Source of the DNA: a virus
Taxonomy: Duplodnaviria > Caudoviricetes
IMG/VR virus record: IMGVR_UViG_3300043464_000574
Coordinates: 1 to 56,467 of that record
Reading direction: 5' to 3' (one strand)
Length of the DNA stretch: 56,467 nucleotides
In this document: positions 1-56,467 of the stretch, in pieces
Layout: each line of letters begins with the position of its first letter
How positions within the stretch are numbered: the first letter of the stretch is position 1
Made by a program: the position numbers and the translations under genes
Notes under the pieces: model-generated
What the model was told of the DNA's origin: nothing
Database searches by the model: none
The model's input: the letters and a program-made list of their open reading frames with translations, nothing else

Positions 1-100
1 GAATCGGGTACATACGGGTGGAACCCGCAAATACCTGACCGCCGATGAGGTTGATCGGCAGGAACCCATAAGGGCTAGTAACATCAGTTCCTGAAGCCAT
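1..100 (-). CDS. N-terminus of a putative head decoration/cement protein (truncated at the window edge)
   Basis: GAGG RBS then ATG at 100; reads MASGTDVTSPYGFLPINLIGGQVFAGSTRMYPI off the edge. Lies downstream of the scaffold genes, where such phages place a gene before the major capsid gene. Confidence 0.55.
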   Translation of the reverse strand, partial: MASGTDVTSPYGFLPINLIGGQVFAGSTRMYPI

Positions 101-134
101 TTGAAATTACCTCGAAAAGTGGAAAGAAAAGGAT

Positions 135-581
135 TTAACCTCGTCCGAAAGTGGTGCGCGTCGAACGCTCCGGATTAAGGAGCGGCATACGCGGATCATT
201 TTCCCGCAGATAACTGCGGTCCACACCGTCGATCTGTCGATCTGAAAGATCTTGGAAGTACTTCTGGCGTTGCAACATCTTCTCTTGGGGAGCCTTGCAA
301 AGCAGCAAACCACCCACTTCGACGTTCCCTTTGAACTGAGAATTGATGTCAGAGAGGATCTTCAACTCAGGATGATCTTCTGACTTAACAGGTTCCCAGC
401 CCTCGCGGAACTGACGTGAGACGTTGGTATTATCCGAACGTCCCAAAGAGGAAGTGCGAATCCAGCGGAACACCCAGCCATCTTTCGGCTCGGGGACCGG
501 CAATGCGGATTGCGGCAACCACGAGTCACTAGGACGCGATTCGGCTGCACGGTCGATACGAATTTTGCGCTCTTCAGCCAT
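135..581 (-). CDS. Head-module hypothetical protein
   Basis: ORF 135..632; the likely start is MAEERK at 581 (GGAG RBS, overlaps the scaffold stop). Contains YRWIR-like FRWIR and GWEPV motifs, VGGLLLCK. Confidence 0.7.
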   Translation of the reverse strand: MAEERKIRIDRAAESRPSDSWLPQSALPVPEPKDGWVFRWIRTSSLGRSDNTNVSRQFREGWEPVKSEDHPELKILSDINSQFKGNVEVGGLLLCKAPQEKMLQRQKYFQDLSDRQIDGVDRSYLRENDPRMPLLNPERSTRTTFGRG

Positions 582-1593
582 TGTAACTCTCCTTAATGAG
601 TTGTTTGGCGTACTGCTCGGGAGTGAGGCCAAGTCTCTTAGCGACGGAAACTTGTGTGGCAGTCAACTGGATTTTGCGTGGCTTCGCACCGTTGTTACGG
701 CTCGCTGAAGCAACCACGGTATTAGGGGTGCGTTGAGGGGAAACAGAGACTTGTACGTCATCTGAGTCTTTCTCAAAGTAATCTGGAAATCGTTGCCGCA
801 TCGCAGCATCGATCTTTTCGTAGTATTCGTCCGAATCGGCTTTGATGCCGTGTTCACGGATCAAGGTCTCATGGACTCCGTAGGCCAATGCAGTCATCTC
901 GCGGTTCCCCTGAGGGCCGAACCAAGGGTTTTTCTTGGTCCAATCCATAGCCTTATTGCTTGGCTGAGGAGCCTGATACTGCTGCACAGGAGGCTGGTAA
1001 GCCTGCTGTACCGGCTGGGGCTTGGGTCGAGACTGAAGAACACGCTCGTGCTTTTCAGCCTCCCGAAACTCCGTCTGGGCGTTAAGGAGTTTTTCCTGAG
1101 CCTCAATGATCTTCTGGGCATCACCGGCTTCGTAAGCGTCCTTGTACAGGTTCTTGGCCTGATCAAGGGCGAGATTGGCACGGGCTTTGATCTGGGCGAC
1201 GAGTGCGCCTTCTCCGCGCTGAAGTAATGACTCGTATTGCTGGTTTTTTGAGACCAGTTGTTGTGCGTAACGAAGCGCCTCTTCACGCATACGCTCGGCG
1301 GCTTCCCGCTGACGCTGCGCTTCATGCTGCTCGTACTTGAGTTTGTTGATTCTCTTGCGGACTTTTTCACTGTAGTCCGACAGTTCCTCGTCGTTGTCTT
1401 CCTTCTCAGCCTGCCTTGATTCAGGTTGTTTAAACTCAGACTGCTTGGCTGGCTGCTTTGGAAGATCATCAACGATCTCAAGTTCAACCTCGGGTTCCGG
1501 GGAAGACTTGAGGGTTTCTTTTTCAGGGATCTGCAAGGGAGCGGAGACTCCGAAGAACTTCTCCTCCTTGCTCATGCCTGCTTCGGTACTCAT
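574..1593 (-). CDS. Putative capsid scaffolding protein
   Basis: 339 aa; acidic N-terminus, long coiled coil (YSEKVRKRINKL...), W..KNPWF, C-terminal AKRLGLTPEQYAK; lies between the portal/GroES genes and the capsid genes. Confidence 0.65.
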   Translation of the reverse strand: MSTEAGMSKEEKFFGVSAPLQIPEKETLKSSPEPEVELEIVDDLPKQPAKQSEFKQPESRQAEKEDNDEELSDYSEKVRKRINKLKYEQHEAQRQREAAERMREEALRYAQQLVSKNQQYESLLQRGEGALVAQIKARANLALDQAKNLYKDAYEAGDAQKIIEAQEKLLNAQTEFREAEKHERVLQSRPKPQPVQQAYQPPVQQYQAPQPSNKAMDWTKKNPWFGPQGNREMTALAYGVHETLIREHGIKADSDEYYEKIDAAMRQRFPDYFEKDSDDVQVSVSPQRTPNTVVASASRNNGAKPRKIQLTATQVSVAKRLGLTPEQYAKQLIKESYNG

Positions 1594-1943
1594 GCCTTCA
1601 CCACTCCTCGCGGATCTTCGACCACCGCCTCGACCGAATCATCATTGATCAGGCGGAACTCTTTTCCGTGAACCTTAAAGCGAGTGCCGGAGTAGGATCG
1701 CATCATGATCCAATCCCCTTCCTTGCAGTAAGGGCCAGAAGGGAAACGATCAGGGGACTTGTAAGCATCCGGTCCCATCGCGAGGACGAAACCAACGATA
1801 CTCCCAATCTCCTCAGCCTCAAGTGTTTGAGTAGCCTTGAGGATTCCACCTTCGGTCTTCTCTTCGGGGTTAGGTAGCGCAATGAGTACTTTGTACCCGG
1901 TAGGTTTGGGTAACTGACTTGCGACTTTGTTGTCGTTTTCCAT
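1590..1943 (-). CDS. groES: GroES/Cpn10-like co-chaperonin
   Basis: PTGYKVLI, EEKTEGGI mobile-loop motif, VLAMGPDAY, GDW..MRSYSGT, FRLINDDSVEAVV; GAGG RBS before MENDNK at 1943. Confidence 0.85.
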   Translation of the reverse strand: MENDNKVASQLPKPTGYKVLIALPNPEEKTEGGILKATQTLEAEEIGSIVGFVLAMGPDAYKSPDRFPSGPYCKEGDWIMMRSYSGTRFKVHGKEFRLINDDSVEAVVEDPRGVVKA

Positions 1944-1948
1944 CGATT

Positions 1949-1992
1949 CCTCGCGCCTTTTCGGCGTTTGCACCCCTATCGGGGCGGTTGCA
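1949..1992 (-). promoter_or_regulatory. Two small hairpins in the groES leader
   Basis: Minus strand GCCCC-GATA-GGGGT and CGCC-GAAAA-GGCG, directly before the GAGG RBS. Confidence 0.35.
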
Positions 1993-2021
1993 CTGTTTAC
2001 ACAGCGAAGTTGTTAAGCCGT

Positions 2022-2219
2022 TTAATCATCGTCAATTTGTTTAGTGAGGTCAAGCAATTCTCGTTCAGCCCGTGCCAGACCCTCAATAACGCCACAGCAC
2101 CGCTTGTACTCATTGAAGTCGGCGCAGCCGCCACCGGCTATGTGGTCGGCCATGTCGTTCATCTGCTGGCGTAGGGATTTCCGCAGATATTCTGCGACGT
2201 TATCGCTTGCGGCTGGCAT
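2022..2219 (-). CDS. Small conserved phage protein downstream of the portal
   Basis: 65 aa, D..EYK...G.I.GL pattern typical of post-portal small genes; overlaps the portal end. Confidence 0.7.
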   Translation of the reverse strand: MPAASDNVAEYLRKSLRQQMNDMADHIAGGGCADFNEYKRCCGVIEGLARAERELLDLTKQIDDD

Positions 2220-4704
2220 TGCGATCTCTCATTTCTTGCTCTTTGGCTTGGGTCGAAAGCAAGTTTCGGGCGATCTCTACGCCTAACTTGGCTCCCTCGA
2301 CCTTGTCTCTGGAGGCAATTTCCTTGCTCTGGAGTTCGTTTGCGGCGTTGGTAGAAGCGATCTGTACACCCAGACGCGCCCCTTCGATACGCTCTTGAAC
2401 CTTGAGCCGGTCCTTTTCGGACTGCATCCGCATCTGCGCCTTCTGCATATCCGCTTGGACACGGGCCATTTCGGCCTGTGCTTTCTGCTGGATTTCCTGT
2501 GCGCGAAGTTGCAGTTTCTGCATCTCCATCTGAAGGACAGGGTCTTGCTGCTGCTGTTGCTGCTCTTGCATCTGGGCCTCTCGCTGGGCTTTTCCAGTGA
2601 CCTGAGCCGCAGCCGGGGCGACCAGAGCCGAGATCCGGTATTCGATATCCTCTGGGAGGGGTTCCCCCGGAGGAGGCAGTTTAAACCCGAGTTCCTTCTC
2701 AATCTGCTGCCGGTAGGCGAAGGCCAGATGTTCCGACACATGGGCGGTAAGGGCGGCTTGCATGGCCTGCGCGGCTTGAGGGGCCTGCTGGAGCATCTGC
2801 TGCAAACGCGGATCTTGCCCAAAAGACATGTGCGTTTGGATATGCGCCTCATGATCCTGATAGATAAACGCCTTGATGGGCTTCATCGTGAGGGCGTTCA
2901 TGTTCTCAGTGACAGGGTCAGTCGGTGGGATTTCCGTCTGATTCGGCAGAACCTCACTAGAGTCGGCAATCCCAAGCGCCTCAATCATCTGACGATGAAG
3001 CATGGGCAGGTCATACAACTGAGGGGCTTGAGAGGCCAACTGCAATGCGGCCTGATACTTCATGATCCGCTGGGCCATGGTTCCCGCGTTGGGATCTGAC
3101 ACCGGGATCACATCCACCCTGTCGTCGAAGTCTTCCTTGGTCAGTTCCTTGCCCGGAATGTCATAGGGATATTCCGTAGGACCGTAGTCAAAAATCACCT
3201 GAGCCAGCAGTTTCAGTTCCTTCTTCATGGAGGCGTGTAAACGCGCCTGCACGGCTGACATCACCTTCATCGACCTTTCGATGATTGCCAAGGTAGTTCC
3301 GACAGGAGCCTCGCCGTTCATGTCCGCGACCTTCATGTCTGCCTGAGAGGCAAACCGGCGTCCTTCGTCCACGATGTTTCCGAGCAACTGATACAAGGTA
3401 CCCGAGGGTTCCTTGTAGGGGAGGAAGGTGATGTTGTCCCTCAATGCACCGGAGGGGATATCCACATCACGGAACTCTCCCGGCATGATCGGGGTATCGT
3501 CGCCTTTGATCCGCAGGCCACGGGTCTTGAGACCGCCCGGAAGATTGGAGAGGGTTCCAGCGTCAACTAATTGACGCAGGATAGAGGTGGAGGATTTAGC
3601 GAGTCCACCAACGAGATGCACCAATCCAAACCCGTAGAAACCCAGTCCGGGGATGTAGGTGTACTGAACGAAATGCTGACGGCGCTTCTTGAGCGGGTCA
3701 TCTTCGTACCAGTTCCGTCGAATCGAAAGGATGATCCTTGAAGACTTGTCGATAGTGACGACGTAAGGCAGCGCAATGCCTGTTGGATTGCCTTCTGCGT
3801 CGGTGTCTTCGAATCCCGGAAGATCGTAATCGACGACCATTTCAAGGAGCGTATAGCGCGAATCCAGATCCATGCCCTTGGATTCACCGTTCAGTTTGTC
3901 GTAAGACTTCTGGATTTCGGTGATATCTGGAGAAGGGGGAGGAAGATCGACATCGCGATAGAAACCTGAGACCTGCAACTTTCGAATCTCGTTGTAGGTC
4001 TTCTTCATGACATGCGTGGCGCGTTCGCAGGTGACTAAATCACTTGCGCCATAAGAGACTACAAAATCCTCTGCTGGAACGAAGATCGATGCAGGCCTAC
4101 CGAGAGAAGGGTCGTAATAGACCTTTCGAAATGCCGCGCCGGAGAGTGCGAGAGAGAACAGCAACTTCTCTGTCTCTGAGCGATATTCGCTCATCTTTTC
4201 AGTCAAGAGATAGTTTAAATACTCTTGAACGCGCTCTGCTTGTTGAACACGGTCCAGATTCACTTGACCTAGAATCTTGGTCTGAACTGGTCCCTTTGCA
4301 GGGAAGATCTCTTGAATTGACTGTGCTTGGAAGCGAACAATTGCCTCAGAGAGCATCGGGTGAAATACACCGCAGGCTCCTTCCCATGGCTGGGTACGAT
4401 CTTCGATCTTGAGTCCGAGAAGATCTAATCCCTTGATGTAAGTTGTTTCCCATTCTTTGCGAGAATCTTTATCCGCATCGAAGAGGGTAACGAGTTCAGA
4501 GGCCATGCTCCCGAGGGTGGAGTTATCGATGAACTCCGCGAGATTGTCGCCATGACTCGCCTCAGGATTGGGTTCCGGGGAAAGACTGATCTCTACACCA
4601 CCATCGGGCAGTTCAACCACGACGGATTCATTCGCATCTTGGATGGGTACTTCTAAAGACTGCCCTCCCATCAAAGAGGGCATCAAAGCGCGATCAACCG
4701 CCAT
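2200..4704 (-). CDS. Portal protein
   Basis: 834 aa; R.EWE..Y.KGLDLLG, PWEGACGVFHP, GFYGFGL, LRQLVDAGTLSNLPGG, Q-rich coiled-coil (barrel-like) C-terminus; follows TerL. Confidence 0.9.
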   Translation of the reverse strand: MAVDRALMPSLMGGQSLEVPIQDANESVVVELPDGGVEISLSPEPNPEASHGDNLAEFIDNSTLGSMASELVTLFDADKDSRKEWETTYIKGLDLLGLKIEDRTQPWEGACGVFHPMLSEAIVRFQAQSIQEIFPAKGPVQTKILGQVNLDRVQQAERVQEYLNYLLTEKMSEYRSETEKLLFSLALSGAAFRKVYYDPSLGRPASIFVPAEDFVVSYGASDLVTCERATHVMKKTYNEIRKLQVSGFYRDVDLPPPSPDITEIQKSYDKLNGESKGMDLDSRYTLLEMVVDYDLPGFEDTDAEGNPTGIALPYVVTIDKSSRIILSIRRNWYEDDPLKKRRQHFVQYTYIPGLGFYGFGLVHLVGGLAKSSTSILRQLVDAGTLSNLPGGLKTRGLRIKGDDTPIMPGEFRDVDIPSGALRDNITFLPYKEPSGTLYQLLGNIVDEGRRFASQADMKVADMNGEAPVGTTLAIIERSMKVMSAVQARLHASMKKELKLLAQVIFDYGPTEYPYDIPGKELTKEDFDDRVDVIPVSDPNAGTMAQRIMKYQAALQLASQAPQLYDLPMLHRQMIEALGIADSSEVLPNQTEIPPTDPVTENMNALTMKPIKAFIYQDHEAHIQTHMSFGQDPRLQQMLQQAPQAAQAMQAALTAHVSEHLAFAYRQQIEKELGFKLPPPGEPLPEDIEYRISALVAPAAAQVTGKAQREAQMQEQQQQQQDPVLQMEMQKLQLRAQEIQQKAQAEMARVQADMQKAQMRMQSEKDRLKVQERIEGARLGVQIASTNAANELQSKEIASRDKVEGAKLGVEIARNLLSTQAKEQEMRDRNASRKR

Positions 4705-4715
4705 GGTGGTCTCCC

Positions 4716-4940
4716 TTACAGGTCGCGGAACTTACCGCCTTTAACGGCAGCGCCCATACCACGAGCAACGCCAGTCGTTCCCATGGTCTCGCCGCCGCCA
4801 TACATTTTCTTGGATCGCTTGGCACCGCCTACCATCACGGGCTTCCCAAGACCCTTCATCTTCCCAACAAGCATGTCCTTGGGCTGCTTGCGAGACTTCG
4901 GGGCTTCCATCTTCTCAGTCTTTGCAGTTCGGCTCTTCAT
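4716..4940 (-). CDS. Small basic protein with a MYGGG motif
   Basis: 74 aa, K/M/G-rich; GAGG RBS followed by ATTTAAAC and ATG. Confidence 0.7.
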   Translation of the reverse strand: MKSRTAKTEKMEAPKSRKQPKDMLVGKMKGLGKPVMVGGAKRSKKMYGGGETMGTTGVARGMGAAVKGGKFRDL

Positions 4941-4951
4941 CGTTTAAATCC

Positions 4952-6460
4952 TCAGTAGTAGGCTACTTTGCGTTTGTAGACAGGCTCATCCTTGTAATCG
5001 GACTGGAGGGAGACGAATCCGCCCCTTCGATAACGGAGCAATGCCTGTGTACACGAGTCCACATAGTCATCATGCTCTCCGGCGGGAAAAGACGCAAATT
5101 CTTCAACGACTTCCTCCGCGAATCGGGTGTTCGGTCGCCAGATCTTTCCGCTCGAAAAAAGATCCGCAATGGCGTTTACACGGGCGATCTTGTCGTTCCC
5201 CCGAGAGGGGGTGAATTCCGAGACCGGAATCCCCATGGCCCGAAGTTCGAAGATGAGGGGGGTTCCCGCCGCCTTGGCTTCCACGATCAGGGTGTCTGGC
5301 TTCCAGTAGTTGTAGAGTTCATACGCCCGTTTCTTCAGGGTCGGGAACTCCATCTTCTCCCGGTGGGCATCCATCAGGATGATGTTCGGTTGCATGGCTC
5401 CAGAGCCATCCGGGTGGTAGAACACACCCCAAGTGGTGCAGGCGGAGTAGTCCGAGCGTTCGGATTTTAGGAAGGCGGTATCCCATGACTGGATCAAAAA
5501 CTGACACTGGGGCGGGGAATCCTGTTCCCAGACTTTCCACCACTCGCGTTTAATCAACGCGCCTTCTTCGGAGGTGGGGTTCTGCTGGTACTGGGCTTGC
5601 CACTTATGAACCGGGATTTCTTCCCGAATAGCCTCTAGTTCTTCGATGGGCCAGAACTCCGGCCAGAGGGGTTTGCCCGAAGGCATGATCGCCGGGAACT
5701 CAATGACCTCCCATTCATCACCGCCTCTCTGTGCAGAGGCCTTGAGTACCTGTCCGACGAGGTCTCTTTTCGACCAACGGGTACAAATGACGACGATGGC
5801 CCCACCGGGCTGGAGACGCTGACGAGGACCGGAGGTGTACCATTCATAGGCATGGTCAAAGACGGCAGGATCTGCCGATTGGCCCTCTTGTTCATCATGG
5901 GGGTCGTCAATGATGAGCAAATCGGCACCCTTTCCGGTCACCGCACCGCCGATACCGATAGCGAAATACTCCCCACCCTTGGAGGTACTCCACCGACCGG
6001 CGGCTTTGGAGTCCGCACGGAGATGGGTATCTGGGAAAACCCCACGGTAATCCTCTGAATCGACCAAGTTTCGGACCTTTCGACCGAATCCCACTGCAAG
6101 TTCCGCAGTGTGAGAGGACTGAATGACCTTCTTGTGGGGGTATTTGCCCAAAAACCACGCCGGGAAGAGGAATGACCCGAATTCTGACTTGGTATGGCGA
6201 GGAGGCATACAGATGATCAGCCGTTTGAGTTTGCCAGCGGCAATTTCCTCAAACTTCTCGCCCATGATCTTGTGATGACGACCAGAAATGAACCCCGGCC
6301 ACATCTTATTCACGAAAGGAATGAACTTCTCTTGAGCCAGTTCCTTGGATTTCGCCTTCTCCCATTCCTCTAACAGCACTAACCATTCTTTCTGCTGGTC
6401 ATTAGGCAAGTTCTGCACTAAAGCCATGATTTTAGGCAGGTTTTCAACTGTTAGTTGCAC
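4952..6460 (-). CDS. terL: Terminase large subunit
   Basis: Walker A-type MPPRHTKS, Walker B LLIIDDPH, AQYQQNP, RNase H-like SWDTA, IVEAKAAG, HDDYVDS; probable GTG start at 6460 after GAGG. Confidence 0.95.
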   Translation of the reverse strand: MQLTVENLPKIMALVQNLPNDQQKEWLVLLEEWEKAKSKELAQEKFIPFVNKMWPGFISGRHHKIMGEKFEEIAAGKLKRLIICMPPRHTKSEFGSFLFPAWFLGKYPHKKVIQSSHTAELAVGFGRKVRNLVDSEDYRGVFPDTHLRADSKAAGRWSTSKGGEYFAIGIGGAVTGKGADLLIIDDPHDEQEGQSADPAVFDHAYEWYTSGPRQRLQPGGAIVVICTRWSKRDLVGQVLKASAQRGGDEWEVIEFPAIMPSGKPLWPEFWPIEELEAIREEIPVHKWQAQYQQNPTSEEGALIKREWWKVWEQDSPPQCQFLIQSWDTAFLKSERSDYSACTTWGVFYHPDGSGAMQPNIILMDAHREKMEFPTLKKRAYELYNYWKPDTLIVEAKAAGTPLIFELRAMGIPVSEFTPSRGNDKIARVNAIADLFSSGKIWRPNTRFAEEVVEEFASFPAGEHDDYVDSCTQALLRYRRGGFVSLQSDYKDEPVYKRKVAYY

Positions 6461-6915
6461 TGATGGGAACCTCAAAATGCAGGGACAATAGCCCCCGTTT
6501 CATCACAATCCCAACCTCTCCCTCTTTTTTTAGCCCTCCACGGCGATTGAGTGGCGTAAGTCTTCAAACACATCGCCTGTCTCATCATTATTTCGCTATC
6601 GTTTCGCTCGAAACTAGGTGTTTGTTGCCTTCTTACCTCTTATTCTTAAAAGCCGAAGGCAAAATTCTTGAGAAACTACACCCTTACAGCGAATTTAGTG
6701 TTACATTTAAACCTAGTTTCTCGCTAAACTTTCAATACAATACCGATTGTATCACAATCCGGAAGGAAAGTCAATAGAGATTGTCAAAATTTTTGCAAAA
6801 AAAATTTCTACAACCTCACTGACACTCTACAACAAAATCCTACCGGAACCTGAAACACTACAACCGCTCACAACGGAACTTAACCACTATACCCCGTCTG
6901 TTGTTTATACGCAAC

Positions 6916-6945
6916 AGTAGGGGAAAGTAGGGGAAAGTAGGGGAA
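6916..6945. repeat. Tandem repeat (AGTAGGGGAA)x3
   Basis: Three exact 10-bp copies in the non-coding terL-terS gap. Confidence 0.9.
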
Positions 6946-7087
6946 TCGTTTGAGGAAAATCGTATGTATGGGTACGCGCAGGTACCCGAACGCGCACGGG
7001 GGGGTGCGGGTGCGCGATTAGACCGCGCGTGCGCCCGCGTTTAACCCCCACGGGCGTGCGTTATCTACCGCGCAGGTGCGTGCGCTT

Positions 7088-7642
7088 CTACTGCAACGAT
7101 TCAACCCCGGAACTAGCCGGGCCGCACCCGGCGTCCGACGATGGCGACGGGCCGCACCCGGCGACATTGTCGGTATCGTTGCCCGTCTCATCTGCGTTTA
7201 CACGCTGCACCGCAAGCAGTGATGACAGGCGGCGCTCCAAGTCAGCCGCAACCAATGCGGCAGGACGTTCGCGGTGATCCTCGACCACGTCGCGATACAA
7301 GCCGCAAGCCTTGCCCAACAATTCAGCCGCCCGTAGTTGAGTCTGCGTTGCGGGAGCCTCGCCGTTAGACCATTGGCGTAGTAGGCGTATGAGGTTGTCG
7401 CGGTCAGAGACCGTGCTGACCTCACTCAGCCGCCTCTTCTCCACTGCTAGCGCCTCCATGCATGCCCTAACCTTGCCGTCCACCATCAACTCCGCAGCCC
7501 TGCGCTGCACTGACGCCGGTTTCATAGCCTCTGCGTCATACGAGTTGCGATACGCCTCAGCGATACCCATGCCATTCACTACGTTTTCCGCGAATTTCCG
7601 CTGTTTTGCGGTGAGTCCGTATTCGTCGGTGATACCTGCCAT
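7088..7642 (-). CDS. terS: Terminase small subunit
   Basis: LTAKQRKFAE...AEAYR.SY HTH-like start and LRAAELLGKACGLY motif typical of TerS; upstream of terL. Confidence 0.85.
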   Translation of the reverse strand: MAGITDEYGLTAKQRKFAENVVNGMGIAEAYRNSYDAEAMKPASVQRRAAELMVDGKVRACMEALAVEKRRLSEVSTVSDRDNLIRLLRQWSNGEAPATQTQLRAAELLGKACGLYRDVVEDHRERPAALVAADLERRLSSLLAVQRVNADETGNDTDNVAGCGPSPSSDAGCGPASSGVESLQ

Positions 7643-7841
7643 TGTGCGTTTAACCCTTGTTTACTAGTGCATTTGCTAATCTTTGACCATGCTGATTGCA
7701 TGACCGACTCACCGAATCCTACTTTCGGCCATGTTTAGACGCAACTAAATTCGACCGATAATCAATGACTTAGCATACAGGCTGATAAATTTATCGTTTA
7801 ACCTGTAGACATGTGACCATGATATCGACGAGTATTGACAC

Positions 7842-8076
7842 CGCCGCAAGGCACCGGCCCTCCAGACAGGCCGCGAAAAACAAAGGTTCTGGTGCCGGAT
7901 GAGCGCAAGCAGCCCGGCGGCTCCCACAAGGGGAGTCCGGCCTAAAGCAGCGGTGTAGTCGTAGGGTTGAAGACGATGACCGACATCTCGCGAGTCGCCC
8001 GACAACGTGACGCTGCCCAACGAACCGGGAAGCCTTGGCTCAGTAGAGTGCCTTCGATGAGGGCACTGCACTGAGT
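7842..8076 (+). ncRNA. Candidate structured leader RNA of the early operon
   Basis: Dense stems: GCC-GCAA-GGC; CGGCC/GGCCG whose loop CCAGA can pair with TCTGG; CTCCC-ACAAG-GGGAG; GCAGCG/CGCTGC; long hairpin CTCAGT.AGTGCC...GGCACT..ACTGAG just before the first RBS. Confidence 0.45.
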
Positions 8077-8094
8077 CAACCAACGGAGAAGCAA

Positions 8095-8304
8095 ATGAAA
8101 TTTCGCGACTACTCGTTGACCCTGCGGGACAGCACCATGAAGACCTGCGAGGTGTTCATCAACGGCGACTGCATCAACGAGCAAATTCTGAAAGGCGTGA
8201 GCGAAGAGCAAGCAGTCGAAATGGTGGAAAGCAACGCCTTTTTCAATGCCATCGGCAGCGGCGACATTGGCGCTGACGCTTGGATCGATTCGATCAACCA
8301 ATAA
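8095..8304 (+). CDS. Early hypothetical protein
   Basis: 69 aa, GGAG RBS, first gene of the plus-strand early cluster. Confidence 0.75.
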   Translation: MKFRDYSLTLRDSTMKTCEVFINGDCINEQILKGVSEEQAVEMVESNAFFNAIGSGDIGADAWIDSINQ

Positions 8305-8318
8305 CGTGGAGAGCAAAC

Positions 8319-8606
8319 ATGTTCGACAAGTACGCTGAACACCTGCGCGACAGCGCCCCCGACAACAGCCGCTTCGACGGGTTCGACCGGGGTGATCTGG
8401 GCAACGATGAGGGCGGCGAAATCTACGGCAACGTGATTGGCCGCATGCGCTGTTGGCACGGCAAGGTCGAGATCGTCGAGGTCGTTTATCCGGACGGCGA
8501 CAGCGACTATTTCGTGCAGGTCAACGGCAGACAGGTGACCGACTTCGTAGACCGCGCACGGGCCATCGTGGTGGGTCGATGGTGGGTCAACGGTTGCCCT
8601 GCCTAA
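8319..8606 (+). CDS. Early hypothetical protein
   Basis: GGAG RBS, MFDKYAEH... 95 aa; the stop lies 2 nt before hammerhead 1. Confidence 0.75.
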   Translation: MFDKYAEHLRDSAPDNSRFDGFDRGDLGNDEGGEIYGNVIGRMRCWHGKVEIVEVVYPDGDSDYFVQVNGRQVTDFVDRARAIVVGRWWVNGCPA

Positions 8607-8608
8607 CA

Positions 8609-8660
8609 GGTCGAAACCGGCGTGAGCCGGTCTGGCGGTTGTGCCGCCACTGACGAGACC
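8609..8660 (+). ncRNA. Hammerhead ribozyme, type II (HHR1)
   Basis: GGTC-GAAA-CCGGC(GTGA)GCCGG-TC^-TGGCGG(TTGTG)CCGCCA-CTGACGA-GACC: complete CUGANGA/GAAA/GUC core with three perfect stems; predicted cleavage after C8632. Confidence 0.93.
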
Positions 8661-8686
8661 GAATTCAACCAACCATGGAGAACACC

Positions 8687-8791
8687 ATGAGCAAGTCATT
8701 CAAGCAGTCGATCAAGTCATCCAAGCAAGGCCGGTGGATTCTTCATCCGGTCGATGCAGTGCCGGTATGGGTTCCTGCCAAGCGTAAGTAA
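8687..8791 (+). CDS. 34-aa basic microprotein
   Basis: GGAG RBS; MSKSFKQSIKSSKQGRWILHPVDAVPVWVPAKRK; below the ORF-track cutoff. Confidence 0.6.
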   Translation: MSKSFKQSIKSSKQGRWILHPVDAVPVWVPAKRK

Positions 8792-8818
8792 TCACCGTTT
8801 AAACTACAGGAGAACATC

Positions 8819-8983
8819 ATGAAAATTATTCTAGTCGCTTTTTTCCAGTTTCTCGCCATGGTCGAGATGGCATGTGGCGTTCTGCTTGTCGCTGAGTCGG
8901 GTGGCGTCGGCATCTACTCGCTGATCGCGGTCGGTGCTGCCCTGTTCTGCCTTTTCTTCGCCAGTGAGGTATCCAAGTCATGA
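8819..8983 (+). CDS. 54-aa membrane microprotein (two hydrophobic segments)
   Basis: AGGAG RBS; MKIILVAFFQFLAMVEMACGVLLVAESGGVGIYSLIAVGAALFCLFFASEVSKS; ATGA overlap with the next gene. Confidence 0.65.
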   Translation: MKIILVAFFQFLAMVEMACGVLLVAESGGVGIYSLIAVGAALFCLFFASEVSKS

Positions 8984-9177
8984 TCATTCAAGTCGAACAG
9001 CGCCATGTCTACGGGTCGATCAAGTACTACCCGCTCAACGAACTGGCCTCACGGTTCGCTGCGCTGATGAAGCAGAAGACCTTCGATGCCCAGAACCTTG
9101 CGGACATTCGCCGCATGGGTGTTCAAGTGGACGTACGAGTCCCCGGTTTTTCAAACGACTATCTGGTCAGCATTTAA
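8980..9177 (+). CDS. Early hypothetical protein
   Basis: 65 aa, VYG..YYP.N..A..FA.L...KTF motif seen in small phage proteins; ATGA coupling. Confidence 0.75.
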   Translation: MIIQVEQRHVYGSIKYYPLNELASRFAALMKQKTFDAQNLADIRRMGVQVDVRVPGFSNDYLVSI

Positions 9178-9192
9178 ACACAGGAGAAAATC

Positions 9193-9414
9193 ATGGTTCG
9201 TTTTTACATTGGCGAGTTCCACCGGGTCGAATCCGGTTTCGCATTCAACCGCGATGGATCACCCCGTGACGCTATCGTGTTTTCCAATCTTGAGGCGGTA
9301 CTGGGTGCGGAGGGCGACGATATCGAACACCTCGACGCAATGCTCCGCGCTGCTAATCGCGAGTTCGCCCGTAGCGACGATGGCTCTGTGGAAATCACGC
9401 TGCGGCTCAACTAG
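9193..9414 (+). CDS. Early hypothetical protein
   Basis: 73 aa, AGGAG RBS; the TAG stop overlaps the first G of hammerhead 2. Confidence 0.75.
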   Translation: MVRFYIGEFHRVESGFAFNRDGSPRDAIVFSNLEAVLGAEGDDIEHLDAMLRAANREFARSDDGSVEITLRLN

Positions 9415-9492
9415 GTCGAAACATCCCGCGCCTTCGGGCTTGATCGCCAACAGGCCGGGATGTCGTGCCGTGATGCGGCATCTGACGAGACC
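9414..9492 (+). ncRNA. Hammerhead ribozyme, type II (HHR2)
   Basis: GGTC-GAAA-CATCCCG(27-nt insert with a GCC-TTCG-GGC hairpin)CGGGATG-TC^-GTGCCG(TGATG)CGGCAT-CTGACGA-GACC; predicted cleavage after C9464; loop TGAT can pair with the downstream GTCA. Confidence 0.92.
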
Positions 9493-9509
9493 GTCACCGT
9501 TTACACAAG

Positions 9510-9539
9510 TTGACTGCGACACAACGCAGCGTTTATACT
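9510..9539 (+). promoter_or_regulatory. Sigma70-like promoter
   Basis: TTGACT-18 nt-TATACT, followed by TCGCAACA...AACAGGAGA. Confidence 0.75.
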
Positions 9540-9565
9540 TCGCAACATTGCAACAGGAGATCACC

Positions 9566-10171
9566 ATGTTCACAGAACGTGAAACGTACCTCGCCGCCGC
9601 AGCCGTCGCGCTTCAGCACGAGGTGTTCCCCGCCGCCAACATCGCCGCTGCCGATTGGTCGCAGCGCAAGTATCGGGTCGCCTGCGGGTTCCCGATTGGC
9701 TATCGCGGGAGCCGTACCGGCAAGGTCACCTTGGGCCAAGCCTTCGACCCGTCGATCAGCGCCGATGGCACTTTCGAGGTGTTCATCAACCCGATCCTCG
9801 ACAAGCCGCTCGACGTTGTCGCGGTTCTCGCCCATGAGTTGGCGCATGTCTGGGCCGGTATCCAATGCGGTCACCGTGGCGAGTTTGCTCGTATCTCCCG
9901 CGCCATTGGCCTTGAAGGCCCGTTGACCTCGACCATCCCCGGTGTCGAGTTGCGCGGCAAGTTGGAGGGCATCGTCGGCATGTTGGGTGCCTACCCTCAT
10001 GCGAAGGTTGACCCGAATGCCCGCAAAAAGCAGGGGACGCGCCTGCTCAAGTTGCAGTGCAGCGACTGCGGGTGGACGGCTCGTGTCTCTGCCTTGCAGG
10101 GCAATCGTTTACACGCCGCGTCGCCGTGTCCGGTTTGTATTTCTGTTGGATCACTCAACGTGGAGGTTTGA
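9566..10171 (+). CDS. SprT-like zinc metalloprotease with a C-terminal zinc ribbon
   Basis: HELAH zincin motif plus downstream H (GHRGEF), CSDCGW...CPVC; AGGAG RBS before ATG 9566. Confidence 0.8.
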   Translation: MFTERETYLAAAAVALQHEVFPAANIAAADWSQRKYRVACGFPIGYRGSRTGKVTLGQAFDPSISADGTFEVFINPILDKPLDVVAVLAHELAHVWAGIQCGHRGEFARISRAIGLEGPLTSTIPGVELRGKLEGIVGMLGAYPHAKVDPNARKKQGTRLLKLQCSDCGWTARVSALQGNRLHAASPCPVCISVGSLNVEV

Positions 10172-10173
10172 TC

Positions 10174-11223
10174 ATGGCAACTCAATCGACCTACGTTCAT
10201 CAGCCCCGTCACAAGCATGAGGGCGAACGCACCACCTTCTCGCTGCCGCTGTCAGACAGCGACCGCTCGTACCTCAAGATGCACGCCGTGCGGCAGGGCA
10301 AATCGCCCAACGCGCCGGACGATGTCCTGCTCTCCATCTGGAACGGGGTCGATCCGGCCCCGGTTCGTGCGGAACTGGACTGGGCGACCATCGATGGCAT
10401 TCGCAAGGACGCTATCGCTGCCGCTGTCGCTGCGGTAGAGCAGCACCGCCCCGTGCGGATTGAAATCAAGCAGGGCGCACAAATTCGCACCCTCCCCGAT
10501 GGTCACCGTCACCCGGTCTTCGGTGATGTCCTCGCGGCCCTCTCCGTTCGCGAGAACGTGTACTTGGTTGGCCCTGCCGGTTCCGGCAAGACGACCATCG
10601 CCGCACAGGCTGCTGACGCACTGGGTCTGCCGTTCTACAGCACGGGCGCTGTCGGCATGGCGTACCAGTTGCAGGGATTCATCAACGCCGAAGGCAAGTA
10701 CATGGAGACCGACCTCTACCGTGCGTATGTCGGCGGGGGCGTGTTCCTCTTCGATGAAATCGATGCATCGTCGGCGCAGGCATTGCTTGCCTTCAACGCA
10801 ATCGCCGCGAACGACCTCGCTGCCTTCCCGTGCGGCACGGTTAAACGCCACGCTGACTTCGTGATCATTGCCGCTGCGAACACTTGGGGCAGCGGTGCTG
10901 ACGCGCAGTATGTGGGCCGCGCTCAACTCGACGCAGCCACGCTCGACCGGTTCGCGTTCATCAGCATGGACTATGACGAGCGTCTGGAACTCGCGATCAG
11001 CAGCAACGATGAGTGGACGCGCTATGTCCAAGCATTCCGTCGCATCACCCGCCAGTTGAAGATTCGCGCAGTGGTTTCACCTCGCGCATCGATCAAGGGC
11101 GGCAAGTTACTGAGCGCGGGTCTGTCATGGAATCGCGTCGAAGAGATGCTGCTCATTCGCGGACTGTCGGCCAATGAGGTCGAACAGGTTCGCGCTCAAT
11201 TGCCACAGAGGAAAGTCGCATGA
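10174..11223 (+). CDS. MoxR/CbbQ-like AAA+ ATPase
   Basis: Walker A GPAGSGKT, Walker B FLFDEID, AAANT.G.G, LDAATLDRF, VVSPRAS. Confidence 0.9.
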   Translation: MATQSTYVHQPRHKHEGERTTFSLPLSDSDRSYLKMHAVRQGKSPNAPDDVLLSIWNGVDPAPVRAELDWATIDGIRKDAIAAAVAAVEQHRPVRIEIKQGAQIRTLPDGHRHPVFGDVLAALSVRENVYLVGPAGSGKTTIAAQAADALGLPFYSTGAVGMAYQLQGFINAEGKYMETDLYRAYVGGGVFLFDEIDASSAQALLAFNAIAANDLAAFPCGTVKRHADFVIIAAANTWGSGADAQYVGRAQLDAATLDRFAFISMDYDERLELAISSNDEWTRYVQAFRRITRQLKIRAVVSPRASIKGGKLLSAGLSWNRVEEMLLIRGLSANEVEQVRAQLPQRKVA

Positions 11224-11999
11224 TCTACCGATACAACGCCGACTCATGGGATGAGTTTTTGACCGACCTTCGCAACCGTCCGATTCATTGGTGCGATGAG
11301 GGTTCAGAAGCCACCGGCACTGCGTCATGGTCTGGCTGCGATTCATGGTCTGAAGCCCTCGACTACGCAGTCAAGGGCCACGCCGCTGCCCGTGCTGCCA
11401 TCGATTCGGTCACGCTCAAGGTGACCTCTGCTCTAGAACCTCTCTGGGACGTTGCCCCAGTCGGTGCGTTCCCGTGCATCCCGGCTTATGCCGCAGGGGT
11501 TCCCGAAGACATGTTCGTCCAGTCCGAAGATGCCCCGCCGGTCTCGCAGCCCATCGTGCGGATCGCGGTCAACATGTCTGCGAGTGCCGGTGTCGATGCA
11601 GAACACATCATCAATCGCGGTGCTGCGATTGTGACTCTGATCGACCGCATCCAACTCAGTGGCCGTCGAGTGGAACTGATCGCGATCAAGCATGGGTACT
11701 CGCGCAATGACAAGTTCGTCTGGAGCGTGACGGTTAAACGCCCGGAAGAGCCGGTCAACATGGATCGAATCGGTCTGGCATTCGCCACGCCGATCATGCT
11801 CCGCCGGTACTTCTTTCGGGTGATGGAGTTCACCGTGCCGCACCATGTCCACGGGTATGGCAACTCGACTCACCTCGCGGATGAGTGCAACAAGTTCCAC
11901 CTCACGATCCCGCTGATCAATAGCCACGACTACGCAACGCCAGACCGTGCGAACCGTACCGTGCAGCAACTCTGGGAGAAGGCGGCACTTGCCGCCTGA
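11220..11999 (+). CDS. VWA-like partner of the MoxR-type ATPase
   Basis: ATGA-coupled to the AAA gene; degenerate MIDAS-like VNMSASAG strand; MoxR ATPases typically pair with VWA proteins. Confidence 0.6.
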   Translation: MIYRYNADSWDEFLTDLRNRPIHWCDEGSEATGTASWSGCDSWSEALDYAVKGHAAARAAIDSVTLKVTSALEPLWDVAPVGAFPCIPAYAAGVPEDMFVQSEDAPPVSQPIVRIAVNMSASAGVDAEHIINRGAAIVTLIDRIQLSGRRVELIAIKHGYSRNDKFVWSVTVKRPEEPVNMDRIGLAFATPIMLRRYFFRVMEFTVPHHVHGYGNSTHLADECNKFHLTIPLINSHDYATPDRANRTVQQLWEKAALAA

Positions 12000-12018
12000 T
12001 CCTTGTTTCAAATACTTG

Positions 12019-12048
12019 TTGACAACTGAACAGCAGAACAACTAAACT
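12019..12048 (+). promoter_or_regulatory. Sigma70-like promoter
   Basis: TTGACA-18 nt-TAAACT, followed by TCGCAACA...AACAGGAGA (same layout as 9510). Confidence 0.75.
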
Positions 12049-12074
12049 TCGCAACATCAAACAGGAGAACAGAC

Positions 12075-12737
12075 ATGGCACAGATCAACATCCCGTCGAT
12101 CAACATCAACACCCCGATCCCCTACACCCTCCAATTGCGAGGCTCCGGGCAACCCTTGGAGGGACTTCGTGTCCCCACTTGGAGTCAGTTGGCTTTTGTG
12201 AAGATCACCGAAAACTATCAAAGGTGGTCTGGTGGTGTGGGCGAAGTGATTGGCTACAACGTGACGACCATAGGACTCTCGCCGCAGACCAAGCGTCAGA
12301 AAGAATTCCTTTTGAGAGAACGTGCCGACATGGTGAAGTTTGTCAACGATTGGATTGCCAGAACCGTGGCGGCGGGACTCAAGAAGATGGCTGAAGACCA
12401 AGCAGACCGGAACGAGATCGAACGTCAGCGTAACGAGCGCATCGCCAAGCAGATCGAGACTGCGGGTGGTGTCGAGGCACGGCGACAGGAGATCGTGCGA
12501 GACGGCTATGAACTCGCCGCGAAGGATGCCATGCAATACGAGTCCGCTGAATTCTATGCGGCCATCATCGCTGCGCTCACACACTCAACGCCCATCGTCC
12601 TCGACGAGAAGGTACGCGACAGAATCCTTGCGAAGTACGAGAGCAGTAAAACGAATTGGGGCGTGAGTCGTTACATCGACGACCGAACGCAAGAGTTGGA
12701 CGAATACTTGGGCAACACCAAGACGGAGGCCGCATGA
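12075..12737 (+). CDS. Hypothetical protein
   Basis: 220 aa, AGGAG RBS, central coiled coil. Confidence 0.75.
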   Translation: MAQINIPSININTPIPYTLQLRGSGQPLEGLRVPTWSQLAFVKITENYQRWSGGVGEVIGYNVTTIGLSPQTKRQKEFLLRERADMVKFVNDWIARTVAAGLKKMAEDQADRNEIERQRNERIAKQIETAGGVEARRQEIVRDGYELAAKDAMQYESAEFYAAIIAALTHSTPIVLDEKVRDRILAKYESSKTNWGVSRYIDDRTQELDEYLGNTKTEAA

Positions 12738-12943
12738 ACCAGAAAATTCCAGTGCTTCTGACACAACAGCAGATCGAATTCATCATGACCGTCGCGCACT
12801 CGAAAGAAAAAGAGGCGCGTAAACTTGATCGCCCAGAGGCTGCACGATTCTTCCTCGACCTCTGGGAATCTCTGGATGCAGCAGAGCAGGATGCCGCAGC
12901 AGAGCGCGAGGTCGAACTCAACTACGAGCGAGGTGCAGCATGA
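12734..12943 (+). CDS. Hypothetical protein
   Basis: GGAGG RBS, ATGA coupling, MNQKIPVLL... 69 aa. Confidence 0.7.
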   Translation: MNQKIPVLLTQQQIEFIMTVAHSKEKEARKLDRPEAARFFLDLWESLDAAEQDAAAEREVELNYERGAA

Positions 12944-13116
12944 ACTACCAATTCAATATCGGTGATCAAGTGATGTGGCGTGGCAGTTGGGGGACTCGCG
13001 CCCCTGCACCTGCGAAGGTCATTGATCTAGGCGAGAAGAACGGTGAGCCGGTCTATGACTTGGACAATGGTCACTGGGCATACGAGCATCAACTTCAGCA
13101 GATGGAGGCCGCATGA
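12940..13116 (+). CDS. 58-aa protein, SH3/KOW-like beta pattern
   Basis: MNYQFNIGDQVMWRGSWG...VYDLDNGHWAYEHQL; GAGG RBS, ATGA coupling at both ends. Confidence 0.7.
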   Translation: MNYQFNIGDQVMWRGSWGTRAPAPAKVIDLGEKNGEPVYDLDNGHWAYEHQLQQMEAA

Positions 13117-13217
13117 CTTGGGAATTCTTTTGGTTTGTCCTGCCGCGCATTTGGTTGGCGACTGTGATGTTTGTCGCCGCTTACCTTTTGGCAACACGGG
13201 AGATCGAACATGACTGA
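13113..13217 (+). CDS. 34-aa single-TM microprotein
   Basis: GGAGG RBS; MTWEFFWFVLPRIWLATVMFVAAYLLATREIEHD. Confidence 0.55.
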   Translation: MTWEFFWFVLPRIWLATVMFVAAYLLATREIEHD

Positions 13218-13407
13218 TCCCTACGTCGAGCAATTGGATGCGGAGTACCGCATGTTGAAGGCTGAGTTGGAACGCGAGGTCAACGCCTTCGACTTGCTAC
13301 GCAAGCAGCATACATCCCGCACCAACAAACTCGCGGATGACATCACCCGCAAGTTCTTCGAACTGCAAACCGCTAGACTGGAGGCACGTCGCAATGAACG
13401 AGTCTGA
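13210..13407 (+). CDS. Small coiled-coil protein
   Basis: GGAG RBS, MTDPYVEQL... 65 aa. Confidence 0.65.
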   Translation: MTDPYVEQLDAEYRMLKAELEREVNAFDLLRKQHTSRTNKLADDITRKFFELQTARLEARRNERV

Positions 13408-13615
13408 TATTGATATGCTTGATCAGCAGATCCGCATGGCAACGATGGGCGCAGCGACCAATCAAGAACTGCGCGGCATCAACTTCCTGCTCCAGAAGAT
13501 TCTTCTGGGACAGGCGCAGATCAACGCACGATTGGATGACATACAGCGGACGATCAACCCACAGAAATGGGAGCGCGATCATCCCGAAGAAGACCTCACC
13601 GCAGACATGTTCTAG
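13394..13615 (+). CDS. Hypothetical protein
   Basis: GGAGG RBS, MNESDIDML... 73 aa. Confidence 0.65.
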   Translation: MNESDIDMLDQQIRMATMGAATNQELRGINFLLQKILLGQAQINARLDDIQRTINPQKWERDHPEEDLTADMF

Positions 13616-13625
13616 GAGTTTAAAC

Positions 13626-13952
13626 ATGAGCGAAAGAATGTTTTTGAATCCGATGGACGGAGAGATCTATCCCGAGTCGCACTACCACCGGGAGAACATC
13701 GACCTCTCTTGTGTGATCGAAGCGTATGAAATGCATGGCGGCATTGCGTTTGATATTCGACCGGAGTGCATCGAACGCATGGAGTTCAAGGACGTACATG
13801 TCATTGCCTTGATCGCAGAGTTCACATCCCACCTAGCCCATCATGCGATGGAGAGTGACGACCCAGAGGAGGCAGAACGATGCGCGTCAATCGCGGCCTA
13901 TGTGTCACGGATCATGATGGAGAAACTGGGCAAGCCCATCCCGAGGCATTGA
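13626..13952 (+). CDS. Hypothetical protein
   Basis: AGGAGTTTAAACATG start, 108 aa. Confidence 0.7.
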   Translation: MSERMFLNPMDGEIYPESHYHRENIDLSCVIEAYEMHGGIAFDIRPECIERMEFKDVHVIALIAEFTSHLAHHAMESDDPEEAERCASIAAYVSRIMMEKLGKPIPRH

Positions 13953-14116
13953 CCTTCAACGATTCGGACGGGAACCCCATGGTCTGGGTGTTCCCATGTC
14001 CGGGTCGGATCTGGAAAGATCGATGGGTCGCATTCACCAACGGGGAACTGTTTAAATACTGGAAAGGTTCTCGACAAGAATGCATTGACTGGGCAGCGAA
14101 TTACTTGAAAGCCTGA
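13949..14116 (+). CDS. Small Trp-rich hypothetical protein
   Basis: GAGG plus a TTG start overlapping the upstream stop; ends just before the terminator. Confidence 0.5.
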   Translation: MTFNDSDGNPMVWVFPCPGRIWKDRWVAFTNGELFKYWKGSRQECIDWAANYLKA

Positions 14117-14119
14117 GAG

Positions 14120-14156
14120 AACCCCGGCACCTGTCACAGGGTGTCGGGGTTTTTTC
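14120..14156 (+). terminator. Intrinsic terminator at the end of the early operon
   Basis: AACCCCGGCACC-loop-GGTGTCGGGGTT followed by a T-run; lies between convergent genes. Confidence 0.85.
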
Positions 14157-14158
14157 GT

Positions 14159-15856
14159 TTATAGATCCGGCCATTCCTCAGCCTGCGGAATGTAGACCTT
14201 GTCTGAGTACCGACCTGTCGGTAGGTCATAGTTCAGTTCGACATCACCAATCGCGCCGACCCATTTAAACCGGCTCTTCCAGACATGCACCTTGGTCTGG
14301 TTCCCCGCACGGCCTACGGTCACGCCCATGTCCGCCTTCGCGAACCATGCCGCGCTGCCACTGATGTGCTGCCCCTTCGGAACCCCGTCATCTGGGATGT
14401 GCTTGGCAGGATGAGCAACGAACCAGACATGCAGTTCATGGGACTTACAGAATAGGACGATGTCCGTCAGCATCTTGCTGATCGCTTGGTGTTCTGAGTC
14501 GCCCGGCATCTCAAGGTAGTTGTAGGGGTCGATGATCAGACCCCGAACGCCCATCCTCATGACCGCTTGCTTGGTTCTATCGATGATCGACTGAACCGTA
14601 CTGGGCGCACCGTCATGGCTCTGGAGAAACACGAAGTGCTGATTGAGGAATGCGAGTGCGTAGTCGCGCTCGTCACTGGTCATCCTCTCATCACCGAAGA
14701 AGGGCTTCCCAATCACCTTCTCTGCCAACTTGGCAATGTGCATGTGCGGTGGGTTCTCGAAACTCGCCACCGCGAATCGCCATCCCTTTTGCATGGCAAT
14801 ATTGACGCATATTTGGTCGATCAATTCGCTCTTCCCTGATCCCGGTAGCCCTGTCACCACCGACAACTGACCGGGGAGGATGGTGTAGAGGCAGTCGAGG
14901 GTCACAAGTCCCGTGCTTGCACCCTTAACCACCCCGGAGTCGTACAGAGAGACGATCTGAGCCTCGAAATCCTCTGGTAGGTACACGCCCTCCAGTGGGA
15001 GGGGTTTGGAGGCTGCTAAAGCCTCTCGCAAGGCGTCACTGCCGAACTTCTGGAGGGTTTCGTTCGCATCCTTGGCAGGGAGTGAGGCCACCCAACACTT
15101 CGCCCGTCCGATGCGACGTGCCAGTTCCTCGACGAGGGCCTGACCGGGTTCGTCGTTGTCGGGGAAGAACACCACCCGCTCGACGGACTCAATCAACTTC
15201 CGGGCTTCCCAGACATACGAGAACCGCCCGTCCATCTTCGGATCGACCTTGCCATCCGAAACTTTCGCGGGCGCACCATTCGGGACTGACACCGCAGGGA
15301 TACCCGCCGCTGCCAAGGCGAGGACATCCATCTCCCCCTCGCAGATCACCAATTCCTTCAGGCCCTGAGGTAACTGGTTTAAACCGAAGAACGAACGTGC
15401 TGCACCCTGCTGAGTGAACTCCTTCTCGCCCGTGCTTCGCCACTTGATCGCTTCGGGATGCTTCGGATCTCCGTAAACGAATCCGATGGCGGGAGTCTTC
15501 CCTACCCCTGCGAAGTACTTCTCGGAACCGACCAAGGGGAACTGGGTAGCAATGGCCGGATGGATACCGCGTTTAACCAGAAACTCTGTGACGATATCGG
15601 GGACATGCTCTGTCGGTGGATCGACAGGCTTTGGGGGTTTGCTGATCGGTTGAACGTAAGGTTGTGTGGGCTGCATAAGTTTTTCCTTTCGAACTGCACC
15701 ACGGACTCCGCAGTGGAAGCATTGGTAGACAAGCCTGTCGAATTCAACGGTGATCGACATGGTCTTCTCATGGGATTTCTTGCGACCTTCTGAGCAGACT
15801 GGGCAGTGTATTCGCCCACTCTCCAGTTGGTGCTGTAAGACTTCTTCTAGATTCAT
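14159..15856 (-). CDS. Primase-helicase (T7 gp4/Twinkle-like)
   Basis: Zn finger CPVC...CFHC, TOPRIM ICEGEMD and DNDEPG, KDANE, SF4 helicase GLPGSGKS, IIDPYN, VAHP, ISGSAAW. Confidence 0.93.
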   Translation of the reverse strand: MNLEEVLQHQLESGRIHCPVCSEGRKKSHEKTMSITVEFDRLVYQCFHCGVRGAVRKEKLMQPTQPYVQPISKPPKPVDPPTEHVPDIVTEFLVKRGIHPAIATQFPLVGSEKYFAGVGKTPAIGFVYGDPKHPEAIKWRSTGEKEFTQQGAARSFFGLNQLPQGLKELVICEGEMDVLALAAAGIPAVSVPNGAPAKVSDGKVDPKMDGRFSYVWEARKLIESVERVVFFPDNDEPGQALVEELARRIGRAKCWVASLPAKDANETLQKFGSDALREALAASKPLPLEGVYLPEDFEAQIVSLYDSGVVKGASTGLVTLDCLYTILPGQLSVVTGLPGSGKSELIDQICVNIAMQKGWRFAVASFENPPHMHIAKLAEKVIGKPFFGDERMTSDERDYALAFLNQHFVFLQSHDGAPSTVQSIIDRTKQAVMRMGVRGLIIDPYNYLEMPGDSEHQAISKMLTDIVLFCKSHELHVWFVAHPAKHIPDDGVPKGQHISGSAAWFAKADMGVTVGRAGNQTKVHVWKSRFKWVGAIGDVELNYDLPTGRYSDKVYIPQAEEWPDL

Positions 15857-16144
15857 TCTGTCTCCTGTTCTCGCAACTCCCCCCTTTTCCGGGTGGCCGG
15901 GCTAACCCGGCTTGTCCGTACTCAGTGCGCCATGCATCTCAGCATGACTCTGGAACTGCTTTCAGGGGGATTACTCCATGCCCTACTCGCACAAGTCCAG
16001 ACCGGTTTGGCCGTAGCCACCCACCATGTTGTCAGGGGTAGACAGAGCATGGATTTACCTAGGCACTTTGGGGCGGGCAGGATGTTCCCCCTGCACTCAC
16101 TTACGGCTCGCCGGACCGGCGACCAAGGACACGGGGAAATAGGG

Positions 16145-16173
16145 TTGTGAACCCAAGAGAATCCAGATAGGAT
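16145..16173 (+). promoter_or_regulatory. Candidate sigma70 promoter for a short plus-strand RNA
   Basis: TTGTGA-17 nt-TAGGAT, about 60 nt upstream of a plus-strand terminator. Confidence 0.4.
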
Positions 16174-16202
16174 TCGTCCCATGTCTTTTGTGTCGCAACT
16201 CA

Positions 16203-16232
16203 AGACTACCGTCTCGCCCCTTTGACGGTCAA
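16203..16232 (-). promoter_or_regulatory. Sigma70-like promoter for the primase-helicase with a long leader
   Basis: Minus strand TTGACC-18 nt-TAGTCT, about 340 nt upstream of the primase ATG. Confidence 0.55.
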
Positions 16233-16265
16233 GCCCCGGAGGAGAAATCTTTCGGGGCTTTTTTA
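16231..16265 (+). terminator. Intrinsic terminator (plus-strand orientation)
   Basis: AAGCCCCGGAG-loop-TTTCGGGGCTT followed by TTTT. Confidence 0.75.
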
Positions 16266-16274
16266 TTCCAACAG

Positions 16275-16448
16275 AGTACGAAGTACGAATCGTTACGTTT
16301 CGGACATTTCGGACAGTTATTCCAGTAAAGAATCCGCACCTACGTCTTAGGGGTGGACCGGGTAGACCAGTGATTCTTATACGTAACGCGAGAGAGTCGC
16401 TGTACATACAAGAAGGTGAGAGATTCGCCGGTCTAGGGTGGTCTACCC
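16275..16448. repeat. Cluster of short direct and inverted repeats (candidate origin)
   Basis: AGTACGA x2, TTTCGGACA x2, GGGTAGACCA near 16360 inverted to TGGTCTACCC near 16439. Confidence 0.5.
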
Positions 16449-16865
16449 TGCTTGTCCATTCCAGTATTGATTCCATGCATCACTTGTTCTAGTGATCACA
16501 ATCTCTGTACGCGGATTCTCTTTGTCGAGTCCGTGATAGACATGCTTCTCTTTCACCTGTCTATCGTTCTCGTAGATGTTCCCTTGCATCGCATCAAGTA
16601 TCACTGACTCATCCAAGTCAGGTCTGCGTGATGCGTAGAAGATCCGTAGATGTACGGCAACGTCTCCCGTGATCAGCGGATTCAGTTTCGGACACTGCCA
16701 CTGAAAGTCTTTCAGATACGCACGAGCCTTCGCTGACTTGATGAATGCGGGTCGTCCGTTTAAATGCACCAGTTGCCTGCTGTTTGCTTTGCTCGCAGGT
16801 TCCCCTAAAACAATGAACTCAACAATCGGTAATCCTGTTGACTTGTTATCTATTAATATGTTCAC
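16443..16865 (-). CDS. rusA: RusA-like Holliday junction resolvase
   Basis: GEPASKAN, RRPDLD...ILDAMQG..YENDRQV, NPRTEI motifs. Confidence 0.85.
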   Translation of the reverse strand: MNILIDNKSTGLPIVEFIVLGEPASKANSRQLVHLNGRPAFIKSAKARAYLKDFQWQCPKLNPLITGDVAVHLRIFYASRRPDLDESVILDAMQGNIYENDRQVKEKHVYHGLDKENPRTEIVITRTSDAWNQYWNGQAG

Positions 16866-16894
16866 ATAGTCACCTGTTTCAATTGGAGGAACTC

Positions 16895-17140
16895 ATGAAG
16901 ATAGACAGAAATGTTCCACTGCCTGATCGAATCGCAAAGCGATTTCGTATCGGGCCATTGCCACTCGCTGAGATGAATGTCGGTGATAGTTTTGTCATTG
17001 AGATCGATGCAGATGATGCAGAGTTGTCACGCATCCTGCACTCACTGCGAGTAAGGCTGAATAGGTTCACTCAAAAGAACCCGAAGTTCAAGTTCAGTTC
17101 TAGTAAAGATAAGAAGGGACTGAGAGTCTGGCGCGTCTAA
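16895..17140 (+). CDS. Small putative DNA-binding protein
   Basis: GGAGG RBS; IDRNVPLP, MNVGDSF and GLRVWRV motifs common in phage proteins. Confidence 0.7.
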   Translation: MKIDRNVPLPDRIAKRFRIGPLPLAEMNVGDSFVIEIDADDAELSRILHSLRVRLNRFTQKNPKFKFSSSKDKKGLRVWRV

Positions 17141-17151
17141 CAGGAGAGAGC

Positions 17152-18042
17152 ATGAAACTTACAAACAAGCATGGCTTGCCCAACACCGTCGTTCGTGCGT
17201 TGACCCGTAGCGAATACAGCAAGGGCGAAAGCAATCGATCCATCACTCAACTCATCGACTCACCCCGTGTTCGCATTCTCCGTCAGGAGAACTGGGAGAA
17301 CATGGAAGAGGATGTGAGCGAGAAAATGTGGGCAGTACTAGGCTCTGCCGCACATAAGATGTTCGAAGAGACCGGCGATGATAAGCACATTACCGAAGAG
17401 CGACTCTTCACTGAGATCGATGGCTGGGTCATCTCCGGTGCAATTGACGTACAGCGCGTCGAAGAAGACGGCATCACCATCCTCGACTACAAGACGACCA
17501 GTGTCTGGTCTGTGATCCTTGGGAAGGAAGGATGGGAAACGCAGTTGAACTGCTACGCATCCCTTGTCCGACGTGCGAAGAGCAAGAAGGTCAAGGCATT
17601 GAAGGTGGTGGCTATCCTCCGTGACTGGAACCGCCGCGATGCAGAGCAGAAGCAAGACTACCCGAAGGCACCCATCGTCGAGATCGATATCCCAATGTGG
17701 GATGAGCCGGTACAGGATCAGTACTTGGAAGATCGCGTTGCGTTGCACCAATCGGCTGAGTTCCAGAGACTGACTGGAGCGGAACTCCCTGAGTGTTCGA
17801 AGGAAGAGCGATGGGAGAAGCCTTCGATCTGGGCTGTCAAGAAGAAGGGCAACAAACGAGCCATCAAACTCTATGACAGTGAGTCTGAGGCGAAGGCTGC
17901 GCTTCTTGATGGTCAGGAGGTTGAGTTCCGTCGAGGGGAACCCGGACGATGTGCGGCTAACTGGTGCCGTGTAAACGCATGGTGTTCACAACACAAAAAA
18001 TATATCGACGAACTTGCCGAAACTCTGGCTCAAGACTCTTGA
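17152..18042 (+). CDS. PD-(D/E)XK (Cas4-like) exonuclease
   Basis: GSAAH, ISGAID, ILDYKTT, QLNCY, C-terminal cysteines; adjacent to the annealase gene. Confidence 0.85.
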   Translation: MKLTNKHGLPNTVVRALTRSEYSKGESNRSITQLIDSPRVRILRQENWENMEEDVSEKMWAVLGSAAHKMFEETGDDKHITEERLFTEIDGWVISGAIDVQRVEEDGITILDYKTTSVWSVILGKEGWETQLNCYASLVRRAKSKKVKALKVVAILRDWNRRDAEQKQDYPKAPIVEIDIPMWDEPVQDQYLEDRVALHQSAEFQRLTGAELPECSKEERWEKPSIWAVKKKGNKRAIKLYDSESEAKAALLDGQEVEFRRGEPGRCAANWCRVNAWCSQHKKYIDELAETLAQDS

Positions 18043-18066
18043 CCGCCATCAAATAACTTGTAAACT
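18039..18066 (+). promoter_or_regulatory. Sigma70-like promoter
   Basis: TTGACC-16 nt-TAAACT, followed by CGTAACA...AACAGGAGA. Confidence 0.5.
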
Positions 18067-18090
18067 CGTAACAAACTAACAGGAGATGTT

Positions 18091-18798
18091 ATGACTGAAG
18101 TATCTGCACCGACTTATGCAGAGATCTGGACGACCCTGTCCAAGATCGATGTCTCAAAGCATGTTGAAAAGAAGAACGGATTGTCCTATCTCAGTTGGGC
18201 ATGGGCATGGGGTGTTCTCATGCAGCAATACCCGCAGGCTGAGTATTCGTTTGCACACTCTGAGTTGCATCCTGATGGGACGGTGACGGTTCACTGCGAC
18301 ATCATGATCGGCCAGTGCCACCGGATGATGTGGCTCCCGGTCATGGACCACCGCAACAACGCCATCAAGAATCCTGATGCACGAAAGATCAGCGACACGA
18401 AGATGCGTTGCTTGGTGAAGTGCCTCGCGATGTTTGGACTCGGGCATTACATTTATGCCGGAGAGGATGTCCCGTCCACGGAACAGGAGTCCGCTCCGGT
18501 TCTGAGCAACGAGGAGATCACCGCCCTCAACGAGCCGCCTCCGAAGGTGAAGAAGGTGGCCCCGACAAAGCAGGGTCCGAACGATATCCCGACAGAGGAA
18601 GGCGCTGCGGAGGTTGTTGGGAAACTCATGGAGTTCGCCAACAAGTTCTGCGCGGATGAGGCAGGACTCAAGTCTTTCTGGAAGGAGAACAAACAGGTTA
18701 TCGATATCCTCGACAGCAACTACCCCGCTCAATACGAGGTGTTGAAGAAGGGATTTATTGAGTTGAAGGCAAAACTTGGAGGAAACAACAATGGCTGA
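18091..18798 (+). CDS. Sak/Rad52-like single-strand annealing protein (DUF1071-type)
   Basis: EKKNGLSYLSWAWAW, LPVMD.RN, MRCLVKCLAMFGLGHYIYAGED. Confidence 0.88.
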   Translation: MTEVSAPTYAEIWTTLSKIDVSKHVEKKNGLSYLSWAWAWGVLMQQYPQAEYSFAHSELHPDGTVTVHCDIMIGQCHRMMWLPVMDHRNNAIKNPDARKISDTKMRCLVKCLAMFGLGHYIYAGEDVPSTEQESAPVLSNEEITALNEPPPKVKKVAPTKQGPNDIPTEEGAAEVVGKLMEFANKFCADEAGLKSFWKENKQVIDILDSNYPAQYEVLKKGFIELKAKLGGNNNG

Positions 18799-19063
18799 GT
18801 ATCAGAATCGTGACATCACGCAGGGCGCACTCTTCATCAACAACAGGAAGAACTCCCAGAACCACCCCGATTTCCGTGGGGAACTGACCCTGAGCAAGGC
18901 TTTGCTCAAGGAGTTGGTTGAGAAGGCGAAGGCAGGCGAGGAACCGAAGATGTCCCTCTCCGTCTGGAAGAAGAAGTCCAAGGCGGGTAACGAGTTCATG
19001 TCCGTCGCCGCTCAGGTCTATGTGGATTACAAGAAGCAGAGCAGCGAAGAAGTACCGTTCTAA
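18791..19063 (+). CDS. Putative single-stranded DNA-binding protein
   Basis: GALFINN.K...HPDFRG, W.K.SKAG, acidic C-terminal EEVPF tail. Confidence 0.7.
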   Translation: MAEYQNRDITQGALFINNRKNSQNHPDFRGELTLSKALLKELVEKAKAGEEPKMSLSVWKKKSKAGNEFMSVAAQVYVDYKKQSSEEVPF

Positions 19064-19074
19064 CAGGAGGAACT

Positions 19075-19299
19075 ATGAAAGTTACCAAGTCATCGATGAT
19101 TCGCGACTTGCTCAAGAAAGGTTTGTCGAGCAAGGAGATCGTCAAGAAGTTGAAGGTCTCGCCACAGTTGGTCTACATCGTCTCGAAAACCTACGGTGCA
19201 AAGCCTGCGGTTAAACGAGACGTTAAGGTGAAGAGGGCCAACGTCTCAGACCTTATTGCCTCCCTCAAGACGATCATCAAGGCACTGGAGAAAGTCTGA
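19075..19299 (+). CDS. Small basic HTH-like protein
   Basis: AGGAGG RBS; IRDLLKKGLSSKEIVKKLKVSPQLVY HTH pattern. Confidence 0.65.
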   Translation: MKVTKSSMIRDLLKKGLSSKEIVKKLKVSPQLVYIVSKTYGAKPAVKRDVKVKRANVSDLIASLKTIIKALEKV

Positions 19300-19430
19300 T
19301 GATCCGGTGGTTGCGAGGATTGATTCAGAGAATGAATAGATTTCGCAACTGGGAATGGAGACACGTCCCTTCCCCGAACTGGAGATCCAGTCGGGGCGGG
19401 GGCGGGTTCAACAGCAGGGACTACTGGTGA
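19299..19430 (+). CDS. 43-aa Arg/Trp-rich microprotein
   Basis: TGATG coupling, GGAG RBS; MIRWLRGLIQRMNRFRNWEWRHVPSPNWRSSRGGGGFNSRDYW; GTGA overlap with the next gene. Confidence 0.5.
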   Translation: MIRWLRGLIQRMNRFRNWEWRHVPSPNWRSSRGGGGFNSRDYW

Positions 19431-21271
19431 AAGACGAACTCATCAAGACTTTGCAGATCGGCGTCAACCTTTCGAACGAAGACAAGTTCGATGAGGCCAT
19501 CAAGGAGTTCGACAAGATAGCCGAACTCTATAACGCTATGGTCCAAGCCCTGATTCAAAGGGGCCGCAGTCATTGGGAGATGAAGCGGTGGGATCTTGCC
19601 ACCGAAGACTTCAACAAAGCCCAAGCGATGGACCCAACGAACATGGATATCCCATGGACGATGGCTCTCATGAACCTTCAGAAGCGAAACTTCCCCGAAG
19701 GGTGGAAGACGTTCGACTACCGATGGGAATCGAAGAAGTTCGACAGCCCACGCCTGAAGACCAACAAGCCGCAGTGGGAATTGGGGAAAGGCTACAAGGA
19801 TCTACTCGTCTGGTCGGAACAAGGGGTGGGGGATCAGATCCTCTACTGCTCATTGCTACGACACCTCAAGACTCTCGTCCCGGAACTGACCGTCCTGATG
19901 GACGCTCGCCTGATACCGTTGTTTAAACGATCGTTCTCGGATATCCAGTTCGTTCCCCAGAACGCACGGGTCTGGGACATCGACTCGCAGATCCCGATGG
20001 GGAGCATTGCCAAGGAACTGATCCCGGAGATGGCTGACATTCCGAAGTTCCGGGCGGACCCCTATCTGATACCCGATTACGCCCGCGCTAGTGCCATTAG
20101 GGCGGACTTCAACCTCAAGCCGGGTGAGAAGTTGGTCGGCCTTTCTTGGGCCTCAGGAGCGCCCAGAATCGGCAACCACAAGTCTGCTGCCCTGACGGAC
20201 TTCCTGCCCTTCTTGCAGATCCCGAACACCCGTTTCGTCAGTCTCCAATACGGGGACCACTACGCAGAAGCCTATGAACTCGAAAAGACCCACGGCATCC
20301 AGATCGAACAGGTTCTGGATATCGATAACACCAAAGACTTGGATGGACTCGCGGCGCTCATCAACGCTTGCGATGCGGTGGTCACCGTCAGCAACGCGAC
20401 CGGTCATCTTGCCGGTGCCATTGGAGTCAAGGCCTTTCTCTTGGATTCCAACAAACTCTGGTACTGGAACAGTTGTGTGGGGAACCAGAACCTCTGGTAT
20501 CCGTCTGTCAACACCTACCCAAAGGACAGCGCCATAGCCCCTTGGGCTCCGCAGATCGAAGCCTTAACGGAGGACATTAAAGCGTACCTCTCTGGCGAGA
20601 GTCCTGTCTCGACGTTCGTGTTCTTTCGGACAGGAACTGAAGAGGAACTCGTCTATACCAAGAAGTTCGTGGCGTCTCTTCGCGCATCGAATCCCAACGC
20701 AGAGATCATCATGTGTACGGATCGGCACACGCCTGAGATCGAAGGCACCCGCCGATTCGAACTCACCCTCGACACAGACAACTGGATGGAGTACCGCCTC
20801 CAGATCTATGCCGAACTGCGTTTAACCAAACCGGCCATGTACTTGGACGATGACATGATCGTCAATGCATCCATAGATCCGAAGCGATTGTTGGGTGAGC
20901 AAAGGGTTCTGCTCTGCGAAAGATCTTTCAGTCGCGATCTCTACTTCAACACGCAGATGAAGGGACTCGACTTCTCAGAGCATCAAGGGAAGTTGATCCA
21001 TCAGGTCTATCCGTACCTCGCCTGCGCGACGGTGACCAAGGACTATCTTTTCTGGGCAGATCTTTTATTCATCATGGATCACATCGACCCCAAGTACCGC
21101 AAATGGTACGGCGATCAAGAATGCATGAGGATCTGGGTGCAAGCCGCAGAGAAGGGTGACTACGGCGTACTGCCTGAAGCGGACTACGCTTGTCTTCCAG
21201 AAGAACTCTCTGGACGGAACCCGAAGATCATCCACTACAAAGGAAGCCGCAAGTCGGAGATGCTCAAATGA
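19427..21271 (+). CDS. TPR + GT-B (GT9-like) glycosyltransferase fused to a C-terminal GT-A-like domain
   Basis: N-terminal TPR; EQGVGDQI, VGLSW.SG, FVSLQYG, VVTVSNATGHLAGAIG, WYPSV; C-terminal YLDDDM, WYGDQ, IIHYKG. Confidence 0.8.
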   Translation: MKDELIKTLQIGVNLSNEDKFDEAIKEFDKIAELYNAMVQALIQRGRSHWEMKRWDLATEDFNKAQAMDPTNMDIPWTMALMNLQKRNFPEGWKTFDYRWESKKFDSPRLKTNKPQWELGKGYKDLLVWSEQGVGDQILYCSLLRHLKTLVPELTVLMDARLIPLFKRSFSDIQFVPQNARVWDIDSQIPMGSIAKELIPEMADIPKFRADPYLIPDYARASAIRADFNLKPGEKLVGLSWASGAPRIGNHKSAALTDFLPFLQIPNTRFVSLQYGDHYAEAYELEKTHGIQIEQVLDIDNTKDLDGLAALINACDAVVTVSNATGHLAGAIGVKAFLLDSNKLWYWNSCVGNQNLWYPSVNTYPKDSAIAPWAPQIEALTEDIKAYLSGESPVSTFVFFRTGTEEELVYTKKFVASLRASNPNAEIIMCTDRHTPEIEGTRRFELTLDTDNWMEYRLQIYAELRLTKPAMYLDDDMIVNASIDPKRLLGEQRVLLCERSFSRDLYFNTQMKGLDFSEHQGKLIHQVYPYLACATVTKDYLFWADLLFIMDHIDPKYRKWYGDQECMRIWVQAAEKGDYGVLPEADYACLPEELSGRNPKIIHYKGSRKSEMLK

Positions 21272-21897
21272 AACAAGTCCAAGGTTGGTGGTTGCCCGAT
21301 GAAGAGAACCATATCGGGCAGTACTTCGAAGCCATCAATGCAGGCACATACCAGCCTGCTCACCAGCGTGAGTCGGTTAAACATTGCACGAAGTTCCGTA
21401 CAGCGGTGGATATCGGAGCGCATGTTGGACTCTGGGCGAGGGGTCTTACTGAGAAGTTCGACACGGTCATTGCCTTTGAACCTTGCGAAGAGTTTGCGAA
21501 GTTACTCGCACAGAACGCGCCGAGGGTGAAGACCATTCATCGATATGCGCTTGGAGAGAAGGAAGGTTCCGTGAAGATGGTGATCGAACCTGACAACACC
21601 GGCTCGACCCATGTGGCGCGTGGCGCTACAGGCGACATCCCCATGCTACCCCTTGATCATTTCCAGTTGACCGATGTGGACTTTGTGAAGATAGATGTCG
21701 AAGGGTTTGAACTAGAGGTGGTGAAGGGCGGATTCGATACCTTCAAGAACAATGATCCGGTGGTGATTGTTGAACAGAAGGATCGGTATGTCGTTCCTGA
21801 GCAAGGCAAACATGCGGCAGTGCGATTCCTGATGAGGGAGTTGCAGTATCGGGTGGTGGGACGAGTGATCGATGATTGGATCTTGAGGAAGTTATGA
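21268..21897 (+). CDS. FkbM-family SAM-dependent methyltransferase
   Basis: VDIGAHVG, IAFEP, YALG, FVKIDVEGFELEVVKG. Confidence 0.9.
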   Translation: MKQVQGWWLPDEENHIGQYFEAINAGTYQPAHQRESVKHCTKFRTAVDIGAHVGLWARGLTEKFDTVIAFEPCEEFAKLLAQNAPRVKTIHRYALGEKEGSVKMVIEPDNTGSTHVARGATGDIPMLPLDHFQLTDVDFVKIDVEGFELEVVKGGFDTFKNNDPVVIVEQKDRYVVPEQGKHAAVRFLMRELQYRVVGRVIDDWILRKL

Positions 21898-21931
21898 TTC
21901 GCTACGCCATCCGTGCGAGGGGAGAAAGCAA

Positions 21932-22291
21932 ATGACATCTGTGCATCAGAAAAAAGAACTAGGCCGTTGGCTACTGCCGGGGGCGGAGGGTGTCCAACAG
22001 TTTGGAGTGACCCGCAAACCCCACGCATTCCACCGCGCCATGATGCGACTGTGCTTCGGCTGGCAATGGATGGACAAGGAACTGACTTGCGACTACTGCA
22101 ACCTCTACCCACGGCTACGCAAGAAAACACATTGCGAAGAGTGCGCCCGTTCGCTGGAAGGCGGTGAGCAATACACCGTGATCAAACTCGCTGAGAAAGC
22201 CGGGATCGTATTTGGAATTAACAGCACGGAAATCACAGTGCAGAAATTGGAGAAGTTTTTCGCCCTTGCACAGGGAATCAAGAAGACATGA
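21932..22291 (+). CDS. Hypothetical protein with a CxxC...CxxC zinc finger
   Basis: 119 aa, GGAG RBS, CDYC...CEEC. Confidence 0.65.
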   Translation: MTSVHQKKELGRWLLPGAEGVQQFGVTRKPHAFHRAMMRLCFGWQWMDKELTCDYCNLYPRLRKKTHCEECARSLEGGEQYTVIKLAEKAGIVFGINSTEITVQKLEKFFALAQGIKKT

Positions 22292-22304
22292 CACGGGGGA
22301 ACGA

Positions 22305-22982
22305 ATGAGAGTCTTCATTGGATACGACAGCCGGGAAGACGTTGCCTTTCGGGTTTGCGAGAGTTCGCTCCGTAAGTACAGCAAGATCCCCATCGATGTC
22401 TGGCCGATTAGGCAGCAAGACATGCGTACTCAGAAACTCTACTGGAGAGATCATGATCCGCTCGCCTCCACGGAGTTCTCGTTTACACGCTTCCTCACGC
22501 CGTATCTGGCTGGATACAAGGGCTGGGCATTGTTCTGTGATTGCGACTTCTTCTTTCGAAAGGACATCTCAGGGCTGCGTGATTACATGAATCCCGAGAA
22601 GGCGGTGATGGTGGTTAAACACGAATACAACCCGCCAGAGAAGATTAAGATGGATGGGAAAGCACAGACCCAGTACACCCGAAAGAACTGGAGTTCGTTC
22701 ATGCTCATCAACTGTGAGCATCCATCCGTGCAAGCCCTTACTCCAGATGTGGTGAATACACAGACCGGCCTGTACCTTCACCGGCTCCAATGGCTAGAGA
22801 ACAAGCACATTGGTGAACTCCCGGTGACCTACAACTACCTTGAGGGTTGGCATACCAAGCAGGACTGCGATGATCCTATCGCTGTTCACTTCACTCGCGG
22901 TGGCCCTTGGTTCAAGGGCTACGCACAGGTTGAATACGGCGACGAATGGCTTGAACACGCAAAGAGGATTACCCATGAATGA
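22305..22982 (+). CDS. GT-A (GT8-related) glycosyltransferase
   Basis: RVFIGYDSRE, STEFSFTRFL, DCD, RKNWSS, HFTRGGPW. Confidence 0.85.
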   Translation: MRVFIGYDSREDVAFRVCESSLRKYSKIPIDVWPIRQQDMRTQKLYWRDHDPLASTEFSFTRFLTPYLAGYKGWALFCDCDFFFRKDISGLRDYMNPEKAVMVVKHEYNPPEKIKMDGKAQTQYTRKNWSSFMLINCEHPSVQALTPDVVNTQTGLYLHRLQWLENKHIGELPVTYNYLEGWHTKQDCDDPIAVHFTRGGPWFKGYAQVEYGDEWLEHAKRITHE

Positions 22983-23220
22983 AGAAGACGTGTCCTATTT
23001 AGACATCCCTTCAAACAAGACCGAAGAGAAGGTCTGGTGCAAGATCGGTGATGCCGGGAACTTGGAGTTCGTGGACTGGAAGATCATCAAGGGGATGGCT
23101 GAGGATTTCGATCTCAAGCGTCCTCAAGATCGTACTGAACAGATGTTGATTGCAAAACTGATGTGGTTGGTTAGAGAAGAAACCAAGCGGGAGTTTGGCA
23201 ATGAAGACAAGGCAGGATGA
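22975..23220 (+). CDS. Hypothetical protein
   Basis: GAGG RBS, MNEEDV..., coupled ORF. Confidence 0.6.
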   Translation: MNEEDVSYLDIPSNKTEEKVWCKIGDAGNLEFVDWKIIKGMAEDFDLKRPQDRTEQMLIAKLMWLVREETKREFGNEDKAG

Positions 23221-23422
23221 GTTCTATGATGATTGGGACAGGGAATGGGATGCCATGTCCCATACGACAAGCGAATACCAGAGAGAGATTAAAGAACTCA
23301 GGGCTAGGATCTTTGAGTACTTAAAGGAAATAGCAGAGAGAGATCACCTGATCGAAAGCATGAAAGAAGAACTCGCCCTCCAGAATAAGTACTGGATGAA
23401 ATCATTTGGCATGGACAAATGA
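23201..23422 (+). CDS. Small coiled-coil protein
   Basis: GGAG RBS; part of a chain of overlapping ORFs. Confidence 0.6.
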   Translation: MKTRQDEFYDDWDREWDAMSHTTSEYQREIKELRARIFEYLKEIAERDHLIESMKEELALQNKYWMKSFGMDK

Positions 23423-23616
23423 ACTGGAAACGAGAAGACATCCTTGAGGTGTTGGGTTGGGTGGAAGAATCCGCCGATGACATCAACGCCATTACCACAG
23501 AACTGGAGTTCATCGTGGTGAGCGAACTATTTAAACGATGTGCCGATGAGATCCGCAGTCTGCGGGCAGAGATCGCTGAACTGAAAAGCAAAAAACCAAA
23601 CAGGAGAAGGAAATGA
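23419..23616 (+). CDS. Hypothetical protein
   Basis: 65 aa, ATGA coupling, AADEI-like motif. Confidence 0.6.
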   Translation: MNWKREDILEVLGWVEESADDINAITTELEFIVVSELFKRCADEIRSLRAEIAELKSKKPNRRRK

Positions 23617-23801
23617 ATCTTGAGAAAACGTCTTCGTTCACTGAAGTTGATTACGCCTTGGAAGAGGCGCAGTACCTGACACAGAAAGAGAAGACCCAAT
23701 ACTCAGTTGTTCAAGTTGATGGAATCGCAGGGCGTAGGTTCTATGCTCTGCCGACAGACACTATCGTTTCGGTCACGATCCTCGAAACATTTACCCCATG
23801 A
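23613..23801 (+). CDS. Hypothetical protein
   Basis: 62 aa, AGGAG RBS, ATGA coupling. Confidence 0.6.
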   Translation: MNLEKTSSFTEVDYALEEAQYLTQKEKTQYSVVQVDGIAGRRFYALPTDTIVSVTILETFTP

Positions 23802-24292
23802 ACCCAGTGGTGAATCTGCTCCCTTGGGAGTATGAATGGGTCTGTCATGTGGGTGCGAGAAGGTATGCGGCGAACTGGTTCAGACCAGATGCCAAGCATT
23901 ACCACAGAGACAGGATGGAAGATGACAGGACCGCTGCGGCTGCTGCGTGTGCTGCGGAACTGGCGGTAGCGAAGTACACCAATCGCTACTGGTCAGGTCA
24001 TGTCTGGGACTATCGGGATCACAACCAGTACAAAGAGATTCCCGATGTCGGGACAAACATCGAAGTCCGTCGCATCCGAACAAGGGAAACAGCGGCAGTC
24101 AGGAAGAGACAGGTCGGTAAGGGTCTGGTCCTATTCGTTGCCAAGCCCATCATGCCTGAGATCCGCAGCGTCGAGATCTACGGGTGGATGCACTACGACG
24201 AAGCATGGTCAGTCGGAACCCAGTCCGACTACGACCCTGATACCCGACTCATCAGCGTGGATCATTTAAACACTTATGAACCCAAATCTTGA
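23798..24292 (+). CDS. Hypothetical protein, possible restriction-endonuclease-like fold
   Basis: 164 aa; AELAVAK...PDVG.NIEVR resembles a PD-(D/E)xK pattern. Confidence 0.55.
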   Translation: MNPVVNLLPWEYEWVCHVGARRYAANWFRPDAKHYHRDRMEDDRTAAAAACAAELAVAKYTNRYWSGHVWDYRDHNQYKEIPDVGTNIEVRRIRTRETAAVRKRQVGKGLVLFVAKPIMPEIRSVEIYGWMHYDEAWSVGTQSDYDPDTRLISVDHLNTYEPKS

Positions 24293-24599
24293 AGAGATCA
24301 TTGCGAAGGTTGTCAAACAGAACCGGCGTAGTCTGGGTCAGAACTCACTGATGTGGGCGTTGCTCAGTGACATCTCCAGACAGGTGGAATGGCACGGGCA
24401 GAGGCTCTCCAAGAATGACTGGAAGTGGATCTTCACTGCGGCGGTACGCAGGCAGAGGATGGTTCCGGGGATCGACGGGGGGATGGTCTATCTGGGGGAG
24501 CCTACTTCGGGGATGTCCAAACAGGAACTCGCAGACCTGATCGAACTCATCTACCACTTCGGTGCAGAGCGCGGTGTTGAATGGACGGAAGTTGACTGA
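24276..24599 (+). CDS. ninB: NinB/Orf-like recombination mediator
   Basis: RSLGQNSLMWALL.DISRQVEWHG, WKWIF, VPGIDGG, TSGM, LIELI..FGAERGV.W. Confidence 0.88.
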   Translation: MNPNLEEIIAKVVKQNRRSLGQNSLMWALLSDISRQVEWHGQRLSKNDWKWIFTAAVRRQRMVPGIDGGMVYLGEPTSGMSKQELADLIELIYHFGAERGVEWTEVD

Positions 24600-24608
24600 T
24601 ACTCTGCG

Positions 24609-24965
24609 CTAGGCAGCGTTCTCCTGTTTGCTGCCTGTTTGTGAAACCTTCTTGAGGGGGGTCAAGTCTGACTCCCCTCCTTTTTCGTCCAACAGACGGA
24701 TGGTTTCAGCCAGCAGATCCAATTCGGATAACTTGGCGATCTTCATCAGAGCCTTGGTTCCGTGGAACCCATGAGTTCCCCGATGGCATTCCACACAGAG
24801 AGCCACAGTCAGGTAGTCACTTGCCCTGTCCCCAAGCCCATGCCCGGTACGGATATGGTGGGCTTCTGTCACAGAGGTTTGAGGCTGGCCCAGTAAGGAA
24901 CAGAGGACACAGTCCAACTGTTTAACCTTGCCGAGGTACTGACTAGCCTGCTTGTCTCTGCTCAC
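24609..24965 (-). CDS. HNH-like zinc-binding protein (DUF968/Ref-like)
   Basis: CVLC...EAHHIR...ALCVECHRG..GFH. Confidence 0.7.
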   Translation of the reverse strand: MSRDKQASQYLGKVKQLDCVLCSLLGQPQTSVTEAHHIRTGHGLGDRASDYLTVALCVECHRGTHGFHGTKALMKIAKLSELDLLAETIRLLDEKGGESDLTPLKKVSQTGSKQENAA

Positions 24966-27900
24966 TAAATGCGGTCCTTCTTAAAATTGGCATGATCTGA
25001 AGTGTTGCATTCATGTTTGCGTCCATCTGATCAATGACCTGCTTCTTAATCTCAGGGTCCAAAGGCGACTTCAGTACTGCATCCTTTTGGTCCCTATAAT
25101 TTTTCATGATCTTATTCAACGCATCAACGCCAGACTTCACAGCAAGAATGTTCTGATTCTCCATGATATAGGCGTTCAATTCTTCAATGCGCCCATCCTC
25201 GCGCAACTGCCTAATCGTGTTGGTAACTTTGCCAACCTCGCGATAGAGGTCGTAATACTGAGCCTGCAGACCCGGCTGATTGGCATCCGCAAAGAATCGA
25301 CGTACAAACGGATACTCATACGGATCACGCGCCGGATACGCTCTGTCTGAATCCCTCAAAAGATGATCGATTGCATCAAGCGTATAGGTTCCCAATGTCC
25401 CGAAGTATCCGTTCAAAAGATGGTCAATCTTAATAGGCGAATATCCGGTAGCCTCGCCAAGTCTACGCGCCAGTTCGTTAGTACCAAATCTTGTTTGGTA
25501 TTCTGCGGCGATCCGCTCATCCATGTAGGGCGGGATCACTGACCTTCCAGTGAAGGTATCGTAGTTCGCGTAGATCTCTGCAATAGGCAACACAGCCTGC
25601 GGGATTGGGTTAAACGCGAGAGTCGATGTTACAGCGCGAGCCGCAGATTGACGTGCGTCTCTGAAGGTATCTGTCCCATCAGACAAACGCATGATCCGCT
25701 CTGGCAAAGTCTTGAATAGCAACCCAACTTCAAACGGAATAGGAATGCGAATAGCGAAGCCCATGCCGGTTGGGAATATGTAGTAGTTATCGAGAACTTC
25801 AGGGTTTGCGTTCTTGTACTCATCGTCATCAGAGACCATGGAGTAGTAGTACATGGTCAATCCAACCATCAGTGCTGCTCTTGCCGTAAAGTTAAGAGCA
25901 TTCTTTGTGCGACTTCTGGTAGGCCCGAACTGTCCTGTTCCCGCTTGATACAATTTATCTAAGCCCTGAATGCGAGCATTCAAGAATGGCACTATCGCAC
26001 TCAAGGTGCGGATGATCGGACTTCTTCCACGCCGACCGTAGTTCATTACAGACAGCGCCTGATATACCGCTTCGGCTTCGTTGCCAGTTCTCTTCAGAGT
26101 GTCTTCATAAACTCTGATTCGGTTAAACGCCTCTGATCTATCAGAGACTTGGCCTGCTGCATCCCATATCCAACTGAATGGCTTGAGGTATTTAGACCTT
26201 GATACTTTTCCCAACGCGCTTGGGTATTCGACAGGAATCTCATGCCCCATCTTCTTGGCTTCGTCAGAAAGATAAACCGCCATATCCTTAGGGTCTCTGG
26301 CAAAGTCATATCCGCCTATCACGCCAGTCCTTCTTAACTGATCAAACCCATCTGCAAAGTTTTTTACCGCAGTTCCCGCTGCGGCAATACTGGCTTGGCT
26401 TGTAAACGTGACAGAGGCTGTATCGCGTATCAAGTTTGCAATCATGTACCCCGGTTCACGGGTAATCATTTCGCGAAGTATGCTGGCTGGAACTCTGAAA
26501 ACAGTTTCCAATACGCCAGTAACGCCAAGTTCAGGCAGCGCCTGCATAGATTCAAAGATCAATGGGTCATCAATAAACGCACTGTATTTCTTTCCTTGAA
26601 CCTTGAACGTAACAGTTGATAAACCTTCTGTTTGCTGCCCCGGCTGAACCATTCTGCCCAAGCCAATCTGAATCATGTCGCGCACAATGCGCTGCTGCGC
26701 GACGTTCTTCATGCCCATCGCAATCGCTGCATCAAGGTTGGTCAAGATCGATTCCAGAAGCGGCATGTTGATGGCTTCTGAACTTTTACCCACAGCCTTG
26801 AGGTGAGTAGTAGAAGTTAATCCACCAAAGATCTTTGGGTGAGCAACAGATCCACCTCTGGTCTCACGGTAAAACGGAATGTAGTCCGACTGCTGTAACC
26901 ACAACTGTGCGCCTGCATCGTCGATCATCCCGGTATCGCGCAGGAACTGAACAACGTATCCATTGTACGCCTGCCATGCGTCATACCATTCCTTGATGAT
27001 TGAATTGCCGGTTTCAGGGTTAACGAATCTTGCTACTTCGGCTTCCAGCCGAGGAAGATCTGCCGGGTCTCCCGGCGCTAACTTGCCTTCTGCGGTTAAA
27101 CGGCGACCACGCAGGGCAATGGCATACGATTGGGCGAGCCGCTCAAGGTTCCCGTACTGATTGGAATACAAAGGGGCCATGACCTCTGCCAGTCCACGGT
27201 AACGCCTGTTGTTGTGGATGAAGTCCTCGACCTTGACGAGTCCGTTTCTGTAAACAGGGACGCCATCTTTAATGGCAGACGCAGTGATTGCCCTATGTCG
27301 ATCTGCCAACTCTACACCCACAAGGGCGCTAGAGTCGGCTGTGTTACGCATCAGATTAGGATCGCGTTGGTAGAGATACTCAAGGCGCGAGTTGTTATTG
27401 ATCCAGTTCATTCTGAAGATTTCGACCAGTCTTCTGAATGGACTTAACGTCAGACCTTGGACAATGGTCTGTCCAACGGTTTGATTAGGCGGATCAACCG
27501 CTAACTTGTCGAGGATCTGATCAACGCCGGGGCTATAGGTCGGCTGATTGTTACGCGAATATCGAATGAAATCGTTTGCGTCTAACTTCTCGCCAGCCTC
27601 GGGGTTCTGAGCAACATACAAGGCTTCTGGAGAAGCGTTTAAATTGTATAGCGGGACCGTTCCAAACGGAGCCTTGGCAATGTTCTCTTCTGCTTTCTTA
27701 ACCGCACGATCAAGTTGCTCTTTCGGACGAGCGCGAGACTCCCGAACTATTTGTTCAGTTTCTGCTTGCGGTAGAGTTCCACTAACTTCGCTACTTGGCG
27801 GTTCAACTGCTCCCTCGACAGGCTCAGTTGTTCCCGGTCGAACTCGTTCTGCTCGGCGCTGTCTGCGGCCCCGAACCCTATCCTCGGCTCGCTTAATTGC

Positions 27901-30900
27901 TCGTTCATCAACTCCGGATTGACGGAGGAATTGTTTTGTACTGTTTGCATAGTCCTGCCTGACATGCCTTAACTTGACGCCAAGTTTCTTGTATAGATCT
28001 TGCTCAGGATACCATATCAACGCTTGAAATGCAGCGGGCGGAATATCTTGACCAGTACGATCTTTAAGTTTACTGACCGCACGATTCACGACATCACGCA
28101 ATTGCGATCGTTCAGTTCCCGTAGAAGGAGCATCGCGAGTTGCTTTCAGTGATTTGACAATAGTGATCGCAGCATTTGTCGCTTCAGATTTCTTGCGAAT
28201 GCCAGCGTCATACTCTGATCGGAACCTCTTGAAGTCGCTCTCATGTTGTTTTGCAAGTTGTCTTGCGCGAGCAACAAGATCATCCGTTGATGCGCCTTCC
28301 ATGCCCTCGGCCTTGGCAAGACGGTTTAACTGCTTGGCAAACTTCTTCTCATCAAAGTCCATTAACTTGCCGCGCAAACGGCCAATGGTTCGCATGAACC
28401 ACATATCTATGGTGACCGGACTAAAGTCTCCGCGCAGATTGGTGTAGAAACCGTTACCAATCTTGGGTCCGAACACAGCAGATCCGTAGACCGGAGCGTC
28501 AACCAGTTCACCGCCAACCTTAGCGCCTTTGCCAAGATGGCCCTTTAGGATTCCGTTTAAATCTCCAGCGCGGAACTTAGTTTGCAAGAAATCAGTGAAG
28601 GCTTGCATAGAACCCAACTGATTGATAAGTTCGTTCGCCTTCTGAAAATTCTTCTTGATGGAACCAGACTTTGATCCGTATCCCTTCTCTGGGAACCGGC
28701 CAGTACGTTTGAAGTAACTGTAAACTTCTTCGGCATACTTGAGGTTATCTGGAACCGCAAGGTTCTGAGAAGTAATGGCAAGGCCAGTGAGGAATGCAGT
28801 ACGAGCATTGGGATCAGTCTTGATCTCCGGATGCTTGAGCGCAAGCATTTCGATGGTGCGCTCAATGGTAGTGTCATACCACTCCAACGCATTCTTCTGC
28901 ACTTCCATCTCATAGAGGGCTTCCTCTACGAGATCATCGGCAATGGCATCTCGGTCTGCTTCGTTGTTTAAATCACGAACACGACCCAGTCTTTCCAGCG
29001 CACGATCTTGTAGGAACTGCGCGACCTGAGTTTTGCCAGCCATCTTCCTTGGTGGCAACTCCTCATTGGACATGATGGAGACTACGTTTGGCGATTCGCC
29101 AGCAGGCGCTGCACGACGCGACTCCCGAATGCTGGGGGTAGTCGGACTAAAGTCGCCCGTGTTTCCAATGGCAGACTTGATCTGACCGGGGTCAAAGACG
29201 GCGAGGTTCTTCTGACCGCCCTCTTCCACGAACATGCTGTCATAGCCAAGTTCCCGAATGGCATTAAGAATCGGGGAGTTACCATCTTCTCCTTCAATAG
29301 TTCCCCAGTCGCCCTTTTTAAATTGCTCTATCTGTCCTGAGTCAAGATCAATGGGGGAGATTTCCCTGACCTTCTTTAGGACTCTGTTGATATGTTCCTT
29401 GTTGTCGTAGTCAAACGAATTTTCTGCTTTGACATACACAGGCATGAGATTGGCTCCAGAAGGAAGTCTCTTCTGGATGGCATCCAAGTAACGGCTGCTT
29501 CGTCCTCCTGCTGCGGAGTCCTTGAAGATTTTAAGCAAGCCGGGGCGGATGGCTTTACCGGCAGACACTTCCGCTACTGCTTTATCTCTCGCCTCAGCCA
29601 TCATGTCGTATAGGCTTGGGGTGAAAGCAGATGATCTTTGCAGTGTCTCGTTCAGGATATCGATGACCTGCTCATCACTCATGAAGTCAGGGAAGTTGCC
29701 GACCATGTAGTCTTGAGACAATGCTGAGAATTCTTCAGCGAATCTAGGACTACGGGTCATGAACACTGCGCCAGCCTGCTTCGGACGGAACTGAGTAATG
29801 TCGGCAGCGGTTCCGTGGTAGAACACCAACGGACGGCCCTGCTTGTCAGTAGTCTTGCTGTCGCCAAACCAGTTCCAGAAGTTCTGAAGACCTTCCTGCG
29901 TAGGCTTGGTTTGAATGCCGAACACTTCCGGCCCTTCATAGCCAGAGTAAATGACTCGGTTTTCTGAGTCCAAGGTTGGCTTCAGTCTGCCAGCCACCTC
30001 AATGTTGGCAGGCACATTCTCAATGCTGCGACGTGACTCACGAATCGCTGCACCTTCCAACATAGCAGGGTTGAAGTCAGTTCCAGCCGGGGCTTTCTGC
30101 TGAAACTGTTGCTGTACCTGAACCTTCTTCTGCTCACGCTCTTGGTTACGAGCAACAGGACTCGCGATGATCGGCTGATAGTCTGCAAACCGCTCGGGCA
30201 ATACGCCCTGCTTTGCAAGTTCAGCCTCCGTAGCCCGAAGCGTTCTGATCTCGCCACGGGTACGCGCACCAATTTCACCAGACTGCAAACGATCCAAGAT
30301 GTCGGTGTAGTTCTGGAACCCTGCACCACGGAACGAATTGTCCAACTTGTCGAAGAAGTTAAACAGTCTGTCGGTAAGCACTTTTGGCTTTCCTGCAACT
30401 GCTTTGTTGCCAAACTTCTTGGCTTGACGGCTGAGATCCGCAACCGCTTCTTCTTCCCGAATCAACGGACTCTGGTCTGCATACGTCCGGTTGGCCCATT
30501 GAAGATAAGTCTCATTGGTCTCTTGACCAGTATTAGAATCACGCCGCCTTAGTTTGGCTGAAGCACGGGATAGCGTGTCCCATTCTTGCCCAGTCCAAAG
30601 ATCCAGTTCCCGTGCAGGGTGAACGATTTCGTGGTTTAGAACATCGACCAATGCGTTTACACGCTGTTCAGGGGTCAGTGTTTTGTCGGGATCAACACGA
30701 TCCACCGCCAAGGTGATCTCGCGCAGGAACGGGTTGTAATACCCTTCCGTCTCTGCGCCCATCTCTTGCATGTAGCGGACAGGATCACCGTAGTTGAGTA
30801 GGGTCTGATCGATACGGGTGGCGATATCGTCCAACCCGAATCCCTTCATCTTCTTGCGAATCTCTTCACGCAGGAAGTTGTAGGTGTCGGTGGTATCGGT

Positions 30901-33396
30901 CGGAGCAGGCAACAAAAGAACAGGCTTGGCCGGTCTTGCTGTGGGAACCCCTTGCTTCTGCAAGTCCTGCTTGATCGCATCGACTTTGATTTGCAGTCGT
31001 TCATCACCCGGCAGGAACCCCGCAGCCTCTGCGATCTGTTGGTCAGTGACCGATTGATCAAGGGAGTTGGCATCCTGCACGAACTTCGATGCACGAAGGA
31101 AGTTCTCGCGGGTATACGGCTTGGCTTCAAAGACCGGCAGTTTGGTAGTGGCTTCGAAGGTCGGCAGATTACGCAGACGGGCGTACAGCAACCGCTGCTC
31201 GCCGAAGTTCATGTCCGCCAGCGATTCCTTGCCGACGATAGATTTAAACAGCGCCTTGATTTCCGGCGTATCAATTTCTGATCCGACGTTCTTGGCTTTG
31301 AGTAGACGAGTGACTTCGTTGGTGAGCGTCTTCTCGCCCTTCATCAGGGCATTGATCTCTTGGATTGACAGTCCTTGGCCCTTGGCCGCTTCACGGTTCT
31401 TGCGATCCGCAAAAGCCTGAGCGTCTTCCAAAGACTGCAGTTCAATCTTCTGGCCTACCTTAACTCTAGGTGTGCCGTCCTCGTTCTTACCTGATGCATC
31501 GCTATCTTCTTGGCTGGCAAATCGCGTTTGAAATACTTCGCCAGCACTGCTTACTACAGAAGGAATATTGACGGTTGTTCGTTTGCCTTTTGAAACTTCA
31601 ACTTCTGTGGGAACAATCGTAGCCGTATAGGTCATGCCATCCGGGATGGCTTGCACATTGATATCGGTTAGGCGTTCGAACTTGTCGCCCAGTGCATCAC
31701 GGGCTTCTTCGACGGTGAAGGTCTGGGTTTCAGGGAGACCTTGTTCCTTGCGCTTCTGGTTGATCTGCTGCGCGAGGGTCAGACCGGGAACCACCATCTC
31801 CTTTTGGCCCGGTCCCTGAACCTTATAGCCAACCCGCTTCCCATCTTCCTTGACCTCTTCACCATCAAGGATCGTCTGGAAACTGTAGTTCTCAATGTAA
31901 CCCTTATCGGCTGTCGTACCGGCTGCTTCGTTGAGTGCAGCCGAGGTGATCATGTTCGCTTCCGGGTTCAGGATCTGATACCCGTAACGAGTCAGCGTGT
32001 CAGTAGTTACCTGATCGTAAGACTGACCGGAAGTCTCAAGGGTATTGAGGATCTGACCACGGATCTGACCATCGATCACTTCGTTGTTTAAACCATAAGA
32101 CAGGCCAACGGCTTGCTCATAGTTTTGAACTGGTTGACCGTACTGTCTCCCAGTAGAGTCCACCACCACATAGTTCGGGATGCGTTCACCCGTTTCGGTG
32201 ACAGTGGGGTCAACTTCTTTAACTTCAAACTTGGTATTGGCGGGGAAGTAGTCCCCCAGTTCACGCGATATAAGCCGCGCATAAGCCTGTCCAGCCGTTA
32301 CCGGCGCACCTTCGACAGTCGGGGCAGGGATGTTAACTGCGCCCGCCTGAGCGGCCTCAGCGGCTCTGCCAAATGCAGCCGGGTCAGCCTGCCGATTCGC
32401 ACGACGCTCTGCTTCAGCAGCCAAACTAGCCCGGATCTTTTCAATGTTGGCTTGCTCGCGCTCACGAGCCTTGGCTTCGTATTCGCGCTGCGCTTCGGTG
32501 GTCATGAAACTGCGGCGACCGGCTGCTGCATTGACCACGAAATCGGTAAATGCACCCACTGCACCGCCAACGGTCAGATCGTCCCACAAGGACTGACCTA
32601 TCGGCATCTTCTCGTTGTAGACGCCTCTTTCAGTAAGGTCTTGCAGAAGACCTGCACCAGCCTCCTGAACCGCTTCCTCTGCGCCGCCACGAATAGATCG
32701 CTGCAACAGATCCAAGATGCGGGACTTGTCTACTGGGGTGATGTTGCTTGGAACGCGCTTGAGGATGTTTGCAATCGGAGCAATTTCAGACAGTCCGATT
32801 ATTCCTCCCAATGCGATGGCGGCATCTTCTTGGCCTTGGCTAACATCAAGTCCCTGTGCGCGAGCGGCTGCAATACGCTGCGCCTGATCTCCTGCACCGG
32901 CTCCCGTGGCAAGCGTTGCGGCTGCACCCAACTCTCGGGTTCCCATGCCAAGTCGGGTGGCTTTGCCTGCTGCACCTAATGCTCTGAGGCCCGCAGCAGG
33001 AGTGAGGAACGAAGCCATCGATCCCACGCCTTCACCGAACTTGGTAAACCAAGCATCGGAGTAGTTGGGATCTACTCCCAGTGCGCTGTTGTTAATCCAA
33101 TCGCGACCAGCGCGGGAAGCCTTGACGAGTTCATTCTCTTCGCCGGTATCGATAGCATCTTTCAGGCCCACCACATTGGTCGCGGCATCTGCAAGTTCTG
33201 CTAAACCTTCGCCAGCAGACAGGAATGCTCCAGCAAACCCACGGCCAACGCCTTTAAACGTCTCGCCTACTTGGCCTAAGACAGTACGCTCTGGCTCTGG
33301 CTCTGGCTCGACAGGAGCGGGAGTGCTTGCTAGATAAGCATCCGGGTCGAAAGCAGTGGACTTTTCAGCCAGATACTTATCTGGATCGAAAGCCAT
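24943..33396 (-). CDS. Giant polyvalent ejection protein (zincin peptidase, ART-like, DNA-processing-like and LPD38-like domains)
   Basis: 2817 aa; HEIVH at 30619-30633; WFGDSK...VFYHGT...PVYV...GYD...AVFDPGQIKSAIGN (ART-PolyVal-like); WY...VTIDMWFMR...QALIW domain; C-terminal RIPIPFEVG (LPD38-like); last gene of the ejection operon. Confidence 0.8.
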   Translation of the reverse strand: MAFDPDKYLAEKSTAFDPDAYLASTPAPVEPEPEPERTVLGQVGETFKGVGRGFAGAFLSAGEGLAELADAATNVVGLKDAIDTGEENELVKASRAGRDWINNSALGVDPNYSDAWFTKFGEGVGSMASFLTPAAGLRALGAAGKATRLGMGTRELGAAATLATGAGAGDQAQRIAAARAQGLDVSQGQEDAAIALGGIIGLSEIAPIANILKRVPSNITPVDKSRILDLLQRSIRGGAEEAVQEAGAGLLQDLTERGVYNEKMPIGQSLWDDLTVGGAVGAFTDFVVNAAAGRRSFMTTEAQREYEAKAREREQANIEKIRASLAAEAERRANRQADPAAFGRAAEAAQAGAVNIPAPTVEGAPVTAGQAYARLISRELGDYFPANTKFEVKEVDPTVTETGERIPNYVVVDSTGRQYGQPVQNYEQAVGLSYGLNNEVIDGQIRGQILNTLETSGQSYDQVTTDTLTRYGYQILNPEANMITSAALNEAAGTTADKGYIENYSFQTILDGEEVKEDGKRVGYKVQGPGQKEMVVPGLTLAQQINQKRKEQGLPETQTFTVEEARDALGDKFERLTDINVQAIPDGMTYTATIVPTEVEVSKGKRTTVNIPSVVSSAGEVFQTRFASQEDSDASGKNEDGTPRVKVGQKIELQSLEDAQAFADRKNREAAKGQGLSIQEINALMKGEKTLTNEVTRLLKAKNVGSEIDTPEIKALFKSIVGKESLADMNFGEQRLLYARLRNLPTFEATTKLPVFEAKPYTRENFLRASKFVQDANSLDQSVTDQQIAEAAGFLPGDERLQIKVDAIKQDLQKQGVPTARPAKPVLLLPAPTDTTDTYNFLREEIRKKMKGFGLDDIATRIDQTLLNYGDPVRYMQEMGAETEGYYNPFLREITLAVDRVDPDKTLTPEQRVNALVDVLNHEIVHPARELDLWTGQEWDTLSRASAKLRRRDSNTGQETNETYLQWANRTYADQSPLIREEEAVADLSRQAKKFGNKAVAGKPKVLTDRLFNFFDKLDNSFRGAGFQNYTDILDRLQSGEIGARTRGEIRTLRATEAELAKQGVLPERFADYQPIIASPVARNQEREQKKVQVQQQFQQKAPAGTDFNPAMLEGAAIRESRRSIENVPANIEVAGRLKPTLDSENRVIYSGYEGPEVFGIQTKPTQEGLQNFWNWFGDSKTTDKQGRPLVFYHGTAADITQFRPKQAGAVFMTRSPRFAEEFSALSQDYMVGNFPDFMSDEQVIDILNETLQRSSAFTPSLYDMMAEARDKAVAEVSAGKAIRPGLLKIFKDSAAGGRSSRYLDAIQKRLPSGANLMPVYVKAENSFDYDNKEHINRVLKKVREISPIDLDSGQIEQFKKGDWGTIEGEDGNSPILNAIRELGYDSMFVEEGGQKNLAVFDPGQIKSAIGNTGDFSPTTPSIRESRRAAPAGESPNVVSIMSNEELPPRKMAGKTQVAQFLQDRALERLGRVRDLNNEADRDAIADDLVEEALYEMEVQKNALEWYDTTIERTIEMLALKHPEIKTDPNARTAFLTGLAITSQNLAVPDNLKYAEEVYSYFKRTGRFPEKGYGSKSGSIKKNFQKANELINQLGSMQAFTDFLQTKFRAGDLNGILKGHLGKGAKVGGELVDAPVYGSAVFGPKIGNGFYTNLRGDFSPVTIDMWFMRTIGRLRGKLMDFDEKKFAKQLNRLAKAEGMEGASTDDLVARARQLAKQHESDFKRFRSEYDAGIRKKSEATNAAITIVKSLKATRDAPSTGTERSQLRDVVNRAVSKLKDRTGQDIPPAAFQALIWYPEQDLYKKLGVKLRHVRQDYANSTKQFLRQSGVDERAIKRAEDRVRGRRQRRAERVRPGTTEPVEGAVEPPSSEVSGTLPQAETEQIVRESRARPKEQLDRAVKKAEENIAKAPFGTVPLYNLNASPEALYVAQNPEAGEKLDANDFIRYSRNNQPTYSPGVDQILDKLAVDPPNQTVGQTIVQGLTLSPFRRLVEIFRMNWINNNSRLEYLYQRDPNLMRNTADSSALVGVELADRHRAITASAIKDGVPVYRNGLVKVEDFIHNNRRYRGLAEVMAPLYSNQYGNLERLAQSYAIALRGRRLTAEGKLAPGDPADLPRLEAEVARFVNPETGNSIIKEWYDAWQAYNGYVVQFLRDTGMIDDAGAQLWLQQSDYIPFYRETRGGSVAHPKIFGGLTSTTHLKAVGKSSEAINMPLLESILTNLDAAIAMGMKNVAQQRIVRDMIQIGLGRMVQPGQQTEGLSTVTFKVQGKKYSAFIDDPLIFESMQALPELGVTGVLETVFRVPASILREMITREPGYMIANLIRDTASVTFTSQASIAAAGTAVKNFADGFDQLRRTGVIGGYDFARDPKDMAVYLSDEAKKMGHEIPVEYPSALGKVSRSKYLKPFSWIWDAAGQVSDRSEAFNRIRVYEDTLKRTGNEAEAVYQALSVMNYGRRGRSPIIRTLSAIVPFLNARIQGLDKLYQAGTGQFGPTRSRTKNALNFTARAALMVGLTMYYYSMVSDDDEYKNANPEVLDNYYIFPTGMGFAIRIPIPFEVGLLFKTLPERIMRLSDGTDTFRDARQSAARAVTSTLAFNPIPQAVLPIAEIYANYDTFTGRSVIPPYMDERIAAEYQTRFGTNELARRLGEATGYSPIKIDHLLNGYFGTLGTYTLDAIDHLLRDSDRAYPARDPYEYPFVRRFFADANQPGLQAQYYDLYREVGKVTNTIRQLREDGRIEELNAYIMENQNILAVKSGVDALNKIMKNYRDQKDAVLKSPLDPEIKKQVIDQMDANMNATLQIMPILRRTAFSEQRQAG

Positions 33397-34979
33397 TACG
33401 GAACTCCAAGTTTGGCCTTGATCTGCGAAGCCCTTGGATCATTGGGATTTGAGTTTGCCCAAGCCAATGCCTCCTGATCTGCTTTGCTTAGAGTCGCGCT
33501 GGCAGATGAACCACCAAACGCCTCTGGGTCAAGAGACATTGCAAAATCTCTAGTTAATTTTGAAACCTCTTCCGGAGTAAATCGTTGGCCATCCTTCTTA
33601 ATTGTGAGGGTGGGATTAGCCGCTATGTAATCACCGGCAATCTTCAATGAAGCAGAACGTGCGGCTTGAGCGGAGTTTGCATTGCGACCAAGTTGAACAC
33701 GCTCATCAGCAATGATTTTTTCTCTATTTGCTTGATAGGTAGCAATGAGTTGAGCCGCTTGCAATTTATCACTGCGAGTTGCTTTCTGTTCACCAGAGAC
33801 GATATTTGCAATGTTATTAACTGCATCACTCTTGAACTTCATAGTGTCAAGAATGGCCTGACGCTGTTGTTGAGCAGCCTGTAACTGCAACTGTTCAGCC
33901 ATGCGTCCTTCAGCAGATGCTTCGCGGCGACCTTCAGCAAGAGTAGACATGGCTGTTTGTGTTGCCTGTCTCAAGCCTGCGGCAGGATCTCCACCCATCA
34001 CGCCAGCGCCAAGGCTAGTCAAAGTTCCGGCAATCGCCATACGACGAGCCTCGTCCTTCGCTTCTTTTTGACGTTGCTGTGCTGACTGAATGAATTGAGA
34101 TATGTCAACAGGCGGAGGCAATCCTTGTTCCATCTGTTGTCTTTGTAAATCAATAGCAGCCTGCACTTCTGTAGGTCTTTCATTAGAGGCAAGGCCACTA
34201 AGCAAAGACTGCAATGACAATGCGGATTGTGAGCCAGCAGCAGGTGCAGCGGTTCTCTGCCCAGCCATAGCCGCGCCAGCGTTCACTATGCCACCCGGTG
34301 ACACAGGCGGACGAGACGACGCAGCAACAGGGGGTGCGACTGCTTGAGGTCTGGCAGGAGCAGTGACACCAGAGAGTTCATTTAAGATCACACTAGGGTC
34401 TTCAACAGATGCGCGGTTAAACATCTGCGTGTTTGCTCTGGCGGTATTGTATTGAGGTTCGAATCGCGCCAGCACTTCTGCCTGAGCAGCCGGTGGCAAC
34501 GAATCAAATGTCGGAAGCATCCGCTTCACAAACGACTTCAAGTCCATATCAAGTGGAATACGAGGGCCTGAAGCGGCAGCATTCTGCGCCTTCATCCGCA
34601 TGGTGAGATCAGGAACAGTCCTGCCTTCCTGCATCCGGTACGGAACCTGTCCGCCCTGATACATGCCCATCGGCGCACCTGTCATAGGCTGCTGCATCGG
34701 CGCTCCCGGAGGAGCCGCACCCGGAGGGGCCATCGGAGGAGGTTCACCGCCCGGCGGAGGGCCACCCGCACTAGCGATACCGCCCTGAAGGATCTGATCC
34801 TTGATGGTGGGTTCCGCATTACCACCCTGCGCCTGAAAACGCTGACGCATTTCCTGACGACGCTGAACTTCAGAGATCGCCAAGAACTGCGGGATCTGCG
34901 GGGGTGGGTTCTGTGCGTACTGGAAAAGGACTTGGTCAGGAAGTCCCTTGACCATGTCTTCTGCTTCAAGAATGTTCAT
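33396..34979 (-). CDS. Ejection/internal virion protein
   Basis: 527 aa, A/Q/P-rich, MYQGG motif, coiled coil with a Gly-rich hydrophobic stretch. Confidence 0.7.
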   Translation of the reverse strand: MNILEAEDMVKGLPDQVLFQYAQNPPPQIPQFLAISEVQRRQEMRQRFQAQGGNAEPTIKDQILQGGIASAGGPPPGGEPPPMAPPGAAPPGAPMQQPMTGAPMGMYQGGQVPYRMQEGRTVPDLTMRMKAQNAAASGPRIPLDMDLKSFVKRMLPTFDSLPPAAQAEVLARFEPQYNTARANTQMFNRASVEDPSVILNELSGVTAPARPQAVAPPVAASSRPPVSPGGIVNAGAAMAGQRTAAPAAGSQSALSLQSLLSGLASNERPTEVQAAIDLQRQQMEQGLPPPVDISQFIQSAQQRQKEAKDEARRMAIAGTLTSLGAGVMGGDPAAGLRQATQTAMSTLAEGRREASAEGRMAEQLQLQAAQQQRQAILDTMKFKSDAVNNIANIVSGEQKATRSDKLQAAQLIATYQANREKIIADERVQLGRNANSAQAARSASLKIAGDYIAANPTLTIKKDGQRFTPEEVSKLTRDFAMSLDPEAFGGSSASATLSKADQEALAWANSNPNDPRASQIKAKLGVP

Positions 34980-34982
34980 GGT

Positions 34983-36854
34983 TTAACCCCGTCCAAGAGC
35001 CTGATACAGGCCCAATGCTCCTAAACCGCTACCCAATGCCTGCTCTCCAGCAGAGGGAACTCTACCAAATGTCGAGACGGTGCTGCCCGGATTAATCGGT
35101 ATGCCTTGCAAGAGATTGCTGAGGTAACCCAACTGCTCCCGGCCATACGCCTGCTGACGCAGGAAGTCTTCGTAGCCGATATCCAGACCGCGCTGCATGA
35201 GACCACGGCGCTCTGCGCCCACCCCACCAATTGCAGCCAAGCGACGAAGATCCAGTTCCTGCTGGGTTCCGCCAAGGCCAGAGAGAAGTTCCGCCGCAGC
35301 CAGACGCTGGGCCTGATTTGCCCGATCTGCGGACAGCCCTTCCAGACCCAGCAATGCTCGCTGACGCTGCTGTTCGATATTGAACTGCTGTGCCTGCATC
35401 TGGAACTGCTGCTGTGCGCGGCGTGCGGCATCGGTCTGCTCTTGTGCAGACAGACCCATTCTGGCCGCTTCTTGACGAGCCTGTTCGCCTGCCTGCTGGG
35501 CCTGCATACGGAACTCAGCCTGCCGCTGACGAGCCGCTTCTTGGGCTTGGAACGAGGCAAGACCCTGCTGACCCTGAGCCTGACGAGCCTGCTCGCGCTG
35601 TGAGTACGCGCTCTGTCTAAACTGTTCAGACGCCTTGCGGGATTCTTCAGCCTGCTGTTGGGCGTTCATGCCCATCTCAGCCGCACGTTGCTTGGCTTGC
35701 TCCGCAGCCTGCTGGGCTTGGAACCCAAGGTTCGCTTCGAACTGACGCTCTTCCTGACCCGCCTGATACGAACGCAGCCCGAACTCCGCCTGAGCCTGTC
35801 TGGCTGCTTCGTTCTGTTGCTGGGCAGTCATGCCCATTTCTGCTGCACGTTGACGCGCTTGCTCGCCAGCCTGTTGGGCTTGGAATCCCATTTCGCCTGC
35901 GCGTTGACGGGCGGCTTCCTGTGCTTGGAATGCGCCAAGTCCAAACTGCGCCTGCTGCAACCGAGCAGCACGATCCGCTTCGAATCCTTCACGGGCTTGT
36001 TGGAACGCAGCCTGTGAACCACGGGCTTGGATATCCCCCAACTGCTGACTGAGGGTGCGCTGACGCTCTGCCTCTAAGAGAGCCGAACGAGTTCCGCCCA
36101 AAGCGCCTGCACGAGCAGCCTGCGCCCCGACCTGAGGACGCTGCGCTTCGGAAGCCCTGACTGCTTCGCGCTTCTCAATGTCGGTGACCGCCTGCTGATA
36201 AGGCGACATGTACGATTCGACGGTGCCGGGCTGTGTAAACGTGCCAGCCTCAAAGCGATCTTGGAACGTACCTGCCTGATAACCGGGCGTGAATGTACCG
36301 GCTTCATATCCCGGAGTGATGGTTCCGGCCTGATAACGGTCGGTGAACCTTTCTCCTTGGAACGAAGGCTGGAAGGTTCCGGCGGTATAACCGGGCTGGA
36401 ACTGACCTGCCTGAAACTGCGACCGGAGGTCTTCAGCCTGATAGCCCGGACCCACCTGTCCTGCTTGGTAGCCCGCATCAAACTTGCCCGGCGCATATCC
36501 GGTCTGGAACTGAGTCGCTTGATAGGTCGGGGTGATTTGACCCGGCTGGAATGATCCAGCGATATCCATACCAGATGGCATCTGAGCAAAACCCACTTGG
36601 CGGGCAATATCAGTCGCCATGCCGATCTGCTCAGGACGCTGAAGGCTAGCAATGCCCTTCTGCGCTTGAGTCTCTTCAGGAGCGAACTGGGCTAGTCTCT
36701 GCCCGGTATATTCCTGATACGGACGCGCACTCTCAAACAGTCCTCGCTGAAGGACTTGTTCGAAGTACGGCTGAACGTAAGCCGGAAGGTTGCTCTGGGT
36801 TACCGTTGAAGTGACCTGTTGTGGGCCACCGCCGCCGCCACCGCCACCGCTCAT
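34983..36854 (-). CDS. Ejection (DNA pilot-like) protein with internal repeats
   Basis: 623 aa; poly-Gly N-terminus, YMSPYQQAV, GALGGTRS motifs, 9-aa YQAG.F.PG repeats and QQAGEQARQ.AA.MG repeats, hydrophobic C-terminus. Confidence 0.75.
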   Translation of the reverse strand: MSGGGGGGGGPQQVTSTVTQSNLPAYVQPYFEQVLQRGLFESARPYQEYTGQRLAQFAPEETQAQKGIASLQRPEQIGMATDIARQVGFAQMPSGMDIAGSFQPGQITPTYQATQFQTGYAPGKFDAGYQAGQVGPGYQAEDLRSQFQAGQFQPGYTAGTFQPSFQGERFTDRYQAGTITPGYEAGTFTPGYQAGTFQDRFEAGTFTQPGTVESYMSPYQQAVTDIEKREAVRASEAQRPQVGAQAARAGALGGTRSALLEAERQRTLSQQLGDIQARGSQAAFQQAREGFEADRAARLQQAQFGLGAFQAQEAARQRAGEMGFQAQQAGEQARQRAAEMGMTAQQQNEAARQAQAEFGLRSYQAGQEERQFEANLGFQAQQAAEQAKQRAAEMGMNAQQQAEESRKASEQFRQSAYSQREQARQAQGQQGLASFQAQEAARQRQAEFRMQAQQAGEQARQEAARMGLSAQEQTDAARRAQQQFQMQAQQFNIEQQRQRALLGLEGLSADRANQAQRLAAAELLSGLGGTQQELDLRRLAAIGGVGAERRGLMQRGLDIGYEDFLRQQAYGREQLGYLSNLLQGIPINPGSTVSTFGRVPSAGEQALGSGLGALGLYQALGRG

Positions 36855-37360
36855 AACCTTCTCCTATACTCTTCAAGAGATTCATGACTACTGAAGAAAT
36901 TGCGAACCTCAAGACTCACAGATCTCATGTAATCATGTCCTCTGGTAAGAAAAATCGTGTAAATGAAAATCTCATGCATGTAGTCTCTTAGGACATATGC
37001 AATGGCCTTGTCATTGTCTGAGCCTTTTTCAAGGCTTATTGAATCAATCCATGCATTCAAAGCCGCATTAATCAATGGCATTAACACAGGCTTGTAATGA
37101 TTGAAAAATGGGTTTAGCGGGAGGACGGTAAGCATGTTTACAAATACTCGCATTACATGCTGCTTGTCTATTCCCTTATCTCCATCGATAAGGTCATCCC
37201 AAAGTTCCACCGCATCAGAGTAATCAAGAATGAAACTTATCGCATGTTCATCTTGAATCCACTCGCGCAATCTCTCATTTCTAACTCTTCGCCACGAAGC
37301 AGAGTCAAACTCAACTGCTTTGTTTACATCAACCAGTGCTGGTTTATTTGAACTGCTCAT
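36851..37360 (-). CDS. DDxxD-motif (isoprenoid synthase-like) protein
   Basis: WDDLIDGD aspartate-rich motif in a helical protein, LP.NPFF; ATGA-coupled start at 37360; AT-rich. Confidence 0.55.
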   Translation of the reverse strand: MSSSNKPALVDVNKAVEFDSASWRRVRNERLREWIQDEHAISFILDYSDAVELWDDLIDGDKGIDKQHVMRVFVNMLTVLPLNPFFNHYKPVLMPLINAALNAWIDSISLEKGSDNDKAIAYVLRDYMHEIFIYTIFLTRGHDYMRSVSLEVRNFFSSHESLEEYRRRL

Positions 37361-38040
37361 TGTGTTATTTCCGGTTGACAATCCTCAAGTTTAACAAACT
37401 TGAAGCATGTGGATACTGTAGGGAAAAGAACCTTGCCATGCCAATCTTTCATTCTGCTTTCATTGAAAAACCTGATGCATCTCTCATTTGATGCATCTTT
37501 ATTGAAAGCCCAGACAAGTTTAATGTTTGCCTTTTCCGCGCTGCTAATAATTCGTGATGCTGGATATAGGAAAAAATCCCATCCGGTTAATTCAAGAGAA
37601 TTATTAATGTTTTGCGTTGGGGTGAAGTCCATAACGAAAACAAAACCTCCAACTTTTAGAATTCGCGAAGCCTCTTTCATTAGGCTTTCTGGATTCCCAT
37701 AGCCGAAAGACTCGTTAAACATGACGCAATCCGCAAACTTGTCAGGTATTCCAGTCTCATGAAAGTCAGCCAGAATATGTTCGCGCCCCAAATCGCGCAT
37801 ATAACTTGACTGCACTTTGGAGTTAGTGACGCTGATGGTCCGAGAATCTGGATTAAAATGCTTGATCCAAGCGCCCGTCTCACCAATACCACCACCCATG
37901 TCAATGATCGTCCCATAAGGCTGGAACAATTTGACATAGGCATCCATATGAGATTGCTCATCTGGACCAAACATCTGCGATACGAATAACTTTATCCCGT
38001 GGGATAAGTATTCGGCAGTTTCTATATCATAATTGTTCAT
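37357..38040 (-). CDS. Class I SAM-dependent methyltransferase
   Basis: IIDMGGGIG, ADFHE..IPD..ADCV, EASRILKVGG...MD; visibly AT-rich. Confidence 0.85.
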   Translation of the reverse strand: MNNYDIETAEYLSHGIKLFVSQMFGPDEQSHMDAYVKLFQPYGTIIDMGGGIGETGAWIKHFNPDSRTISVTNSKVQSSYMRDLGREHILADFHETGIPDKFADCVMFNESFGYGNPESLMKEASRILKVGGFVFVMDFTPTQNINNSLELTGWDFFLYPASRIISSAEKANIKLVWAFNKDASNERCIRFFNESRMKDWHGKVLFPTVSTCFKFVKLEDCQPEITQ

Positions 38041-38492
38041 GCAGCCTGCTCCATGCCTTCTGCATCAAAATGCTTTTCGTACACCACTGTCTTCACGGTG
38101 TACCCGCGCCTCTTGACATGCGGCTCCCATCCGGGGCGACCGAAGAACTCAATGCCATGACAGCCAGCATTACGAGCAAACTGGTCTGCCGCCTCATGCA
38201 TCTTGTCCTCAATATGCCTCATGTGGTTCGGCGTCATCGCGCAGTACTGAACCACAAACATCTTCTTCTGCGGGTAGTGTTTAACCTCGGTCATCACGAA
38301 CCCATGCATTTCGTTCGTGTCAACATCGTAAACAGCCCACAACTGCATCTGCCCGGTTAGCGCAAACCGAACGATGTCATCGATGCTCGCCCGCCCCAAT
38401 GCCCACACTTCTGACTCGTTTAAATAACGAATAAGAGACGGGATCACATAACTGATCTTTCCGTAGGGGACAAGTGAGATATCGAAGTTCAT
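38037..38492 (-). CDS. GNAT-fold acetyltransferase-like protein of the ejection operon
   Basis: MQLW, MTEV..YP, FAR..GC..IE..GR.GW motif typical of podophage GNAT-like genes. Confidence 0.65.
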   Translation of the reverse strand: MNFDISLVPYGKISYVIPSLIRYLNESEVWALGRASIDDIVRFALTGQMQLWAVYDVDTNEMHGFVMTEVKHYPQKKMFVVQYCAMTPNHMRHIEDKMHEAADQFARNAGCHGIEFFGRPGWEPHVKRRGYTVKTVVYEKHFDAEGMEQAA

Positions 38493-38498
38493 TGAGTA

Positions 38499-39524
38499 TT
38501 AAAAACCTCGTTGAACGATGTCTGCGCTAGTAGATGTTGGATTAAATGATCCCTGCGGGAACTGACGCTGATTCTCTAACGCCATTTGCTGCGCCTGAGC
38601 CTGTGCCTGCGCCTGCTGATTCATTCCTTGGAACCCGTTCCCACCAAAGAATCCGCCTAATCCACCAAACATTCCCATGTAAGGACTGCCACCATAAGGA
38701 CCACCGAAGCCGCCATAAGGGTTCCCGAAACCAACGCCTTGGTCACGCATCGTGTCACCAAAGCCAGAGAAATTTCCGCGAAAGCCGGGGTTAGGCTGAA
38801 TAGCAGGGCCTAACTGCCGCTCATCGGGAACAAAAGGCTGCGCCCCTTGAGGTGAACCTCCAAGACGCTCTGCAAAACCAAACGCAGAGGACGGGTTTTC
38901 AGAGAGCCTTCTCATAAGGTCTTGCAGTTGTAGATCAAGCGGACTATCTGAAATAGCCTTGTACTTTTCAGTACTGCCGTAAGACGAGGGCGCAGGTTCA
39001 GGACTGGCAGACCCTTGAATCGGCCTGTAACGAATACTGTCCGGCCCAAAACTTCTAATAGTTCCGGGAGGAACTTCTCTATATTCTGGATTTAATTCGT
39101 ATCCCGGAGGCGGTTGATCCGTTCCAGTACGCGCTTGAATGGGACGAAACTGCATGTCACTAGGACGCACGTCCTGACTAAGCCTATTTGATGGCTGATA
39201 ATTAGGATTGACCTCCATCCCCGGAGGCGGCTGATAAGGATTCTGCCTTGCATAGGCATTACCCGGACCTTGATTCTGGAATCCGCCAAACTGAGGTTGC
39301 TGGAAACCAAACCCACCACCGTATTGAGGTTGTTGGAATCCACCGCCAAAGGGTTGTCCAAAACCACCACCATACTGGGGTGGCTGGAACCCACCGAACT
39401 GCTGGCCGAATCCGCCCATAGGTGGACCAAACCCTCCACCAAATCCACCACCAAACCCACCCATCGGCGGACCGAATCCGCCAGAGTATCCGCCTCCGCC
39501 GCTGAACCCGCCACCGCTACTCAT
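38499..39524 (-). CDS. Low-complexity GGFG/Q-rich protein
   Basis: 341 aa; many GGFG and QQPQ[YF]GG repeats at both ends, two PPG.E.NP.Y repeats; GGAG RBS. Confidence 0.7.
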   Translation of the reverse strand: MSSGGGFSGGGGYSGGFGPPMGGFGGGFGGGFGPPMGGFGQQFGGFQPPQYGGGFGQPFGGGFQQPQYGGGFGFQQPQFGGFQNQGPGNAYARQNPYQPPPGMEVNPNYQPSNRLSQDVRPSDMQFRPIQARTGTDQPPPGYELNPEYREVPPGTIRSFGPDSIRYRPIQGSASPEPAPSSYGSTEKYKAISDSPLDLQLQDLMRRLSENPSSAFGFAERLGGSPQGAQPFVPDERQLGPAIQPNPGFRGNFSGFGDTMRDQGVGFGNPYGGFGGPYGGSPYMGMFGGLGGFFGGNGFQGMNQQAQAQAQAQQMALENQRQFPQGSFNPTSTSADIVQRGF

Positions 39525-39526
39525 GG

Positions 39527-42106
39527 TTAAGCACTCCTACGGTAGGGGCGGACTTGTTCCGTGGTCCCCATGGTTTTCTTTCGGATGTCATCGACAAGTC
39601 CATCGAAGAACTTGGCTCCATCACCTGAGTACCCACCGCCTGCGAGAGCGACTGCATCCGCCGGGATGATGTATTCACCCGGAGAAACGGCCACAGGGCG
39701 CTGCGTCCCAATCATTCCTTCAACAAGATCATCCTGACCGCCGCCTTCGCCTTCGATCATCCCTTCGGTCTGTGCGCCCGGAACGATATCCTGAAGAATC
39801 TGATCGCGAAGTTGCATGAAGATCTCAGGTCCGTATTGTTCAACGAACGCACGGATAATCTGATCAGCGTTCTCAGCCTCCCCGCGAATAGCCAAAATGG
39901 TCATGGAAATCAGGTCATTTTCTGATCCTCCCATATCTTCCGCCATCGGCGTCATGCCGCCCTCAGCGAACCGACCGAAGTCTTCGTCGCTCATGGCGAA
40001 CTCCGCAGCAGGCGCTTGAGGAGAAACACCAGACATCTCTTCAATCATCGCGAGACGCTGAAGGATCTCAGGGTCAATATCCGGATACTGCTCAAGAGAA
40101 ACGGGCGGAACGGCAACTTGCGGAGGCATTGCCACAGGCGGCTGGAATCGCGGCTCTGGCATCTCTGCTCGCGGCGACTCAAATCGCGGCTCAGGCATTG
40201 CCATCGGGGGCGGCTCAAAGCGCGGGGCTGGCATCGCAACAGGAGGTTCAAAGCGAGGCTCAGGCATAGATACCTGAGGTGGCTCGAAACGAGGTTCAGG
40301 CATCGCTGCCGGAGGTTCGAAACGAGGCGCACGGCTGACCATCGGTTCCTGTATTTCAGGGAACTGCTGCTCAATGACAGGCGACTGCGGCTCAACAGCA
40401 GCACGCATGATCTCCTCACGTCGAGGTGCCTGCGGAACCTCAGGAGCGGTTGGCAAGTACTGCTCTAAGAACTCTGCCGTAGGGGGAGCAAAGGTCTGCG
40501 GAGCAGGCTCAGAGATCCTACGGAACTGCTCAAGGATATCCTCAATGCTCTCAGGGGCTGGGCCTTCGGGAATAGGCGCAGCAAGAGGGGTCGGCTGGGC
40601 GTTCTGTCCCAAGTTTGCATTGATGAAATCGTCTAACGCGCCTGTGCCGATATACTGACCAATTGACTCATCGAAGTCCTTGGTTCCGCCTGCGTACATC
40701 GGTTCTTCTCCGATGCGACGATCAATCCTAAGATCGTCTTCGATAATCCCCGGCATTACATCATCTTCGACAGGCTCCGGCATTTCCGGCTTGGCAACCA
40801 TTCCCCGCTCAGGGGGCTTTGCTCCACCGAAGAACCGCTGATATCCACCAAATCCCGACAGGAAGTCTTCTAGGTTGAACCCGCCGCCTGCAACGGGGCC
40901 GGGGCCAGTTCCGGGTGCGCCGCTGCCCGGAGCAACACCAGCGTCTGGGCCTGTGGTTGTTTCCGGAGGTGGCTTGTTGGGATCGATATCGGTGAAGTAT
41001 TTAAACTCAGGGGCCACACCCGGCATGTATCCTTCACCGCCCACATCCAATGCAGAGTAACTTGCCTTCGGAGGGGTCAATGCATACTGACCGCGAAGCG
41101 AAAGTTGGATGTCCTTTGCGGCAGGGATATCGGCAAAAGCCGAACGGTTCATGGCCTCGCGGACCTGACTCTCAATGTCACCGCCGTCGAAGTACCGCTC
41201 TACGATACCGCCGCGAGAGTAGCCGACACCGGGGTAAGCGCCGCGAACTGCGTTGAAGACATCGCCCATCTGGCCGCGAATCCGCTGACGCTCTTTCTCT
41301 TCCTGCTCTTCGAAAGCACGGGCGCTGCCCTGCCCAGACAACTCCATCTCGCGAGCCATGCGTCCAGTCTCGCCAACATATACCGGCAGGAAAGAACCGG
41401 GCTTGGCAAGTTCGCTGAAGAACTGACCGGGCTGCTGGAACGGCTGCGCGAAACGCTGTCCCGCTGTCATTTCAACAGGAAGAACCCTTGCAGCAGGCGA
41501 GAATGCATCCGGACTCATTGAAGCGCCAAATCCTTCGAAGACATCTCCCACCGCAGAGGGTGCGGCCTGAGAAGCGATATCAGCGATGGGGTTTATTGCG
41601 GAGCCGAAGCCTTCGGCAACTTGCGGGATTTGAGTGGCAAGTTGTGTAGTTGTATCAGCAGCAGCCTGAGTTGCCCCCTGAGCCGCAGTTCCCGCTGCCG
41701 TAGTACCGGCTTTGGTCAACTCGCCTAGTCCACCCAGAGCAGAGCCAATTCCAAATCCGGTGATGCCGGACATGATGCCTTGCTCAAGATCTCCCGTTAC
41801 CGCAGTGGTTGCGGCTGCGGAACCCAATGCGCCTGCCGCCGCAGCGCCCAGCGCCTTGGAACCTAGAGCGCCAGCCAAGGTAGAGCCTAGTGCTGCATTG
41901 CCAAGGAAAGACCCCAACAAAGGGGCAAGGAAGGGCAGGAAGGCTTCTGGCTGGCCGGTCTGGGGGTTCCGGGTCAACTGTCCGGTCGGGGACAGACGGG
42001 ACAGCATCTGAACCTCAATCGGGTTCATGTGTACAAGTTGCGAGTCACCGTATCTGCCGTATCCGGCAAGTTGGTTCGCGACTCCTTGGTATGGGGCGTT
42101 ATACAT
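39527..42106 (-). CDS. Ejection/internal virion protein with Pro-rich repeats
   Basis: AGGAG RBS before MYNAPY; GRYGD...NP.TG.PEAF N-terminal motif, Gly/Ala hydrophobic segment, MPEPRFEPP repeats, C-terminal DD...SPGEYIIPADAV. Confidence 0.75.
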   Translation of the reverse strand: MYNAPYQGVANQLAGYGRYGDSQLVHMNPIEVQMLSRLSPTGQLTRNPQTGQPEAFLPFLAPLLGSFLGNAALGSTLAGALGSKALGAAAAGALGSAAATTAVTGDLEQGIMSGITGFGIGSALGGLGELTKAGTTAAGTAAQGATQAAADTTTQLATQIPQVAEGFGSAINPIADIASQAAPSAVGDVFEGFGASMSPDAFSPAARVLPVEMTAGQRFAQPFQQPGQFFSELAKPGSFLPVYVGETGRMAREMELSGQGSARAFEEQEEKERQRIRGQMGDVFNAVRGAYPGVGYSRGGIVERYFDGGDIESQVREAMNRSAFADIPAAKDIQLSLRGQYALTPPKASYSALDVGGEGYMPGVAPEFKYFTDIDPNKPPPETTTGPDAGVAPGSGAPGTGPGPVAGGGFNLEDFLSGFGGYQRFFGGAKPPERGMVAKPEMPEPVEDDVMPGIIEDDLRIDRRIGEEPMYAGGTKDFDESIGQYIGTGALDDFINANLGQNAQPTPLAAPIPEGPAPESIEDILEQFRRISEPAPQTFAPPTAEFLEQYLPTAPEVPQAPRREEIMRAAVEPQSPVIEQQFPEIQEPMVSRAPRFEPPAAMPEPRFEPPQVSMPEPRFEPPVAMPAPRFEPPPMAMPEPRFESPRAEMPEPRFQPPVAMPPQVAVPPVSLEQYPDIDPEILQRLAMIEEMSGVSPQAPAAEFAMSDEDFGRFAEGGMTPMAEDMGGSENDLISMTILAIRGEAENADQIIRAFVEQYGPEIFMQLRDQILQDIVPGAQTEGMIEGEGGGQDDLVEGMIGTQRPVAVSPGEYIIPADAVALAGGGYSGDGAKFFDGLVDDIRKKTMGTTEQVRPYRRSA

Positions 42107-42143
42107 GGCAACTCCTATGGTTGCGTGGAGCCACGGCTCCATG

Positions 42144-42172
42144 GATTCTGGTGGAACGGCGTTTAAATTTCA
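42144..42172 (-). promoter_or_regulatory. Candidate promoter of the ejection operon
   Basis: Minus strand TTGAAA-17 nt-CAGAAT; hairpin TGGAGCC-AC-GGCTCCA downstream. Confidence 0.35.
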
Positions 42173-42196
42173 ATGAGATAAATAGGTCACAGGTCA

Positions 42197-42799
42197 TCAT
42201 ACAGAGCCTGATTCGTAGTTAGAGATCCATTCAACGGTCAAGATGATGGATGGGATTTCTGGGACGTTCCCAGAAGCGGCTTCGTGCAGGATGACCACAT
42301 TGGTATCCGAAGACTGCCATGCCAATTCGAAGTAATTGCCGCCTACCAAAGGCAACAGGAAGTTCCACGAGGCAACGATTTCTGAGTTTGGTCCATCGAT
42401 AACGATCTTGGTGGCTGAGTAAGAAACATTGACTCCGTTGATTCTCGGCCAAATTAAAACAGCACTGGCGCTTCCGCCGGTCTTGTCTAACTGAGCAGAG
42501 AATTGAAAATTGTAGACCCCGGAATCTGCTATGTAGATCTTGGAAGTAGGAATGCCTCTCTGAACTTGAAACTCACTGACTACACTGTTGAAAGTGAACA
42601 GATTGACCGTGTTCGCTACCGGATTGGTCTGGGTCGTGGTGTCGTAATACGAAGCATGAGGGGTTGGTGCGTTGACCTTATTGGCAACTGAGTTAAAGAA
42701 CAGCCTCAAGACGTTCGAAAACTGATCCTGATAGCGCCTTTCATACTCCTGTGGAGCAATCGGCAAGTTCGGCGGGGCGACATTAGAAATGACTCCCAT
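42197..42799 (-). CDS. Virion structural protein (beta-rich C-terminal domain)
   Basis: 200 aa; PPNLP.AP.EY, GVYNFQFSAQL, IPSIILTV; follows the tail hub gene. Confidence 0.65.
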   Translation of the reverse strand: MGVISNVAPPNLPIAPQEYERRYQDQFSNVLRLFFNSVANKVNAPTPHASYYDTTTQTNPVANTVNLFTFNSVVSEFQVQRGIPTSKIYIADSGVYNFQFSAQLDKTGGSASAVLIWPRINGVNVSYSATKIVIDGPNSEIVASWNFLLPLVGGNYFELAWQSSDTNVVILHEAASGNVPEIPSIILTVEWISNYESGSV

Positions 42800-45090
42800 T
42801 AGCGTCTTCCATCTGGTCTAATGTCTAAACGCATCGCACCCATCTGCCATGCCACACCAAGGTCAGATGAGGTCACACGGAGGGCTAACTGCCTACCCCT
42901 GATGCGGGTATAGACCTGCTCGGTGTATTGTTGTACAGGAACAACAGATGTTGCCTGCACAGTATCTACGTCCGCAGTTCCGTACAAAGCGCCGGGGTAG
43001 TTATGCGGGTAAAGACTGAGCGTGACCGCAGGGGTGTTGGTGCTGGAACCCAAGAACTTCACGTCAGGGATGATTCTGGAGACAAAACTAAACTGGTCTC
43101 CATCCCCAATATCGAAGTCCGCAGTCTGGATGAACGCCGTAATTGGCTGCGCCACGCCCGTCGAGACATCGTCCCAGCCGACTTCATGGAACGCTACCTG
43201 ATTGGGGGCATTCATGGTCACATACGAATATGCCGTATGCGAGGCCGCAGTGGTGGTATTCGCGCCTCTCACGCAGCCGGTCAGAGCATTACCGCTAACT
43301 CCAGTGTAGGTGATCTCTTCACTATCAATGACAACCGTCCCGGTGTTTGGGAATGACGATGCATTGAGTAGCGTGATCGATGTATCGGTCGAGTTGATGC
43401 CTGCGGACAGATAAGACTCTTGGATGCTGATTGCCAGCATCGGGTAGTCGCGGAGAGTCTGCTGAACAAATGCTGTTCTGTTTAAACTTCCGTAGTGCCA
43501 AGTGCCATCTTGATAATTGAACGCGACATAGAGGTTATTCACCTGACTGTCGGTTCCGGGGTAGAACCACCAGATTTCGCTGTAAGCCTCATTGATTCCA
43601 CACATCACCTGCGAGATCTGAGACTTGTTTAAACCTGAAAAGACATGCTGGCGCAGGCTACAGGGGAGTGTGTCAACACGTCCGTTGTAGACGAAGAACT
43701 TGTCGGTTCCCATCCAATAGACCGAGTTATTGACCGCGATAACAGAGTTCTGGGATGCAACAGAGATGTCTTGGTCAAGAAGGTTGATGCCCCACACAAA
43801 CGGCGGGCCAATGTACTGCATGGAGTAGATGGCTGTGTCCGTCAGAACCACGATCTCCTGACGGGTTGAAACTGCCGTCATGATCATGGAGCCGTTGGTA
43901 ATCCGCTGTTCGCCTGCCTGATTGGTGAGTTCCGGAACCCATTCATAGGGATTCTCTTGGTCTGACCAACGAATCAGAAGCGGGTCGAATGTCGTACCAA
44001 AATCCAATGGGTTGTAAGGCTTCGATCCAAAGCAAATGAAGAAGTCCCGAACAGGGGATGAGTTGATGACCAAGGTTTCATCAGGTGCCTGAAGACCCGA
44101 ATACGATGCCGTCACCGATACCGTTCCAGACCCTGTGGTTGCCGCAGAGAGCGTCAGGGACGTTGTCCCAGTCCATGCGGTGGTGACATAGGCTCCTGTC
44201 GGAATACCGCTACCGGCGATGACAGAGCCGGTGTTAATGCCTGTTGCATCCGCAACCACAATGGTCGTTACACCTGAAGCAAAGGTGGCTGTCGTGGCAA
44301 CCTTCGGAACTGAGTTGATCTTCGCTTTGAGCGTGACTGCGCGAGACCATGAAGACGTGTCGTCAGTCCAGTAGTAAATACCACCATCTCGTTCCGCAAA
44401 GATCAGATCATCACCATAGTTGACGATGGACCAGAGCCGCATCGGCAAACCAATCGGAGTGCTGGAACCCCATCCACCAAATCCCCATGGGCCGCTGCCC
44501 CAGCCAATGGCCGAGGTGGCTACCGCAGGACCGGCATTGATGTAGTACGTCACTACAACCGCAGAGCCACCACCTGTTGCCGTCGCATTGGCTGCTGATG
44601 CGGCAATGATGGTGTATGTATTGTCTGACGGAACACCCACGATCTCGTATTCGCCAGAGAGTGTGATACCACCTACCGCAGTGGCACCTGAAATGCTGAT
44701 GTAAGTTCCGACAGTAATTCCGTGCGCTGTTTCGGTGATGGTAACTAGACGGCTACCATTGGTAGTGGCAATCGGGTCTGCGCCAAGGGTGACAGTCTCT
44801 CTAATTGGAGTGATGTCGTGATAGGTGCCACCTAGTTCGACATAGAGTTTCTGGTTAGTGGCAAGCGCCAGCAGGTTCTGCGAAAGCAGGGTGACGTAGT
44901 TCCACATGTACCGGCACACCCCATCGAAGGTGTTGCCATTCGATGTGATGTTCTGCCAACCGCCGATCTTCTGGGGGAACCCGCCACGGAAGCGGACCTT
45001 TTCAGAAATGAAGAATCCGCCTTCATCGGCATAATCGGTCGTTTCTCTATTAACGCCGGGGCGAAGTTGTAACTTCTGTAATGGCATCAC
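42799..45090 (-). CDS. Tail hub/stabilisation protein (P22 gp10/tubular B-like)
   Basis: 763 aa; VRFR.G.PQKIGGW, LLIRWSDQEN, YWMG..FF.Y.G, EIWWFYP, RIRGRQ, RLDIRPDGRR. Confidence 0.8.
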   Translation of the reverse strand: MMPLQKLQLRPGVNRETTDYADEGGFFISEKVRFRGGFPQKIGGWQNITSNGNTFDGVCRYMWNYVTLLSQNLLALATNQKLYVELGGTYHDITPIRETVTLGADPIATTNGSRLVTITETAHGITVGTYISISGATAVGGITLSGEYEIVGVPSDNTYTIIAASAANATATGGGSAVVVTYYINAGPAVATSAIGWGSGPWGFGGWGSSTPIGLPMRLWSIVNYGDDLIFAERDGGIYYWTDDTSSWSRAVTLKAKINSVPKVATTATFASGVTTIVVADATGINTGSVIAGSGIPTGAYVTTAWTGTTSLTLSAATTGSGTVSVTASYSGLQAPDETLVINSSPVRDFFICFGSKPYNPLDFGTTFDPLLIRWSDQENPYEWVPELTNQAGEQRITNGSMIMTAVSTRQEIVVLTDTAIYSMQYIGPPFVWGINLLDQDISVASQNSVIAVNNSVYWMGTDKFFVYNGRVDTLPCSLRQHVFSGLNKSQISQVMCGINEAYSEIWWFYPGTDSQVNNLYVAFNYQDGTWHYGSLNRTAFVQQTLRDYPMLAISIQESYLSAGINSTDTSITLLNASSFPNTGTVVIDSEEITYTGVSGNALTGCVRGANTTTAASHTAYSYVTMNAPNQVAFHEVGWDDVSTGVAQPITAFIQTADFDIGDGDQFSFVSRIIPDVKFLGSSTNTPAVTLSLYPHNYPGALYGTADVDTVQATSVVPVQQYTEQVYTRIRGRQLALRVTSSDLGVAWQMGAMRLDIRPDGRR

Positions 45091-45575
45091 GACACTCCAG
45101 ACAAATACAACGCACGTTCATCTTGCCTGCGTTTAACCAATCCCGGAAGGACTTTTCCAGCCGCCTTCGTCCATTTCATGAATTCTTCTGCCGCTTCTTC
45201 AAAGTCACCCCGGTTGGTCTTCATCCGCAACCCAGAGCGTTGCAGATTTCCAAGGCCCACGTTGAAACTGAAGGAAACCAAAGCATCGAAAATCCCTTGA
45301 TGACCAAGAGCAGCAGGGCAAAGTCGGGCCACGCCGCGCTCAAACCGGCCAAGGTCTTGAGCAAGAATAGCGTCCACCTCTCCCATCGTGAAGGCGCGAT
45401 CCCAGCCGTCGGGTATCGGTAGACTCTTGCGCTCCTCATACTTCACCGCCGCATGGGTCGGATCAATCACATGGCCCACGCCCACCGTCCACAACAGCGC
45501 CGGACAACGGTAAGGCTTAGTCCTCACCCCTTCGTGGTGCTTTACAAGTTTAATCAGTTCAGGGCTAACCTTCAC
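45087..45575 (-). CDS. Endolysin, GH24 phage lysozyme
   Basis: HEG...PYRCPA..WTVGVGH, FDALVSFSFNVG.G, W..A.GKVLPGLVKRR..E. Confidence 0.93.
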   Translation of the reverse strand: MKVSPELIKLVKHHEGVRTKPYRCPALLWTVGVGHVIDPTHAAVKYEERKSLPIPDGWDRAFTMGEVDAILAQDLGRFERGVARLCPAALGHQGIFDALVSFSFNVGLGNLQRSGLRMKTNRGDFEEAAEEFMKWTKAAGKVLPGLVKRRQDERALYLSGVS

Positions 45576-46057
45576 TTTTGCGAGAACGCTCTGCCACCAA
45601 AATGGAACGCAATGATGGACGCCAGAATTGCCATCTCATCGTCGCTAAATACGTTTTCCATCGCAGCCGCAAACGGCACCCCTTGATGCCATGCGTACCA
45701 CACCCCGGCAATGTTCAGCGCGACCAACTCCAGCACGAAAATGTACGTCACGACAGGACGGACGCTGGCACGCAGGTTAATCATCCACTGACTCGCGCCC
45801 TTGCCAATTTCGATGTCGTGCTGGTACAGAGCCTGCCTCTCCTCGCCAGCCGTCTGCGTCTGGATTTGCTCCAGTTTGATTTCCTCAACCCGTGCCTGCG
45901 CGATAAACCCACGCTCTGCAAGGGCCAACTCACGCTCTTTCTGGGCTGCGACAAGAGCCAGTTCATGCTTTTTGTCCTGCCGGTCTTGGAAGATTTGCAG
46001 AATCTTGGGCAGTCCACCCGCAAGGAACGACAGAAAGGTGCTAATCATGGTCATCAT
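45572..46057 (-). CDS. Holin-like membrane protein
   Basis: W...LRASVRPVVTY, TM segments, IIAFHFGGR; directly upstream of the endolysin. Confidence 0.65.
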   Translation of the reverse strand: MMTMISTFLSFLAGGLPKILQIFQDRQDKKHELALVAAQKERELALAERGFIAQARVEEIKLEQIQTQTAGEERQALYQHDIEIGKGASQWMINLRASVRPVVTYIFVLELVALNIAGVWYAWHQGVPFAAAMENVFSDDEMAILASIIAFHFGGRAFSQK

Positions 46058-46311
46058 TTGTTGCGCTCCTCCATCAGTTTGACGCGCACCTGCAAGTCAT
46101 GGATGTCCTCCATGATGTCGTCTTTCATTTCCTGACGACGGGACGCGCTTAATGGGCTGTCGGTGGGTACACCTTCAGGCGTAATCAACGCGGGCATCTT
46201 GCTCTCAACCGACATCAGACGATTGTTGAACGATGCGATTTCCGTCAGCAGCCAGCCGACAGCGGCCAGTAGCACTGGGAACAACATATCCACAATCTTC
46301 TGCATGTTCAC
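46054..46311 (-). CDS. Small membrane-anchored coiled-coil protein (lysis region)
   Basis: N-terminal TM segment, 85 aa. Confidence 0.6.
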   Translation of the reverse strand: MNMQKIVDMLFPVLLAAVGWLLTEIASFNNRLMSVESKMPALITPEGVPTDSPLSASRRQEMKDDIMEDIHDLQVRVKLMEERNK

Positions 46312-46502
46312 CTTTGCAACGCCTCCACCAGCATCATTGCCATGGAACCCAACGCACCGACCAGCACCAGAATGACCGTGCCTCCGACTGAGATCACGAG
46401 TCTCTCCAAACGCTTTAAACGCGCATGGATCGCTTCGTACCGCACCGAACAGACATCAATGTGGCTGGTTACGGTCACTTCCAGTTCTTGCACGGTGGTC
46501 AT
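46308..46502 (-). CDS. XhlA-like small membrane protein
   Basis: H..VC..RYE.I..RL.RLE followed by a C-terminal TM. Confidence 0.65.
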   Translation of the reverse strand: MTTVQELEVTVTSHIDVCSVRYEAIHARLKRLERLVISVGGTVILVLVGALGSMAMMLVEALQR

Positions 46503-46651
46503 TGCTTCACTTCATCCGGCTTTGGCACCTGCGGCTCGGCTTGCTCCTTGATCTTGACGATGAGCGGCCACGCCCCCGTCTTGCTCGGCAAGTCGCCTAG
46601 CACTTGCAGGATTGCGTTTACCTCGTCGATGGACAGTTCTAGTTTAATCAC
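46499..46651 (-). CDS. 50-aa tail-fibre-associated protein
   Basis: GTG start; IKLELSIDEVNAILQVLGDLP...LI.KIKEQAEPQ; overlaps both neighbours. Confidence 0.65.
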   Translation of the reverse strand: MIKLELSIDEVNAILQVLGDLPSKTGAWPLIVKIKEQAEPQVPKPDEVKQ

Positions 46652-46974
46652 GGCGTCACCCACGGCAGCGGCGGCGACACGATGGGCGGGTTGATTTGGT
46701 TCTGAATCTGCCCCTCCACCGCAGCCTCAGTCGCGGCCTTATCCACGCCGTTGGCCCAGATCCAGCCCAGCACTTGCTCTTGCGTCAAATCAGCGTAAGG
46801 CGTGAAAGCCTCGCCCTGCACGACGGGAAACGAACAGGTCGAGTAGACGCTGCCGTTGTATTGGCCGTCTACGCCGTTGCACTGCCAGTGACAGCAGATG
46901 ACGTAATCCGCGCCCTCTGCGGTTTGCGGGATGCAGTTAAGAACCGAGATGTTCCATGTGATTACAGTAGACAT
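46648..46974 (-). CDS. Tail-fibre-associated protein
   Basis: 108 aa; FTPYADLTQEQVLGW, PPLPW; follows the fibre gene. Confidence 0.75.
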   Translation of the reverse strand: MSTVITWNISVLNCIPQTAEGADYVICCHWQCNGVDGQYNGSVYSTCSFPVVQGEAFTPYADLTQEQVLGWIWANGVDKAATEAAVEGQIQNQINPPIVSPPLPWVTP

Positions 46975-49218
46975 TTATTTGCTCTCCAGTTGTGCGACAC
47001 GCGCAGTAAGTTCTTGAATAGCAGCGGTCAGCGTAGCGACCAAGAATGAGGTATCAACGCCTTGGTACCGTGGCTTGCCTTCAGCGTCCACAGCGTCCTT
47101 CTCGCCAACCACGCAATCAGGCACAACTTCCGCAAGTTCATGAGCGATGAAACCCTGACCGTCAGAGCCATCAGCGTTCCACTTGTATGTGCAAGGCTTG
47201 AGCAACGCCACCTTTGCCAACGCACCTGTAATCGGTGCAATGGTGTTTTTTAAGCGATAGTCAGATGAAGTTGTGTATGCAACTGTTGTCGTGCCGTTAT
47301 GCGTAATCTTGCCAGCCACGTTTCCTGCGCTATTTGAAAATAAAAGATAATCACCGTTTAAACTTGCATTTGAATCTATTAGCGCAATTCCTTGGTCGCC
47401 GGAACCACCGTTTCCGTCAAAAGAAACGCTTATTAGTCCTTCGTATACTTTTGCTGCTGTGTTGACACAAAAATCCCCCCCGCTCGTGATGCGGGCGCGT
47501 TCGGCGCTGTTAGTAGTAAAAAGTAATGGTTGAGATGCGCCTACCGCTGCCAACTCTGTAGCCGTTGAGCCAGCCGCAAAATAGCCGCGTGCCGTATCGC
47601 CAGATTTAATTGCAATAAGCGCACTGCTGCTGCCGTTGACTTCAAATAATCCGCGTCCTGCCACAGAGTAAGCAGCGGATGTTGTACCAAGAAGAAGGCT
47701 TACATCCGCTCCTCCGCTTAGCGTCATCGCCTGCGTCCACGAGATACCGGTGCCTGCGGTGCCGGAGGCTGCGTTGTACCAAATGTGGCTACCTGACGAG
47801 TGATCGTACCTAGTTGCCGCCGCAGTCACTCGATAAGTCCAGCCACCTAAGTATGACGTAGTGTAGGCGTTGGTTGCAAAGTAGGTCTGATCAACCCCTG
47901 CATAGGAAGAAACAGTCACAGAATCTGTTTGGAATCCTTTACCGTTTGAACCACTGGCCCCAACAATTGTCGTCGGCGTGACGCCCAGACCGAGGTTGCC
48001 GGAGGAGTCGAGCAACATCCTCAACGTATCACTGGTGCCAAATCCAAAATTCACCGCAGAAGTTGTACCAATGTTGACCGAGTAATTTCCGGCGTTCCCA
48101 CTGCCCCAAAAAGTTCCGGTAGAACTTGAGACGCCATACTGGAAAACGCCGCCAGTATTAGAAACAGTCGCAAGCGCGTAGCCAGTAGTCGCACCAGAGT
48201 TTTTGAAGAACACGGTGTTGTTGGTGCCACCGATGTCCAGTTTTGCACCCGGCGAACTCGTCCCGATGCCGAGGTTGCCTCCATCAGTCAGCGTCATCAA
48301 ATCCGTCGTGGTAGATGACGCGCGCTTGCTGAACGCAAAACTGTATCCACTGCCGTCCCCCATATAGATTCGATTGATGGGGGCTTCGTAACTGAACAGC
48401 ATTGGGCCCTGAGCAACGGGCAGCGTTGCCGAGGACGTTACGTTAATTCCACCCTGAACAGTCAGTTTCTGCCCCGGCGAACTCGTCCCGATGCCGACGT
48501 TAGTTCCATCAAATACAAACGCACTCCCCGACGTCGCCACCTTTGACCCGTTCAAGTACAACACGCCGTTGGCGGTGCCGCCGGAGAGGGTCAGGTTGCT
48601 GCTGACGGTAGCCGAAGCAACAGAGACATTGGTAATGCTAAGGCTGCTGATCGTGAGGCTGGTCAGAGCCAGATTGGTAATACTGGCAGATGCAGCACGA
48701 AGCACAGTTGCAGAGAGATCCGAAACAGTTGCCGTGGTGGCGATCAGGTTAGTGATGGTCGCGCTGGTCGCAACCAGATTCGTCACAGTGAAACTGTTGG
48801 TTCCGAAGTCCTGAATGTAGTTGACGCCGTTGACGATATCCGTGCCGTTGGAGACAAGGATCATCTTCTTGCCAGTCGGGACAGAAACGCCGGTCTGACC
48901 AGATACCTTCACCGTCACCGCGCCAGATGCGTTGTTGAAGATGAAGTAAAGTTTCTTGTTGGCCGGAACAATCAGGTTGGTGTTTGTGCCACCCGTGCCG
49001 GTCAGTTCGATGTACATGTTGCGGGCGACACCCGTCGATCCGTTCGGGATCGTGATGGTTGTGTCCGTACCAGTCGAAACTGCCTGAGTGACGTACCCTG
49101 AGATCGCCTGCTCTAGCAACGTGCCAAGGTTGGTATTGGTCGTAACGCCCCAAGTACCGGCTTGGTCGCCCGTGCCGATCAGTTCCAGTGCGAGGTTAGT
49201 GCTGTAAGTACTAGCCAT
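46975..49218 (-). CDS. Tail fibre with a C-terminal intramolecular chaperone (peptidase S74)
   Basis: 747 aa; WG.TTNTNL anchor, GN[VL]GIGTSSP repeats, TSSDYRLK, GFIAHEL..VVP, L..AIQEL. Confidence 0.9.
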   Translation of the reverse strand: MASTYSTNLALELIGTGDQAGTWGVTTNTNLGTLLEQAISGYVTQAVSTGTDTTITIPNGSTGVARNMYIELTGTGGTNTNLIVPANKKLYFIFNNASGAVTVKVSGQTGVSVPTGKKMILVSNGTDIVNGVNYIQDFGTNSFTVTNLVATSATITNLIATTATVSDLSATVLRAASASITNLALTSLTISSLSITNVSVASATVSSNLTLSGGTANGVLYLNGSKVATSGSAFVFDGTNVGIGTSSPGQKLTVQGGINVTSSATLPVAQGPMLFSYEAPINRIYMGDGSGYSFAFSKRASSTTTDLMTLTDGGNLGIGTSSPGAKLDIGGTNNTVFFKNSGATTGYALATVSNTGGVFQYGVSSSTGTFWGSGNAGNYSVNIGTTSAVNFGFGTSDTLRMLLDSSGNLGLGVTPTTIVGASGSNGKGFQTDSVTVSSYAGVDQTYFATNAYTTSYLGGWTYRVTAAATRYDHSSGSHIWYNAASGTAGTGISWTQAMTLSGGADVSLLLGTTSAAYSVAGRGLFEVNGSSSALIAIKSGDTARGYFAAGSTATELAAVGASQPLLFTTNSAERARITSGGDFCVNTAAKVYEGLISVSFDGNGGSGDQGIALIDSNASLNGDYLLFSNSAGNVAGKITHNGTTTVAYTTSSDYRLKNTIAPITGALAKVALLKPCTYKWNADGSDGQGFIAHELAEVVPDCVVGEKDAVDAEGKPRYQGVDTSFLVATLTAAIQELTARVAQLESK

Positions 49219-49228
49219 GTTTAAACTC

Positions 49229-50023
49229 CTAATTCACCGTAGGGATGTTGGCCCAAGTCGTGGTTTGCGAGTCATCGACATCAGACCATCCCGGTGTCTG
49301 ATCATCGTTTAAATTCTGCCAGTTAGCCGACTGATTGTCATCGACGGGATTCCACAAGTATGCCCCGGCCATCACATCTGAAGCCGTGGCGGATTCGGCA
49401 ACCTCGACATCGAAGGTCACACCCCCGGCCACGTCCGAATCAGCCGCAGTGACGATCTCATTGATCATCACCTTGAAGTTCATCTGAGCCGCTGCTGTCT
49501 CCGCCGCAGAGACGATCTCAGCCACTTTCGCTCCGAAGGCGGCTACCGATGAGGGGGTATCTGTTATGGTCGCAGACTCATCCACACTCACCAAGAACGA
49601 GAAGACGGAATACACATCGTCTTGTGCGGTTGCCGTCTCTTGGATCTGGGAGTCAAACTCCTGTCCTGCTTTGGGTGCGCTATCGACGTAAACAGCCGAT
49701 TCGTTCACTACGACCTTGAAGTCGTTACTGGCCGAGTTGGCATCTGAGTAGGTCGCCGCTTCGCTGACCTTGGTGGCAAAGTTGACGTTCGACAGAACCG
49801 AATCGGTTCCGGTCGCAGAGTCTGCAACTGCTGCGCCGAGGCTATAAACTGAAGACACCGTATCTTGGGCGACAACGGACTCTGAGACGGGCGCATTGAA
49901 CTGCGTACCCGCCCCTGTGTTGGCATCATTGATGGTCGAAGTTTCGTCTGAGGCGCGGTAGTAAACCGACATCCCCCATCCTGCTTGACCCCATGTGCCT
50001 GATCCGAAGCCGCCCTCTGACAC
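49229..50023 (-). CDS. Virion protein with acidic beta-repeats
   Basis: 264 aa; repeated V.E.A...D units, W..[VL]DD.Q...W C-terminus. Confidence 0.7.
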   Translation of the reverse strand: MSEGGFGSGTWGQAGWGMSVYYRASDETSTINDANTGAGTQFNAPVSESVVAQDTVSSVYSLGAAVADSATGTDSVLSNVNFATKVSEAATYSDANSASNDFKVVVNESAVYVDSAPKAGQEFDSQIQETATAQDDVYSVFSFLVSVDESATITDTPSSVAAFGAKVAEIVSAAETAAAQMNFKVMINEIVTAADSDVAGGVTFDVEVAESATASDVMAGAYLWNPVDDNQSANWQNLNDDQTPGWSDVDDSQTTTWANIPTVN

Positions 50024-50026
50024 TGT

Positions 50027-50209
50027 TTAAACTACAAGTTTCAGTTCCGTCTCCGCGAACCAACGCTGCTGGCTCTGGCCTTCGGCATCTACCCAAGGGA
50101 TGAGATACCAAACCATGCCTTCATCGTCCATGCGGATCGACTGGACCTTGCCCTGCGGAACTACGACCTTCAGTTCAACGAGGTCGCCTTTCTTGAAAAG
50201 ACTTGCCAT
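50027..50209 (-). CDS. Small conserved protein (YodC-like pattern)
   Basis: FKKGDLVELK...W.D..G..Q.RWF.E.EL; AGGAG RBS. Confidence 0.65.
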   Translation of the reverse strand: MASLFKKGDLVELKVVVPQGKVQSIRMDDEGMVWYLIPWVDAEGQSQQRWFAETELKLVV

Positions 50210-50221
50210 ATCTATCTCCTA

Positions 50222-50803
50222 TCAGGCCGCGTCGAGGCTAAAGGTGTAGGTCACAGACAGAACGTCGCCGTTCTGCACCACGCGATCACCGGGGGCCGCG
50301 AAGTCGGACGCAGAGAAAAGGACGCCAGAAGAACCGCCCGGAGTGTCGCCGCTTGTCAGGAACGCGCCACCGACGTTAGCCGACGCATTGATCAGGAACT
50401 GCGCCGGGGCGGCAGAGTTAGCAATGACCGAAGGATCAGCCGTGGTTGCTGCACCGAAGGTCGCAGCAGGGCGGGTCGCGTTGCCGTACGCCGTCACTTC
50501 CGTCCAACCGGCATGGGATGCCATCGTGTCCGTCGAAGACGGATTGTTGCTGGAAGCCGGGCCGTAGACGCCGATATACCACGCCGCCGTATAACCTGAA
50601 CCCTTGAAGAAGGTGGTGTTGACGTAAGCCAGACCCACATTCACCACGAGGTTATGGGACTTCTGTTCCCACTTGAGGTTGCCGTTTTTGTCGTGGCAAC
50701 GCACGGTGAAAATACCGCCGCCCTTGAGACCGTCACGGGTGCCATTGCCTTTCAGGACATTTGCACCAACGGCATCAACAGACTTTGCCTTATTGATGAG
50801 CAT
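50222..50803 (-). CDS. Virion structural protein
   Basis: 193 aa; NLVVNVG, WY.G, DTMASHAGWTEV, GDVLSVTY. Confidence 0.7.
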   Translation of the reverse strand: MLINKAKSVDAVGANVLKGNGTRDGLKGGGIFTVRCHDKNGNLKWEQKSHNLVVNVGLAYVNTTFFKGSGYTAAWYIGVYGPASSNNPSSTDTMASHAGWTEVTAYGNATRPAATFGAATTADPSVIANSAAPAQFLINASANVGGAFLTSGDTPGGSSGVLFSASDFAAPGDRVVQNGDVLSVTYTFSLDAA

Positions 50804-50814
50804 CGTTGATTCTC

Positions 50815-51228
50815 CTAAGTAAACCGTAGTAACGCTGAGTTATAAGTGTTTGCAGGCATCTGCACCGTGAATGAGTTCGTGGCAACCTTGTCGTTGCCAA
50901 AACTCAGAACTGCGATGGACTTATTGGACTTACTGACGTTGTAAATCAACCCGCCAGCCGCCGTGAAACTGGCAGGGTTCCAAACTGCATTGTTGAAGTT
51001 GACGTAGACCACGTCGTTTAACTTGTTGATCGATACCCCAGTCAGAACGACACCGCCTGCGGAATACCCTGTGCCAGATACTTCGCCTGTCGCCGTGTAA
51101 ACCGTGGTGTCTTCGCTAAGATCGGCAGTGCTGTAGTACAAAGCCAACTTGAGCGTATCCGTCAGGAGATTGTGTTCTCCTTTGAGGATCTGCTCTTTGA
51201 AACTCAGGGTAATGGTCTGGTAGATCAT
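50815..51228 (-). CDS. Virion structural protein
   Basis: 137 aa; SFK..L.G.H, KLALY, EVSGTGYSAGG, LIYN. Confidence 0.7.
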   Translation of the reverse strand: MIYQTITLSFKEQILKGEHNLLTDTLKLALYYSTADLSEDTTVYTATGEVSGTGYSAGGVVLTGVSINKLNDVVYVNFNNAVWNPASFTAAGGLIYNVSKSNKSIAVLSFGNDKVATNSFTVQMPANTYNSALLRFT

Positions 51229-51863
51229 GTGACCGGAATCCTATTGAGTCCGCTCCGGTACGCATCCCGACGATCCTTGCCTTCGCCAAGGAGTTTCAGC
51301 AGGCCGAGCGATTCCTGATACTTCTGCTCGTAGTACTGCATCATGTCCTGCTCGCCCTTCATGTAGATGTAGGCTTCGCGCAGGGTTCCGTACAGAAGCA
51401 CGGTCTCGAAATTATCGCCCAGCCAAGACGTACTCGCCGTAACAATGGACTGCGGGTAGTAGTAGTAATGCAGTTCGACCTGATAGTTGCTATCCGGGGT
51501 CGGACCCAGAATGAACGTGTTCTTGTCGAAGATGGCGTAGTACTTGGGGATGCCGATATCGTCCGGGTCCGGATAGCACTCACGAATGAAGTTCACATCC
51601 TTATCCAGCAAGAACGTCTGAGCATTGGTTACTGGGTCGATCACCGACAGCGAGAAGTTCGCCAGCCAGTCCGCCGGAACCGTCAGGTATTTGTTGCTTG
51701 GGGTCAATGTTCCAATCTGGTTCTTTCGGATCGCAGGAATAAAGACCGCGTTGTAGATCCGCTCTTCGGCCAACTGGACGAAATTGGGGATGTTCGCAAC
51801 GAACGAAGTCTCCTCGTTCTGCGTGTACTGTTTAACCAGATCAACCAGTTGGGTGTAGTTCAT
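51225..51863 (-). CDS. Head-tail adaptor (tubular A-like)
   Basis: MNY..L...V..YT, F..LAEERI, G.PKYYA, LGPTPD..Y.VELHY, LLYG.L.EA..YMKG. Confidence 0.75.
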   Translation of the reverse strand: MNYTQLVDLVKQYTQNEETSFVANIPNFVQLAEERIYNAVFIPAIRKNQIGTLTPSNKYLTVPADWLANFSLSVIDPVTNAQTFLLDKDVNFIRECYPDPDDIGIPKYYAIFDKNTFILGPTPDSNYQVELHYYYYPQSIVTASTSWLGDNFETVLLYGTLREAYIYMKGEQDMMQYYEQKYQESLGLLKLLGEGKDRRDAYRSGLNRIPVT

Positions 51864-52237
51864 GTCGTTACCACCGTCACGGTTCCGACTAAGCCGGTGG
51901 ATATCAGGTAATTAGGGGTCAGGCCGGTATCATATCCTTCAGCGCCACCCACTGGGTTCCATCCATATTGGAACATTCGACTACCTCCTGCGCCTTGGTT
52001 ACCCGGCGCGTAGAAGGTGTTATCAGGACGAGCGTTGCGAAGGGCTTGCGGGTCATCCATCGGGACACGACCTAACTGCAACTGCGGATGATCCACATCC
52101 ATACATTCAAAGCAGACACGAATGCCAATGGGGAGCAGGTTTTCATACTGCTCGTTTAAATCATGCAGATCGTACCGCTGACCACATCGGTCGCAGAATC
52201 CGAATGCATGTTTACCACTGGAAAACGGTTTTCCCAT
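51860..52237 (-). CDS. Zinc-binding head-tail module protein
   Basis: CDRCG...VC.EC.D.DHPQL, DPQALR.ARPD. Confidence 0.7.
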   Translation of the reverse strand: MGKPFSSGKHAFGFCDRCGQRYDLHDLNEQYENLLPIGIRVCFECMDVDHPQLQLGRVPMDDPQALRNARPDNTFYAPGNQGAGGSRMFQYGWNPVGGAEGYDTGLTPNYLISTGLVGTVTVVTT

Positions 52238-52941
52238 TAGACATTCCTGCCAATGTACCCATTCATGGGAACGAATCGGACAGAGGCTTTTTCACGATCC
52301 TCGCCCGCCGCAAGATCCCACTGGAGTTCGTATTCCTGCTTGAGCATCCCCAAGCGGTCTGCGGCTTCCGGGCGCTTCATGGCGACGTAGTACGCAAGCC
52401 CTGCCACGAGACAGGGAAGGAACCGGGCGGGAACATCGATGTTGTTCGCGCCGCCTGTACCGACATCCTGAATACGACGCATCTTCCAGTAGATAAGCGT
52501 GTAGGTCTGGGTGTTGTCAGGGACGGGCCAGAGGTACACCACCGGGGCGGCTCTTTGCCGATCCACATAGATCTGCAAAGGCATCCCTTGGGTGAGTTTG
52601 TTGCTCAACTGGGCGTAGTCCGACACCGAGATGCGAGAGAGGGTGTAGTCGGTTTGGCCGGACGTGCTACCCGCATCGGTACGCAACTGGTGTTCCAGAA
52701 GGTCGATGGTGTCCGCTGGCATGGTGTAGGTGTAGGTTCCGGGAGTCAGTACCTGAGAACCCTGTTCTACCGTCCAGAGGTTGATACCCCGGTTCTGCCA
52801 TTCCAGCGCCATGAAGTTCATGGACCGACGGGCAGTCTGGAGATCATAGCCGGTACGCAACTCCATACCCGCCCGCTCGAAAGCCTCCTCAACGAGGTCT
52901 CGAAACTCCGGGTTAAAGACTGCTGTACCGCTCGTAGCCAT
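52237..52941 (-). CDS. Head-tail adaptor (P22 gp4-like)
   Basis: EEAFERAG, ARRSMN...EW.NRGINLW, WPVPD, RF.P.LVAGLAYY. Confidence 0.75.
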   Translation of the reverse strand: MATSGTAVFNPEFRDLVEEAFERAGMELRTGYDLQTARRSMNFMALEWQNRGINLWTVEQGSQVLTPGTYTYTMPADTIDLLEHQLRTDAGSTSGQTDYTLSRISVSDYAQLSNKLTQGMPLQIYVDRQRAAPVVYLWPVPDNTQTYTLIYWKMRRIQDVGTGGANNIDVPARFLPCLVAGLAYYVAMKRPEAADRLGMLKQEYELQWDLAAGEDREKASVRFVPMNGYIGRNV

Positions 52942-53267
52942 TAGACCATCCGACCTTTGGTCTTACCCTTGATCGCGCAGCCATCACGACTGCCACGTCC
53001 GGTGGAACCACCTTCTGCGTAGGTCATGCCGCCGCCCATCATCTTGCCCTTGCCATCAGCGGCAAAGAACGGGACTTTCTCTCCGCCCTTATCAACCATC
53101 TTCAGGCTACCGCCCTGTGCGTACATCGCACCGCCTTTCTTGTAGCGAGTCATACCGCCTCCCATCATTTCTTCACTGTCATCTTCCATGCGGTCTTCCA
53201 TGTCTTTACCGCGACCTTTCTTGCCCACGCCAATGGCAATGATCATCATCGGCTTTCCGTTTTTCAT
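52941..53267 (-). CDS. Small Met/Gly/Lys-rich protein with repeated xxGG motifs
   Basis: 108 aa; MMGGG, YKKGG, YAQGG, YAEGG; ends DGCAIKGKTKGRMV. Confidence 0.7.
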   Translation of the reverse strand: MKNGKPMMIIAIGVGKKGRGKDMEDRMEDDSEEMMGGGMTRYKKGGAMYAQGGSLKMVDKGGEKVPFFAADGKGKMMGGGMTYAEGGSTGRGSRDGCAIKGKTKGRMV

Positions 53268-53503
53268 CCTCGTGTCCTCCCGCGAACTGCACAGCCATCA
53301 ATGCTTCCGCCCATTGCCATCTTCTTTGGCTTGCTCATGCCAGCCTCAGACAAGGCAATAGCGATAGCCTGCTTGCGGCTTTTCACCATTGGTCCTTTCT
53401 TGCTACCCGAATGCAGGGTTCCTTCTTTGAACTCCCGCATCACCTTGCGAACCTTGCCCGGCTTCTCAATCTGCTGGGCCATGTTGGCGCGTGACATTGC
53501 CAT
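53264..53503 (-). CDS. Small basic protein (DUF6496-like)
   Basis: KVMREFK.G.LHSG...VKSRKQAIAIALSEAG; ends DGCAVRGRTRG. Confidence 0.75.
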   Translation of the reverse strand: MAMSRANMAQQIEKPGKVRKVMREFKEGTLHSGSKKGPMVKSRKQAIAIALSEAGMSKPKKMAMGGSIDGCAVRGRTRG

Positions 53504-53504
53504 C

Positions 53505-53750
53505 TCATTTGCCTCTCTGTCTAAACGGCCTTACTTTTTGGGAGATGCCTTTTGGCTGCGCGACGAATTGCTTGCCTTGGGCTTTACCTTTACGTTTGGC
53601 TGCGGTGGTACGGGCATATTCCGAAGACGAGAGAGCCTTGATCGCAGCCTCTGGAAGATATCGCTCGCCCGTTTTACTAGATGGCTTACCACTTTTGGTT
53701 CTCCACTTCTGTTCCGTCCAAGCCTTCAGTGACTGCTGAGGGGCCTTCAT
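53505..53750 (-). CDS. Small basic protein
   Basis: Q.SLK.WT.QKWRTKSGK, GERYLP..A, QFV.QPK. Confidence 0.75.
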   Translation of the reverse strand: MKAPQQSLKAWTEQKWRTKSGKPSSKTGERYLPEAAIKALSSSEYARTTAAKRKGKAQGKQFVAQPKGISQKVRPFRQRGK

Positions 53751-53751
53751 A

Positions 53752-54096
53752 TCAACGCTTTTTGGCCTTGAGCATTCCGCCCTTTTTCACCATTGCCATG
53801 TTGCTCATGCGACCCGCAGGAGCAGCCATCGGAGGAGGCGGGGGAGACATCGGACGAGTCGGGGGAGCATTACGGGCAGCGCGGGCAGCGTCGAGACGCC
53901 CACGAGCAGCGTTCACAGCAGCCTGCTGAGGGGAACCCGGAGCGCGAGTCTTATCGGACATCGCCCGGCTCATAGCCAAAGCGCGAGCGCGAGACTCAGG
54001 GTCAGTTCGCTGACTCAGCGGAACATACGGGGCTTTACCGCCAGCCTGCATCTTCTTAACACCAGCCTTCTGATTCGACAAAGTACGACCTTTCAT
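53752..54096 (-). CDS. Basic Ala/Pro-rich protein with xxGG motifs
   Basis: 114 aa; KKMQAGG and VKKGG; GAGG RBS. Confidence 0.65.
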   Translation of the reverse strand: MKGRTLSNQKAGVKKMQAGGKAPYVPLSQRTDPESRARALAMSRAMSDKTRAPGSPQQAAVNAARGRLDAARAARNAPPTRPMSPPPPPMAAPAGRMSNMAMVKKGGMLKAKKR

Positions 54097-54105
54097 AAGA
54101 ACCTC

Positions 54106-54543
54106 TTAGGTAATAGGCCCACCAACGAGCCATGCATCGCAGGTACGATTACCCGCACATTTGAAATGGAAGAGTTCGCAGTACCCGAGATTGCTGGCTT
54201 TGATGACATCCATGGAACTATCCATGTGAGGCTCATCACCCGCCTCCATGCCTTTCGCAATGCATTCAAGCATCTTCGGGGTCTTGATAAATGCCGCGCA
54301 GTTTCCACACCGTGCGGTCTTTGCTTCCTCTGGGGAGATCATCCAGAGTTTTGCCTTCTTGGACCAGAACTTCTCTGAAGGTTCGTTCGGGTTCAGTGGG
54401 CCATAACCATAGTCTTCGATGGCATGGTTACGATTCTTCAGATTGACATGGATGTCCAAGGTCGCGACAGGGCAAGCCTTGCCGTCCTTATAGGATCGCT
54501 TGATGGCTGCGCCTATCGCATCCTTTTTGATCCGCATTGCCAT
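54106..54543 (-). CDS. Cys-rich conserved phage protein
   Basis: CPVAT.D..NL.NR, YGP.NP, RCGNCAAF, GYC..F.FKCA..RTCDAW; probable start at MAMRIK. Confidence 0.7.
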   Translation of the reverse strand: MAMRIKKDAIGAAIKRSYKDGKACPVATLDIHVNLKNRNHAIEDYGYGPLNPNEPSEKFWSKKAKLWMISPEEAKTARCGNCAAFIKTPKMLECIAKGMEAGDEPHMDSSMDVIKASNLGYCELFHFKCAGNRTCDAWLVGGPIT

Positions 54544-54544
54544 A

Positions 54545-54730
54545 TCAATCTCTGTAGCCGCCTCCGGCTTCACGGTACTTTTTAGCCAGCAACTGAGCCT
54601 TACGGGCAGACCACTGGCCTGCTTTGGTTCCGTGTGTCGAGGCGGCTTTGATCTGGTTAAACAGGCGCTTCCGCATTTCGGGCTTGGTGTAGTTGCCCGC
54701 CGCGTTGACCTTGCTCTTTGCCTTAGCCAT
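54545..54730 (-). CDS. Small basic protein
   Basis: NYTKP.MRK, GQWSARKAQLLA..Y...GGGY. Confidence 0.75.
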   Translation of the reverse strand: MAKAKSKVNAAGNYTKPEMRKRLFNQIKAASTHGTKAGQWSARKAQLLAKKYREAGGGYRD

Positions 54731-54731
54731 G

Positions 54732-54986
54732 TCAGCAGTTCCACGCACGAAGAGACTTATTGATCCGACTGTTCGGATCATTCGCCGTCTTCTTGCTAGT
54801 GAGTTTCTTTTTCATGCCCTTCATTCGGGCGCAGAAAGAATCTCGACGTGGACCGCCTTCGGGTTGCGGGCGCTTCAGCCCCGGCTTGCCGGGATTGGCA
54901 CGGTTATAAGCAGCCCTGCCTTTGGCATTTAAACCGCCAGCAGGGTCTTTACCTTCTTTCCTTTGCCATGCCGGGGTCTTTGGCAT
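54732..54986 (-). CDS. Small basic protein
   Basis: GGLNAKGRA.YN, RR.SFCARM, SRINKSLRAWNC. Confidence 0.75.
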   Translation of the reverse strand: MPKTPAWQRKEGKDPAGGLNAKGRAAYNRANPGKPGLKRPQPEGGPRRDSFCARMKGMKKKLTSKKTANDPNSRINKSLRAWNC

Positions 54987-54989
54987 AGA

Positions 54990-55586
54990 TCACCCGCAAA
55001 TAACAGTGACTTTCGACACCTGATCCAAGGTCAGCACGGCGATATCACCACGTCCAGAATTGCTCTTGGTCGTGAGAATACCTTCCGGCGGAACCATGGC
55101 ATCGTTAGCCGTTGCATCGGCAGGGGTGAAGAGTTTGAGAATCACCGTGTTGTTCGGCTGCGCGGTGAAAGTGATGCTGCCTGCCGTTCCAGCGGCAACA
55201 TAAAGCACCTGCTTGATCCGCGTTCTGGGAAACGCCAGATCTCCACCGTAGCCAATCTTGACACCGCCAGTCGAAGCCGCGCTGACGCTGATGCTGTTGA
55301 TGCTAGTGTAGTAGTTGGTCGAATAGACCACCGACGCACTTGGACCCGTCACCGTTTCGGTCACGATCCCATCGTAGCCTTCAGCGCCAACTTTGACCCC
55401 AGTGATGGTGAAGGTCTTATTGGCATCCGCACCGTTAGAGGTGATCGAAACCTTATAGCCGGTACCGTACTGACCGACATTGGTCTTCAGGAGAGCAATG
55501 CTTCCTGAGGCTGCAATCGTCGCAGAGGCGCGGAAATAAGCATCGTCGCTGGTCGGATTTACCGCCCAGACATCGTACTGTGCCAT
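54990..55586 (-). CDS. Virion structural protein
   Basis: 198 aa, Thr/Ser/Gly-rich beta protein; GGAGG RBS. Confidence 0.7.
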   Translation of the reverse strand: MAQYDVWAVNPTSDDAYFRASATIAASGSIALLKTNVGQYGTGYKVSITSNGADANKTFTITGVKVGAEGYDGIVTETVTGPSASVVYSTNYYTSINSISVSAASTGGVKIGYGGDLAFPRTRIKQVLYVAAGTAGSITFTAQPNNTVILKLFTPADATANDAMVPPEGILTTKSNSGRGDIAVLTLDQVSKVTVICG

Positions 55587-55607
55587 AGAGAATCCTCCGC
55601 TTTAAAA

Positions 55608-55862
55608 TTAAACGGTGACGCTCTTGTACAAGGCGATGTAAGCGGTGGTCGCGCCAACGAGAACCTGAATGTAGCCCGTCTGAGCGGACACCAAACCAGA
55701 AGCCGCATTCACTGCTACGGCAAACTTGGTGCTGCCAACCGTAAGGCTGGTGCAAAGCAGGTTGGTAACCGTACCCGAAGCGGCCTTGATGACCGTCGCG
55801 GACACATCACCGATGAAGCCATTGTCCGACTCAACCGGACCAGAGAAAGTAGTCTTAGCCAT
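55608..55862 (-). CDS. Putative head fibre/decoration protein
   Basis: MAKTTFSGPV.S..GF N-terminus, typical of the gene after the major capsid gene; GAGGTTTAAACATG start. Confidence 0.7.
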   Translation of the reverse strand: MAKTTFSGPVESDNGFIGDVSATVIKAASGTVTNLLCTSLTVGSTKFAVAVNAASGLVSAQTGYIQVLVGATTAYIALYKSVTV

Positions 55863-55873
55863 GTTTAAACCTC

Positions 55874-55939
55874 GTATGCGAGTCGTCCACCAGTCTGCAT
55901 ACCGTCAGCCGGGTCTGTCTGGCGGACTCGTTTTCCCGG
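55874..55939 (-). ncRNA. Candidate double-pseudoknot cis-regulatory RNA
   Basis: Minus strand interleaved helices CCGGG/CCCGG, GTCCGCCAG/CTGGTGGAC and GTATGC/GCATAC, ending at the GAGG RBS. Confidence 0.5.
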
Positions 55940-55965
55940 TAATGCGATTAAACACCACGAATGCA

Positions 55966-56000
55966 CAAAAAGAAAGGGGGACCGAAGTCCCCCCTTCTCT
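55966..56000 (-). terminator. Intrinsic terminator after the major capsid gene
   Basis: Minus strand GAAGGGGGGAC-TTCG-GTCCCCCTTTC-TTTTT. Confidence 0.88.
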
Positions 56001-56013
56001 GCCTTTTGGGCTA

Positions 56014-56467
56014 TCAGGTCGAACCCGGCGAACCGTAGATGCCCAGCGGATCGCTGACACCAAACGAGTAACGCTCGCGAGCCTTGTACCGGACGTTGCC
56101 GGTGTCAAAGTCGCCATCCATGCCGGTCGAGAGCGGAGTACGCACAAAGTGCTTCATTCCGTTCGGAACGTCAGTGATGAGGAAGAAGGCGTTCGTGTCG
56201 GTCAAGTAGTGGTTGACCGCATAGCCTTCCGGGATCGCGCCCATGTTACGGATCGCGTTGATGTCGTTATCGGCAGTCGCCGTGCGGAGAGTGGTCTCCA
56301 TGAGGCGCTCGGCAACGAACATCAACTGCGACGGCACAATGAGACGACGAGGACGGGCGGCGATCAAGAGACCGCGCTCGTCCACATAGTTCGCAATCGA
56401 GATGATTGCGTCTTCCAAGGAAGTCTCGTTGAGGTCCGCACCCACGGTCGGACGGTTGGCATTGGTG
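56014..56467 (-). CDS. Major capsid protein, C-terminal part (truncated)
   Basis: DLNETSLE.A, DERGL.I, LIVP..L.F.A.RL, NHYLTD..AFF..TD, DFDTGN.RYKARERYSFG..DP. Confidence 0.9.
   Translation of the reverse strand, partial: TNANRPTVGADLNETSLEDAIISIANYVDERGLLIAARPRRLIVPSQLMFVAERLMETTLRTATADNDINAIRNMGAIPEGYAVNHYLTDTNAFFLITDVPNGMKHFVRTPLSTGMDGDFDTGNVRYKARERYSFGVSDPLGIYGSPGST

Follow-up and report, generated by a model that had tools for sequence, protein, structure and literature searches.

DNA uptake sequences of the Pasteurellaceae (USS) and of Neisseria (DUS) are short words that occur about once per kb, are evenly spread, are accommodated in genes through codon choice, are frequent in terminator loops and mark DNA as self for the machine that translocates it. 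In cyanobacteria, the highly iterated palindrome HIP1 (GCGATCGC), a perfect 8-bp palindrome, occurs about once per kb and is 15- to 300-fold over-represented; it lies within and between genes, is conserved between genomes and non-randomly spaced, and its function is still open (PMC5861425, PMC4390886). Three decades have passed without an agreed function for such cyanobacterial palindromes (PMC5861425). Here we analysed IMG/VR virus record IMGVR_UViG_3300043464_000574, a lake-water phage of the HTVC023P-like podovirus group, taken at its full length of 56,467 nt (hereafter the window), in which the octamer GTTTAAAC is iterated. No description of an iterated GTTTAAAC was found in the literature searched.

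The first-pass annotation had listed 13 exact copies of GTTTAAAC, and all 13 were located in the 56.5-kb window at the coordinates given below. This number compares with an expectation of 0.3-1.5 (0.6, 0.3 and 1.5 under Markov models of order 0, 2 and 3, respectively), and none of 100 dinucleotide shuffles reached it (mean 0.44, maximum 3). At orders 4-5 the Markov expectation takes up the signal, but only through the enrichment of the 6- and 7-mers that the motif contains. One-mismatch variants, of which dozens had been claimed, numbered 67 versus 12.8-21.1 expected, while two-mismatch variants lay below expectation (118 versus 163-185). Altogether, 80 sites with at most one mismatch were counted in the window, about 1.4 per kb, in agreement with the earlier estimate of roughly one per kb. 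Exact copies exceed expectation 20-40-fold in the window and over 50-fold in a related 46-kb record (G001); like HIP1, GTTTAAAC is a perfect palindromic octamer with a genome-wide excess of at least an order of magnitude. Loss of the enrichment under a dicodon-preserving shuffle had been named beforehand as an outcome that would refute a selected signal; the excess survived synonymous, codon-order and dicodon-preserving shuffles. The word has the same eight letters as the PmeI restriction site. Phages avoid restriction sites, whereas GTTTAAAC is selected for here; it is over-represented, not under-represented as expected of a palindromic restriction word under avoidance, just as the annotation had remarked.

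Eight exact copies lie inside genes: 1428..1435 in gene 574-1593(-), read xxG TTT AAA Cxx and kept in 0 of 6 aligned relatives; 2679..2686 in the portal gene 2200-4704(-), kept in 2 of 9 relatives; 15377..15384 in the primase-helicase gene 14159-15676(-), read xGT TTA AAC; 19921..19928 in gene 19355-21271(+); 32086..32093 in the gene for a 2817-aa polyvalent protein, 24943-33396(-); 43480..43487 and 43627..43634 in the virion structural protein gene 42799-45087(-); and 47356..47363 in the tail fibre gene 46975-49218(-). At 13618..13625 the word fills the spacer between the Shine-Dalgarno sequence and the ATG of gene 13626-13952(+) (distance 0), and it lies likewise between Shine-Dalgarno and ATG of the tail fibre gene (49219..49226, distance 0) and of gene 55608-55862(-), where the copy at 55863..55870 abuts the ATG and is kept in 2 of 2 relatives. 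The intergenic copy at 8797..8804 adjoins the 5' side of the Shine-Dalgarno sequence, 14 nt upstream of the ATG at 8819, and the copy at 50025..50032, which lies 52 nt upstream of the next start, supplies through its TAA the stop codon of gene 50027-50209(-). Several one-mismatch sites also lie close to starts: gene 4716-4940(-) has GTTTAAAT at 4942..4949, 1 nt from its ATG and identical in 6 of 11 relatives, GTTTAACC is found 5 nt upstream of the small terminase ATG (7648..7655) and again at 34981..34988, where 1 nt separates it from the ATG of gene 33396-34979(-), and ATTTAAAC at 9172..9179 lies 13 nt upstream of the ATG at 9193 and is kept in 3 of 3 relatives. The other 63 one-mismatch sites are scattered through all modules (1995..55953). 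The first-pass annotation had placed all of these near-start sites, and the copy at 50025, in initiation regions, which holds for all except the stop-codon copy at 50025; its wording that the motif is often found between ribosome-binding site and start was overstated, being true of 3 of 13 exact copies and 5 of all 80 sites, at 0-1 nt from the start.

The word is made chiefly through synonymous codon choice and the filling of non-coding spacers. Of the 80 window sites, 57 lie inside coding sequence. Among exact copies, the in-gene share is 8 of 13 for the window and 27 of 37 for G001; the exact in-gene sites use only frames 1 and 2, which avoid stops (5 + 3 in the window, 16 + 11 in G001). As for HIP1, copies are thus found within genes in stop-free frames and also between genes. 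The 8 exact and 47 one-mismatch sites within window genes compare with 0.30 and 10.8 after synonymous shuffling (0/200 shuffles reach the observed values) and with 3.8 and 28.4 after dicodon-preserving shuffling (3/200 and 0/200, respectively). Coding contexts able to encode the exact word do so in 8 of 12 cases in the window (0.2 expected) and in 27 of 42 in G001 (1.5 expected), a large effect, versus 0 of 14 and 1 of 19 in the control phages G004 and G005. Where one mismatch is the best possible outcome, 45 of 284 contexts reach it versus 6.7 expected, and of 46 one-mismatch sites that this test scored, 45 lie where the protein rules out the exact word; two-mismatch outcomes are depleted (22 versus 42.6 expected). 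TTA makes up 7% of leucine codons, and TTA-AAC is nonetheless used in 16 of 54 Leu-Asn pairs. Non-coding exact copies number 5 versus 0.06 expected in the window and 10 versus 0.07 in G001, an excess of 80-140x.

Furthermore, the word is conserved where the protein does not demand it. Site-by-relative comparisons were identical in 84 of 146 cases versus 41 expected, and among codons with unchanged amino acid, 179/222 (0.806) were identical inside motif sites and 12866/20872 (0.616) elsewhere (p=1.5e-9), a difference of the same sign in 12 of 13 relatives. Exact sites of G001 were kept in 17 of 17 cases in G002 and L135, where merely 31-41% of 8-mers are identical. The synonymous-site conservation proposed earlier as a check is thus present, and site conservation above background is a further HIP1-like feature. 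Synonymous-site conservation is also expected from an ongoing biased-repair drive. Spacing, likewise proposed for scrutiny, was more even than random for the window sites (CV 0.70 versus 0.98, P=0.0004) and for the exact sites of G001 (CV 0.71 versus 0.96, P=0.023); a density near one per kb with even spacing, here 80 sites in 56.5 kb, is the pattern of DNA uptake sequences. Codon bias toward the word, conservation, even spacing and recurrence in relatives uphold the original idea of a selected DNA signal comparable to HIP1.

The changes tolerated in the word are mirror-imaged: G1>A was counted 8 times and C8>T 11 times, T2>G and A7>C 10 times each, T3>G 4 times and A6>C 7 times, and the central TA is almost invariant. 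Words altered in both halves were not enriched in the window (GTGTACAC 1, GGTTAACC 0, ATTTAAAT 0 copies). The preferred form is Y-GTTTAAAC-R, with one mismatch tolerated in one half. Strict two-fold symmetry together with even spacing points to duplex DNA rather than mRNA as the recognised molecule.

Exact copies in related records number 37 in G001 (versus 1 for a control word), 11 in G002, 7 in G003, 0 in G004 and 1 in G005. The word occurs in at least three clades of the TerL tree, and its iteration is a heritable trait of several HTVC023P-like podovirus branches, with sister branches lacking it. Gene associations with the motif lack phylogenetic independence; the tree has only about 3-5 transitions. 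A motif-only scan of the viral collection for two GTTTAAAC copies within 30 nt returned 26 enriched loci, 21 of them relatives by at least two proteins in common with the HTVC023P-like group and 3 more with single weaker matches to its proteins, below that cut-off; unrelated phages among the viral contigs scanned do not share the word. The GC content of motif-bearing relatives spans 34-55%, in favour of different hosts. The phage density is not approached by any of the 552 bacterial genomes sampled (maximum 0.08 per kb, versus 0.23 in the window and 0.80 in G001), and the MAG holding the L115 phage contig is not enriched elsewhere (16 copies in ~2.1 Mb, fewer than the control word). Enrichment in the host is excluded as far as the sampled genomes go. 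The first-pass suggestion of a host nucleoid protein is nevertheless disfavoured, since the scan returned almost only this phage group and the 552 genomes are without comparable density. We thus observe a HIP-type signal in a 56-kb virus, with sister lineages that do not carry it and others that carry it more strongly.

We consider it somewhat more probable than its negation (about 0.55) that GTTTAAAC is a selected double-stranded DNA recognition tag, similar to HIP1 or uptake sequences, with a symmetric reader encoded by the phage lineage. The reader would be a two-fold symmetric, probably dimeric protein; genome-wide site density, not single positions, would matter, and the word may mark phage DNA as 'self' for a process acting genome-wide. 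Poor retention of the exact copies at 1428 and 2679 among relatives (0 of 6 and 2 of 9) counts against this reading. With HIP1 it shares the 8-bp palindrome, a similar density, a large excess and the same kind of conservation. Nevertheless, it is another word in a virus record and not GCGATCGC in a cyanobacterial chromosome: it is A/T-rich and has neither a GATC nor a CGATCG core, its carriers form a lineage of 46-56 kb viruses instead of a cellular phylum, sister lineages are without it, its excess is greatest in non-coding DNA, and no cognate methyltransferase was seen among the scanned proteins. As with uptake sequences, some copies lie in terminator loops (27428 in G001), but USS and DUS are asymmetric and cellular, while GTTTAAAC is palindromic and in a phage, and the terminase as the machine is a guess. 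The operator arrays of global regulators (KorA/KorB of RK2, C1 of P1) consist of a palindromic or fixed word that recurs 7-17 times along 60-100 kb. They too run along a mobile element and have a single element-encoded reader, but their sites are in promoter regions, about ten times fewer, and without selection on coding sequence.

Our leading guess for the reader, tentative and drawn from co-occurrence only, is the phage small terminase, with dispersed pac-like packaging entry sites replacing a single one. The small terminase subunit of the window (phrog_51 type; 7088..7642, minus strand) is co-inherited with the motif: among TerL loci with at least 3 kb upstream, all 9 motif-positive loci had this type, as did 3 of the 25 motif-negative ones (L083, L084, L108), in which the TerS is a distant member of the same family. 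Seven one-mismatch sites flank the gene within 6705-7796, and sites cluster on both of its sides in the window, L033, L055 and L076. On this view GTTTAAAC would be recognised, wherever it lies on the molecule, by the small terminase or a protein acting with it. Phage DNA would thereby offer about 80 starting points for packaging and host DNA almost none, the word being 3 to >100 times rarer there, and genomes replicating side by side would compete for packaging, so that the word would come to fill every synonymous opportunity. Known pac and cos sites (P22, SPP1, lambda cosB, P1 pac) are phage-specific sequences read by TerS, usually in or beside terS, and form single loci of 20-200 bp. The clustering around terS and the co-inheritance with one TerS family resemble them, but instead of a single locus in or next to terS, 80 dispersed 8-mers are found genome-wide. 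No position at which many molecules start or stop was seen in the assembled contigs, a kind of data that does not reveal physical DNA ends. TerS proteins form ring oligomers that require only one entry site per concatemer, hence an 8-bp palindrome every 700 bp is unlike known pac sites, and we know of no TerS that reads an 8-bp palindrome. Other genes track the motif as well as TerS does. A SprT-like zinc protein with HExxH and a C-terminal zinc ribbon (9566..10171, plus strand) is co-inherited with it (7 of 9 motif-positive versus 0 of 25 motif-negative loci), although its protease-like fold makes it an unlikely reader, and the primase-helicase, RusA and PD-(D/E)XK genes are common to the window and G001 and were not found in the non-motif records, all of which are incomplete. 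Of the two small proteins put forward in the first-pass annotation (16895, 19075), the one at 19075-19299 gave weak HTH hits only.

It seems unlikely that the word is a by-product or mark of methylation-linked repair, in which a methyltransferase tags the word and either biased short-patch or mismatch repair converts near-words, or selection keeps about one methyl mark per kb for strand discrimination. The HIP1-like anatomy, an 8-bp palindrome about once per kb in both open frames of genes, is consistent with it, as are the depletion of two-mismatch words and the excess of one-mismatch and exact words. Elhai's model predicts near one site per 1000 nt (PMC4390886). The presence in the window of an FkbM-family methyltransferase (21268-21897), the sole methyltransferase in the scanned subset of ORFs, also speaks for it. 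This gene has no homologue in G001, however, and no recognisable DNA methyltransferase or Vsr/MutH-like nuclease was seen among the proteins of this subset. Neither the even spacing nor the 6.7-fold one-mismatch excess where the protein forbids the exact word is obviously explained by a drive that mends mismatches inside a recognised site. For HIP1, Xu et al. argue from conservation for selection over biased repair.

We regard as quite unlikely a gene-expression signal, that is, an A/U-rich translation-initiation element (a spacer or enhancer beside the Shine-Dalgarno sequence) or an early-gene operator or promoter, with the in-gene copies secondary. Start-associated sequences of Cluster K mycobacteriophages and PeSL cassettes of T4-type phages are iterated short sequences just before starts or between early genes, and the copies at 13618, 49219 and 55863 and the intergenic hairpins of sister lineages resemble them; those elements are confined to intergenic positions, whereas most copies here are in genes. 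The high non-coding excess would fit such a signal, as would the 5 of 19 upstream window sites at 0-1 nt from the start codon, the 2 of 19 at 13-14 nt, immediately 5' of the Shine-Dalgarno sequence, and the three sites of G001 at distance 0. The other iterated palindromes or hairpins of sister lineages lie only between genes, ~15 nt before starts (8/8, 7/7, 11/11). In the low-GC lineage (L203, L229, L222) the word has asymmetric flanks (TGTTTAAACAAG), is gene-oriented and extended to GTTTAAACAAG(GAG), and is concentrated almost only in the early-gene region; this pattern looks more like a gene-expression signal and counts against the tag reading. The sites as a whole are not confined to a fixed pre-start position, with upstream distances varying from 0 to 97 nt; moreover, most exact sites of the window and G001 lie within genes, use both open frames and come close to saturating the synonymous opportunities, which would not be expected of a start-site signal, and two-fold symmetry and even spacing favour duplex DNA over mRNA.

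A Chi-like recombination signal is improbable. The word would stop or modulate a helicase-nuclease, either of the host RecBCD/AddAB type or the phage PD-(D/E)XK exonuclease with Sak and RusA, and act in protecting either end of the linear phage DNA or in seeding recombination-dependent replication. Selected density and even spacing of an 8-mer suit this proposal, as does its freedom of orientation, a property required in a phage whose two ends are exposed. The recombination module (PD-(D/E)XK 17152-18042, Sak 18091-18798, RusA 16443-16769) is shared by the window, G001 and L197, and non-motif records did not yield it. Known Chi words, by contrast, are asymmetric and strand-specific, and host genomes carry them in high numbers, while recognition here is symmetric, unrelated phages in the scanned collection are without the word, and it is rare in all 552 sampled bacterial genomes. 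Least probable of all is a host-driven origin, in which the word is a host protein binding site or mutational product that the phage mirrors. Oligomer usage in a phage can follow that of its host, and a single host clade might serve all motif-bearing branches. Against this, 21 of the 26 enriched loci are relatives by shared proteins and 3 more have single weaker matches to proteins of this group, GC content varies widely among motif-bearing relatives, and neither the sampled bacterial genomes nor the L115 MAG outside its phage contig is enriched.

Returning to the recognition tag, the contrast between motif-bearing and motif-free lineages narrows the search for its reader to genes common to the motif-bearing lineages. 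If the packaging machinery is the reader, phages would have a previously undescribed means of discriminating their own DNA from that of the host. GTTTAAAC would in that case be the viral equivalent of bacterial DNA uptake sequences, and the reason for the existence of HIP-type palindromes could be studied in a tractable model. If a repair or methylation system is the reader, it would show that such drives can be virus-borne. The presence of the word is worth considering in the recoding or synthesis of such genomes. Either way, GTTTAAAC offers an easy way to recognise this branch of podoviruses, which are abundant in fresh and marine waters.

All 13 exact copies of the 8-bp palindrome GTTTAAAC (the word) listed for the window by the first-pass annotation were recovered at its positions. 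Dinucleotide-preserving shuffles of the window (n = 100) contained a mean of 0.44 and a maximum of 3 copies, and Markov models of orders 0 to 3 predicted 0.3-1.5. One-mismatch variants (one-off sites) were likewise in excess (67 against 13-21 expected) and two-mismatch words were depleted (118 against 163-185). The coding sequence carries 8 exact and 47 one-off sites, compared with 0.30 and 10.8 after synonymous codon shuffling within genes, 0.24 and 9.9 after shuffling of codon order, and 3.8 and 28.4 in an Euler shuffle keeping every dicodon. With 200 shuffles of each kind, the observed exact count was attained by none of the synonymous, none of the codon-order and 3 of the dicodon shuffles, and the one-off count by none at all. 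The excess therefore persists under the very shuffle that the first-pass annotation had named as able to overturn its reading of the word as a selected DNA signal.

Recognition of the word is symmetric. The single changes tolerated in the window mirror each other between the two halves (G1>A 8 and C8>T 11; T2>G 10 and A7>C 10; T3>G 4 and A6>C 7), and the central TA is nearly invariant. Judged from the sequence, such mirrored tolerance marks a duplex DNA site recognised with two-fold symmetry. Palindromes altered in both halves were not enriched in the window (GTGTACAC 1, GGTTAACC 0, ATTTAAAT 0), thus each site pairs a perfect half with a half changed at no more than one position; the preferred flanks of GTTTAAAC are a pyrimidine 5' and a purine 3'. 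A one-strand RNA or primase signal is disfavoured by the two-fold symmetry of the tolerated changes, and a word this short cannot form a hairpin by itself. T TTA AAC is a slippery heptamer, but a -1 frameshift reading was rejected, as both open frames are in use.

Selection, or an equivalent continuing force, acts on the word at the DNA level. Exact sites in the window number 5 in its 4.4 kb of non-coding DNA (0.06 expected) and 8 in its coding DNA (0.57 expected), and the corresponding figures for G001, the record of a word-bearing relative, are 10 against 0.07 and 27 against 0.69. Within genes only the two stop-free frames, xGT TTA AAC and xxG TTT AAA Cxx, are used. TTA makes up 7% of the leucine codons of the window, yet TTA-AAC is found in 16 of its 54 Leu-Asn pairs (28/68 in G001). 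All coding contexts were enumerated with their synonymous alternatives, and expectations were derived from codon usage. Eight of the 12 window contexts able to encode the exact word realise it (0.2 expected), and 45 of the 284 in which one mismatch is the best achievable attain it (6.7 expected), with two-mismatch outcomes depleted in the latter (22 against 42.6); at 45 of the 46 one-off sites scored, the exact word is forbidden by the protein. The word is realised in 27 of 42 possible contexts in G001 (1.5 expected) and in 0 of 14 and 1 of 19 in the word-free control relatives G004 and G005, respectively. Since word-compatible peptides are two to three times as numerous in G001 as in the control phages, the proteins themselves seem to be shifted toward the word. 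Around start codons, the exact sites at 13618, 49219 and 55863 form the spacer between Shine-Dalgarno sequence and ATG, the one-off sites at 4942 and 34981 lie 1 nt from the start, and the sites at 8797 and 9172 lie 13-14 nt upstream of it, immediately before the Shine-Dalgarno sequence; the site at 50025 supplies a TAA stop.

Density and spacing of the sites are selected, rather than position. Conservation was determined in thirteen relatives of 72-90% nucleotide identity covering about a quarter of the window, mainly the terminase side, all comparison records being fragments. Of 146 site-by-relative comparisons, 84 showed an identical motif-family site, whereas random 8-mers would give 41. 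Where the amino acid was unchanged, identical codons made up 179 of 222 inside sites and 12,866 of 20,872 elsewhere, with the same sign in 12 of the 13 relatives, which are not independent samples; conservation at synonymous positions, a check put forward by the first-pass annotation, thus exceeds background. Spacing regularity, another check from the same annotation, was observed as well, the 80 window sites (CV 0.70 against 0.98 for random placement, P=0.0004) and the 37 exact G001 sites (0.71 against 0.96, P=0.023) being more even than random; in shorter records evenness did not reach significance. All 17 exact G001 sites that align with the word-bearing relative G002 or contig L135 are retained, at a background 8-mer identity of only 31-41%. 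Between G001 and distant relatives 6 sites are common, 7 are found only in G001 and 18 only in the relatives, and in three orthologous genes of the window and G001 a single site coincides, the one-mismatch GTGTAAAC in the large terminase (TerL). Hence sites persist in the short term and turn over in the long term with their density held, at 1.4 per kb in the window and 1.6 in G001. The coincident GTGTAAAC lies at TerL codon 426 in the window and codon 410 in G001, the two proteins being 67% identical.

The completeness of the window (56,467 bases, the whole viral record) was estimated at 95%. Its TerL (4952-6460, minus strand) shares 52-58% identity with the TerL proteins of phage 023Pt_psg01 and the pelagiphages HTVC027P and HTVC023P, and positions 1-25000 gave no near-identity match to named phage records. 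Genes, called with an in-house simple caller rather than taken from curated annotation, include on the minus strand those for the portal (2200-4704), a phrog_51-type small terminase (TerS, 7088-7642), a primase-helicase (14159-15676), the tail fibre (46975-49218) and a 2817-aa polyvalent protein with ART-PolyVal (ADP-ribosyltransferase) and LPD38 domains (24943-33396), whose G001 counterpart (3088 aa, 25% identity) carries 12 copies of GTTTAAAC. Further genes encode RusA, a PD-(D/E)XK nuclease and a Sak annealing protein (16443-18798), an FkbM-family methyltransferase (21268-21897) and a SprT-like zinc protein (9566-10171). The last is followed by CobT-like (phrog_249, 'porphyrin biosynthesis') and DUF7192 genes (10174-11999), and this three-gene early block recurs in word-bearing relatives. 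The 627-bp gap between TerS and TerL (6461-7087) contains three perfect 10-bp repeats in tandem (AGTAGGGGAA, 6916-6945), a stretch of very high GC content (6975-7085) and, around 6740-6790, a strong sigma-70-like promoter directed at TerL; a late promoter, a packaging site or both may lie in it.

In a close relative (L005 11801-13016), the sequences matching the two window ends, 1 and 56467, stand about 1.2 kb apart with no alignment in between; probably either about 1 kb is missing from the record at this point or the segment is variable, which fits the 95% completeness. Fourteen public runs labelled lake water metagenome contain most of one 10-kb stretch of the window as assembled contigs. 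Four of these were aligned and gave no pile-ups of begins or ends, but such contigs cannot show DNA ends. None of the 40 listed variable places in 42001-56467, a region with 1057 further ones, falls in its 6 exact sites. Four separate lake-water runs share a contig start at 49211, eight bases before the word at the tail fibre start, and coverage of the fibre gene consists of many variant pieces; at this junction a fibre that varies among strains seems to meet a conserved flank.

The word is lineage-specific. Among 80 viral contigs selected by TerL, GTTTAAAC was strongly iterated in L032 (8 copies), L033 (14), L034 (3), L055 (4 in 4.6 kb), L064 (5) and L076 (7 in 6 kb), and most others had none. 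G001, the full 46-kb record of L033, has 37 copies against 1 of a control word; the word-bearing relatives G002 and G003 have 11 and 7, and the word-free G004 and G005 have 0 and 1. The close relatives of the window are all positive when sites with at most one mismatch are counted, and the word appears in at least 3 separate clades of the terminase tree. The viral collection was also scanned as a whole, without use of homology, for pairs of copies at most 30 nt apart, and at least 118 further loci were obtained. Among the matches listed, 26 loci were enriched beyond the required two copies, 21 of which share at least 2 proteins with the window or G001, and 3 of the other 5 gave single weaker matches to proteins of the group, below this cut-off. 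The densest locus among the matches listed, L226 1-7509 (19 copies in 7.5 kb), adjoins glutamine amidotransferase, amidoligase and transglycosylase genes and is linked to the group only by a weak primase-helicase match. In a related contig, about 15 CGGCAT repeats (L082 6706-6800) are the source of a false 'iterated 8-mer' signal.

A role of the word in gene expression was kept as a rival explanation, because the word may have a regulatory origin or two purposes. It is favoured by a low-GC (34-36%) lineage in which the word is extended to TGTTTAAACAAG and oriented with the genes (L203 482-5153, L229 93-4138, L222 7947-10254); in L203, 15 of 16 copies lie within a 5.1-kb early region, next to a SprT-like gene. 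The TerL of this lineage belongs to the same PHROG family and is too diverged for tblastn, and the SprT-like gene is its only detectable link to the phage group of the window. Sister lineages without GTTTAAAC carry iterated palindromes or hairpins of their own, one word per lineage: CCTAACATGTTAGG (L059 271-3275), CTAACATTGTTAG (L035 421-5590), AACCTACA-N4-TGTAGGTT (L041 86-5490) and GCGTACGG-N3-CCGTACGC (L070 133-8690). These lie only between early genes (8/8, 7/7 and 11/11 outside coding sequence), about 15 nt (mostly 14-18 nt) before start codons, and such placement also speaks for the gene-expression role. One possibility is that the word first served as a regulatory element of the early region and later spread genome-wide in some branches; another is that it serves two purposes.

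The word was also compared with uptake sequences, Chi, pac sites, start-associated sequences, PeSL cassettes, and KorA/KorB and C1 operator arrays. The nearest known system to iterated GTTTAAAC is HIP1 (PMC5861425), which has been proposed to be a by-product of methylation-linked repair (PMC4390886), and an origin of this type is possible for the word as well; recent work ties HIP1 to natural transformation and horizontal transfer (PMC13756078; bioRxiv 10.1101/2024.09.10.611283). No report of the word was found in the papers searched on phages, highly iterated palindromes and HTVC023P. The main text of PMC9599517 does not contain 'palindrom', 'promoter' or 'terminal repeat', and its supplementary gene tables may bear on gene content.

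In bacterial genomes sampled from two classes (401 and 151), the density of GTTTAAAC did not exceed 0.08 per kb, the window having 0.23 and G001 0.80, a statement that does not rest on the 5 of 552 genomes flagged as unpublished; as a rule the control word was the commoner of the two. Two of these genomes, G435 and G542, contain 39 and 30 copies against 3 of the control word (10-13 times), scattered across many contigs (0.015-0.028 per kb), a mild bias far below phage density. The 18 loci with TerL matches among bacterial assemblies, in MAGs from many phyla, are most likely mis-binned phage contigs, and therefore no host was called. GTTTAAAC is present in only one of these, L115, and the rest of the MAG containing this contig shows no enrichment. 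A host-driven origin is thus unlikely, as the scan matches listed were mostly relatives, the sampled bacteria lack a comparable density and the L115 MAG is not enriched elsewhere; together these results point to something inherited with the phage lineage.

In loci selected by terminase and extending at least 3 kb upstream of TerL, the phrog_51-type TerS occurs in 9 of 9 word-positive and 3 of 25 word-negative loci and the SprT-like protein in 7 of 9 and 0 of 25, counts that reflect only a few evolutionary transitions. In word-free lineages an unrelated gene adjoins TerL. To the extent that incomplete records can show it, the genes for the primase-helicase, RusA and PD-(D/E)XK also track the word; the primase-helicase was not found in 5 word-free records, each 40-72% complete. 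The SprT-like protein was not favoured as a reader of the word: its predicted structure (pLDDT 87.5) best matches the Spartan protease domain (6mdw, E 0.015, prob 0.97) and next best minigluzincins, with profile matches to PDB sequences at E 0.0097 or weaker, and suggests a Spartan-like DNA-dependent protease with a zinc ribbon and no obvious sequence-specific dimer. A 76-aa LexA-like winged-helix protein (phrog_362 'transcriptional repressor', E 6e-7; L033 9765-9995) is encoded immediately before TerL in L032, L033, L064 and L076, the branches richest in exact copies. It was rejected as a universal reader, since the window, whose branch has mostly one-mismatch sites, encodes no homologue. Pfam detected no DNA-binding domains in nine small early proteins and the product of 12075-12737. 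Word sites lie on both sides of the TerS gene in every word-bearing lineage examined. Of the co-inherited proteins, only TerS is known to serve in recognising phage DNA, and for these reasons we infer it to be the leading candidate reader.

Among possible roles of the word, packaging recognition ranks first, a nucleoid-like or global regulator protein second, and a nuclease-modulating or recombination signal third. The reader would be phage-encoded and dimeric, and the word would function as a genome-wide 'self' mark.

Follow-up and report, generated by a model that had tools for sequence, protein, structure and literature searches.

Two hammerhead ribozymes lie on either side of four small open reading frames (ORFs) in a lake-water phage contig, which raises the question of whether they act as a pair, releasing the enclosed cassette as an RNA unit that might become circular, or whether each acts on its own at the gene junction where it is found. 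We addressed this question for the whole stretch of DNA analysed (hereafter the window; 56467 nt), which represents a free phage rather than a prophage, and for its relatives. We consider it probable (roughly 60%) that both elements are functional type II hammerheads that process or insulate a polycistronic early mRNA and leave hairpin-capped ends.

Layout of the locus

The features of the region, all on the plus strand, are the following:

7734..7762, + strand, promoter-like site TTTAGA-17-GATAAT (consensus match 9/12; putative function)
7765..8094, + strand, conserved leader (about 330 nt) that precedes the first early ORF, without a convincing ORF
8095..8304, + strand, orf69, small ORF without Pfam or PHROG family
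8280..8606, + strand, orf108, at most 108 aa, likely start at the ATG after GGAG near 8319
8609..8660, + strand, HHR1, type II hammerhead, predicted cleavage 3' of C8632
8661..8686, + strand, A/C-rich leader with GGAG, from HHR1 to the first cassette ORF
8675..8791, + strand, cassette ORF 1, 38 aa, or 34 aa from ATG 8687 after GGAG
8819..8983, + strand, cassette ORF 2, 54 aa, hydrophobic
8980..9177, + strand, cassette ORF 3 (orf65), 65 aa, resembling small hypothetical viral proteins only (Atlas)
9193..9414, + strand, cassette ORF 4 (orf73), 73 aa, with a TAG stop (9412-9414)
9414..9492, + strand, HHR2, type II hammerhead with a 27-nt stem III insertion, predicted cleavage after C9464
9510..9539, + strand, putative sigma-70-like promoter TTGACT-18-TATACT (10/12 consensus matches)
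9566..10171, + strand, SprT-like / phrog_6361 gene, conserved, anchoring the hypervariable region on its right

The ribozymes are located in the intergenic gaps of a same-strand operon within a hypervariable stretch of small ORFs, shuffled by recombination, between the conserved leader and the SprT-like gene. The promoter-like site at 7734..7762 is a candidate start of the plus-strand early transcript, and the cassette and its operon would be early by position only. This site is contained in a short block (7732/7735-7773) that is conserved in most relatives, with 87-95% identity in many of them, and 7600-8090 aligns at 70-86% identity in many relatives. The leader terminates in the leader motif CAACCAAC-GGAG, and its RNA fold has -122.4 kcal/mol (z -2.95); no Rfam family was matched in 6400-8110, which includes the leader. 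The six small ORFs of the region belong to no Pfam or PHROGs family, the Atlas search with orf73 returned no match, and the tRNA search found none.

In the relatives, all copies of the region carry their hammerheads on the coding strand amid shuffled small ORFs, and the intervening genes differ. The segment 8665-9184 has a counterpart with 92.7% identity in L020/L023, located upstream of an HHR1-like copy and not downstream of one, and a segment like 8992-9107 occurs a second time elsewhere in several relatives. In L038, an HHR2-type hammerhead stands immediately upstream of the orf73 homologue and none follows it, and a homologue of orf108 with the same C-terminus directly precedes the sole hammerhead of the nearest relative, L003. 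The promoter-like site at 9510..9539, which is located 18 nt past HHR2 and before the SprT-like gene, has a conserved counterpart in L004, L012, L038 and L003, an observation in favour of processing.

Both elements are complete type II hammerheads

The two ribozymes are built from the following parts:

8609-8612 with 8657-8660, + strand, HHR1 stem II (3' strand GGUC, 5' strand GACC)
8613-8615, + strand, HHR1 G12-A14
8616-8631, + strand, HHR1 A15.1, stem III hairpin and U16.1
8632, + strand, HHR1 C17
8633-8649, + strand, HHR1 stem I hairpin
8650-8656, + strand, HHR1 C3-A9 (CUGACGA)
9414-9417 with 9489-9492, + strand, HHR2 stem II (GGUC with GACC)
9418-9420, + strand, HHR2 GAA
9421-9463, + strand, HHR2 extended stem III
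9464, + strand, HHR2 C17
9465-9481, + strand, HHR2 stem I
9482-9488, + strand, HHR2 core CUGACGA
9483..9496, + strand, alternative hairpin UGACG/CGUCA, in the minimum free energy (MFE) fold of HHR2 with flanks

The order is the same in both, namely a stem II strand, GAAA, the stem III hairpin, UC, the stem I hairpin, CUGACGA and a stem II strand, so that loops close stems I and III while stem II is open, as in the type II permutation. CUGACGA ... GAAA ... U C stand at the expected places, and a three-way junction is present, with stems I, II and III paired beside the core (1.1-2.1, 10.1-11.1 G-C, 15.2-16.2 C-G). A scan of both strands of the 56467 nt with a type II descriptor returned HHR1 and HHR2 only, compared to 6 matches in total (mean 0.03, maximum 1) in 200 dinucleotide shuffles, and CTGACGAGACC occurs in the window at 8650 and 9482 only. 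We thereby confirmed two complete type II hammerheads. An earlier note on this DNA had placed them on the coding strand abutting stop codons, and its coordinates were borne out: the TAA of orf108 (8604-8606) lies 2 nt upstream of HHR1, and the TAG of orf73 (9412-9414) overlaps the first G of HHR2 stem II.

The Infernal search with Rfam models that the same note had proposed as a check gave a divided answer. Whereas HHR1, in E-value mode, was the best match to RF02276 Hammerhead_II (clan CL00010; 26.5 bits, E 0.0066), this score lies below the cut-off of 37, HHR2 was not reported even in that mode, and the whole window gave 0 matches at gathering thresholds. A covariance model trained on 48 phage hammerheads that share this architecture scored 8603-8676 at 78.2 bits and 9408-9508 at 55.8 bits and found nothing else in the window at E<=1. 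The position of both ribozymes below the curated Rfam cut-off is an observation against processing; the low score is a property of the Rfam model, with its 2-bp stem II and pseudoknot tail, and not a core defect. The gathering-level search of 18 relatives rich in copies also yielded 0 matches. Because the subclass falls below the Hammerhead_II cut-off, routine annotation misses an abundant group of ribozymes, and the lack of any gathering-level match in the window and the 18 relatives implies that no twister, pistol, hatchet or HDV-like element acts as a substitute in the hammerhead-less copies.

Stem covariation and gene context define a phage subclass

The comparison with other phages revealed a widespread subclass whose stem II has 4 bp (mostly GGUC/GACC) and whose 6-bp stem I is closed by a U-NNN-G loop, without enrichment of a loop I-tail pseudoknot. 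Its core pattern was found in at least 120 genome contigs from many phyla of bacteria and archaea. In the alignment of the 48 sequences, C3 U4 G5 A6 N7 G8 A9, G12 A13 A14 and A15.1-U16.1 are invariant, and H17 is not G. Double changes were observed in 13 of the 16 pairs, and the covariation score was 0.697 compared to 0.130 after shuffling (0/500 reach the real value), for copies that had been picked with a pairing descriptor. All nine top mutual-information column pairs belong to stem I or stem III. We also used a pattern restricted to the core and stem II: among its 109 distinct viral matches, 90 showed both hairpins and the UH junction, and 0 did so after spacer shuffling. Because this pattern ignores the hairpins, it gives structural support without circular selection. 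In the nine HHR2-type copies, covariation is seen in stem I and at the base of stem III, and the inner part of the insertion is conserved; the covariation analysis found no other covarying long-range partner or pseudoknot in the subclass. That stems I and III differ between HHR1 and HHR2 and yet remain paired had been taken as a sign of selection on structure; selection is indeed suggested, though by the massive covariation across the subclass and not by this pair alone.

A loop I-tail pseudoknot of at least 4 bp was counted in 27 cases, compared to 23.4 +/- 3.6 with shuffled tails, and is not enriched. HHR1 could form at most 3 bp of it and HHR2 4 bp, but the same tail of HHR2 alternatively pairs with the core. 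According to Perreault et al. 2011 (PMC3088659), the loop I-3' tail pseudoknot is present in a majority of type II hammerheads and critical for fast cleavage, although not obligatory; its lack of enrichment in the subclass is a further observation against processing.

The gene context of the subclass follows consistent rules. A stop codon ending an upstream frame of at least 30 codons lies at most 14 nt away in 133 of 150 hammerheads, compared to 460/3000 (15%) random positions, and its modal distance to stem II is -2 or -5. Downstream, a Shine-Dalgarno sequence and start codon follow within 120 nt in 137/150, at a median of 23 nt, and most of the 48 aligned hammerheads continue into an AAC/CAACC-rich tail and then GGAG, as at 8661..8686. 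The 45 covariance-model matches at E<=3.7e-10, taken from the window together with 43 relatives, all lie on the coding strand. Covariation together with these rules of strand and position supports, at the level of comparative evidence, that the elements are ribozymes and that they probably serve self-processing of the early mRNA, which the earlier note had mentioned as the simpler alternative.

The position of the stop codon is also what one would predict for a switch, in which cleavage is under the control of upstream translation, with its end point 2-5 nt ahead of stem II, and additionally, for HHR2, of the tail hairpin, such that decay of the cassette mRNA times early-gene shut-off in a glmS-like manner. 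Given the size of the ribosome footprint, a ribosome terminating at -2 or -5 would cover stem II and GAAA. The predicted folds point in the same direction. As isolated motifs, HHR1 and HHR2 adopt the hammerhead fold as their MFE structure (-25.5 and -38.1 kcal/mol, respectively), but in 131-156 nt of native context the active fold lies 2.2 (HHR1) and 3.7 (HHR2) kcal/mol above the MFE by the nearest-neighbour model, and P(stem II) is <=0.005 because each of the two stem II strands has other partners; such alternative pairings are found in or close to the MFE structure. That the active folds lie above the MFE in native context is, in itself, an observation against processing. The hairpin at 9483..9496 would sequester core nucleotides U4-G8 of HHR2 and the last stem II-strand C with the 3' tail, and the tail base before UCA matches core N7 in 19/19 subclass cases (C with G in 12, U with A in 7). 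However, this hairpin is present in just 21 of 152 subclass copies and absent from HHR1, and both cleavage products would end in stable hairpins, contrary to the expectation for a decay trigger. We therefore regard a switch as unlikely and continue to favour processing of the transcript.

Copy number and exchange among relatives

In 27 distinct versions of the region from relatives, the number of hammerheads is 0 (7 versions), 1 (14), 2 (4), 3 (1) or 4 (1). Paired ribozymes around variable early genes, which the earlier note had proposed to look for in related phages, are found only in part: the genes are variable, but at least two hammerheads occur in only 6/27. Copy numbers from 0 to 4 and differing intervening genes fit a function per junction and not a function of the pair, and the 7/27 relatives with no hammerhead in the region imply that the benefit is dispensable. 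In a wider sample, at least two hammerheads, about 250-1500 nt apart, are found in 37/127 hammerhead-bearing locus-strands, a count in which some contigs were fetched twice. The lineage is a natural test bed, with 0-4 ribozymes in one short region whose borders, the conserved leader and the anchor gene, stay the same.

Such variation might also be expected if the hammerhead copies served as dispersed direct repeats for a phage Sak-like annealing protein and exonuclease, by which cassettes are gained, lost and shuffled, with RNA cleavage being secondary or incidental. The window encodes both a Sak-like single-strand annealing protein (SSAP, 18091-18798) and an exonuclease (17152-18042), and L003 corresponds to the window without the cassette and one hammerhead. 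Alignment end points cluster at the edges of HHR1 (29/157) and HHR2 (18/157) and at leader motifs, although BLAST end points at such a conserved island partly reflect the method. Moreover, 21 stem III and 18 stem I variants occur in 27 combinations, one stem III being found with 4 different stem I; a four-gamete test for recombination between stem I and stem III, on the other hand, found no quartet. In a 179-nt contig of a relative (X22), HHR1 stem III is joined to HHR2 stem I before an orf73 homologue, with both flanks different. We consider a mainly recombinational role quite improbable, since the shared cores measure just 8-11 nt and a repeat serving recombination alone would not need invariant catalytic nucleotides, compensation in three stems, a fixed strand or placement between stop codon and ribosome-binding site.

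The joint in the X22 contig (8629->9462, compatible with 8632|9465) was considered as an RNA 'exon ligation' and rejected, because 29 unlike letters precede it, AACA and the orf73 region follow, and the run is probably DNA; the contig is a piece of a relative's genome.

Of the sampled words of 8200-9800, at least half are contained in each of 21 lake-water DNA runs, and only three RNA-labelled runs contain a small share of them (0.07-0.11), as assembled contigs. The RNA-labelled contigs over 7900-10300 showed no 9464->8633 joint and no pile-up of ends, in a type of data in which assembly hides ends and drops rare forms. Two contigs from riverine RNA libraries (3457 and 5170 nt) cross an HHR1-like element (8606-8660, 4 differences); they belong to relatives and are possibly DNA-derived. 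A DNA search of the phage collection with 8000-10300 gave no match, nor did the hammerhead model R1 match the four cultured phages that are closest in TerL (52-58% identity), and on these two grounds no tractable cultured carrier was identified.

Possible release of the cassette and circularisation

The earlier note had centred on the pair. Double cleavage would free 8633-9464, and this fragment indeed measures 832 nt and carries four small ORFs, the first of 38 or 34 aa depending on the start codon. Owing to the shared stem II, its ends could build a chimeric hammerhead, and either the reverse reaction or host RtcB would then yield a circular, exonuclease-resistant, translatable four-gene mRNA. 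The geometry was described correctly in formal terms, with stem I-CUGACGA-GACC at the 5' end and GGUC-GAAA-stem III-GUC at the 3' end, and a circle is topologically possible. RNAfold places the helix GACC(8657-8660)/GGUC(9414-9417) in the MFE structure of the 832-nt fragment with P ~0.72, compared to 0.22 +/- 0.30 with shuffled interiors (2/20 reach 0.72); however, the helix has only 4 bp (-3.8 kcal/mol as a duplex) and spans a 753-nt loop, the entropic cost of which the model underestimates. Hammerhead ends are substrates of RtcB, and ribozyme-flanked RNAs circularise in retrozymes and viroids (PMC6155905, PMC6765202).

Several comparative findings speak against a circle as the selected product. 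The stem II sequences of HHR1 and HHR2 are identical, as had been stated, but GGUC/GACC is the default of the subclass (162/191 copies) and not specific to this pair. Where neighbouring hammerheads differ in stem II, the chimeric stem would be mismatched in 13/21 pairs, each ribozyme's own stem II being paired, in loci that had been fetched with a GGTC/GACC pattern; stem II covaries in cis, not across neighbouring copies. The covarying tail hairpin of a ribozyme subset that includes HHR2 would sequester the core after transcription and oppose re-association. Pairs are a minority among the relatives, as described above, with L003 lacking the cassette altogether, and a search of the window found no encoded RtcB, Rnl2-type ligase or other RNA ligase. 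In the prophage clusters, spliced or circular products went undetected, a statement given there as data not shown (PMC3088659), and our literature searches listed no report of natural circular RNA from phage hammerheads. As far as comparison of sequences reaches, the data reveal no selection for pairing or for stems that are compatible in trans, and we regard a circular mRNA, which the earlier note had put forward as a possibility, as unsupported and highly improbable. A bolder version of the same idea would have hammerhead-bounded RNA units act as vehicles that move small early genes between phages.

Proposed processing of the early transcript

Our preferred reading, processing or insulation at each junction, would work as follows. 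During or after transcription, each ribozyme would cut the polycistronic RNA just past the upstream stop codon. The upstream mRNA would end in a 2',3'-cyclic phosphate on its stem III hairpin, and the downstream mRNA would start with a 5'-OH on the stem I hairpin, the short A/C-rich leader and the ribosome-binding site coming next. Both ends would be protected because the topology is type II. Neighbouring cassettes would in this way be uncoupled, each having its own defined end capped by a hairpin and a standard 5' leader, irrespective of the neighbour that recombination had supplied, and HHR2 would in addition split the cassette transcript from the promoter-driven SprT-like unit. We infer that cleavage takes place in vivo with effects on stability and translation; the new RNA ends would presumably be stabilising. 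A 5'-OH end can instead target an RNA for degradation where the host has RNase J, as is known from the glmS literature.

The rules of the subclass translate into testable predictions on mRNA ends and stability, namely a stop codon 2-5 nt upstream, a ribosome-binding site about 23 nt downstream and a hairpin on both products. Further rules are a stem II that covaries in cis only and, in a subset, a covarying hairpin that sequesters the core. Taken together, the comparative rules argue against a circular mRNA as the selected function.

Comparable ends are known from other systems. RiboJ is an engineered ribozyme insulator derived from a type III hammerhead, and T7 early mRNA is cut by host RNase III, which leaves a 5'-phosphate and a 3'-OH. 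The likeness to both lies in a cut between cistrons that gives a context-independent hairpin 5' leader and a 3' hairpin. Unlike in T7, the RNA considered here would cut itself, and a 5'-OH and a cyclic phosphate are expected.

Relation to known hammerheads

Reviews describe the purpose of phage and bacterial hammerheads as an open question (PMC6155905, PMC6765202). The same reviews describe retrozymes and the Avsunviroidae and satellite RNAs, in which hammerhead-bounded units become circular. As in these RNAs, tandem hammerheads here bound a unit of several hundred nucleotides, the ends of which can re-form a hammerhead and are ligase substrates. In contrast, retrozyme and viroid units are non-coding, contain type III or type I hammerheads and replicate or retrotranspose, whereas the present unit contains four ORFs with ribosome-binding sites between type II hammerheads; the search for a reverse transcriptase (RVT_1) in the window gave no match, and the paired state is not conserved among relatives.

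In Desulfovibrio vulgaris, cyPhyRNA-seq detected the cleavage, in cells, of three type II hammerheads that lie close to phage-like genes (PMC8782182). They resemble the present elements in type, in their location beside hypothetical or phage-like genes and in the expected 2',3'-cyclic phosphate and 5'-OH ends. The D. vulgaris ribozymes occupy three separate chromosomal loci and their cleavage was shown, whereas the cassette-bracketing pair described here is known from its sequence.

The arrangement as such was already described for prophages in 2011: Perreault et al. (PMC3088659) reported clusters of type II, same-strand copies flanking small genes of inconstant identity, proposed that long phage transcripts are converted to operon- or gene-length mRNAs, and raised the idea of circular or spliced products. 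The locus described here agrees with these clusters in having at least two hammerheads close together on one strand of a phage genome, on either side of small genes whose identity varies. It differs from them in being part of a free lake-water phage contig rather than a prophage and in belonging to the subclass with a 4-bp stem II, in which the pseudoknot is not enriched and scores stay below the Rfam cut-off. A further difference is the conserved 27-nt stem III insertion carried by HHR2.

Two type II hammerheads at the start of the putative early block

The record is linear and 56.5 kb long, with an IMG/VR completeness estimate of 95%, and the phage is present across many lake-water metagenomes. 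Its large terminase shares 52-58% identity with those of 023Pt_psg01, DSL-LC04 and the pelagiphages HTVC027P and HTVC023P. The hammerhead pair and the cassette of small ORFs between them sit at the very start of the + strand block, a place that makes the label "early" reasonable. The layout is as follows:

Leftward from 7642: small terminase, large terminase and portal genes
From about 8095, + strand: block with genes for the SprT-like protein, a CobS-like AAA ATPase, a DUF7192 protein, an exonuclease and a Sak-like annealing protein
Inside this block, - strand: primase/helicase gene
8609-8660, coding strand: HHR1, complete type II hammerhead, C17 at 8632
9414-9492, coding strand: HHR2, complete type II hammerhead with a long stem III, C17 at 9464

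The earlier note had read both hammerheads as complete, each starting at a stop codon, and this reading was borne out: all core nucleotides are present in both, and the stop codons are TAA 8604-8606 for HHR1 and TAG 9412-9414 for HHR2. The intervening ORFs also match its description. Using our own descriptor (GAAA, an A-U-closed stem III hairpin, a non-G H17, a stem I hairpin, CUGANGA and a closing stem II), we scanned both window strands and recovered HHR1 and HHR2 as the sole matches; 200 dinucleotide shuffles gave 6 matches altogether. The hammerhead observation is real and clear-cut. The proposed Rfam check succeeded in part: with relaxed thresholds HHR1 was a full-length Hammerhead_II match at 26.5 bits, below the cut-off of 37, HHR2 was absent even then, and at gathering level the window had no match. 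A covariance model (R1) built from 48 phage copies with the HHR1 architecture scored the two sites at 78.2 and 55.8 bits.

A widespread subclass invisible to routine Rfam annotation

With a pattern comprising only the two conserved cores and the GGUC/GACC stem II, which does not presuppose pairing of the hairpins, we found at least 120 stretches in viral contigs and at least 120 in prokaryotic genome contigs from many phyla. Among the matches listed, both hairpins and the UH junction were present in 90 of 109 distinct viral ones, and none of these 109 kept them after the spacer was shuffled. The 48 copies align without gaps; invariant are the core, the A immediately 5' of stem II and, in loop I, the opening U and the closing G. 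Compensatory changes occur in 13 of 16 pairs, in copies picked with a pairing descriptor, and the nine strongest mutual-information pairs all lie in stem I or stem III. In the nine HHR2-type copies, which carry a stem III insertion (window and relatives' loci L004, L009, L011-L014, L017 and L038), the interior of the insertion is conserved and the base of stem III covaries, as does stem I. The 27-nt insertion (9429-9455) has a nearly invariant interior, UCGGGCUUGA..GCCA.C, within a covarying stem.

At Rfam gathering thresholds, none of the many hammerheads that R1 finds was reported in 18 relatives (a subset of L003-L041, 120 kb). The subclass with a 4-bp stem II is invisible to routine Rfam annotation, and its escape from Rfam's threshold is part of the lasting value of the finding.

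Hammerheads occupy intercistronic gaps in a reshuffled interval

Every ribozyme falls exactly between two cistrons of an operon whose genes share one strand. In 133 of 150 distinct hammerhead contexts a frame of 30 codons or more ends no further than 14 nt upstream, compared with 15% at random positions, its stop codon being most commonly at -2 (TAG, whose G also belongs to stem II) or -5 (TAA or TGA, then CA). Downstream, 137 of these 150 contexts have a Shine-Dalgarno motif with a start codon no more than 120 nt away (median 23 nt), usually beyond an A/C-rich tail. Two to six hammerheads occur on 37 of 127 hammerhead-bearing locus-strands in a wider sample, where some contigs were fetched twice and counts are not fully independent. 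These placement and covariation rules are testable.

We compared 43 loci encoding a relative of the SprT-like protein. The stretch that separates a conserved leader (window 7600-8090) from the SprT-like gene is hypervariable, with its small ORFs reshuffled among phages. R1 gave 45 strong matches in the window and relatives, on the coding strand in every case. Distinct versions of the interval (27) carry no hammerhead in 7, one in 14, two in 4, three in 1 and four in 1. The lineage offers, at a single locus, a natural gradation from 0 to 4 ribozymes; the pair is not conserved, two or more being present in 6 of 27. The commonest site is that of HHR2, directly before a conserved sigma-70-like promoter and the SprT-like gene. 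The nearest relative, L003, has a homologue of orf108 (the ORF just upstream of HHR1), a single hammerhead, the promoter and the SprT-like gene, which is the window minus the cassette and one ribozyme. In L020 and L023 the first three cassette ORFs (92.7% identical) precede, rather than follow, an HHR1-like copy, and L038 has an HHR2-type copy before orf73, the last cassette ORF, with none behind it. Relatives' contigs in sequencing runs showed further arrangements, one of them fusing stem III of HHR1 with stem I of HHR2. Variants of stems I and III were seen in 27 combinations.

A segment resembling the 65-aa cassette ORF (window 8992-9107) is present at a second, distant place in L013, L015-L018, L026 and L040, about 1.3-3.6 kb beyond the start of the SprT-like gene, which suggests that this small gene is mobile inside the early region. 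The exonuclease (phrog_2139) adjoins the Sak-like single-strand annealing protein (phrog_8492/659) at 17152-18798; the two are a recombination pair and a possible driver of cassette shuffling.

Probable processing sites rather than circular mRNA

The earlier note had proposed that the ends of the excised 832-nt fragment (8633-9464) re-form a chimeric hammerhead and are joined into a circular four-gene mRNA, which we regard as very improbable. Its chimeric geometry is right, and RNAfold places the GACC/GGUC helix in the MFE structure of the 832-mer (P 0.72; mean 0.22 for 20 shuffled interiors, two of which reached 0.72), but paired hammerheads are the minority state among the interval versions, and the common stem II is simply the most frequent variant (162 of 191 copies). 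Of 21 neighbour pairs with unlike stem II, 13 would form a mismatched chimeric helix, each ribozyme's own helix being intact, in loci fetched with the GGTC/GACC pattern; the comparative data give no sign that selection sees circles. No RtcB, Rnl2-type ligase or reverse transcriptase was found among the phage's genes in the window. A passage of Perreault et al. 2011 (PMC3088659) states that neither spliced nor circular products were detected (data not shown), and our literature searches turned up no later account of phage circles of this kind. The circular mRNA is an older idea and is not supported. The note's interpretation was half right, in that the ribozymes stand and its self-processing alternative fits the comparative data.

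Of the three hammerhead permutations, type II alone leaves a closed hairpin on both products. Given these hairpins and the intercistronic placement, we therefore read the ribozymes as, most likely, self-acting processing sites of the early polycistronic RNA. Self-cleavage at each ribozyme would yield separate units, with a stem III hairpin and cyclic phosphate at the new 3' end and a stem I hairpin at the new 5'-OH end. The units would thereby gain capped ends and a standard leader, each cassette being insulated from whatever neighbour recombination supplies, and the cut at HHR2 would separate the cassette transcript from the downstream unit driven by its own promoter. We observe the motif and how it is conserved and placed; cleavage in vivo and its effect on stability and translation are inferred. 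A section of Perreault et al. 2011 (PMC3088659) gives essentially the same processing reading for prophage clusters of the same kind, of which the window's pair is a further member. Passages of later reviews (PMC6155905, PMC6765202) still list this reading as unproven for hammerheads, and part of another report describes cleavage of type II hammerheads near phage-like genes in D. vulgaris cells (PMC8782182).

Several observations weigh against the processing reading. In native context, the nearest-neighbour model places the active folds 2.2 and 3.7 kcal/mol above the MFE, and the favoured folds pair both stem II strands elsewhere (P of stem II at most 0.005). This subclass shows no enrichment of the loop I-tail pseudoknot to which a passage of Perreault et al. 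2011 (PMC3088659) ascribes the fast cleavage of other type II hammerheads. To these are added the seven hammerhead-free relatives and a tail that can pair with the core: 3' of stem II, it complements C3-N7 (CUGAN with N'UCAG) in 21 of 152 copies from loci L002-L164, including HHR2 (hairpin at 9483-9496, tail just after stem II). N7 matches the tail base in 19 of 19 cases (C-G 12, U-A 7), which suggests a conserved hairpin sequestering the catalytic core and points to an off-state or post-cleavage trap.

Other elements of the region

Directly after HHR2 lies a near-consensus sigma-70-type promoter candidate, TTGACT-18-TATACT (9510-9539), with conserved counterparts in L003, L004, L012 and L038. 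If it works, the SprT-like gene would have two sources of mRNA, this promoter and read-through RNA cut by the ribozyme. Ahead of the first early ORF, a leader of about 330 nt (7765-8094), without a convincing ORF and kept in many relatives, folds better than shuffles (z -2.95, 1 of 100) and matches no Rfam family; it may act as a structured 5' UTR or as a small RNA. A single 2817-aa ORF occupies 24943-33396 (- strand), its sole PHROG matches being phrog_18222 and phrog_9854, both of unknown function. Between the small and large terminase genes, a 613-nt stretch (6476-7088; 47% G+C) is without a convincing ORF and contains three tandem copies of GTAGGGGAA at 10-nt spacing (6917-6945), a number reached in 0 of 100 shuffles. 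Its segment 6933-7056 is about 82-86% conserved in many relatives and the remainder varies; the stretch may be a packaging or terminase-binding site.
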